NCBI GenBank assembly: GCA_903913785.1
Contig: CAIWMF010000066.1
Span: 1 to 38,149 of the forward strand
Length of the DNA: 38,149 nt
Direction of reading: 5' to 3'
From: an uncultured Spartobacteria bacterium
GTDB taxonomy: Bacteria > Verrucomicrobiota > Verrucomicrobiia > Chthoniobacterales > UBA6821
The stretch's first letter is position 1; every line of letters starts with the position of its first letter. Of this stretch, positions 1-38,149 are shown in pieces. The notes below the pieces were generated by a model. The model was not told the DNA's origin and did not search any database. It saw only the letters and a list, made by a program, of their open reading frames with translations. The translations under genes and the position numbers were made by a program.

Positions 1-1758
1 AAAATAAGGGCTGTTGTTTGCATCACTTTGAATAGGACTATTAGAGGGAACTGAATTGCTTTGAACATTAAAAATAGAGATTTGTTCAGGGCGATATTCC
101 AGGCTGCCTGCTAAACAAGGGACAATTTCTTTACGCACTTGAAGTGCCGTGCCCCAATTGGATTGATTGTAGACAGGACTTAAAAAAGAAGCCTCATGGT
201 AATAGACTTCACCACCCACAGAAACCTTGTATCCCATAAACCACGGCTCGGTGAGGGATGCTGTAAAATCTTTACGTTGCACACCGTATTGAACCCGTGT
301 TCGAAAACGTTCGCCCCCACCAGTAAAGTTGGGCCAATTAAAAAGATCAAAATTTGACTGCTCGACTTCGGCAAAGCCAATTAAGTTATCAATGGAATTA
401 AAGCCAGCACCAAAATGGAGTGCGCCAGTTTTTTTCTCTTCGACAATGACTTTAAGATCCTTGCGGCCGGGGACCAAGGTGTCTTCAGGAACACAATCAA
501 CCTTAGAAAAATAATTTAAATTCATGAGGCGAGTTTTGCTTAAGTCAACTGCAGTCGTATTATAGAGCTCGCCTGGTTGTATCACCATTTCACGACGGAT
601 GACTTTATCTTGGGTCTTCGTATTGCCTTGAATGGTCATTAAGTTAAGGTACGACTCTATGCCTTCCTCAATATGGTAGCTGAGATCAATTTCGGTTTCT
701 GAAACCGAGGTGATCTGAGGCTGAACAGACATGTCCACGTATCCTCGTGAACCATAAAAATCACGTATTTTTTTTAAATCTGCTCCCATTCCCTCTGGTG
801 TATAGAGTGAGCCAGACGTCATCTTCATCTCATGTTCTAATGTTGATACTGGAGCAATATTCATCCCCTCTATTTTAAGGTGATGGACGCGATATTGCTG
901 GCCTTCATTGATCGTGAGGGTGAGGGTGATGCCATTTTTTTGGTTAGGCGTTGTTTCAACATGAGTCACTTTAGCATCAGCAAAACCGCGATTTTGATAA
1001 AGCGTCCTGATGAATTCTTGATCTTCATCAATCTCAGAGGGAAGAAGACGACCGCTCTTTGTTAAGAAAGAAAGTAGATTAGCCGTTTTTGTTTTCATCA
1101 CCTTAAGCAGGTCTGAGGGCTGCACAGAATAATTTCCCACAAAGCAAATTTTCGTCACGACGAGTTTAGGTCCTTCCTTAATATGAAACACAACGCTCAT
1201 GCGCTTGTTTCCTAATTCTCGAGAAGTTGCCTGAACGTTCACATCCGTGTAGTTGTGATCTTCGTAGAGTTTTAAAATTTTTTGCCGGTCATCAGCGATG
1301 CGCTCGTCACTAAAAGCGTCTCCTGGCTTGGTCGCAATTTCCTTTCTAATCTTCAAGGGAGCAATGGCAGAGGCTCCTTCAATCAAGACTTCCTCAATTT
1401 TAGGCCGACCTTGGAGAAGAACTGTTACCTTCAGGCCGCCATCAACTGGCTCGGCAAAAATTCTTGCGTTCGAAATCTCGCCGGTTGCATAGAGTGCTTT
1501 GACATCTTCCTCGACCAAATGATCATTAAAGGGCTGGTCGACTTTTGTGGCTAAGTTATCTAAAACACGTTCGCGACTCATGCTGTTTAAGCCTACAAAC
1601 TGAACATTAATTTCCTTAATGAGTGGCGCAAAAGTTGTTCCTGGCGGGACTTGAGACTCAAGAGATAGGGGAAATATAAAAAATATTCCCCAAGCAACAA
1701 AAAAGAATTTTTTTAAAAATTTTTTTAAAAAATTAGGGGCAAAAGGAATCATGCGCAT
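1..1758 (-). CDS. bamA: Outer membrane protein assembly factor BamA (Omp85 family). The N-terminal 586 codons are present and the C-terminal barrel continues beyond the window edge.
   Basis: Manual translation of the minus strand from ATG at 1758 gives an uninterrupted frame to position 1 (1758 nt, exactly 586 codons). It starts MRMIPFAPNFLKKFLKKFFFVAWGIFFIFPLSLES (signal peptide), followed by POTRA-like repeats (e.g. IQGNTKTQDKVIRREMVIQPGELYN) and the start of the barrel (GALHFGAGFNS..). It is missing from the ORF track, presumably because it has no in-window stop. Confidence 0.85.
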   Translation of the reverse strand, partial: MRMIPFAPNFLKKFLKKFFFVAWGIFFIFPLSLESQVPPGTTFAPLIKEINVQFVGLNSMSRERVLDNLATKVDQPFNDHLVEEDVKALYATGEISNARIFAEPVDGGLKVTVLLQGRPKIEEVLIEGASAIAPLKIRKEIATKPGDAFSDERIADDRQKILKLYEDHNYTDVNVQATSRELGNKRMSVVFHIKEGPKLVVTKICFVGNYSVQPSDLLKVMKTKTANLLSFLTKSGRLLPSEIDEDQEFIRTLYQNRGFADAKVTHVETTPNQKNGITLTLTINEGQQYRVHHLKIEGMNIAPVSTLEHEMKMTSGSLYTPEGMGADLKKIRDFYGSRGYVDMSVQPQITSVSETEIDLSYHIEEGIESYLNLMTIQGNTKTQDKVIRREMVIQPGELYNTTAVDLSKTRLMNLNYFSKVDCVPEDTLVPGRKDLKVIVEEKKTGALHFGAGFNSIDNLIGFAEVEQSNFDLFNWPNFTGGGERFRTRVQYGVQRKDFTASLTEPWFMGYKVSVGGEVYYHEASFLSPVYNQSNWGTALQVRKEIVPCLAGSLEYRPEQISIFNVQSNSVPSNSPIQSDANNSPYF

Positions 1759-1824
1759 GGTGTCATCAAAGGCTCCATTGAAGAGTGAAATAGGTCACAG
1801 GGTCAAGCGGGAAGAAACTATTTT

Positions 1825-2694
1825 TCACGCTGGCAGGATTGCTAATAACTCAGAGAGCTTAGTAATTCTAAAATCAAAAAGCCCGAGTTTCTTCTCTTCT
1901 TCAACCCCAAGATCCATCCAGACCGAAGCGATCCCTGAGGCATGCGCACCTGCTATATCACGTTCTAGACTGTTGCCAATCATGATGGCTTCTGAAGCGG
2001 AAACGCGAAGTTGATCCAACATTTTTTGAAAAATAAGGGGCTGAGGTTTTCCAATACCGTGATCTCCTGAGATGATGATTGCAGAAAAAAGAGGCTCAAG
2101 CCCAGAGTGGCTTAATTTCTCTCGCTGCAAATCAGGAGCTCCATTTGTTAAGAGTCCGAGATGATAATTTTTTGCAAGTTCGCGGAGCAAGGCGGATGTC
2201 CCGGTGAATAGGCGTTGACGCGCACGCCGCTCGTGCTCAAAGAGCGCGACACATTGTTCTGCAATCTTTGGAGCCTCTGGATATTCTTTGAGTATTTCAT
2301 CAAATACCCCCTGACGATATGCAAGAGCCCAGGTACGCAAGGCCCTTAGTTCCTCTTGTTCTCCATGAAAATGACCCCAGAGACATTCCATAGCACTAAT
2401 GCCAATTGAGGAACAAAAAGAATAGCAGGGACCTTCCTGCCATTTTTTTTTAGCGATCATCGACACATCCTTGATGAATTGCTCCTGCTCTTCCCTAGCA
2501 TTGATTCCAAGAAATTCGGCAACGTTTCTGAGGGCCTCACGTGACACTTCTTCGTCGACAAGTAGGGTGTCATCCAAATCAAAAATAAGCGCACGCGCCT
2601 GCAAGGCCGGAGAAACATATTTGTTGGGTTTTTCCGCCTGCATGTCATTGTCTTGGCATAGTTCATGGGAGTCTGCTAAGAAGGCTGCGTGCAT
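1825..2694 (-). CDS. HAD-superfamily hydrolase (subfamily IA-like)
   Basis: 289-aa ORF with HAD motif I IFDLDDTLL, motif II LLTNG, the motif III lysine in GIGKPQP and motif IV-like MIGNSLERDI. The start could be an internal Met. Confidence 0.7.
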   Translation of the reverse strand: MHAAFLADSHELCQDNDMQAEKPNKYVSPALQARALIFDLDDTLLVDEEVSREALRNVAEFLGINAREEQEQFIKDVSMIAKKKWQEGPCYSFCSSIGISAMECLWGHFHGEQEELRALRTWALAYRQGVFDEILKEYPEAPKIAEQCVALFEHERRARQRLFTGTSALLRELAKNYHLGLLTNGAPDLQREKLSHSGLEPLFSAIIISGDHGIGKPQPLIFQKMLDQLRVSASEAIMIGNSLERDIAGAHASGIASVWMDLGVEEEKKLGLFDFRITKLSELLAILPA

Positions 2695-2699
2695 GATAA

Positions 2700-2711
2700 G
2701 AAATATCCGGA
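2700..2711. repeat. Solo terminal-repeat remnant of the mosaic element family, abutting a TTAA that contains the E1-beta stop codon
   Basis: GAAATATCCGGA followed by TTAA (2712-2715) matches the element end GAAATATCCGGG|TTAA with one mismatch. It fills most of the 17-nt gap between the HAD start (2694) and the E1-beta stop (2712-2714). Confidence 0.4.
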
Positions 2712-3698
2712 TTAAAGCTTGAGCAAGTGATGCAGCGCAGAAGCGATCGTCGAGGCTGTGGGCCGATGTGTTCCCCAGAGCGCAGGATGAAAGGGGACGG
2801 GTGTGTCTTTTGCATTGAGGCGCTGGGGAGGGGCATCTAGAAGCCCAAAACCCTCTGCGGTCACGCGTGCGATGACTTCAGCGGCAACACCACTCCACGG
2901 GAACGCTTCACTCACAACTAAGAGGCGTCCTGTCCGTGCTACGGAAGCTAAGATGGTATCAGTGTCCAGGGGTTTTACAGATCGGAGATCGACCACTTCA
3001 ATTTCATACCCATCATGGGCTAATGCTGCAGCAGCAGCTAATGATTCATGGAGCATGGCACTATAGGTCACAAGGGTGGCATCACGACCAGGGCGTGTGA
3101 CCCGTGCCTTATTAGACGGGAGCGCGCATGTGGGAAGTGCCTCGGCTTTGAGATGATAATAGAGAAATTTATGCTCACAAAAAATCACTGGATCATCGAT
3201 AGTAATGGCCTCGAGAAGCATTGTGTAGGCGTCTTCAACGGTCCCTGGAGTCATGACCACAAGCCCAGGAAAATGGGCATAAATAGCCTCTAGGCTTTGA
3301 CTGTGAAAGGGGCCGCCGCCAGAAGTTCCTCCGCACGGCAGGCGCACGACAAGAGGGCAAGGGACTTCTGTTCGATAAAACAAGGTTGCTGCATGATTGA
3401 CAATTTGGTTCAAACCACAGGTCGAAAAATCGGCAAACTGCATTTCAATAATGGGTCGCATTCCCTCAATCGCAGCGCCAATAGCCATGCCAATCATAGC
3501 ATCTTCACTAATTGGAGCGTCCATGACGCGGCCAGGGAATTGCTTGGCAAGATTTTTTGTGGCTTTAAAAGCTCCTCCAAAAGCACCTACATCCTGGCCA
3601 TAAATAAACACCCTAGAATCTTCTTCTAGTGCTCGTGCCTGGGCTGCACGAATTGCCTCAAGGTAAGTAATGCTCGTCATGTTAGTTTGTGAGATCAT
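2712..3698 (-). CDS. 2-oxoacid (pyruvate/branched-chain) dehydrogenase E1 component, beta subunit
   Basis: 328-aa ORF with the typical transketolase-like pyrimidine-binding region (RVMDAPISEDAMIGMAIGAAIEGMRPIIEMQFADF) and C-terminal domain. Its length is typical of E1-beta. Confidence 0.85.
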   Translation of the reverse strand: MISQTNMTSITYLEAIRAAQARALEEDSRVFIYGQDVGAFGGAFKATKNLAKQFPGRVMDAPISEDAMIGMAIGAAIEGMRPIIEMQFADFSTCGLNQIVNHAATLFYRTEVPCPLVVRLPCGGTSGGGPFHSQSLEAIYAHFPGLVVMTPGTVEDAYTMLLEAITIDDPVIFCEHKFLYYHLKAEALPTCALPSNKARVTRPGRDATLVTYSAMLHESLAAAAALAHDGYEIEVVDLRSVKPLDTDTILASVARTGRLLVVSEAFPWSGVAAEVIARVTAEGFGLLDAPPQRLNAKDTPVPFHPALWGTHRPTASTIASALHHLLKL

Positions 3699-3748
3699 AG
3701 GAGATGCGCATTAGAAAATAGTAGATATCGAGAAGATGTCGAGATCTA

Positions 3749-3972
3749 GCCCGAATATTTCACACTTGATCACCTGCGGAGACCGGGAAGTCAGATGGAT
3801 GTTGCGTTAGACTCACATGGTGACTTGGGCAACACCAGTGCTCGTCTCGCCCTTTCAGGGCTGCCCCTAACCTAACGGTTACGGCAGTCTCCCCCGCGGT
3901 CTCTTGGGCCGCCGGTGGTACCCCATCCTAGCTTCGCAGCCTCCTCGTCACGATCAGTATGAAATATGCGGG
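3749..3972 (+). repeat. Mosaic TIR element, copy 1 (224 bp; L arm + M3/M4 module + R arm)
   Basis: Starts CCCGAATATTTCACAC and ends GTATGAAATATGCGGG. The first ~90 bp are near-identical to 8908-8997. The flanks are CTAG (3745-3748) and TTAC. Confidence 0.85.
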
Positions 3973-4064
3973 TTACAACCAGGATAAAAAATAATGAGTT
4001 GTTTCTTTTGCCAGCTTCATGTAAAGCAGTGCACCGCCATTTATAAAAAATATAAAAAAATTCT

Positions 4065-6131
4065 ATGTTTAACCTCATGCAACTCTCGAAGAACGGTATT
4101 CATCTTGCTATGATCTGTGGATCCTTTGGCATTATTGTGGCCCTTGTTCTTATTCGCTCCATTCTTAAAGCGCCGGCTGGCACCCGCAAAATGGGTACTA
4201 TTGCAGCAGCTATTGAGGAGGGTGCTAAGGCTTATCTCAATCGACAAATCACTGCTATTTCTCTCATTGCAGTCGTGATTTTTGGAGCGCTTCTCTACTT
4301 CAAAGGACAAACGACTTCGACTGGTTTTATTATTGGTGCTGTTTGTTCGCTTGCGGCAGGATACGTTGGCATGCGCATTGCTGTGGTTGCCAATCTTCGA
4401 ACCGCCGCAGGAGCTTTGCTCTCACGTCATACAGCCATGCGCATGGCATTTAGTGGTGGAGCAGTGACTGGCTTGTTAGTGGTGGGTCTTGCGCTCCTAT
4501 CAGTTGGAGGATTTTTTGTCTTAGCATCTCAACTCTTAGGTGAGGCAGAAGCTGTGAGTAGCCTCATTGGCCTCGCGTTAGGAGCAAGCCTAATTAGCGT
4601 ATTTGCACGTCTTGGTGGTGGCATCTACACGAAGGCAGCTGATGTTGGAGCCGATCTTGTGGGTAAAATTGAACAAAATCTCGATGAAGATGATCCCCGC
4701 AATCCTGCTACTATTGCTGATAATGTCGGCGATAATGTGGGTGACTGTGCAGGAATGGCTGCTGATGTTTTTGAAACCTATGCGGTGAGTTTAATTGGGG
4801 CCATCTTTGTTGGTTTTCTGACATTGAAATCGACTCCTGCGGCAATGATTTATCCCTTCGTGCTTGGTGGTATTTCTGTGATTGGTTCCATTTTTGCTAT
4901 TTTCTATGTGAATGCTTCCAAGCAAAAACCAGGAGCCTCACTCATCACTGCAGTTGTTTTAAATGTACTTTTTTCAGCAGTTTTATTTTATCCGGCGACA
5001 AAGCTTCTTTTTCCAACGGCAATAGCAAGCACCGACAAAATTCTAACCGCCAATGGTCTCTATGCATCTGCACTCATTGGGCTGGTGATGACGGCGATTA
5101 TTGTGCTGATCACAAATTATTTTACATCGACTCATTATGAACCTGTACGCCGTATTGCACGTGCCTCTGAAACTGGTCATGGAACCAATATCATTGCTGG
5201 TATTGCTGTAGGTAACCATGCGACTGTTCTGCCAGCGATATTTATTATTGCTGCAATCCTGGGTAGTTTTCAACTTGCGGGACTCTATGGTGTGGCCGTA
5301 GCCGTCATGAGCATGCTCTCGCTATCAGGTATTGTGATCTCACTGGATGCTTTTGGTCCTATCACCGATAATGCTGGTGGCATTGCCGTCATGAGTGAAT
5401 CTCCCAAGTCAGCACGGCAGATCACCGATGAGCTTGATGCTGTAGGTAACACCATGAAGGCCGTGACAAAAGGATATGCCATTGCCTCCGCGGGTCTTGC
5501 AGCATTAGTTCTCTTTGGATCCTATGTTGAAGAGCTTAGAAATCACATGAATGGCGCCATGGCCTTAGCTTTTTCACTTTCTGATCCACGCGTTATTGCA
5601 GGCCTCTTGATTGGAGGGCTTCTTCCGTTTGTTTTTTCTGCCTTTAGTATCGATGCCGTTGGTAAGGCAGCAGGAGCTGTGGTCTTAGAAGTGCGTCGTC
5701 AACTCAAATTGCACCCTGGAATTCTCACTGGCAAAGATACTCCTGAGTATGGAACCTGTGTTGACATTGTCACTAAAGCGGCACTGCGCGAGATGATTAT
5801 TCCTGCACTGCTCCCGATTGGTACGGTTGTTGCTGTCGGCTTTATCCCATGGCTAGGTGCAGTTGCTCTAGGAGGAGTCCTAGTAGGTACGATTGTCACA
5901 GGGCTTTTTCTTGCCATCTCGATGACCTCTAGTGGTGGGGCATGGGACAATGCTAAGAAATATATTGAAGAAGGCAACCATGGTGGAAAAGGCTCCTCGG
6001 CTCACTCTGCTGCGGTGACCGGTGATACGGTGGGTGATCCGTATAAAGATACGGCGGGACCTGCCATTAATCCAATGATTAAGGTCGTTAATATTGTCGC
6101 TATTTTGCTTGTTCCACTTTTATTTAAGTAA
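4065..6131 (+). CDS. hppA: Membrane-bound H+-translocating pyrophosphatase, K+-independent type
   Basis: 688-aa polytopic ORF with PPase motifs [37 protein letters not shown] and [27 protein letters not shown] carries Lys at the position that distinguishes K+-independent from K+-dependent enzymes. Confidence 0.9.
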
Positions 6132-6145
6132 ATGAGATCTTCTAG

Positions 6146-6451
6146 CCAGGATATTTGAGACCAATCTACTGCGAAGACCGAGAAGGAAAGGTAGATGATG
6201 TATGAGACTCATATTGTGACTTGGGGAGGGCTGTAGACAGACAGCCTTGCTTCAAAATGTTCGTCTGTGTTGACTCGCTTGGCGAAGCCCGTCTCACCCT
6301 TTGAAGCTCTGCCTCAAAGAAAAAAAGAAAGAAAAAAAAGAGAGAGAGCCTACAAACTCTGAGTAGTCTCCCACGCGCTCTCTTTGGGCTGCCGGGGGTG
6401 CCCCATCAGCCTTCGCAGTCTCCTCGTTACGATCAGTATGAAATATCCGGG
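6146..6451 (+). repeat. Mosaic TIR element, copy 2 (306 bp, long form with a degenerate left TIR)
   Basis: The left end CCAGGATATTTGAGACC is degenerate and the right end GTATGAAATATCCGGG is intact. It is colinear with copy 3 (6860-7160) over its whole length and contains a 33-nt all-purine tract at 6316-6348. The left flank is CTAG. Confidence 0.8.
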
Positions 6452-6511
6452 TTTAAGTGACTTTGAAAAGAGGTTCTTAAAGATGGTCTCATACAGGGGC
6501 CTTAATTTTTA

Positions 6512-6859
6512 ATGTTTATGAACTCAATGACTCATTCCTCACCTTTGCCGCCACCCAAGCAAGTAGCCATGATTAGTGATCAACTCGCACTAGCATGGAC
6601 AGATGGAACAGAGCAATATCTCTCGCTACGCACATTGCGTAGAGCATGTCCTTGTGCAGCATGCATGGGTGAGCCTGATGTCATGGGGAATAAACTCTCT
6701 TTAGGAAAAAAAAAATACACCGCGGAGAGTTCTCTCTTAAGAAAATATGAATTTGTAGGAGCCTATGCATTGCAGTTTTTCTGGGGTGACGGGCATAGCA
6801 GTGGCATCTATGCATTTGAGTATTTAAAAAATGGATTTCTTGACCAACGCTACGGCTAA
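6512..6859 (+). CDS. DUF971 family protein (gamma-butyrobetaine hydroxylase-like N-terminal domain)
   Basis: 115-aa ORF with the characteristic LRRACPCAACMGE Cys cluster and FFWGDGHSSGIY. Its stop TAA (6857-6859) is immediately followed by the element TIR. Confidence 0.6.
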   Translation: MFMNSMTHSSPLPPPKQVAMISDQLALAWTDGTEQYLSLRTLRRACPCAACMGEPDVMGNKLSLGKKKYTAESSLLRKYEFVGAYALQFFWGDGHSSGIYAFEYLKNGFLDQRYG

Positions 6860-7160
6860 CCCGAATACTTCACACTCATCTACTGCGGAGACCGGGAAGC
6901 TAGGGTGGATGCTGCGCTCAAACTCACATTATGACTTGGTGAGGGCTGTACACATACAGCCCGGTATCAAAATGCTGGGTCTGCGTTGACTCGGCTTAGC
7001 GAAGCTCGTCTTGCCCTTTGAAGGGCTGCTTCAAAGAAAGAGAAATAGATAGAGAGTCTGTAAACTCTGGGCAGTCTCCACCCTCAATCTCTTGGGCCGC
7101 CGGTGGTGCCCCATTAGCCTTCGCGGCTTCTTTGTCACGATTAGTATAAAAATATCCGGG
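6860..7160 (+). repeat. Mosaic TIR element, copy 3 (301 bp, long form)
   Basis: Starts CCCGAATACTTCACAC and ends GTATAAAAATATCCGGG. The internal order is hairpin GGGCTGTACACATACAGCCC, then hairpin CTTTGAAG-GGCTG-CTTCAAAG, then a purine-rich tract, then a GC-rich module, then the R arm. Confidence 0.85.
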
Positions 7161-7251
7161 CGAGGCGTATTTAGGCATTGACTTTATATTTTTTCTAAAG
7201 GTCGACATTCTGATCGTCATGCTGGGAGTGAAGCAATAATATCGCAAAAAT

Positions 7252-8454
7252 ATGATTCGTTCTCTTCAACATCGCCGCTGGATTATCGTCGTGCTGGGTT
7301 TTCTCAGTGCGACCAATCCGCTCTCAACGGATATGTACTTACCGGCCTTTCAGGAGATTGCCCATGATCTGCACACAACGACGGCAGCATTATCCTTTAC
7401 GCTTTCAAGTTATTTTATCGGGATTGGTGTGGGGCAGATGTTATATGGTCCCATTATAGATCGTTTTGGCCGCAAGAAGCCTCTGTACCTTGGTCTTGCG
7501 CTCTATATCTTTGCCTCTTTGGGTTGTATCTTTTCGCGCAACTTGTCGGAGCTCGTGATGTGGCGTTTTGTTTCTGCAGTCGGGGGATGTGTTGCTACTG
7601 TTGTGAGTATGGCCATGGTGCGGGACTTGTTTACCGTAAAGGAAAGTACAAAAGTTTTTTCACACCTCATGCTCGTTCTCGGAGTTTCTCCGCTTCTTGC
7701 GCCAAGCATAGGAAGCTTGGTGGCCACTCATATTGGCTGGCATGGTTCCTTTATGATTTTGATCCTGCTCGTTGGGCTCATGATCATCTCTGCCGCATGG
7801 ATTCTTCCAGAAAGTCACCCGGGAGATATATCCGTAGAACTCACTCCTAGATCTATTTTACGTGATTATTGGGCGCTCTTTTATCATCCTCAATTTTTTA
7901 TCTACGCTCTTATTGGAGGTTTTTCCTTTGCCTCGCTCTTTGGTTTTATTGCTGCATCACCGGTACTTTTGTTTGATTTTTTTAAGGTTAGTATTTACAG
8001 CTATGGTTTTATTTTCACCTCACTTGCCGCTGGTTATATTAGCGGCAGTCAAGTGAATCTTTTGCTACTGCGCTATTTTCCTGCTCTTCAGGTGCTGCGC
8101 ATAGCCCTTGGGTTAGAGCTTTTCATGTGTTTAAGCTTAACAGCTCTTACATGGATGCATTGCTTCTGCTTACCAGTTGTCTTTCTCTTGCTCTTTGGAA
8201 TGTTGTTAGCTGTGGGATGTGTCTCTCCTAATGCAACGGCATTTGCCATGGCCCCTTTTGAAAGAAGGGCCGGCAGAGCCTCTGCACTTTTAAATACCAT
8301 TCAGATTGTCTTAGGGACACTGACCTCGATTGCCATTGGATGCATTGATATGAAGACCATGTTTCCTATGGCTGTTGTCTTAACCATTCCTCCTTTGATA
8401 GCGGGCCTGCTATTTTATTTCAAAAATCAGTTATTAAGAGAAAGAGCATTGTAG
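7252..8454 (+). CDS. MFS transporter, Bcr/CflA drug-resistance subfamily
   Basis: 400-aa ORF with ~12 predicted TM segments, an N-terminal LSTDMYLPAF motif and MFS motif A GPIIDRFGRKKPL. Confidence 0.8.
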   Translation: MIRSLQHRRWIIVVLGFLSATNPLSTDMYLPAFQEIAHDLHTTTAALSFTLSSYFIGIGVGQMLYGPIIDRFGRKKPLYLGLALYIFASLGCIFSRNLSELVMWRFVSAVGGCVATVVSMAMVRDLFTVKESTKVFSHLMLVLGVSPLLAPSIGSLVATHIGWHGSFMILILLVGLMIISAAWILPESHPGDISVELTPRSILRDYWALFYHPQFFIYALIGGFSFASLFGFIAASPVLLFDFFKVSIYSYGFIFTSLAAGYISGSQVNLLLLRYFPALQVLRIALGLELFMCLSLTALTWMHCFCLPVVFLLLFGMLLAVGCVSPNATAFAMAPFERRAGRASALLNTIQIVLGTLTSIAIGCIDMKTMFPMAVVLTIPPLIAGLLFYFKNQLLRERAL

Positions 8455-8504
8455 AAAAGTCCTCTTTCCTTTCGGCTCACGGAGCTCGCTCTTCGAGTCT
8501 TCTT

Positions 8505-8675
8505 TTAGGATGATTTTTTATGAGCCCGGTTTTTGTTGGTGATTTTTTTGTTAGGACAGCCACATCCTCCTCCACATCCGCGGTCGTGACGCTTCTGCCA
8601 CCACGTCCAGATAAAGGTAAGGAGAACCAAAAGGACGATGAGTAGTGCTATCTTTGTTTGCAATGAGGAAGTCAT
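8505..8675 (-). CDS. Small (56 aa) single-TM, Cys/Gly-cluster membrane protein. The architecture resembles FeoB-associated Cys-rich membrane proteins.
   Basis: Manual translation gives MTSSLQTKIALLIVLLVLLTFIWTWWQKRHDRGCGGGCGCPNKKITNKNRAHKKSS. This is an N-terminal hydrophobic helix, a basic stretch, then CGGGCGC. It falls below the 60-aa cutoff of the ORF track and has no obvious Shine-Dalgarno sequence (many genes here lack one). Confidence 0.4.
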   Translation of the reverse strand: MTSSLQTKIALLIVLLVLLTFIWTWWQKRHDRGCGGGCGCPNKKITNKNRAHKKSS

Positions 8676-8794
8676 GAGGTGCATTTATCCAACGTGAATA
8701 ATCATGGTGTGCTTGTGCAAAAAGGAACTTTTTCCTCTCATACGATTTCGCGAAAAAGCTCAAACAATGATGGCATTGCTTGATGATGATATCG

Positions 8795-8905
8795 CCCGAA
8801 TGTTTCACACTAAAGCTATTATGGCTTGTGGAAAGCTCTATGGCTACTGTGTTCGCAGATCTTACGTTATCATTGGATAGCGTCTCGATCTTAGGCCTTG
8901 TGCTT
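8795..8905 (+). repeat. Diverged half-element (variant left arm) directly abutting copy 4
   Basis: CCCGAATGTTTCACACTAAAGCTATTATGGCTTGTGGAAAGCTC aligns with the reverse complement of the right arm of the 21119-21295 copy (CCCGCATATTTCACACTAAATCTATTACGGCTTGTGGAAAGCTC). Confidence 0.65.
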
Positions 8906-8907
8906 AA

Positions 8908-9177
8908 CCCGGATATTTCACACCGATCACCTGCGGAGACCGGGAAGTCAGATGGATCTTGCGTTAGACTCACATTGTGACTTGGGCAACACCAGTGTTC
9001 GGGAGAGCCTGGGGTAGACAGCCGTAACCGTTAAGGTTAGGGGCAGCCCGTAAGGGCGAGCCGAGCAGGTGCGAGCGAGTCAATAGGGACACATACAGCC
9101 GTCGTCAGACTTCATCACTCGCCTTGCCCCATCAGCCTTCTCGGCCTCCTCGTCACGATCAGTATGAAATATCCGGG
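8908..9177 (+). repeat. Mosaic TIR element, copy 4 (270 bp; internal 68-bp module inverted relative to copy 1)
   Basis: Starts CCCGGATATTTCACAC and ends GTATGAAATATCCGGG, with TTAA on both flanks (8904-8907 and 9178-9181). Segment 8998-9065 is the reverse complement of 3841-3908. Confidence 0.9.
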
Positions 9178-9248
9178 TTAAGAAAAAATCACTGTGCTTC
9201 TAACGCTCTCTTCTCAATTTAAGACACTATAATAAGCTTTGCACTGCA

Positions 9249-9280
9249 CCTCATGACGATTCAGTATGAAATATTCTGGC
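9249..9280 (+). repeat. Partial R-arm fragment of the element family
   Basis: CCTCATGACGATTCAGTATGAAATATTCTGGC compares with the consensus R arm CCTCGTCACGATCAGTATGAAATATCCGGG. Confidence 0.6.
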
Positions 9281-9312
9281 GAAAGTGCCTCTAAATTCTC
9301 TGCCGTTTTCTC

Positions 9313-10596
9313 ATGCATTCTTTTCATTACATTAATAGCGTTCTGCATTGTGAAGGAGTTGACCTAGAAAGCTTGTCTCAAGAGGTTGGGACACCTGCCT
9401 ATGTCTACTCTGCAAGAACCATTCGTGATCATTTTCGTGCTCTTCAAAAAGCCCTTGGGTCTCTCCCTCATCGGCTCTGTTATGCGGTGAAGGCCAATAG
9501 CAATCTTGCCATTCTACGTTTGTTAAAAGAGGAGGGAGCCGGATTTGATATTGTTTCTGGAGGGGAACTCTTTAAAGTCCTCAAAGCAGGCGGGAGTGCG
9601 GGTCAGTGCACCTTTGCAGGAGTGGGCAAGATGCCTCATGAAATTGAGTACGCGCTAGGCGAGGGGGTTTACTCCTTCAATGTGGAGTCAGAAGGAGAGC
9701 TCGACCTCATCAATGCCATTGCCGGAAGACTAGGCTGCAAGGCCCCTATCGCCCTGCGTGTCAATCCTGATGTCGATACGCCAACACATCACTACATTTC
9801 TACAGGGAGACATAAAAATAAATTTGGCATCGGTCTTGATCGTGCAGAGTCGCTCTATGAACGAGCCGCCTCCTTACCTCATCTCAAGATCCGCGGCATT
9901 CAAACCCACATTGGCTCTCAAATTCTCCGCGCAGCGCCTTTCCTGGAGGCTATCGAGAAACTCACGCCGCTCGTGCAAAGAATTCAGGCACGCTATGCCT
10001 TAGAATTTTTTAGTATTGGGGGCGGTCTTGGGATTGTTTATCAAGGGGCACTTGCAAGTGGCGATGCCGCGTGGTGGGCTCAAGAAAGCAGAGGGGAGAA
10101 GCTTTCTGCGCACGACTACGCACGTCACATTCTCAAACCACTCGAGCAGCTCAATCTCCCCATTTTCTTAGAGCCAGGGAGGTTTCTCGTTGGCAATGCC
10201 GGAGTCTTACTCACAAAAGTCCTCTACCGCAAAGAGACGCCCGAGAAAAACTTCCTCATCGTCGATGCCGGGATGAATGATCTCATTCGCCCTGCACTCT
10301 ACCAAGGGCATCATGATCTTGAGCCGCTTGTGGCACCTGATGATCGTCCCTTGGAAAAGATCGATGTTGTTGGTCCTGTCTGTGAAAGTGGTGATTTTTT
10401 TGCCCAAGATCGCAGACTCCCTCGTATGGAGGAGGGAGAGCATCTTGCCGTCATGAGTGCAGGCGCCTATGGCCTCGTCATGGCATCGAACTACAATGCC
10501 CGTCCCTTACCACCAGAAATCCTCGTTAACGGCAGCACCGCCTCCCTTGTACGTCGTCGCCAGAGCTGGGAAAATCTCGTACGTGAAGAAATCTAA
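9313..10596 (+). CDS. lysA: Diaminopimelate decarboxylase
   Basis: 427-aa ORF with the PLP-lysine motif CYAVKANSNLAIL, plus GGGLGI, EPGRFLVGNAG and CESGD. Confidence 0.9.
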   Translation: MHSFHYINSVLHCEGVDLESLSQEVGTPAYVYSARTIRDHFRALQKALGSLPHRLCYAVKANSNLAILRLLKEEGAGFDIVSGGELFKVLKAGGSAGQCTFAGVGKMPHEIEYALGEGVYSFNVESEGELDLINAIAGRLGCKAPIALRVNPDVDTPTHHYISTGRHKNKFGIGLDRAESLYERAASLPHLKIRGIQTHIGSQILRAAPFLEAIEKLTPLVQRIQARYALEFFSIGGGLGIVYQGALASGDAAWWAQESRGEKLSAHDYARHILKPLEQLNLPIFLEPGRFLVGNAGVLLTKVLYRKETPEKNFLIVDAGMNDLIRPALYQGHHDLEPLVAPDDRPLEKIDVVGPVCESGDFFAQDRRLPRMEEGEHLAVMSAGAYGLVMASNYNARPLPPEILVNGSTASLVRRRQSWENLVREEI

Positions 10597-10649
10597 CCCG
10601 GATATTTCATGCCTTATCGTGACGAAGAGGCTTGCAAAGGCTGATGGGC
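10597..10649 (-). repeat. Solo R arm (inverted orientation) fused to the lysA stop codon
   Basis: CCCGGATATTTCATGCCTTATCGTGACGAAGAGGCTTGCAAAGGCTGATGGGC is the reverse complement of the R-arm consensus. It starts immediately after TAA at 10594-10596, and the rest of the element is absent. Confidence 0.75.
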
Positions 10650-10837
10650 TAGAGTAGAGCAATATTTTATTGCCATAAAGTTTTGCTCACTATTATCATC
10701 GTCTTCATGTCGATCTTTTCGATCGAGCCGGTCTCATCCTTACAAGACTCCCAAGAAGGGCAACCGGCAGAAAAATAACAAGCTCAAACCCGGTCGCGGT
10801 ACAACGCATCGGAAGTCACAAAAACCAAAAAAACGAT

Positions 10838-11413
10838 ATGTTAGGTTCTCTGCGTACAGTGGCTGGTAATGCAGGTAGTATGATTAAGGGTATGCCTGGC
10901 CGCTTCTCTCAACGTCTTAGGGGTGCTGACAATCAGTTTGAAGAGCGATATGCCCCAGAACTGAAAAACGTTAAAGCACAATTTGGCGAAACGGATGATA
11001 GGTATAAAAATTATTGTGAGCACGTAAAAGCACAGTATGACTATTCTTATAAGCACAGTTGGAATTCTGTTATATCTGTTGAGGATGAAGATGCCCTGAT
11101 GTTGAATCATGCATTAGCTCAATCAGAGGCCTCAAAGGCCGAGGCAGAAAAAAACACTTTTGCTTCTCTCAACATTACAACAGTAACCTCAGCATACGAT
11201 GATGATGATGAGACTTCTTCCTTAAGTAGTAGACTTAGTTTAAACAGCAGCTCGTCGCGCTCTAGATCAAACTCGACGTCATCGGTTGATTCCTCAATGA
11301 GTGAAGACTCAGATGATGATGGTTTAGGATATCGGAGCTCTAGATCCAGCTTCGCAAGCGACAGCAGTCTACCCCCCTCTTCCTCTTCCTCGTCCTCCGG
11401 AGAGGAAGAGTAG
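10838..11413 (+). CDS. Hypothetical protein with a UIM-like helix and a Ser/Asp/Glu-rich low-complexity tail
   Basis: 191-aa ORF. I recognise no enzyme motifs. It contains EDEDALMLNHALAQSEASKAE followed by DDDDETSS..SSSSRSRSNSTSS..SSSSSSGEEE. Confidence 0.5.
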   Translation: MLGSLRTVAGNAGSMIKGMPGRFSQRLRGADNQFEERYAPELKNVKAQFGETDDRYKNYCEHVKAQYDYSYKHSWNSVISVEDEDALMLNHALAQSEASKAEAEKNTFASLNITTVTSAYDDDDETSSLSSRLSLNSSSSRSRSNSTSSVDSSMSEDSDDDGLGYRSSRSSFASDSSLPPSSSSSSSGEEE

Positions 11414-11794
11414 ACCTGCAGGAACAGCACCACTCACGGGGGATAAAAAACAATTATTCAGCGCTCCTACAAGTAACGGTTCGCAGGGTAATAAACCTAC
11501 TGGTGAGCAGGGGCACACAGTTTTAAGGGGAATAAGGAATGTAATCTTCGCCTCAAAAGATGTGCCTCATCGAGCTACCCTAACGTCATCAGGCCCTGAT
11601 CAGCTAAGAGAATCAGAAGGCTATCCGTTGAGCGCCCTTCATATCGGTAGAATGAGTCAAGCAGGGATGCGAGGAGCATTTCAACAAGAACAAGAAATGC
11701 CTGATAGTTTCAGTTTCAATAGTAGGCTAACGCGTGTTACTGACTCAACAATGATTGCCCGTATTAAGCAACAAAACAGGGCAAGGTGATGTAC

Positions 11795-12232
11795 CTAATT
11801 AAGAGGATTGATCACTTTGAGGAAGTCAAATTTTCGAAAGTCAGTGTCTGCAGAGTAGATGGTTTTAACACCATGTTGTCGCAGGATTGCTGCTAGATGC
11901 GCATCAGAAACAAGGTTCCCGCGGACATGAAGCCCCTTAGTTGTGTGTGCATAGTGCTCGGCGAAACCTTCTTCTTCTCCAATCATTCTGACCTGAGGCA
12001 AAGCAAGCAAATCGTCAATATTTTTCCACGCTTCTTGAGGGGTAAGAGGAATAGGAAAAACGCTCGGGTGTGTTGTCATTCTTTGATAGCTCATTAACGT
12101 CATCCATGGCAGGAAGAGAAGTTCAGACTCATTGAGTTTCTCATCAAGAAAAGAAATTGCTTGTTGTTGGCAATCTTTGTCGCCTGGATTAGAAGCATAG
12201 ACAAAAATATTAACATCAATAGAGTAGCTCAT
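11795..12232 (-). CDS. vapC: PIN-domain ribonuclease toxin, VapC family
   Basis: 145-aa ORF with an N-terminal acidic residue context SIDVNIFVYA and C-terminal LVSDAHLAAILRQHGVKTIYSADTDFRKF, typical of VapC. It overlaps the upstream antitoxin ORF by 4 nt. Confidence 0.8.
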   Translation of the reverse strand: MSYSIDVNIFVYASNPGDKDCQQQAISFLDEKLNESELLFLPWMTLMSYQRMTTHPSVFPIPLTPQEAWKNIDDLLALPQVRMIGEEEGFAEHYAHTTKGLHVRGNLVSDAHLAAILRQHGVKTIYSADTDFRKFDFLKVINPLN

Positions 12233-12480
12233 TTTTTTTGGTAAAATTCTTGATCAAGAATTTTGTAAAGAGCTTCTTTATCAGAGATATCAATTTTTGC
12301 TGGCCCCATATTTTTTGAGTGCCATTTAAACTTTGGAGGCGCTTTCTTTTTTGCTTTATGAGCGGATAATGCCTCTGCAAGCAGTGCCGTCGCTGCTTTT
12401 CCAAGGGAAAAAGAATGACTCTTGCTAAAGGCTTTGAGCTCTTTAAGAATAGGTAGTTCTAGATCAAGTGTTGTTCTCAT
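12229..12480 (-). CDS. vapB: VapB-type antitoxin (MRTTLDL.. N-terminus, DUF2191-like)
   Basis: 83-aa ORF starting MRTTLDLELPILKELKAF, lying immediately upstream of vapC and translationally coupled to it. Confidence 0.7.
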   Translation of the reverse strand: MRTTLDLELPILKELKAFSKSHSFSLGKAATALLAEALSAHKAKKKAPPKFKWHSKNMGPAKIDISDKEALYKILDQEFYQKK

Positions 12481-12646
12481 GATGCGTGATGTTTTTCAAA
12501 AGAGCATCAGATGTCAATAAAAAATGAAGTGAACCATGATGGGTCGTAGGAGGGGTCAGGACATGGGTCACACGATGGTGTTTGTTGAGATGATGGTTTT
12601 GGGTTATTGTTACTAGTTTTCACAATGGAAGCTACGCACTTGATAG

Positions 12647-14887
<2,241 letters not shown>

Positions 14888-15063
14888 CCCGCATATTTCA
14901 TACCGATTCTGCTGCGGCTTGCGAACACCTGATGGATACTGCGTCAGCTTCGAATTGCTCCTCGGGCAGTATGAAACATACAGCCGTCGTCGCAATCCAT
15001 CACCTTCCTTTTCTAAATCAGGATTCGCGGCGCCTCGCGACGAATCAGTATGAAATATGCGGG
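14888..15063 (+). repeat. Mosaic TIR element, copy 6 (176 bp)
   Basis: Starts CCCGCATATTTCATAC immediately after the ligA TAA and ends GTATGAAATATGCGGG. Its interior shares ACATACAGCCGTCGTC..CATCAC with copy 4. Confidence 0.85.
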
Positions 15064-15137
15064 TTGCCTCATCAATAAATCAACGCTTGGTTTTGCTTGC
15101 TGGGAGTCTTTTGAATCGATACTCTTCAGCCTGATTT

Positions 15138-17918
15138 ATGCGTTATCGTGATACTGTTTCTTTACCCAAAACTGATTTCCCCATGAGGGCAGGGCTCGCC
15201 ACGCGTGAGGTAGAAATCCTCGCCCGCTGGAATCGAGAAAATATTTATGATCATATTCAGCAGGCTCGAGAAGGCTCGCCGCGTTACATCCTTCATGATG
15301 GGCCTCCCTTTGCCAATGGGAAGGTGCATATGGGCACTGCCTTAAATAAGCTCATCAAGGATTTTGTGGTGAAGTCAAAAACGATGTCTGGCTTTCAGGC
15401 TCCCTATATTCCTGGTTGGGATTGTCATGGACTTCCTATTGAATTTAAAGTCGTGCAATCCTCGGAGGGTCTCACTCCTCTTGAGATTCGCAAAAAATCC
15501 GAAGCCTACGCGCGTTCCTTTATTGATATTCAGCGTCAGGATTTTAAACGCTTAGGCGTCTTTGGGGATTGGGAGAATCCTTATCTCACACTTGATCCTG
15601 CCTACGAAGCTCAGATCATTCGCTCGTTTGGCAAGATTGTTGAACATGGGCTCGTCTACCGCAGCAAGAAGCCGGTCCATTGGAGTACGGGCGCTCAGAC
15701 CGCACTAGCAGAGGCGGAGATTGAATATCAGGAAAAGACATCTCCAGCCATTTATGTCGCCTTTCCTTGCAATCTTTCAGACAGCTTGGAGAGCGCTGAA
15801 GTATTGCGTAGCTCTTTGAGTCAAGAGCATCAAAGAGCTTTAGAAAATACGAATATTCTCATCTGGACAACGACTCCATGGACCTTGCCTGCGAATGTGG
15901 CTATTGCGCTTAAAGCCGATGCGACCTACGTCATTTTGCATGCACGGAAAAAAGAGAGTGCCCTTTTAGAATCCCAATACCTCGTTGCAGAAGCCCTCGT
16001 TGAAAAAATCTGTGAGGCCTGTGCCCTAGAAAAAATTTCCCTTGGACCCACCTTCTTAGGAAAAGAGCTCGAGGGGATGAGTGTGCAGCATCCTTTCTTG
16101 CGACGTAGGGCGACGCTTCTGTGTGCTGACTTTGTGACCCTCGATACCGGCACTGGCCTTGTGCACATCGCTCCCGGGCACGGTGAAGACGACTATGCCT
16201 TAGGGATGAAACATCATTTACCCCTTCTCTCGCCTGTAGATGATGCTGGTTGTTATACGCAGGAGTGCGGTCTTGCGCAGCTTATCGGCAAGCACGTCTT
16301 TGCTGGCAATCAAGAGATTATCGATTTGCTCGCCGCTCATGGGCTGCTACTCGGACATCACGACCACATTCATAGCTATCCGCATTGTTGGCGCTCGAAA
16401 ACCCCGATTCTCTTTCGAGCTGTGGAGCAATTTTTTATTAATATTTCTAAGCTTCGTGAACAAGCGCTCCATGCTATTGATGAAGTTGTGTGGCTGCCTC
16501 ATTGGGGACGCAATCGTATTCGTGGTACTGTGGAAAATCGTCCGGATTGGTGTATCTCGCGTCAACGCTCTTGGGGGGTCCCTTTGCCTGTTTTTTATGA
16601 TCAAGAAGATCAGCCTATTTTAGATCCTGCGATCATTAGTAAGGTTGCCGAAGTCATTGCCGAACACGGTTCTAATGCATGGTTCTCTCTAGATGATGCC
16701 ACATGGTGTGAGCTTGTCGGAGCGCCTAAGGGATCAACCCGTCGTTATGATACTCTTGATGTCTGGATTGATAGTGGTGTGAGTCATGAAGCCGTCTTGC
16801 GCACGAGGCAAGAATTGGACTTTCCAGCAGACCTCTACCTAGAGGCGACCGACCAGCATCGTGGTTGGTTTCAATCCTCACTCATGACTTCGATCGCGCT
16901 CCATGGTCTTGCCCCTTATAAAAGCGTCCTCACCCATGGCTACGTTGTGGATGTCGATACACGTGAGAAAATTTCAAAATCCAATCAAGGCACCCCTGGC
17001 TACCACAAACCAACGGAAGTAGAGCACTTTATTAAGACCTATGGCGCTGATATTGTGCGGCTCTGGGCGAGTAGCATTCAGATTACGGATGATGTTCCTT
17101 TTTCTGAGGAGATTTTTGCTCGTGTCACCGATGCGTATAGACGCTTGCGCAATACACTCCGGGTTCTTTTAGGAAATATCACTGGATATGACCGAGATGC
17201 GTCTCCGGTGGAACCAAGCGGCATTGACGCGTGGATCCTCGCGCGTCTCCAACAGGTCGTTAATATCTGCCGGGAAGCTTATGATGAGTTTGCCTTTCAG
17301 CGCGTGTATCACACTATTAACCAATTTTGCACCGTTGACTTGAGCAGCCACTACATTGATGCCACTAAGGACCGGCTCTACTGTGATCAAAAGAGCTCAG
17401 TGCGTCGTCGATCCACTCAGGCAACAATGGCAACTGTTTTTGAGACACTCACGCGTCTCCTGGCCCCAATCCTGGTCTTTACTGCTGAAGAAGCTTGGGG
17501 GCATTATTGCTCTACAAGCTCCATTCATGTAGAACTTTTCCCGCAAGTAAGACCAGTCGACGAGGCTCTCTTGGAGCGCTATGACAAGCTTTTTGCCTTG
17601 CGCGCAGAGATTGCACAAGCCCTAGAAAAAGCACAACATGACGGGCTTATTTCCAATCCACTCGAGGCACGCGTGATGGTCACAACAGAAGAGGCAAGCC
17701 TTTTACAAAGTGTTGCAACTCCCGAGGCTCTTGCCCAGATCGAAGAACTCTTTATCCTAAGCCATCTTGAAATCAGCCAAGGAGAGGAGCGTATCACTAT
17801 TGCAAAACAGACTGCCCAAAAATGTGAACGCTGTTGGCGTCATCGAGACGATGTCGGGAAGCATCAAGTGCACCCAACCTTGTGTAGCCGGTGCTTCGCA
17901 GCTGTTGAAGAAAGATAA
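15138..17918 (+). CDS. ileS: Isoleucyl-tRNA synthetase (bacterial type 1 with C-terminal zinc finger)
   Basis: 926-aa ORF with the HIGH-region PPFANGKVHMGT, a KMSKS-like KISKS and C-terminal CERCWRH..CSRC. Confidence 0.92.
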   Translation: MRYRDTVSLPKTDFPMRAGLATREVEILARWNRENIYDHIQQAREGSPRYILHDGPPFANGKVHMGTALNKLIKDFVVKSKTMSGFQAPYIPGWDCHGLPIEFKVVQSSEGLTPLEIRKKSEAYARSFIDIQRQDFKRLGVFGDWENPYLTLDPAYEAQIIRSFGKIVEHGLVYRSKKPVHWSTGAQTALAEAEIEYQEKTSPAIYVAFPCNLSDSLESAEVLRSSLSQEHQRALENTNILIWTTTPWTLPANVAIALKADATYVILHARKKESALLESQYLVAEALVEKICEACALEKISLGPTFLGKELEGMSVQHPFLRRRATLLCADFVTLDTGTGLVHIAPGHGEDDYALGMKHHLPLLSPVDDAGCYTQECGLAQLIGKHVFAGNQEIIDLLAAHGLLLGHHDHIHSYPHCWRSKTPILFRAVEQFFINISKLREQALHAIDEVVWLPHWGRNRIRGTVENRPDWCISRQRSWGVPLPVFYDQEDQPILDPAIISKVAEVIAEHGSNAWFSLDDATWCELVGAPKGSTRRYDTLDVWIDSGVSHEAVLRTRQELDFPADLYLEATDQHRGWFQSSLMTSIALHGLAPYKSVLTHGYVVDVDTREKISKSNQGTPGYHKPTEVEHFIKTYGADIVRLWASSIQITDDVPFSEEIFARVTDAYRRLRNTLRVLLGNITGYDRDASPVEPSGIDAWILARLQQVVNICREAYDEFAFQRVYHTINQFCTVDLSSHYIDATKDRLYCDQKSSVRRRSTQATMATVFETLTRLLAPILVFTAEEAWGHYCSTSSIHVELFPQVRPVDEALLERYDKLFALRAEIAQALEKAQHDGLISNPLEARVMVTTEEASLLQSVATPEALAQIEELFILSHLEISQGEERITIAKQTAQKCERCWRHRDDVGKHQVHPTLCSRCFAAVEER

Positions 17919-17943
17919 AAACTCGATCAATATAATTTTTTTT

Positions 17944-18399
17944 ATGACATCCCCGCTCTACTTTATCCCTATTGTTTTTTTATTAGTTGCTCTTGATCAG
18001 CTCACCAAGCTGCTTGTCCTCTGTGCTATTCCCCTCTATGGAACGCTCAAAATCATTCCTGGAATTTTTTATCTCACCCACCTCTACAATACGGGAGCGG
18101 CTTTTGGGATGATGCATGATAGCAATCGGTTTTTTATGATTGTTTCCCTTGCTGCCTTATTGATCTTATTTTGGCAGCGTCATCATTTTGTAGCACTCTC
18201 CTTGCAGCTCGGCTGGGTCTTATTGCTGAGTGGTATCCTTGGGAACCTTACGGATCGAATTTTCAGGGGGCATGTCGTTGATTTTTTAGGCGTGCAGATT
18301 TGGAATTATTATTGGCCGCCCTTTAATGTGGCCGATACCTGCATTTGTATGGCGACGGGCTTTTTTTTACTTAGCGCCTTTTCCTCTCAACGAAAATAG
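17944..18399 (+). CDS. lspA: Lipoprotein signal peptidase (signal peptidase II)
   Basis: The start is placed at Met60 of the tracked ORF (MTSPLYFIPIVFLL), because the upstream part overlaps ileS. Motifs are NTGAAFG, VVDF and FNVAD. The ileS-lspA order is canonical. Confidence 0.85.
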   Translation: MTSPLYFIPIVFLLVALDQLTKLLVLCAIPLYGTLKIIPGIFYLTHLYNTGAAFGMMHDSNRFFMIVSLAALLILFWQRHHFVALSLQLGWVLLLSGILGNLTDRIFRGHVVDFLGVQIWNYYWPPFNVADTCICMATGFFLLSAFSSQRK

Positions 18400-18406
18400 C
18401 AGGAGG

Positions 18407-18535
18407 AGTGTGAAATATGCGGGCTAGGCGGGTGAAGGATTATAATGCTGGGCTATCTGTATAACACACCTCCCAAATCACTATTCGAGACCAACGCAGT
18501 AATAGAGTCAAATGACGTTGAAATGAACCGCCGAG
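18407..18535. repeat. Rearranged debris of the element family
   Basis: A solo TIR AGTGTGAAATATGCGGG lies 8 nt after the lspA stop. In addition, 18447-18512 (GGGCTATCTGTATAACACACCTCCCAAATCACTATTCGAGACCAACGCAGTAAT) is homologous to 21196-21250. Confidence 0.6.
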
Positions 18536-18635
18536 TTATAGTGTATGCACTCCTCTTATTTCTCAATGAGAACTTGAGTTGATACTAGCTTTCTGCTAGG
18601 AGAGGATGGTTCTTTTCAATAATTGATCCTTCTTC

Positions 18636-19013
18636 ATGTCTTCTACTATTCAAAATCCCCACGATCGTTTCTTTCGCGCTTCGATGAGTAACCCAAAGGT
18701 GGCTCGAGAATTTATTAAAAAACATGTATCCACACCAACTCAAAAAAATATTATGACGATCGCAGAAGCATTTGTTGAAGAAGGCAGACAAGAAGGTATT
18801 CAAACAGGTATTCAAAAAGGCAGGCAGGAAGGCCAAAATGAAGAGCGTAAAAAATTCCGCGCACTCCTTCACAAACAACTCGAACGACGTTTCCCAGGTC
18901 AAGTGACTTCCAATCACTTGGGCTTACTTGAGGAGGCTGATGGTGAGTCACTCTCGCTTTGGGGAGAAAGACTCATCGATGCTCATTGTATTGAGGAAGT
19001 TTTTATTTGGTAG
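18636..19013 (+). pseudogene. Internally deleted remnant of an Rpn/YhgA-like (PD-(D/E)XK) recombination-promoting nuclease/putative transposase
   Basis: The 125-aa ORF joins the family-typical N-terminus (NPHDRFFRASMSNPKVAREFIKKHV) directly to the typical C-terminal tail (TIAEAFVEEGRQEGIQTGIQKGRQEGQ..LERRFPG..WGERLIDAHCIEEVF). The nuclease core is missing. Confidence 0.55.
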
Positions 19014-19097
19014 AATAAGTGTTTTGTCATTGGATTTTCTGGCTCTTTACCCGTCTTTTCGTCAGTAAACCTTGCACTGCGCCTTAAGACACTTCGG

Positions 19098-19112
19098 TAT
19101 GAGATATTTGGG
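19098..19112. repeat. Degenerate solo TIR abutting the stop codon of the cyclo-ligase gene
   Basis: GTATGAGATATTTGGG compares with the consensus GTATGAAATATGCGGG (3 mismatches). It is followed directly by CTA, which is the minus-strand TAG stop at 19113-19115. Confidence 0.3.
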
Positions 19113-19883
19113 CTACGTGCAAGGGCTCTCACCGATTGCAACCACGTAATCCATGCAAATATCATGGGGCTCTTTTGGTACGTCTAAGACAAGTTGCCAT
19201 GGCCATGCGATGCCTGTTTTAAGGCCCCTCCATCGTGAGTCACCTAAGAGTCGATCATAAAAACCACCGCCACGTCCTAGTCGTCCGCCTGTATGATCAA
19301 AGGCAAGTCCTGGGATTAGCCCCACATCTACCTCTTCAAGTGATGCCTCTTTCCAGGTTTTAGGATCTGGTTCTTGAATGCCATAAGATCCTTGGACCCA
19401 ATTGGCATCTCGGTTCCATTGATAGAGGTGTAGTTTTTCGTGATAGATACGAGGGAAAAGAAGCTTCTTTTTTTGCAAGGTTTCTAACCATGATTGCTCG
19501 TTGCACTTAGGAATATGAAAGATCGAGTGTAATAAAATGAGAGGATCGGGCTCCCCGGGGAGTGGCGCATAGAGTAGGATCACTGAAGCATTGTTCCAGT
19601 CAGGAACTTTGATCTTCACGATTTCATCAAACTTAGATGACCTTTTTGAGGTGATGCGCTCTTTCTCACCATGCGATAAAAAAGCGCATCCTTGCTGATG
19701 AGTCGTTGCGTGCAGAGGCTGTTGCTTTTTTAATAAAGTCCGCATGGTCGACCTCATGAGCTCTTTTTCTCTGAGCCTAAGCAAGTCATGATGATCGTGG
19801 TGAGAATATTGTTTTTTTAATTCCCGATTCATACAACTCTTTGAGGACATGGGAGTGAAGGAGGCGAAGATATTCCGTGGCAT
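19113..19883 (-). CDS. 5-formyltetrahydrofolate cyclo-ligase family protein
   Basis: 256-aa ORF with LLYAPLPGEPDP and the C-terminal signature IPGLAFDHTGGRLGRGGGFYDRLL. The N-terminus is longer than usual, so the true start may be an internal Met (e.g. 19832). Confidence 0.7.
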   Translation of the reverse strand: MPRNIFASFTPMSSKSCMNRELKKQYSHHDHHDLLRLREKELMRSTMRTLLKKQQPLHATTHQQGCAFLSHGEKERITSKRSSKFDEIVKIKVPDWNNASVILLYAPLPGEPDPLILLHSIFHIPKCNEQSWLETLQKKKLLFPRIYHEKLHLYQWNRDANWVQGSYGIQEPDPKTWKEASLEEVDVGLIPGLAFDHTGGRLGRGGGFYDRLLGDSRWRGLKTGIAWPWQLVLDVPKEPHDICMDYVVAIGESPCT

Positions 19884-19953
19884 TGCAGTGATGTATTCAA
19901 GCCTGACTCCTGGACGTTGACGACCTCTTTTTTCTCTCTATAGTAGGAGCGCT

Positions 19954-21072
19954 ATGAGCACGTCCCCTACAATCAGAGAGTCTGAGAAAAAGAAACGAGT
20001 CATCGTCGGCATGAGTGGCGGCGTTGACTCGAGCGTGGCAGCCTATTTACTCCAGCAAGAAGGATGGGATATTGTTGGCGTAACGATGAAACTCTGGCCG
20101 CAAGATTGTATGTCGCGCGCCGAAGATAAATGCTGTGGACCACAGGCCATTGCCGATGCGCGCAGTGTTGCACATGCACTGGGCATTCCCCATTACGTTA
20201 TTGATGAAGCGGTTCCTTTTGAAAAAATTGTTATCGACTACTTTTCAGAAGAATACAAACGTGGCCGCACTCCCAATCCGTGCATCATGTGTAATGAAAA
20301 ACTAAAATTTGGTAATCTTTGGGAAAAAGCCGCGGCCCTGGGAGCCGAGTATATTGCTACGGGTCATTATGCCATTATTGATCATGAGGGAGAGAAAGCC
20401 ACATTGCGCAAAGGCCTAGATGAGACGAAAGATCAATCGTATTTTTTATTTAGCCTGCGTGAGTCACAGCTCAAGCGGGCACTCTGCCCGCTCGGTAGGC
20501 TCACAAAAAGGGAAATTCGCTCTATTGCCCGCAAGCTCGGTCTTAAAGTTGCCGACAAGCAAGAAAGTCAAGAAATCTGTTTTGTCCCAGGCAAAGATTA
20601 CAAAGCATTTTTACGGAGTCGTGGTGATGTTTTTCAGCCAGGTGGTTTTTATGATACGGAAGGAAACTATCTTGGAGAGCATGACGGCATCGAGCTCTTC
20701 ACGGTGGGACAACGTAAGGGCCTTCCTGGAGGATCGCCTCACCCACTTTATGTGATCGCTATTGATGCAGAAAAAAAACGTGTGATCTTAGGTAAAGAAG
20801 GAGATCTCTTATCTGATGTCTTTGAAATGGATCGACTCAATTGGTTAGAGCCTATTCCGGATCCAACGCAAGAAATTTCTGTTCGTGTCCGTCATGGTCA
20901 TGAAGGATCCAGAGCAAAAATCCTCTCTCATCAAGATGATTATGCGCGGGTTAGTCTGCTAGAGCCGATTCGTTCAGTGACTCCGGGACAAGCTGCTGTT
21001 TTTTATCAGGGGGATGTGGTGCTCGGGGGGGGGTGGATTAAAAGGAGAGAACAAGAAAACAACAATTCCTAA
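19954..21072 (+). CDS. mnmA: tRNA-specific 2-thiouridylase
   Basis: 372-aa ORF with the PP-loop VGMSGGVDSSVAAYLL, RGRTPNPCIMCN and DQSYFLF. Confidence 0.9.
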   Translation: MSTSPTIRESEKKKRVIVGMSGGVDSSVAAYLLQQEGWDIVGVTMKLWPQDCMSRAEDKCCGPQAIADARSVAHALGIPHYVIDEAVPFEKIVIDYFSEEYKRGRTPNPCIMCNEKLKFGNLWEKAAALGAEYIATGHYAIIDHEGEKATLRKGLDETKDQSYFLFSLRESQLKRALCPLGRLTKREIRSIARKLGLKVADKQESQEICFVPGKDYKAFLRSRGDVFQPGGFYDTEGNYLGEHDGIELFTVGQRKGLPGGSPHPLYVIAIDAEKKRVILGKEGDLLSDVFEMDRLNWLEPIPDPTQEISVRVRHGHEGSRAKILSHQDDYARVSLLEPIRSVTPGQAAVFYQGDVVLGGGWIKRREQENNNS

Positions 21073-21118
21073 CATCCTGCTAGACACATGCATTACTCCT
21101 ACTGCCAGACTAGCTTAA

Positions 21119-21295
21119 CCCGAATATTTCATACTCATCTACTGTGGAGACCGGGAAGCCTGATGGATGCTGCGCCCAAGCTCGAAGTCTTCCTCGGGCT
21201 GTATGTGTACATACCGCCCAAATCACAATTCGAGACCAACGCAGTAATTATGAGCTTTCCACAAGCCGTAATAGATTTAGTGTGAAATATGCGGG
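21119..21295. repeat. Mosaic TIR element, copy 8 (177 bp; L-type arms at both ends)
   Basis: Starts CCCGAATATTTCATAC and ends GTGTGAAATATGCGGG, with TTAA on both flanks (21115-21118 and 21296-21299). The central hairpin is GGGCTGTATGTGTACATACCGCCC. Confidence 0.9.
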
Positions 21296-21342
21296 TTAAA
21301 GTGGAGATCGTGTCTTAATCCTGACCTACAGTGCAGATTCTT

Positions 21343-22605
21343 ATGAACCAAAATATGACTGGCTTTGATCCTATCGACACAATTCTTGAAGAAATACGTT
21401 GTGGAAAAATAGTCATTGTTACTGATGATGAAGATCGTGAAAATGAAGGAGATCTTGTCATGGCGGCATCGAAGGCCACGGCTGCAGATATCAATTTTAT
21501 GGCCCGTTACGGGCGAGGACTCATTTGTGCTCCTATTACCAAGCAACGAGCCGAGCAGCTTGCCCTTCCACCCATGGTGAGGCATAACAGGGAAATGCAT
21601 CAGACGGATTTTACCGTTTCTGTGGATGCGACGCATAGTACTTCGACAGGAATTAGTGCTTATGATCGTGCGGTGACGATTCAAGTGTTGGCCTCTCCTA
21701 CGACTCGTCCCGAGGCATTACGTCAGCCTGGACATATTTTTCCCTTGCAAGCTGCTGAAGGAGGAGTCCTGCGCCGTGTAGGCCATACCGAAGCAGCGGT
21801 TGACTTAGCACGCCTAGCAGGGCTTGATCCCTCCGGCGTGTTGTGTGAAATCCTCAATGAGGATGGTACCATGGCGCGTCTTGCTGACCTCCTGAAATTT
21901 AAAAAAGAACATGGTCTTAAAATGTGTTCTATTCGTGATTTGATTGCTTATCGTCGTGTCCGAGAAAAACTCGTGACCCGAGAAGAAGAGATTTTTCTTC
22001 CGACCCAGTTTGGAGACTTTCAGCTTTTTCTCTACCGAGCAACACTGGCTGATGTCACCGAGCAATACCATCTTGCTCTGGTTAAAGGCCCGATTGATTC
22101 TAAAAAGCCAGCTCTCGTGCGCGTGCACAGTGAATGTTTTTCTGGCGACATTTTTGGATCACAACGATGTGATTGTGGCCCTCAACTTCATCGTGCACTC
22201 CAGCAAATTCATGATAGTGGTCACGGAGTGCTCGTCTACATGAAGCAGGAGGGGCGCGGCATTGGCCTTGCAGCAAAGATTCATGCTTACAAACTCCAAG
22301 AACAGGGGCTTGATACCGTCGAGGCTAATCTCAAGTTGGGATATCCGATGGATCTGCGTGATTATGGTGTCGGCGCTCAAATCTTGGTCGATCTTGGCGT
22401 ACGCACAATGCGTCTTTTAACCAATAATCCTAAAAAAGTTGTCGGTCTCGAAGGTTTCGGCATTGAAATCATCGAGCGTCTTCCCATCCTTACCGATTCG
22501 AACGCTCACAACGCATCCTACCTTGCCACCAAAGAAGAAAAGATGGGTCATCTTTTAAAAAACCTCTCCAACAACAACCTTGATTCCTGCTCGTGCAAAA
22601 TCTAA
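21343..22605 (+). CDS. ribBA: Bifunctional 3,4-dihydroxy-2-butanone-4-phosphate synthase / GTP cyclohydrolase II
   Basis: DHBP synthase motif [11 protein letters not shown] and GCH-II zinc site [19 protein letters not shown]. The start is placed at the first ATG (21343) rather than the GTG at 21331. Confidence 0.9.
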
Positions 22606-22635
22606 AAATGACAACCCCTTAAAATTTAAAATTAT

Positions 22636-24408
22636 ATGCATTATCGCGATTGTTCCTGTGGTGCTCTGCGTGCCAAAGATGTTGGTAGATTGATCACTCT
22701 TAGTGGTTGGGTTGCATCACGTCGAGATCATGGAGGTGTGATTTTTATTGATCTTCGTGATCGTGATGGAATCACACAAGTTGTCTTCCATCCTGAGCAA
22801 AATGCCCAGGCTGCGGCCACTGCGCATACTCTTCGCTCTGAAGATGTGATTTGCGTGCATGGCAAAATAGTTGCGCGTCTTGCAGGGACAGAAAATGAGG
22901 CGCTCCCGACTGGCTCATTGGAACTTGTTGCCTCCACCTTAGAGGTTATCAATCGTTCGCAAGTCCCCCCTTTTCCTATGGAGGAACGCATTGGGAATGA
23001 AGATCTCCGCTTAACGTATCGTTACCTCGACTTACGCCGGCCTGAAATGACGGCGAATCTTCGTTTGCGTCATCGTGTCACAAAAATCATCCGCGACATG
23101 CTCGATCAAGAAGGCTTTTGGGAAGTAGAAACTCCCATTCTCTGTAATAGCACGCCTGAAGGAGCTCGGGATTTTTTAGTGCCTGCACGTCTTTCACCGG
23201 GAAAATTTTACGCGCTTCCCCAAGCCCCACAACAATACAAGCAGCTTCTCATGGTTGGTGGCGTGGATCGCTATTTTCAAATTGCCCGTTGTTTCCGTGA
23301 TGAAGATTTAAGAGCCGATCGACAACCGGAATTTACCCAGGTTGATCTGGAGGCTTCCTTTATTAGTGAGGAGGATATTTTTAGTCTGATCGAAAAAATA
23401 TTTCAAAAGATCTTATTAGAAACTCGTGCTGTAGAGATAAAGACTCCTTTTCTCCGTATGACCTATCACGAGGCTATGAACCGCTATGGAAGCGATAAGC
23501 CTGACACTCGTTTTAAAATGGAACTCAGCGATGTGAGTACGATTTTTACACAAACAGAGTTCAAGGTATTTGCACACGCGCTCGATCATGGTGGTGTCAT
23601 CAAGGCACTGAATGCAAAAGGATTTGCCTCCATTACCTCCGGACAGATTGAAACATTAACAGATGTTGCTAAGAGCGCTGGGGCCAAAGGGCTTGCTTTT
23701 ATCAAAGTGGAAAACGGGGAATGGAAGTCACCGATTGTGAAATTTTTTACAGATGCACAAAAAGCTGCGCTGGCCAAGCAGATGAACATGGAAGAAGGAG
23801 ATCTTATTCTCTTTGGAGCCGATTGCTTTGAAACCGCCTGTATGGCTCTTGGGCGGGTGCGCTTGAAGGTAGCAGAGTTACAAAAAATTTTTATTGATCA
23901 CGATCAGCTCGCTTTTCTCTGGGTCGTTGATTTTCCATTACTCGCCTATAGCGAGGAAGAAAACAAATGGAATGCCGTCCACCATCCTTTTACGCGCCCG
24001 AAAGATGAAGATGCAGAGTTGCTTCTCTCAGGACAATTAGCAGAGATCCGAGCACAGGCCTACGACATTGTTTTGAATGGCGTAGAAATCGGAGGAGGAA
24101 GTATGCGTATTCATGAGTCAGAATTACAGGCACGTATTTTTGGCGCGCTAGGGATCGATGAAAACGTACAAAAAGAACTCTTTGGACATCTTCTCAAGGC
24201 CTTCGAGTATGGAGCTCCCCCACACGGTGGTATTGCACTCGGACTCGATCGTTTGATTTCACTTCTTGCTCAAGAAGAGTCGATTCGAGAGGTGATTGCT
24301 TTTCCAAAAAACAATCGTGGCATGGAGCTCATGACTGGTTCACCCTCTCACGTCGATGAAAAAGACCTCCGAGTCCTCTCTATTGCGACACGCAGCAAGC
24401 AGTCATAG
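22636..24408 (+). CDS. aspS: Aspartyl-tRNA synthetase
   Basis: 590-aa ORF with an OB-fold N-terminus, class II motif 2 FRDEDLRADRQPEFTQVD, plus GGGSMRIH and motif 3 GIALGLDRL. Confidence 0.92.
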   Translation: MHYRDCSCGALRAKDVGRLITLSGWVASRRDHGGVIFIDLRDRDGITQVVFHPEQNAQAAATAHTLRSEDVICVHGKIVARLAGTENEALPTGSLELVASTLEVINRSQVPPFPMEERIGNEDLRLTYRYLDLRRPEMTANLRLRHRVTKIIRDMLDQEGFWEVETPILCNSTPEGARDFLVPARLSPGKFYALPQAPQQYKQLLMVGGVDRYFQIARCFRDEDLRADRQPEFTQVDLEASFISEEDIFSLIEKIFQKILLETRAVEIKTPFLRMTYHEAMNRYGSDKPDTRFKMELSDVSTIFTQTEFKVFAHALDHGGVIKALNAKGFASITSGQIETLTDVAKSAGAKGLAFIKVENGEWKSPIVKFFTDAQKAALAKQMNMEEGDLILFGADCFETACMALGRVRLKVAELQKIFIDHDQLAFLWVVDFPLLAYSEEENKWNAVHHPFTRPKDEDAELLLSGQLAEIRAQAYDIVLNGVEIGGGSMRIHESELQARIFGALGIDENVQKELFGHLLKAFEYGAPPHGGIALGLDRLISLLAQEESIREVIAFPKNNRGMELMTGSPSHVDEKDLRVLSIATRSKQS

Positions 24409-24428
24409 AAAGCTTCTCTCATGAGGAG

Positions 24429-24454
24429 GACGTGTGTGTAATGTGTCTTTTTTT
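24429..24454 (+). terminator. Candidate intrinsic terminator after aspS
   Basis: GACGTGT-GTGTA-ATGTGTC forms a 7-bp RNA stem (3 of the pairs are G:U wobbles). It is followed by TTTTTTT and lies 21 nt after the aspS stop. Confidence 0.4.
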
Positions 24455-24502
24455 AAGAATGCTCTTGCCCTTAGGGGAACTTTCTGTGATTTTTGATGGC
24501 CC

Positions 24503-24530
24503 TTGAGAGTAAAAACTACACGGGTATTAA
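24503..24530 (+). promoter_or_regulatory. Candidate sigma70-type promoter for tRNA-Thr
   Basis: TTGAGA, a 16-nt spacer, then TATTAA, ending 6 nt before the mature tRNA 5' end. Confidence 0.3.
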
Positions 24531-24536
24531 GTATTA

Positions 24537-24612
24537 GCCGGCATAGCTCAGTTGGTAGAGCAGCTGATTTGTAATCAGCCGGTCGTCGGTTCGAGTCCGA
24601 CTGCCGGCTCCA
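24537..24612 (+). tRNA. tRNA-Thr (anticodon UGU), with CCA encoded
   Basis: Cloverleaf read by eye. Acceptor GCCGGCA/TGCCGGC, D arm GCTC-AGTTGGTA-GAGC, anticodon arm GCTGA-TTTGTAA-TCAGC (anticodon TGT), T arm GTCGG-TTCGAGT-CCGAC, discriminator T, then CCA. Confidence 0.9.
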
Positions 24613-24663
24613 TTTTTGATCTTCCCCTGATCTTTGATCTTCAGACTATAGGTTCACAATTTT

Positions 24664-24765
24664 AGCGTTTTAAACAAAGTTATGGCAGGGTGGAGTGCCA
24701 AGAACGAGGACGCGAGTACCCGGAGTGACGCCGTAATACGCGGCTACAACTTTATTTAAAATGCT
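24664..24765. repeat. Long imperfect inverted repeat (23-nt AT-rich arms around a 56-nt GC-rich core)
   Basis: AGCGTTTTAAACAAAGTTATGGC (24664-24686) pairs with GCTACAACTTTATTTAAAATGCT (24743-24765) through 19 Watson-Crick pairs, 2 G:U pairs and 2 mismatches. It sits between tRNA-Thr and the stop of the convergent ORF. Confidence 0.5.
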
Positions 24766-25572
24766 CTAATGGGATTGTTGATTTTCAATGGCAGGCGCAA
24801 GAATCTCTTTCCCCCATGCTTGAAAATCACCACCCAGAACTCTATTTTCACTTTCAATGTGCGATTTTTCTGAGAGAGGCTGATTACTTGATGGCTTATC
24901 AATACCTGCTTTGCTCAGTATTGGAATAATGAGTGGATCTGCATTCATCATCGCATTGTAAAAAATGAGGCATGCATTTTTTCTGGCTTCTTGCACAGAA
25001 GGATCAAGTAATGCCTGGTTATAGGCATGCTCAAGGGTCTCTGTTTCATTGGAAGTTAGCGAGGCAACTGAAGTTGCCGGGAAACTTGTGAGCCAGCTTT
25101 TAAAATCACCGCCCCAATTTTTTTTATTCTGACGGCCTCTTATTTTATTTTCAGGACCTTGAGTATCCATATTTGCAAGAATAGTATCGATCGAGGGATC
25201 TGCTTTTAACATGGCTGCATGGAGAGCCATGCGTGTGATTTCACTAGTTGACTCTACGGAAGGATCTGCAAGAGCCTTTTGACGTGCCGTGAGAAATTCG
25301 ATTTTTTCAGAAGAGGTGAGGGATTCTAGAGAGGCTTTAAGGGAAGGGATTTTTTGAGGCTCTGGATCATGATCGCTCAGTGGCAGAGCTCCATGTAGCG
25401 TTAAACAAAATGGACATAGAGCACCTATGCATAGAAAAAAAAATCGCGTAAAAAAACTCCTCAAGCTCTTAGCTCTTGAGTGCTCATTGAGCGGCCAGAA
25501 TGGCACGTCCCTGTTGCCTTGTGGATTCATGGAAAGAAAATCATCGTAGAATTTATGGTAACAAAAAATCAC
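24766..25572 (-). CDS. Hypothetical secreted protein with two ~90-aa internal repeats
   Basis: Signal-like segment RSFFTRFFFLCIGALCPFCLTLHG. The duplicated module has the form SLTS.E.E.L..A...AL.DPSV....AM..ADP.I..IL.....GGDF..W. The start may be Met15 (25530). Confidence 0.55.
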   Translation of the reverse strand: MIFCYHKFYDDFLSMNPQGNRDVPFWPLNEHSRAKSLRSFFTRFFFLCIGALCPFCLTLHGALPLSDHDPEPQKIPSLKASLESLTSSEKIEFLTARQKALADPSVESTSEITRMALHAAMLKADPSIDTILANMDTQGPENKIRGRQNKKNWGGDFKSWLTSFPATSVASLTSNETETLEHAYNQALLDPSVQEARKNACLIFYNAMMNADPLIIPILSKAGIDKPSSNQPLSEKSHIESENRVLGGDFQAWGKEILAPAIENQQSH

Positions 25573-25595
25573 ATAATAGCTCTCAGTCGGCTGAA

Positions 25596-26798
25596 CTACA
25601 ATGTTTCAGGATTATTTAAGAGTTCCTTAATACGCAAGAGCAAACGTCCTGCCGCACCTCCATCAAGAACACGATGATCGAAGCTTAAGGTAAATTGTGC
25701 TTCTGTGATTGGAAGAAAACAATGTTGCTCCTTATCCCAGCAAGGGGTCATTTGACCCGCTCCCATGCCTACTAGGAGTGTCTGTTCTGGAAGCGGAATA
25801 GGAGTAGCCATGGTTAAACCAAAGACACCATAATTAGTGATTGTGGCAATAGATCCTCCCGTATCCCTAGAGGAAAGACGTCGTGCTCGTGCAAGTTCGA
25901 CGAGACGATTGTAGCGTTCCACGAGTTCCGTAAGACGAAATTGATCGGCATTACGAATCACAGGAACAAGAACTCCATCAGCAGCCTCAACGGCAAATCC
26001 AATATCAATAGAGCGAGGATGAATAATACGTGCTCCGATGAGTCTTCCTGCAATTGCTGAATTCTCTCCGAGGGCAATGGCAAGAGCCCGGAGTGTATAA
26101 AGTGCTGGGCCAGCCTTGAGTGTCTGATTTTTACGATGGGCAAGCAATATATCGAGTGAGATAGGAAGCACCACTGTGGCAAGAGGACGTGTCCAACTCC
26201 GTCGCATAGCATCAGCAACAGCCACACGCATGGAAGAGGCTGGGGTAATTTTATTACGTTCCAGATCTTCTAAAAATGCCTCCAAATCCTCAATAGTGAC
26301 TCTTCCATTAGCACCACTTCCAGCAATACTCGCTAAATCGGCAGCGTGGAGTCCAAGCTCCGTCATCCGTGCTTTCATGCGTGGAGAGAGAAAGCTTACC
26401 CCTTCCGCATGTGCAGGAACAGGAAGTCCGCGTACTGTTGGTTCCACTGAAGATTTCCAGGAAGCTTCATTTTGAGTGATGGTGTGTTTCTCTGGAGTTG
26501 TTTTTTCAAGAGGCGGCTGCGGAGCATCGCAAACACCCAGGCGCTCTGCATCCTCATGACTTATTTCGAGCAATCCGAGCACCGCTCCAACTTCATAACT
26601 CTCTCCTGGAATCGCTCTGATTTCTTGGATGGTACCAGCACAGGGCACCGTCACACTCATGATGGCTTTGTTTGTTTCTACTTCAAAAACATCCGTATCA
26701 CTTTCCACGCGACTTCCCACGGCAAAAGGGATGGTCACGATGGTTGCCTCGGCAATAGATTCGCCGAGTTGAGGCATAATGATAGGAATTTGAGGCAT
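25596..26798 (-). CDS. 2-oxoacid dehydrogenase E2 component (dihydrolipoamide acyltransferase)
   Basis: 400-aa ORF with an N-terminal lipoyl domain (VETNKAIMSV), a peripheral subunit-binding domain (SPRMKARMTELGL) and a catalytic domain with DHRVLDGG. Confidence 0.85.
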   Translation of the reverse strand: MPQIPIIMPQLGESIAEATIVTIPFAVGSRVESDTDVFEVETNKAIMSVTVPCAGTIQEIRAIPGESYEVGAVLGLLEISHEDAERLGVCDAPQPPLEKTTPEKHTITQNEASWKSSVEPTVRGLPVPAHAEGVSFLSPRMKARMTELGLHAADLASIAGSGANGRVTIEDLEAFLEDLERNKITPASSMRVAVADAMRRSWTRPLATVVLPISLDILLAHRKNQTLKAGPALYTLRALAIALGENSAIAGRLIGARIIHPRSIDIGFAVEAADGVLVPVIRNADQFRLTELVERYNRLVELARARRLSSRDTGGSIATITNYGVFGLTMATPIPLPEQTLLVGMGAGQMTPCWDKEQHCFLPITEAQFTLSFDHRVLDGGAAGRLLLRIKELLNNPETL

Positions 26799-26922
26799 AA
26801 CAAAAGGAAAAGAAACCCTGAGAATAAAGGATCAAAAATGAAAGTCGAGCTCTCTCTACAAATTGACAACCCCATATCCCTTGGCATCACCTCCTATGGA
26901 CAAGATCAATGAAAATAGTTTC

Positions 26923-28263
26923 TTAGTAATGAGCAGAACCAAGAGAGGTGACTGTTTGGCCTGAAGAGGGATTGTTTAAAAATGGACGAGCTAGATGCTT
27001 TTCTGCTGATGCCGAATCATCATTGAATAATTCACCCCATGCGAAGAGACTGCCGTCATCTAAGAGCGCAAAGAATGCAAAATCAGTCGAGGTAATGGAA
27101 CGAATGCGCCAGACATCCAATGCTAATACTTCTGTTGCATTAGGATGTATACACCCACAAGTTGGATCTCCCCAGGAGATATGTGTTCCATTTGCAAAAA
27201 CAACCGTAAAAGCACCACTTGTAGATACAAGGGAAAGAATCTTCTTTGCTGCTGGATAAAGAGGGAGTTTAGGAGTTACGCCACCTGATTCTTTATCTCC
27301 CCAGCAAAAGAGGCTTCCATCTTCTAAAATAGCGGCAAAAGCACAACGCGTTGAGACAATAGAGGAAACTTTTTTGCCTTTAAGGTCCTTTGGGAAATCA
27401 GGGGTACTGCCACCTGATGCTTTATATCCCCAGCAAAAGAGGCTTCCATCTTCTAAAATAGCGGCAAAAGCACAACGCGTTGAGGCAATCGAGCACACTT
27501 TTTTTCCTTGGAGATCGTTTTGGAAATCAGGGGTACTGCCACCCCCTTCTTTTAATCCCCAACAAACGAGGCTTCCATCTTCTAGCTTGGCTGCAAAAGC
27601 ATAGTAATTTGAAGCAATAGATTTCACCTTTTTTCCGTTGAGTTCAGGAGTTAGGCCACCTAATTGTTGGTCTCCCCAGCAAAAGAGGCTGTTATCTTCT
27701 AAGATGGCTGCAAAAGCACCTCCGCTGGAAGCAATTGCTGTGACCTTTTTTCCTTGGAGATCGTTATGGAAGTCAGGGGTGATGCCGCCGCATAGTTCCT
27801 CTCCCCAGCAAAAAAGACTTCCATCTTCTAATCTGGCTGCAAAAGCATAGCCGGTGGAGGCAATTGCTAGGACCTTTTTTTCTTGGAGAGCGTTTTGCAA
27901 CTCAGGGGTTGTCCCACCAAAATCAGGTTCTCCCCATGCACGAATAGTCCCGTCATTGCTGAGCGCAACACGAGCCCCAAAAGAAGCAGTGAGAGATTGA
28001 GTGTCAGATAGATTAGATCCAAGGTCGCTACCAAAAGGTTCCCAGAACAGATTGTTTCCATTTGCTAGCGTAGCCTTAATGTAATGATCATGAGTTTGTA
28101 TTTGGTGAAACGCATGCTTGGTATTGGGCTCTGTCATTTCAAGAGAGCCATCTGCAAAAACCGTACTTCCTTGAGAGAGCAAGATCATCGTTATGAGTGC
28201 TAATAATTTTTTTCTGATGTGTGTGAACATAGGAGTTATTGAATGGAGTTTTTTTGTTTTCAT
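26923..28263 (-). CDS. Secreted beta-propeller repeat protein (RCC1-like, ~8 repeats of 39-43 aa)
   Basis: 446-aa ORF with a signal peptide (KKLLALITMILLSQGSTVFA). Repeats have the form AFAAILEDGSLFCWG....GG.TPDF..DL.GKKV.SIAS. Confidence 0.75.
   Translation of the reverse strand: MKTKKLHSITPMFTHIRKKLLALITMILLSQGSTVFADGSLEMTEPNTKHAFHQIQTHDHYIKATLANGNNLFWEPFGSDLGSNLSDTQSLTASFGARVALSNDGTIRAWGEPDFGGTTPELQNALQEKKVLAIASTGYAFAARLEDGSLFCWGEELCGGITPDFHNDLQGKKVTAIASSGGAFAAILEDNSLFCWGDQQLGGLTPELNGKKVKSIASNYYAFAAKLEDGSLVCWGLKEGGGSTPDFQNDLQGKKVCSIASTRCAFAAILEDGSLFCWGYKASGGSTPDFPKDLKGKKVSSIVSTRCAFAAILEDGSLFCWGDKESGGVTPKLPLYPAAKKILSLVSTSGAFTVVFANGTHISWGDPTCGCIHPNATEVLALDVWRIRSITSTDFAFFALLDDGSLFAWGELFNDDSASAEKHLARPFLNNPSSGQTVTSLGSAHY
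27298..27860. repeat. Intragenic tandem DNA repeats (117/129-bp period) within the propeller gene
   Basis: The repeat anchor CCAGCAAAAG recurs at 27301, 27430, 27559 (variant), 27676 and 27805. The 57-nt segments 27298-27354 and 27427-27483 are identical. Confidence 0.85.
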
Positions 28264-28271
28264 TAGCTTGA

Positions 28272-28448
28272 CCCGGATATTTCATACTGATCGTGACGAG
28301 GAGGACGCGAAGGCTGATGGGGTAAGGCAGACGAACATTTTGACGCCGGGCTGTATGTGTCCATACCGCCCAAGTCACAATGTGAGTCTAACGCAGGATC
28401 CACCCTAGCTTCCCGGTCTCCGCAGGTGATCGGTGTGAAATATTCGGG
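28272..28448 (-). repeat. Mosaic TIR element, copy 9 (177 bp, inverted orientation)
   Basis: Starts CCCGGATATTTCATACTGATCGTGACGAGGAGG (R arm, reverse complement) and ends ..CCGCAGGTGATCGGTGTGAAATATTCGGG (L arm, reverse complement). The flanks are TTGA and TTAA. It is roughly 90% identical by eye to 31674-31851. Confidence 0.9.
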
Positions 28449-28648
28449 TTAACGCTATTGCGTCAAATGAAAATTTTCAAGAGAGAGGTTAGCGATTTTT
28501 AGACCATTTATTGAAAGTAATGTTCAAAAAAATTGAGCGTAGGAAAAGGAATAATGGGTTATGGGTTAGAAAAGTGTTTATAACATTTTATTTCCTGAGT
28601 GTGTTTCTGCGCTGTTCTGGTAAGCTACGTTCTTAAATTTTCTTTTTC

Positions 28649-29995
28649 ATGTTTGACACGATTGCCGCTATTGCCACACCACCAGGATCAGGAGCCATTG
28701 TTCTTATCAGGATTTCTGGTTCTGAGGCCATTGATATTGCACAAAAAATTTTTCAAGGAAGCACCTCTCCCACCAAGATGCAATCACGCTATACCTATTT
28801 TGGAAAAATCGTTGATCATGGAAGGGTGATTGATGAGGTCTTGCTCACTATTTTTCATGCTCCCAAGAGTTATACCGGTGAAGATGTCGTAGAAGTCAGT
28901 GGGCATGGCGGGGTATTCATTGCCGCCTGTCTTTTAGAAACTATACTTCAACAGGGAGCACGCCTGGCACGCCCTGGAGAATTCACGCAGCGAGCCTATC
29001 TGCACGGGAAAATGGATCTGACCCAAGCAGAAGCCGTGATGGATTTAATCACTGCTCAGACAGAGCATGCAGAGCGTGTTGCCTTAGAGCAACGTGCTGG
29101 AGCGTTAGGTCAAGAAATCAAAAAACTCAGAGAAGAACTCCTGCATGTCGTAGCGCACCTGGAGGCCTTTTTTGATTTTCCAGAAGATGATGTTGCTTCT
29201 GTTGATGGGCCCTTTTTGCGTGCTTCTATTGAAAGTGTCCGCAATCATCTTGTAAAATTATTAGCCACAGCAGAAGAAGGGCGTCTTTTACGTGAGGGGC
29301 TTTCGCTGGCGCTTTGTGGTGCTCCCAATGCTGGAAAGTCGAGTTTGCTCAATAAACTCTTACAAGTCGAACGCGCAATTGTCAGTCCTACTGCGGGGAC
29401 AACACGTGATACGATTGAGGAGATGGCAACCTTGGGGGGATTTCCCTTTCGTGTGATTGATACAGCAGGAATCAGGGCTACCGAGGATCTGATTGAACAC
29501 GAAGGGGTCCTGCGAGCACGGAATACAGCACAACATGCAGACTACACACTACATCTTGTCGATGCGACAGAATGTCATAGACCCATCGAACCCATTGCTT
29601 CCCATGAGTTATTAGTCTTGAACAAAATTGATTTAATCATCAATCGATCTTCTCTAGCTAAAATGCATCCTGATGCCGTCATGATTTCCTGTAACACGGG
29701 AGAGGGGATGGACGCATTAATCCCAGCACTTATGAAGCGTCTATTTGGCAATAAGGGATCTTTTACCGAGGAAGCGCCGTCAAGCTTCACTATCAATACA
29801 CGTCACAAGGTCTGTCTTAAGCGTGCTTTAGATGCGATTCAAAAAGCCTTGATCTTGGAAGCCGCGCAAGAACCTCTCGAGTTATTAGCAATCGAGCTTC
29901 GTGCTGCTTTGAATGCCATTGGTGAGGTAACAGGAGAGGTTAATTCTGAGGAAATCTTAGGCACTATTTTTAGTACGTTTTGTATTGGAAAGTAA
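28649..29995 (+). CDS. mnmE: tRNA modification GTPase MnmE
   Basis: 448-aa ORF with the N-terminus DTIAAIATPPGSGAI, G1 GAPNAGKSSLLN, DTAG and the C-terminal CIGK tetrapeptide. Confidence 0.92.
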   Translation: MFDTIAAIATPPGSGAIVLIRISGSEAIDIAQKIFQGSTSPTKMQSRYTYFGKIVDHGRVIDEVLLTIFHAPKSYTGEDVVEVSGHGGVFIAACLLETILQQGARLARPGEFTQRAYLHGKMDLTQAEAVMDLITAQTEHAERVALEQRAGALGQEIKKLREELLHVVAHLEAFFDFPEDDVASVDGPFLRASIESVRNHLVKLLATAEEGRLLREGLSLALCGAPNAGKSSLLNKLLQVERAIVSPTAGTTRDTIEEMATLGGFPFRVIDTAGIRATEDLIEHEGVLRARNTAQHADYTLHLVDATECHRPIEPIASHELLVLNKIDLIINRSSLAKMHPDAVMISCNTGEGMDALIPALMKRLFGNKGSFTEEAPSSFTINTRHKVCLKRALDAIQKALILEAAQEPLELLAIELRAALNAIGEVTGEVNSEEILGTIFSTFCIGK

Positions 29996-30011
29996 TATCC
30001 GGGCTAGGCCA

Positions 30012-30100
30012 AGTGATGAGTAAAGGGTAAAGAGTGATGGGTTCTTTGTTCACTCTCTCTTTATATTGACTCATTACTCGCAACCCATTACTCATTACTC
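30012..30100. repeat. Imperfect palindrome built from AGTRATGRGT motifs, followed by a T-rich run
   Basis: GAGTGATGGGTT (30032-30043) pairs with AACCCATTACTC (30082-30093) through 11 Watson-Crick pairs and 1 G:U pair. There is an inner hairpin AGAGTGA..TCACTCT, and TTTATTTTTTTT follows at 30101-30112. A related AATAATGGGTTATGGGTTA lies upstream of mnmE at 28550-28568. Confidence 0.4.
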
Positions 30101-30114
30101 TTTATTTTTTTTAA

Positions 30115-30909
30115 ATGCCTTTAAAAAATATTCGGCTTCCTAAATACCACGCACCGCGCGCATCGTCGGATCCAATTGTTTTATTCTCCTTAAGGATATT
30201 ATTTTTTTTAGCTGGGATTCAAATATTAGCTGCTGGTTTCATACTGTTTCCAGAGTGGATTAATGGTCTGGTCAGCCATTTGGCAAAAAGAGCAAAGATG
30301 CAAGAGACTGCTCTGCCTATAAGAATGCCAATGCCATCTAGTAAGCTGATCAAGACTCAACATGAGGAAACGGATGTAGATAATATTTCATCTTTGCAGT
30401 CAGAAAGAGAGAGGAAGAGACTAGGCTCTTCGCTTTCTTGCGAGGAAGCTACTGCAGAAAAAGAGATGATTGCAAAAAACATGACAGCCGATCGCGAGAA
30501 TGGCGTACAAACAGGTGATAGCCTTTCTATTATTAGCATTGAACGCACTCCAGGAGCAGAGGGAGAGCAGGTCTTAAAGATTGCTATCAAGGCTCAATCA
30601 CATGAAGTCATTGCGGTGAGAGCGGTTAAGGTGCAGGTTTATTTTTATGATCAAATTGCAGGAGTCATTAGTGCGAGCAAATCACCCATTACCTCTCGGT
30701 GGCTAAATGCTGTGACTGACTGGAAAAATGGAGATCCTCAACTTCTTGAAGTCATCTATCAACCCAATATCAATAATCCAGATGCCAAATATTTTGGGTA
30801 CGTTGTCGCTGTCTATTATCAAGGTACCTTGCAGTCATACCGTGCAGAACCTCCCTCCATCACAAATGAGTTTCCCATTAAGGTGTATACGGGTGGTGAT
30901 GAATTCTAG
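30115..30909 (+). CDS. Hypothetical N-terminally membrane-anchored protein
   Basis: 264-aa ORF with one N-terminal TM helix (IVLFSLRILFFLAGIQILAAGFILF). I recognise no motifs. Its stop TAG (30907-30909) is fused to the element TIR. Confidence 0.5.
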   Translation: MPLKNIRLPKYHAPRASSDPIVLFSLRILFFLAGIQILAAGFILFPEWINGLVSHLAKRAKMQETALPIRMPMPSSKLIKTQHEETDVDNISSLQSERERKRLGSSLSCEEATAEKEMIAKNMTADRENGVQTGDSLSIISIERTPGAEGEQVLKIAIKAQSHEVIAVRAVKVQVYFYDQIAGVISASKSPITSRWLNAVTDWKNGDPQLLEVIYQPNINNPDAKYFGYVVAVYYQGTLQSYRAEPPSITNEFPIKVYTGGDEF

Positions 30910-30966
30910 CCCGGATATTTCACACTGATCACCTGTGGAGACTGGAAGGCGTATGAAATATGCGGG
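30910..30966 (+). repeat. Mosaic TIR element, mini-copy (57 bp: L TIR + 23 nt + R TIR)
   Basis: The sequence is CCCGGATATTTCACACTGATCACCTGTGGAGACTGGAAGGCGTATGAAATATGCGGG. It is bounded by the TAG of the upstream gene and by TTA(A), which is the nth stop on the minus strand. Confidence 0.9.
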
Positions 30967-31647
30967 TTAAAGGATTGTTGCGCTTGGACAAAGCTGCCTT
31001 AACTCGCAGTTCTCGCAATCTGGCTTGCGGGCAGAACAACGTCTTCTTCCGTGCCAAATAAGCCAGTGACTGAGAATGCCCCACTCCTCTTTTTTAAAAA
31101 GTTTCATGAGATCAATTTCAATTTTCACAGGTTCTTGATGTACGGTGAGTCCAAGACGTCGTGCAAGCCTTCCCACATGAGTATCCACAACAATACCCTC
31201 ATGAATATTAAAGGCATTACTTAAGACCACATTAGCTGTTTTTCTCCCGACCCCAGGTAATGCTGAGAGTTCTCTAAGAGATTGTGGAATAATGCCTCCA
31301 TGTCTTTCTATAATGACGGCAGCTGTTTTACGAATAGAACTCGCTTTATTGCGAAAAAAACCTGTGGAATGAACGATTTTTTCTAATGCGTCTTGCGAAA
31401 TCTCTGCATAATCATGCACGCAGCGACATCGTTCAAAAAGTAGAGGAGTCACTTGATTCACACGAACATCCGTACATTGAGCTGAGAGAATGGTTGCTAC
31501 AAGAAGCTCAAGAGGGTTTTTGTAATCAAGCTCGCAATGAGCATTAGCATACAAAATTTTTAGCTGTCTGCGTAAGGTTTGTGCTCTTTTGCCAAGACTC
31601 TTTGTCTGTGGGGCATTAGGGGTTAATTTGGGATAAGCTTGAGTCAT
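30967..31647 (-). CDS. nth: Endonuclease III (DNA glycosylase/AP lyase)
   Basis: 226-aa ORF with HhH-GPD LPGVGRKTANVVL and the [4Fe-4S] motif CSARKPDCENCELRQLC. Confidence 0.9.
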   Translation of the reverse strand: MTQAYPKLTPNAPQTKSLGKRAQTLRRQLKILYANAHCELDYKNPLELLVATILSAQCTDVRVNQVTPLLFERCRCVHDYAEISQDALEKIVHSTGFFRNKASSIRKTAAVIIERHGGIIPQSLRELSALPGVGRKTANVVLSNAFNIHEGIVVDTHVGRLARRLGLTVHQEPVKIEIDLMKLFKKEEWGILSHWLIWHGRRRCSARKPDCENCELRQLCPSATIL

Positions 31648-31653
31648 AGATAA

Positions 31654-31669
31654 GTGTGAAATATTCGGG
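31654..31669. repeat. Solo L-type TIR, head-to-head with the next copy across a shared TTAA
   Basis: GTGTGAAATATTCGGG | TTAA (31670-31673) | CCCGGATGTTTCATAC. It lies only 6 nt from the nth start codon. Confidence 0.75.
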
Positions 31670-31673
31670 TTAA

Positions 31674-31851
31674 CCCGGATGTTTCATACTGATCGTGACG
31701 AGGAGACTGCGAAGGCTGATGGGGTCAGGCAGACCCAGCATTTTGACGCCGGGCTGTATGTGTACATACCGCCCAAGTCACAATGTGAGTCTAACGCAAG
31801 ATCCATCCTAACTTCCCGGTCTCTGCAGTAGATCGGTATGAAATATGCGGG
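31674..31851 (-). repeat. Mosaic TIR element, copy 12 (178 bp, inverted orientation)
   Basis: Starts CCCGGATGTTTCATAC and ends GGTATGAAATATGCGGG, with TTAA on both flanks. It is colinear with copy 9. Confidence 0.9.
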
Positions 31852-31911
31852 TTAAGGTCTCGTGATAATGGCTCAGAAACATTGCGCCGTGAAGAATCCT
31901 TTTGTTCTTGA

Positions 31912-31940
31912 TTGACCATTTCTCAAGAGGGCTTCATATT
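31912..31940 (+). promoter_or_regulatory. Candidate sigma70-type promoter upstream of nusA
   Basis: TTGACC, a 17-nt spacer, then CATATT, about 80 nt upstream of the nusA start. Confidence 0.25.
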
Positions 31941-32018
31941 CATCAACTCGCCAAAAGTTTTTAAAGGGGGAGTGCCGCTCTCTCTGCCGACACAATTACT
32001 ACGAGAAATTTACAAGAT

Positions 32019-33275
32019 ATGAACTCTGAATTTATTGCCATGCTCGACTACCTAGAGCGTGAAAAAGGTATCAAACGTGAGATGCTCATTGAGGCCATTT
32101 CAACAGCACTCATTGCTGCTGCTAAGAAAAGCTTTTCCATTTCACGTGATGTCCGCATTGATATTAATCCTAAAAATGGAAATATTCGCGCCTTTGCCAA
32201 GCCTCTTGTTGTAGAAACTGTGGTGAATCCTCAAGAGGAAATCACGCTAGCGCGCGCTAAGCAGTTCAAGAAGGATGCTCTCATTGGTGATGAGGTAGAA
32301 GTGGAGGTCACTCCTTCTGATTTCGGTCGTATTGCTGCACAAACAGCACGGCAGGCTATTACTCAGCGCATTCGTCAAATCGAAAAAAATATGATCTACG
32401 AAGAGTTCAAAGATCGTGCTGGGGAAATTGTGCATGGGACAGTGCGTCGTTTTGAACGCTCGGATGTGATTATTGATCTTGGTAAATTTGAAGCAGTCTT
32501 ACCATCAAGAGAGCGTGTTGTCACCGATGAATACAACATTGGTGATCGTCTGCGTGCTTATGTGCTTGCTGTAGAAAATGGGATAAGAGGTCCTGAAATC
32601 GTTCTTTCTCGGAGTCATCCGAATTTTATTCGACGGCTTTTTGAAATTGAAGTGAGTGAAATCGCTGATCGTAGTGTTGAGATTCGGGCGATCGCTCGTG
32701 AAGCCGGCTTTAGAACAAAAGTCGCTGTCTATAGCGCGAATGAAAAAATAGATCCCGTTGGAGCGTGTGTAGGAGTACGAGGAGCACGTGTGAAAAATAT
32801 TGTGCGCGAGTTAAATAACGAAAAAGTGGATATCATTCGTTGGTATGAAGATCCTAAGGAATTTATCAAAGAAGCCATGAAGCCAACACGGATTAAAAGT
32901 GCCGAGATTGATGAGCGTTCACACACAATTCGTATTAGCATTGATAAGGAAGAGTTGGCTCTTGCCATTGGCAAGCGTGGCCAAAATGCTCGTTTGACAT
33001 CCCGTCTGATAGGCTGGGAACTTGAGATTACTGAGGACCGCAGTGCGGTCGAAGTCTTCGAGCAACAAATGGCTGGAGCTGCTCATCAGTTAGCTCTTGG
33101 CTTAGGCGTTAGTGAAACGGAAGCTAAAAAATTAGCTGACGGTGGTATGAATTCCCTTGAAGTCATCGTCACTGCCGAAGCAATGGATATTGCCGAACTG
33201 CTTCCCTGTGATCTAGAACGTGCGGAAACAATCTTAAAAGCAGCAAAACAACATTTAGAAAATTCCTCTCAATAG
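32019..33275 (+). CDS. nusA: Transcription termination/antitermination factor NusA
   Basis: 418-aa ORF with an N-terminal domain, an S1 domain (GEIVHGTVRRFERSDVIIDLG) and KH domains (GACVGVRGARVKNI, AIGKRGQNARL). Confidence 0.92.
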   Translation: MNSEFIAMLDYLEREKGIKREMLIEAISTALIAAAKKSFSISRDVRIDINPKNGNIRAFAKPLVVETVVNPQEEITLARAKQFKKDALIGDEVEVEVTPSDFGRIAAQTARQAITQRIRQIEKNMIYEEFKDRAGEIVHGTVRRFERSDVIIDLGKFEAVLPSRERVVTDEYNIGDRLRAYVLAVENGIRGPEIVLSRSHPNFIRRLFEIEVSEIADRSVEIRAIAREAGFRTKVAVYSANEKIDPVGACVGVRGARVKNIVRELNNEKVDIIRWYEDPKEFIKEAMKPTRIKSAEIDERSHTIRISIDKEELALAIGKRGQNARLTSRLIGWELEITEDRSAVEVFEQQMAGAAHQLALGLGVSETEAKKLADGGMNSLEVIVTAEAMDIAELLPCDLERAETILKAAKQHLENSSQ

Positions 33276-33300
33276 CCTCTTTTGCAAGAGAAAATTAACA

Positions 33301-35544
33301 ATGCCACCTAAAACAACATCTTTATCCTCTAGATCCTCGTCCTCAAAAGGAAAAAGTTCTAGAAAGATGCTGCCTCATGTAAAAAGCGGTTCTAAAAATT
33401 TAGCCAAAGTCCCTACGCAGTCTGAAAATAAGGCTTCTAGTACCCCTGGTAAAGGAGTGCATGCATCGACCTCCGTCATGAAGGGATCTTCTCAAGATAC
33501 TCCAGCACCTCTTCCTCCAAAAATATTACCAAGGCTTTCGCTAATTGAAGAAAAAGCACCTCGCTCAGCGCACGTGCTTGCCTCTTCTCGTGGGAAGGCC
33601 CTTCCGCGTATCGGAATTAGGGAAGAACCTGTGCAGCAGGCGCAAGCTGAGGAAGTACCACTTGCCTTAGCTTCTTTAGAAAATGGAGATCAAGATCCAT
33701 GCAGTGACTCAACGATTACGATTGCGCGTGCGATTGCTCCTTCTCAAGTAGAAGATCGCAAGGTGCTGCATCTTAAAGCGCCGATCATGATTAAAGAGCT
33801 CGCAGCTCAAATGAACGTCAAGCCCTTCAAGATGATTCATGACCTCATGGAGATGAATATTTTTGCGAGCATCAATCAATTAGTAGAAGCTGATGTGGCT
33901 GTAAAACTCTGCGATCGGTATGGTTTTATTTTTGAGCGAGAAAAACGAATTGCTGGCGCAGGAGTGCATAAAGTAGAAGTGCCAGTTTTAGTACCTCCTC
34001 TTCCTATCATTAAGCATGAGGAAAAATCAGAATCCTTAGTTGCTCGTGCTCCTATTATCACCTTCATGGGGCATGTGGATCATGGCAAAACATCCTTACT
34101 AGATGCCATTCGGCGTAGCAAGGTGGCTTTGGGCGAGGCTGGTGGTATCACCCAACATATCGGGGCTTACATGATTGAGCGTGATGGCCAACCTATTACA
34201 TTCATTGATACGCCGGGGCACGCAGCCTTTACAGCAATGCGTGCGCGAGGAGCCACCGTCACTGATATTGTTGTCTTGGTTGTTGCGGCAAATGATGGTC
34301 TCATGCCGCAGACCTTAGAAGCCTTAAATCATGCTCGTGCAGCTCATGTAGCCATTATTGTAGCCATTAATAAAATTGACCTACCTACAGCTAATGTCGA
34401 CCGTGTTAAAGCGCAGCTTCAAGAACATGGACTCGCCCCTGAGGATTGGGGTGGCGAGACAGTGTGTTGTGAAGTTTCTGCAACCAGTGGCGCTGGGATT
34501 GATCATCTTTTAGAAATGATGCTCCTTCAAGCTGAGATGTTAGAATTAAAAGCAAATCCTCATCAAGAGGCACGGGCAAATGTGATTGAAGCACAAGTAG
34601 AGCCAGGGCGAGGACCTACGGCAACAGTGATTATTAATACGGGAACATTGCATGTAGGGGATGCCTTCATTTGTGGAAACTATTGGGGGAAGGTCAAGCA
34701 ACTCATGAGTGATCTAGGAAAACCTATTAAAAGTGCAGGTCCCTCTACTCCTGTGAAGATCCTCGGTTTTAGTGGTCTTCCTAATGCTGGTGATGAATTG
34801 CTCGTCATGAGTGAAGAACGTTCTGTGCGTCAACTCAGTGAAGAAAGGCTTCAAGCCCTTCGAGGTGTGAAATTAGCCGCACCGCAGCGGGCCACGCTAG
34901 AAACTCTTTTTGCGGATCTTCAAGAAGATCAGAAAAAAGTCCTTCAAGTCATTTTAAAAAGTGACATGCAAGGCTCACTAGAAGCCATTATTGGGACGCT
35001 CGCGGATATTCCTCAGGACAAAATTGAATTAAAAATTATGCACTCGGCCGTTGGGCCTGTTACCGAGTCTGATGTCCTCTTGGCAAGCGCTTCTAATGCG
35101 ATTATTATTGGATTTGGGACCAAAGTTGAGAATTCTGCGGCTACAGTTGCGCGACGTGAAGGTGTTCAGGTAAAGCTTTTTAGTATTATTTATGAATTGA
35201 TCGATCAGATGCGTGATGCGATGACCGGTCTGCTTGATCCTGAATTGCGAGAGGCGATCATCGGTCATGCTCTGGTGAAACAAGTTTTTGATCTCACGCG
35301 TGGTGTGATTGCTGGTTCTATGGTCACTGATGGTCGTATCTTACGGATAGCACGGGCACGCGTTATTCGTCGTCGTCAGGTGATTTATGACGGAGGTATT
35401 GCGACCTTGCGTCGTTTTACAGAAGATGTGAAAGAAGTCCGCTCGGGTCTTGAATGTGGTATTCGATTAGGTGATTTTACGGAGTACGAACCAGGTGATA
35501 CTATTGAGTGCTATACTTTGGAAAAAGTGGCACAAGCACTCTGA
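33301..35544 (+). CDS. infB: Translation initiation factor IF-2
   Basis: 747-aa ORF with a Ser/Lys-rich N-terminus and the G domain [17 protein letters not shown] and NKID. It lies directly downstream of nusA. Confidence 0.92.
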
Positions 35545-35681
35545 GTAAGTCATGATTGTTTGACTATAAAACAAAAATAAGATTTTTAGTCTGCCATTCC
35601 ATTGCATGATCGAGTTGCTTGCACAAAGCGATACTCTTCTTTTTTTCTATTCTCACTTATTATTTTCATCCATTACCTTCC

Positions 35682-36044
35682 ATGAATTATCGATTAGTGA
35701 GAGTTTCTGAGCTGCTTAAGCGAGAGCTAGGGGTATTAATGATGCGAGAGCTCCGTTTTCAAGCGCCGCTTGTTTCCGTGCGAGCCATTGATATCACACC
35801 TGATTTAAAAAGAGCACATGTCTTTATTAGTGCCCTTGGTACAGGAGCACAAAAAAAAGAGGCACTCCAAGTTCTACACAAAAACCGTTCCTTTCTTCAA
35901 AAGGAATTATCTCAACGCGTTATTCTCAAATACACGCCGCATCTACTGTTTGCCTTAGATGAATCGATTGAACGTGGGACGCGTGTGATTGACCTCATGA
36001 ATCAGCTCGACAAAGAAACAGTACCAGATGCATTGCAATACTAA
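35682..36044 (+). CDS. rbfA: Ribosome-binding factor A
   Basis: The start is placed at ATG 35682 (MNYRLVRVSELLKRELG...). The upstream TTG-initiated extension looks non-native. Length and position after infB are typical. Confidence 0.85.
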   Translation: MNYRLVRVSELLKRELGVLMMRELRFQAPLVSVRAIDITPDLKRAHVFISALGTGAQKKEALQVLHKNRSFLQKELSQRVILKYTPHLLFALDESIERGTRVIDLMNQLDKETVPDALQY

Positions 36045-37089
36045 CGATCTCACTCTTCTTAAGGATTCGCTGAGTATTTCTGATCCTATGGGAGATCTTC
36101 TGGAAGGAAATTCTTTTTCAGAAATTCATGAGGCACTCGCGAAGGCCTCTCGCATTTTAATTGTCAGTCATGCTCGTCCTGATGGAGATGCTCTTGGTTC
36201 TACACTTGCAGCAGCAATGTGGTTGCAAAACGAAGGTCACGTGATCACTGCTTGGAATGAAGATGGATTGCCTGAAAAATTTTCCTATCTACCTGGAGCA
36301 TCCCTCTTAGGCAAGCCGACGGAACAAGTCGAGTATTTTGATGCCGTTTTAGTTCTGGATACAGCTTCAAAAAATAGATTAGGAGAGACTCTTCTTGCTC
36401 GTGCACGAGCACCACTCTGGGTGGCCATTGATCATCATGTGAGTAATGAACAATTTACGGAGTGCAATTGGATTGAACCTAGAGCTCCTGCAACGGGACA
36501 AATGCTTGCAGCAGGGTTCCTCATGCAAGGAATCCCGATTACTCCCGAAATGGCCACGAACCTCTACGTTGCGATAGCGACTGATACCGGTTCTTTTCAA
36601 TATCACAAGACCTCAGCCCAGACCTTTGAGATTGTTGCAAAACTCATTCGTGCTGGCGTGAATGTAGGACAAATCTCACAAGAGATCTATGCTTCACAAC
36701 CACGCCGACGTTTTGAACTCTTCAAGCATGCCTTAGTGCACACACAATTTTCGGCTGATAATCGCATTGCAAGCACCTCTTTAAGCCGCACCCAAGCAAT
36801 AGCACTTGGTATTTCTCCCGAAGATACAGAAGGAATTATTGATACATTGCGTTCCATTAAAGAGGTGCTGGTGGCCGCATTTTTTGAAGAACTTCCCGAT
36901 GGAAGAATACGCTTGAGTCTGCGTTCCAAAAATCATTCCTTAGATGCTTCCGCATTTTGTCAGTACTACGGTGGTGGAGGTCATGATATGGCTGCAGGAG
37001 CATCTATTGCAGGGAGTCTGGAATTTGTTCAAACCAACGTTCTAGAGCGCCTTGCCAAAGTTCTTAATATCACTTTAACTTCCTATTAG
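36028..37089 (+). CDS. nrnA: DHH/DHHA1 phosphoesterase (NrnA-like oligoribonuclease/pAp phosphatase)
   Basis: 353-aa ORF with the DHH motifs SHARPDGDALGS, LDT, DHH and ATDTGSF, plus DHHA1 GGGGH. The start may be at 36088. Confidence 0.75.
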   Translation: MHCNTNDLTLLKDSLSISDPMGDLLEGNSFSEIHEALAKASRILIVSHARPDGDALGSTLAAAMWLQNEGHVITAWNEDGLPEKFSYLPGASLLGKPTEQVEYFDAVLVLDTASKNRLGETLLARARAPLWVAIDHHVSNEQFTECNWIEPRAPATGQMLAAGFLMQGIPITPEMATNLYVAIATDTGSFQYHKTSAQTFEIVAKLIRAGVNVGQISQEIYASQPRRRFELFKHALVHTQFSADNRIASTSLSRTQAIALGISPEDTEGIIDTLRSIKEVLVAAFFEELPDGRIRLSLRSKNHSLDASAFCQYYGGGGHDMAAGASIAGSLEFVQTNVLERLAKVLNITLTSY

Positions 37090-37097
37090 CATTTCTT

Positions 37098-37802
37098 ATG
37101 GATGGTGTTCTCCTCATTGATAAAGCAAGCCAGATGACCTCTCATGATGTGGTGGCTATCGTGCGACGCGTCCTTGGTATTAAAAAAGTGGGTCACTGTG
37201 GAACCTTAGATCCCCTCGCAACAGGCCTCCTCATGCTCACTCTGGGACGAGGTACTAAGATTCAAGATCTTCTAATGAGTGAGGATAAGGAATATAGTGG
37301 GACAATGAAACTAGGTGCTGTCACTGACTCGCAAGATGCAGAAGGGAAAATTTTAGAGACACGTTTGGTACCATCTTTTGATCGTGAAACCCTCGAGGCT
37401 GCTTTTCGAAAATATGATGGTGATTTTTATCAAATACCACCGATGGTCTCTGCCATTAAAAAAGAGGGAGTGCCTCTTTATAAATTAGCTCGTGCTGGTA
37501 AAATTGTGGAACGTGAACCTCGTTTTGTGCGTGTTTATGCCCATGAAATTTTAGGGGAGCGTAGTGATGAAGTTGATTTTCGGGTGGTGTGTAGTAAGGG
37601 ATTTTATGTTCGCACCTATGTGCATGACATTGGTCAAGACTTGGGCTGCGGAGCACATTTACAATCCTTAAGGCGGACGAAATCAGGTCGTTTCTCTGTT
37701 GATGGTGCCTTTCCTGCGGCACTCTTAAAACAAACTGCTCGTGAGGAATTGCTCGGCAGGGTGCTTAGTTTGCCGGAAGTCTCACGACTCCGCGGAGCTT
37801 AA
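37098..37802 (+). CDS. truB: tRNA pseudouridine(55) synthase
   Basis: 234-aa ORF with the catalytic-Asp motif GHCGTLDPLATGLL and YQIPPMVSAIK. Confidence 0.9.
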   Translation: MDGVLLIDKASQMTSHDVVAIVRRVLGIKKVGHCGTLDPLATGLLMLTLGRGTKIQDLLMSEDKEYSGTMKLGAVTDSQDAEGKILETRLVPSFDRETLEAAFRKYDGDFYQIPPMVSAIKKEGVPLYKLARAGKIVEREPRFVRVYAHEILGERSDEVDFRVVCSKGFYVRTYVHDIGQDLGCGAHLQSLRRTKSGRFSVDGAFPAALLKQTAREELLGRVLSLPEVSRLRGA

Positions 37803-37867
37803 AAAATGTAGCAAATCCTCACCTTCATTTTAGCAATGGTCACAAGTCATAACGTTCTCTTTTTGTG

Positions 37868-38149
37868 ATGATGCTTTCTTCCATGAGTCAACTTGCAAGC
37901 CTTTCTGGCCCTCTCGTGCTTGTTGGCGGGACTTTTGATGGGGTTCACTTAGGCCATCAGGCACTGATTTCTCGAGCCCTAAAAGAAGCACGAATATTAC
38001 AAGCCAAGCTTGTGGTAATGACCTTTGATCAGCATCCTTCGGCATTTTTAAGACCCGAAAGAGCTCCGAAATTACTCACGAATGCCTCGCAAAAAAGAAC
38101 ATTGATCGCATCACTAGGCGCTGATGCACTCCTTGTACTTCCCTTTAAT
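37868..38149 (+). CDS. ribF: Bifunctional riboflavin kinase/FAD synthetase, N-terminal fragment (continues beyond the window)
   Basis: Manual translation gives ..MSQLASLSGPLVLVGGTFDGVHLGHQALISRALKEARILQAKLVVMTFDQHP.., the nucleotidyltransferase GxFDGxHxGH motif. The frame is open from 37853 to the window end, with candidate starts at 37868, 37871 and 37883. It is not in the ORF track because it is edge-truncated. Confidence 0.8.
   Translation, partial: MMLSSMSQLASLSGPLVLVGGTFDGVHLGHQALISRALKEARILQAKLVVMTFDQHPSAFLRPERAPKLLTNASQKRTLIASLGADALLVLPFN

Follow-up and report, generated by a model that had tools for sequence, protein, structure and literature searches.

Small repeats with a YTAR target site in freshwater Chthoniobacterales: a probable MITE family with IS1380-type ends

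Correia elements of Neisseria and the ERIC/IRU repeats of Enterobacteria are high-copy, small non-autonomous transposons (MITEs) that form long hairpins and occur in several size or sequence subtypes. They adjoin or enter genes, and their parent transposase is missing from the host genome. Rickettsia palindromic elements (RPEs) are palindromic sequences that lie between genes and also, in-frame, within unrelated housekeeping genes (PMC10969869). The IS1380 family is the prokaryotic outgroup of eukaryotic piggyBac, which has TTAA duplications (with TTAG and CTAA variants), terminal repeats starting with CCC, and CCC...GGG ends (PMC10813416). Duplication of YTAR as a conserved target motif is also a hallmark of IS5 (PMC10359306).

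In this study, we analysed a window of 38,149 nt (the whole stretch of DNA) that belongs to an uncultured population of freshwater Chthoniobacterales (Verrucomicrobia). Its repeats are best read as a genuine high-copy family of MITEs with IS1380-family ends and a 4-bp YTAR duplication, to which we assign a probability of roughly 0.85. The family is new, while the kind of element is already known. A preliminary description had proposed non-autonomous transposable elements bounded by terminal repeats and mosaic in their interior, which was borne out, and had found no matching family, a point that the IS1380-type ends now settle.

The 16-nt terminal repeat CCCGSATATTTCAYAC was matched 21 times in the window with at most two mismatches, against 0.04 matches expected from shuffles. 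All nine two-ended copies described before were present at their coordinates, except that the first starts at 3750 and not at 3749, which is the G of its CTAG flank; the size classes and the occurrence in both orientations were likewise correct (Table 1). Window ends were tested with a profile HMM trained on 85 relatives, which recovered the degenerate left end of the copy at 6146 and the degenerate right end of the copy finishing at 7160. The approximately eight solo or partial ends noted earlier proved to be eight real ones, six confirmed by the HMM and two being end remnants of 10-11 nt, each with an estimated chance expectation of about 0.01-0.02 over the 76 kb of both strands. Together the elements add up to about 2.25 kb, which is 5.9% of the window and slightly below the 6-7% given before. 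A 21-mer scan of reference genomes revealed a genome-wide family: at least 67 loci were hit, nearly all of them on different contigs from four Chthoniobacterales/Verrucomicrobia MAGs. Because dozens of contigs from these related MAGs carry the elements, the family is not a local duplication. The 48-60-bp size class also recurs in other genomes.

Table 1. Elements and element remnants in the window, with their gene settings.
Position	Strand	Element	Basis	Setting
2700-2710	.	11-nt terminal-repeat remnant (GAAATATCCGG)	sequence read; ~0.02 expected by chance (estimate)	adjoins TTAA holding stop codon of pyruvate dehydrogenase (PDH) E1-beta gene (2712-3698, minus strand)
3750-3972	+	two-ended long-form MITE, 223 bp	terminal repeats, profile HMM	A-type left arm, internal GC-rich block, A'-type right arm; flanks CTAG and TTAC; between divergent PDH-E1-beta and H+/Na+-pyrophosphatase genes
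6146-6451	+	two-ended long-form MITE, 306 bp	left terminal repeat degenerate; profile HMM	lies 14 bp past pyrophosphatase stop codon
6860-7160	+	two-ended long-form MITE, 301 bp	profile HMM	abuts TAA stop of ORF 6512-6859
8795-8854	+	left (B-type) end of old B/B' copy	terminal repeat, profile HMM	
8908-9177	+	two-ended MITE, 270 bp, TTAA/TTAA duplication	terminal repeats, profile HMM	nested within older B/B' copy
9231-9279	-	right (B'-type) end of split host copy starting at 8795	terminal repeat, profile HMM	
10597-10663	-	one-ended remnant, A'-type arm	terminal repeat, profile HMM	terminal repeat begins immediately past TAA stop of lysA (9313-10596)
14888-15063	+	C/C' subfamily MITE, 176 bp	terminal repeat, subfamily comparison	immediately past TAA stop of ligA
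18400-18502	-	partial copy: terminal repeat and part of interior	terminal repeat, profile HMM	immediately past stop of signal peptidase II gene (17767-18399)
19052-19112	+	one-ended remnant: B'-like arm and terminal repeat	profile HMM	abuts TAG stop of 5-formyltetrahydrofolate cyclo-ligase gene (19113-19883, minus strand)
21119-21295	-	chimeric MITE, 177 bp, TTAA/TTAA duplication	terminal repeat, subfamily comparison	B arm paired with inverted A arm; between mnmA and ribBA
28272-28448	-	A/A' subfamily MITE, 177 bp	terminal repeat, subfamily comparison	divergent spacer, RCC1-repeat gene and mnmE
29994-30003	.	10-nt terminal-repeat remnant (AATATCCGGG)	sequence read; ~0.01 expected by chance (estimate)	CTAG next; overlaps mnmE stop codon
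30910-30966	+	57-bp minimal copy	terminal repeats	25 bp separate the two terminal repeats; between convergent ORFs whose stop codons fall in the CTAG and TTAA flanks
31647-31669	-	solo terminal repeat	terminal repeat, profile HMM	shares TTAA 31670-31673 with next copy
31674-31851	-	A/A' subfamily MITE, 178 bp, TTAA/TTAA duplication	terminal repeat, profile HMM	

The family comprises three subfamilies (A, B and C) and about 15-20% chimeras, with further variation through nested insertions, internal deletions and longer forms. The modular make-up claimed earlier was recovered both in the window and in 85 aligned copies from relatives. The copy at 6146, for example, runs from the A arm through a central hairpin and an extra module (a CTTTGAAG/CTTCAAAG hairpin, a polypurine tract and a GC-rich block) to the A' arm, and the old B/B' copy with ends at 8795 and 9231-9279 is split by the nested insertion 8908-9177. 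The mosaic does not follow a separate BIME-like principle, as nesting, inter-copy recombination and internal deletion suffice: copies would insert where older ones offer YTAR sites, conserved blocks may allow recombination or gene conversion among copies, and deletions could arise within the long imperfect palindrome. Full-length relatives are found for the nested copy (in L043, L109 and L173) and, with 264-301 bp, for the copy at 6860 (in L050, L061, L062 and L079).

Strains that are 99% identical differ in element content, demonstrating strain-level turnover. In two such strains (L001/L002), the site of the copy at 14888 holds only a 30-bp A-type stub, and the 8795 arm runs straight into the interior of the nested copy, 107 bp being deleted. 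The orthologous spacers of the copy at 21119 in two related MAGs (L040, L049) and of the copy at 6146 in MAG Xiphi-554 (L045) are without an element. At the gene end matching the 57-bp copy, L066 carries a 176-bp copy and L037 a single TTAA without element. The empty-site comparison proposed earlier gave a single TTAA at this gene end, but did not yield a clean filled-versus-empty pair whose flanks could be aligned on both sides.

The flanks of 313 ends carried T at position -3 in 294 cases and A at position -2 in 298, with a pyrimidine at -4 and a purine at -1. TTAA was the commonest flank, as described before, and was correctly reported on both sides of the copies at 8908, 21119 and 31674. 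The preliminary description had proposed TA- or TTAA-targeting transposition, for example by an IS630/Tc1-mariner-type enzyme; if only TA were duplicated, the outer Y and R would be element bases or a target preference. The invariant TA core agrees with this, and the palindromic TTAA and CTAG flanks fit both models equally. However, the non-palindromic flanks are direct repeats. Identical pairs in 105 two-ended copies were TTAA/TTAA (34), CTAG/CTAG (15), CTAA/CTAA (8) and TTAG/TTAG (3), whereas CTAA/TTAG and TTAG/CTAA, for which a TA-only model predicts an estimated 46 or so in total, were both absent. A second set of 55 copies showed the same pattern, giving 16 CTAA/CTAA (8+8) and 6 TTAG/TTAG (3+3) over both sets against one inverted-type pair, which came from the second set; of two intragenic copies, one is flanked by CTAA/CTAA and the other by CTAG/CTAG. 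The duplication is therefore the 4-bp YTAR, not TA. No IS630-type transposase was associated with the terminal repeat either. In a metagenome scan, we observed full-length insertion sequences of 1.6-2.0 kb with the MITE terminal repeat and YTAR flanks (L141, 1974 bp; L137, 2035 bp; L146, 1753 bp; and at least seven others), and every one encodes an IS1380-family transposase. Their 472-504-aa ORFs matched NF033539 ("IS1380 family transposase", E 1e-103 to 1e-107) and PF13701 (E about 1e-130). With direct 4-bp repeats and IS1380-family genes between the same ends, an IS630/Tc1-mariner origin is highly improbable. Derivation from IS5, moved by a DDE transposase that likewise duplicates YTAR, accords with the target motif reported for that family (PMC10359306). 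Yet none of the transposase genes found between these repeats is of IS5 type, and the repeat shows visible homology both to a Pseudomonas putida IS1380 element at its ends (CCCGCATTTCTCACAG...CTGTGAGAAATGCGGG, with CTAG on either side) and to the IS1380A repeat (CGCGGAAATCTCACA around TCGA), which makes this origin very unlikely. High copy number, mostly intergenic location, palindromy and mosaic modules would also suit a REP/BIME-like system mobilised by a RAYT (IS200/IS605-like Y1) transposase, but true 16-nt terminal inverted repeats with a 4-bp target duplication, lengths of at least 176 bp against 20-40 bp, the lack of a GTAG/CGTC head and the DDE enzymes of the matching autonomous elements leave it almost no probability.

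YTAR contains TAA or TAG, so that insertion at a stop codon regenerates the stop, and many copies abut gene ends for this reason. Read in the frame YTA-RCC-CGN, the dominant 176-bp copies are free of stop codons on both strands, and the 4-bp duplication brings the added sequence to exactly 60 stop-free codons; therefore, they can persist in-frame within genes of related genomes. In-frame copies were observed in aroB (two), hisD, ispD, pheT, squalene/phytoene synthase, CAAX protease and other genes of relatives; the 38-kb window holds no intragenic copy. It could be argued that the copies owe their retention chiefly to a function as structured RNA or DNA (as 3'-UTR stabilisers, terminators or regulatory hairpins, for instance), with the transposon features secondary. 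Each subfamily is predicted to fold over its whole length into a rod-like hairpin (RNA MFE -71 to -83 kcal/mol, z -6.5 to -7.5), left and right arms resemble each other more when cognate than when not, many copies immediately follow stop codons, and tandem gene contexts show a weak orientation bias (20 vs 9). Against this, Rfam holds no family matching the elements, both orientations occur, and promoter regions, 3' ends and coding sequence are all occupied. Pairing is weaker in the chimeras. Of 58 pairs compared among the three subfamily consensuses, just 6 are compensatory and 21 are broken, no consensus fold could be obtained for all 85 copies, T-runs are absent, and abutment to stop codons (14% of ends) is about what a YTAR target would give in a compact genome (estimate). 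Such a role is thus unlikely to be the main reason for their maintenance.

Under the MITE reading, a transposase would recognise the 16-21-bp terminal repeat CCCGNATATTTCAYAC and integrate at YTAR tetranucleotides (TTAA > CTAG > CTAA ≈ TTAG) via a 4-bp staggered cut, which would duplicate the target on either side of the element. A compatible enzyme is presumably present, or was once present, in the Chthoniobacterales lineage of the window; the MITEs were probably mobilised in trans and may still be active. As stated earlier, the window has no transposase gene, and no IS1380 transposase was detected in it; related MAG sequence of about 0.5 Mb and low-GC contigs from the metagenome sample gave none either. 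A full-length insertion sequence with the same repeat, as sought by the preliminary description, exists in metagenomes but was not found in the window lineage; the named sources among the best 120 transposase relatives were Acidobacteria only. Identical 4-bp flanks occurred in only 3 of 11 full-length elements, most others showing a single-base difference and one a difference at both outer bases. Outside the 16-nt repeat, the subterminal arms matched none of 12 full-length elements. The direct parent is therefore not among the elements compared, and the copies could be immobile fossils.

In comparison with known systems, the MITEs share with the IS1380 family (IS1380A, ISEcp1, ISPme1 and relatives) a terminal repeat starting CC(C) and a 4-bp, preferentially palindromic target duplication, and IS1380 transposase genes in metagenomes are bounded by an identical 16-nt repeat. 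They differ in being 48-306 bp long without a transposase gene, in their unmatched arms (0/12) and in having no partner found in their lineage. Eukaryotic piggyBac resembles them in duplicating TTAA (or the variants TTAG and CTAA) and in having CCC...GGG ends (PMC10813416). BIMEs (REP mosaics) likewise combine a few recurring modules between genes. However, they consist of 20-40-bp REPs, show neither terminal repeats nor a target duplication, and are associated with RAYT enzymes, whereas the MITE mosaic reflects nesting, recombination and deletion within one transposon family. High copy number, long hairpins, subtypes, gene proximity and a missing parent transposase are common to the MITEs and to Correia and ERIC/IRU elements; the sequences are unrelated, Correia elements have a TA duplication and 26-bp terminal repeats, and for the window MITEs a transposase family can be named. 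By description, RPEs are alike in being palindromic, about 150-180 bp long and stop-free in one frame, and in lying in-frame in unrelated housekeeping genes and also between genes. Unlike in the RPE case, the window itself is free of intragenic copies, and the hosts are free-living freshwater Verrucomicrobia rather than obligate intracellular Alphaproteobacteria. In contrast to RPEs, the MITEs end in clear terminal repeats, duplicate a defined 4-bp target and have a transposase family that can be identified.

With up to two mismatches allowed, the terminal repeat CCCGSATATTTCAYAC has 21 matches in the 38-kb window, against 0.04 expected from dinucleotide-preserving shuffles. It bounds a family of miniature inverted-repeat elements (MITEs, small non-autonomous transposons) that are 48-306 bp long, have terminal repeats of 16-21 nt and carry no transposase gene. 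With their remnants they number 17 and cover ~2.25 kb (5.9%) of the window. All nine two-ended copies of the preliminary description were found with the flanks reported for them when the sequence was read, and a profile HMM of 85 related copies recovered every one, including the degenerate ends at 6146 and 7160. The same profile recovered six of the eight solo ends; the other two are end remnants of 10-11 nt, both adjoining a stop-codon tetranucleotide. As had been described, the surrounding genes are ordinary housekeeping ones with no transposase among them (PDH E1-beta, membrane pyrophosphatase, lysA, ligA, ileS, lspA, mnmA, ribBA, aspS, mnmE and E2 acyltransferase). In an Rfam scan of the window only one tRNA gene reached the gathering score, and the MITEs matched no Rfam family.

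One ENA lake-metagenome contig (L003) has the same sequence as the window, and two further such contigs, L001 and L002, are 96.8-99.4% identical to it (~99% over most of the shared length). The 21-mer CCCGVATATTTCAYACYGATC, compared with one genome per species, gave at least 67 loci; among those listed, all except ~4 chance matches are on separate contigs belonging to four MAGs that carry the label Chthoniobacterales or Verrucomicrobia (Xiphi-554, Tobar2m-G38, Deming_bin.170 and SMAG_U8253). This spread over separate contigs excludes a local duplication artefact, which the preliminary description had considered. Coding regions of the window share 72-79% identity with the orthologous contigs of three of the four MAGs. 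Together, the window and its related loci (586 kb) contain 364 terminal-repeat matches and 106 distinct two-ended copies, 85 of which fall into a single cluster of 166-183 bp, the commonest size class being 176-178 bp. Even between the ~99%-identical strains two elements differ: behind ligA the window has a 176-bp C/C' copy whereas L001/L002 have a 30-bp A-type stub, and in L001/L002 the B arm corresponding to 8795 is joined to the interior of a nested copy, with 107 bp missing.

The alignment of 85 copies shows conserved blocks, namely the terminal repeat, TGGATGCTGCG, a central GGGCAGTATGTACACATACAGCC hairpin, CGCCTT and CATCAGCCTTCGCG, with variable modules between them. Left and right arms pair as A/A' (40 copies), B/B' (13) and C/C' (9), which name the subfamilies, and ~15 copies are chimeric (A/B', C/A', A/C', C/B') or carry an inverted left-type arm at the right end, as one window copy does. 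Other genomes contain full-length counterparts of the window's long forms (223, 270 and 301-306 bp), which are therefore true subfamilies with an extra internal module. The 270-bp copy is nested in an older B/B' copy, and at several loci a terminal repeat is broken at an internal YTAR tetranucleotide by another copy; such nesting attests directly to transposition. Several genomes have minimal copies (48-60 bp) that consist of two terminal repeats and probably arose by deletion across the palindrome. A separate element of ~95-99 bp is one-ended: opposite its C'-type arm, which carries the terminal repeat, lies a GC-rich hairpin block (…CCACCGGCGGTCGGGAGACCGCGGGGGAGACTGCCCTGGCT). Most of its copies that were read have TTAA or TTAG past the end of the GC-rich block. 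One-ended or surrogate-end transposition is known for ISEcp1 and ISPme1 (PMC9330008), and it is tempting to speculate, by analogy, that this element reflects a process of that type.

Each subfamily can be folded into an imperfect rod along its full length. RNA minimum free energies were -71 to -83 kcal/mol for three window copies (z -6.5 to -7.5) and -72 to -77 kcal/mol for the three subfamily consensuses. Cognate arms are more similar to each other (0.62-0.66) than non-cognate ones (0.43-0.59), and chimeras fold more poorly. With all 85 copies as input, RNAalifold found practically no common structure; with the three consensuses it gave a rod with 28 invariant pairs, 6 compensatory ones and 21 broken in at least one subfamily. 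This is modest evidence for selection on the fold, and we take the rod to be a family trait and not proof of an RNA function.

The preliminary description had proposed that the elements were moved in trans by a TA- or TTAA-targeting, IS630/Tc1-mariner-like enzyme. The four bases outside the terminal repeat read Y-T-A-R over 313 ends (TTAA 139, CTAG 69, CTAA 31, TTAG 28), and both flanks are the same YTAR in 60 of 105 two-ended copies (TTAA/TTAA 34, CTAG/CTAG 15, CTAA/CTAA 8, TTAG/TTAG 3) and in 34 of a second set of 55 from metagenome contigs, where the non-palindromic CTAA/CTAA and TTAG/TTAG again account for 8 and 3. If only TA were duplicated, ~46 CTAA/TTAG and TTAG/CTAA pairs would be expected by our own estimate from the observed frequencies, but neither pair occurs among the 105 copies and the inverted type occurs once among the 55. 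Therefore, YTAR and not TA is duplicated. Flank pairs that are off by one base are evenly distributed over all four positions, which fits the decay of a once-perfect 4-bp duplication and leads to the same conclusion. It is also supported by a three-way comparison at the same gene 3' end, where one related locus (L037) lacks the element and has just one TTAA, which is the stop codon, another (L066) has a 176-bp copy at that TTAA and the window has a 57-bp copy there. Orthologous spacers without the element were seen at three further loci (L040, L049 and L045), no pair being alignable at base resolution on both flanks.

A full-length insertion sequence with the same terminal repeat, for which the preliminary description had recommended a search, was found in metagenome contigs; among the contigs listed, none was seen in the window's lineage. 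Scanning metagenomes with YTAR plus the terminal repeat gave at least 120 loci, and among those listed a dozen inverted terminal-repeat pairs are spaced 1.57-2.24 kb apart. Eleven of these pairs enclose a transposase gene; the pair on contig L131 is without one. Profiles were run on three of the full-length elements (contigs L141, L137 and L146), each of which has one ORF of 472-504 residues matching NCBIfam NF033539 'IS1380 family transposase' (E 1e-103 to 1e-107) and PF13701 (~1e-130). The others are homologues by tblastn of these transposases, a search that yielded near-complete homologues (at least 10) and several partial ones, mutually 40-75% identical and all adjoining the terminal repeat; at least 10 full-length elements are bounded by the MITE terminal repeat. 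Their nearest annotated plasmid relatives are IS1380-family transposases, including IS1380A at ~48% identity. The MITE ends in the window (CCCGGATATTTCACAC, flanked by YTAR; also written CCCGNATATTTCAYAC as the expected boundary of the partner transposase) start with CC and are visibly homologous to the ends of a Pseudomonas putida IS1380 element (CCCGCATTTCTCACAG, CTAG on both sides) and of IS1380A (CGCGGAAATCTCACA, flanked by TCGA, which abutting IS1380A copies share). In general, IS1380-family elements duplicate 4-5 bp of target. The duplication is 4 bp in the MITEs and CTAG/CTAG in the P. putida element, and together terminal repeat and duplication place the MITEs with IS1380. IS1380 transposases are the prokaryotic outgroup of piggyBac, whose terminal repeats start with CCC and which duplicates TTAA, with TTAG/CTAA variants (PMC10813416).

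Since all associated transposases belong to the IS1380 family and the ends are homologous, the IS630/mariner assignment is wrong. The same evidence leaves an origin from IS5 unsupported: IS5 also duplicates YTAR (PMC10359306), and the duplication alone would fit IS5-derived MITEs, but no associated transposase is of another family than IS1380. As to the parent of the MITEs, the full-length elements found lie only on contigs of 53-69% GC; none was seen among the low-GC contigs listed, the loci of related MAGs or in the window itself. A transposase profile search gave at least 7969 clusters, and the named sources among the best 120 are only Acidobacteria, with no Verrucomicrobia. The MITE arms have no similarity to the ends of 12 full-length IS1380 elements past the 16-nt terminal repeat. 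In ~0.5 Mb of MAG loci only two terminal-repeat pairs are more than 600 bp apart (3333 and 3468 bp); they enclose several separate ORFs on both strands instead of a single one of transposase size, give no tblastn match to IS1380 transposases and were rejected as parent elements. An all-against-all comparison of ORFs from ~0.5 Mb of related loci gave MITE translations as the sole recurrent 'proteins', and 104 solo ends inspected for neighbouring transposases were all truncated, nested or contig-cut MITEs. The 16-nt terminal repeat also bounds MITE families of other taxa, namely further 176-bp families with related arms and unrelated families that show YTAR duplications as well; this IS1380 subgroup has therefore spawned MITEs repeatedly.

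Locations of elements, genes and variable segments
Feature	Location	Strand	Remarks
End remnants	window 2700; window 29994
Copies containing the GC block of the one-ended element	window 3750-3972; 6146-6451; 6860-7160
270-bp copy	window 8908-9177		TTAA/TTAA flanks
Older B/B' copy around it	window 8795 and 9279 (ends)
Copy with inverted left-type arm at right end	window 21119-21295
Copy abutting stops on both sides	window 30910-30966
Stop-abutted ORF	window 6512-6859
ORF without family match	window 10838-11413
Strain-variable segment of this ORF	window 10882-11181		~300 bp; unrelated sequence at L001 16709-16960
VapC toxin gene	window 11795-12232	minus
LigA low-complexity insert	window ~13030-13180		residues ~125-175, between N-terminal domain and adenylation motif
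5-Formyltetrahydrofolate cyclo-ligase ORF	window 19113-19883	minus	~90 residues ahead of Pfam match
tRNA gene	window 24537-24609		RF00005, 74 bits; sole Rfam match in window
aroB (3-dehydroquinate synthase)	L053 2321-3799	minus	Xiphi-554, WBXG01000017.1; intact 493-codon frame; two in-frame copies
hisD	L009		one in-frame copy
1112-codon ORF	L019		one in-frame copy
One-ended element, ~95-99 bp	L045 4991-5085; L017 5243; L032 6448; L034 169; L040 1155; L053 5096; L062 319; L066 2695		TTAA at both sides in L045
Unrelated MITE families, 131, 211 and 228-247 bp	L110 4260-4390 and 5116-5246; L151, L157, L180, L183; L112, L178; L129, L161		contigs of 37-65% GC
Further 176-bp families with related arms	contigs L098, L136, L144, L134

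MITE ends often lie directly at stop codons: 40 of 280 ends (14%) abut the stop of an ORF that has 100 codons or more, compared with 1.8% of all YTAR sites. In the window this applies to lysA, ligA, the cyclo-ligase gene, ORF 6512-6859 and the two ORFs on either side of 30910-30966. YTAR includes TAA or TAG, and we judge the abutment explicable by this motif together with selection against intragenic insertion in a compact genome, and not to call for a dedicated stop-codon targeting mechanism. Orientation relative to the flanking genes is weakly biased (20 vs 9).

In related genomes some copies lie in-frame within genes. Read as YTA/RCC/CGN, 41 of 84 copies have no stop on one strand and 29 of 84 have none on the other, against 6.5% of shuffles; the stop-free frame is found in the 176-bp A and C subfamilies and not in the 178-bp B subfamily. 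With its 4-bp duplication, a 176-bp element adds 180 nt, which is 60 codons, and the four intragenic DNA copies examined are all exactly 176 bp. In aroB both Pfam domains are intact around the copies, one of which follows residue ~30 while the other lies in the C-terminal domain. The element translation, compared with 5.8 billion proteins, gave 104 clusters, ~40 of them with a Pfam domain (element-encoded peptides are, for example, RIFHTDRDEEAAKADG and SQMDAALDSHFDLDS). Fifteen of these protein sequences were read, and clear internal inserts were seen in IspD, squalene/phytoene synthase, PheT, a CAAX protease, a TsaB-like protein, TrmD and a NUDIX enzyme, with two tandem inserts in PheA. The inserts split the Pfam matches of IspD and SQS_PSY and stretch the Rce1-like one. 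The profile HMM scan of the window itself showed no intragenic copy. It is possible, at roughly three chances in ten, that 176-bp MITEs of this IS1380/piggyBac type have adapted to life within genes and that expressed inserts of 60 residues are present in many housekeeping enzymes; the 60-codon length, the frame free of stops on both strands and the same 176-bp length in divergent hosts speak for this reading.

Several other inserted or extended proteins were noted. A JGI metagenome protein (P0071, 287 aa) is the rve-domain transposase of a different insertion sequence, interrupted by a MITE copy. P0031 (306 aa), a relative of the cyclo-ligase, starts with two MITE-encoded peptides in tandem; in the N-terminal extension of the window cyclo-ligase no MITE signature is seen, and its ORF may simply have been called too long. 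LigA has 743 residues in the window and 731 in L001/L002, and its low-complexity insert of ~50 residues was rejected as a MITE, no MITE signature being detected. The strain-variable segment, which lies in sequence otherwise 98-99% identical to L001/L002, adjoins the VapC toxin gene.

In the literature we found no description of this MITE family or of IS1380-derived MITEs, and neither IS1380 nor Verrucomicrobia comes up in a 2024 review of prokaryotic MITEs. The family is undescribed and very abundant (~6% of the window) in uncultured, little-studied freshwater Verrucomicrobia. Unlike many bacterial MITEs it can be tied to a named transposase family, the bacterial relatives of piggyBac, and its mobilisation is therefore testable. 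For annotation, the elements matter because they break assemblies, lengthen or split predicted genes and yield spurious 'hypothetical proteins', and the genes with in-frame copies (aroB, hisD, ispD, pheT and others) offer a system for studying how enzymes tolerate selfish DNA.

Compared with known element classes, the family qualifies as MITEs: its copies are small and numerous, are bounded by terminal repeats and a duplicated target, and carry no transposase gene. The mosaic interior had been likened to BIMEs, and the elements were compared with REP/BIME sequences, which are palindromes of 20-40 bp that have a GTAG/CGTC head and a RAYT partner and do not duplicate their target; a GTAG/CGTC head is missing from the sequences and a target duplication is present, so we rejected this class. 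What makes the family interesting is its piggyBac-like YTAR targeting, its high density in freshwater Verrucomicrobia and, in relatives of the window, in-frame copies resembling Rickettsia palindromic elements (RPEs), with which they share stop-free insertion in conserved genes (PMC10969869). If the adaptation to genes is real, these MITEs would give the RPE phenomenon a second and independent example, one that can be traced by experiment, in streamlined free-living bacteria.
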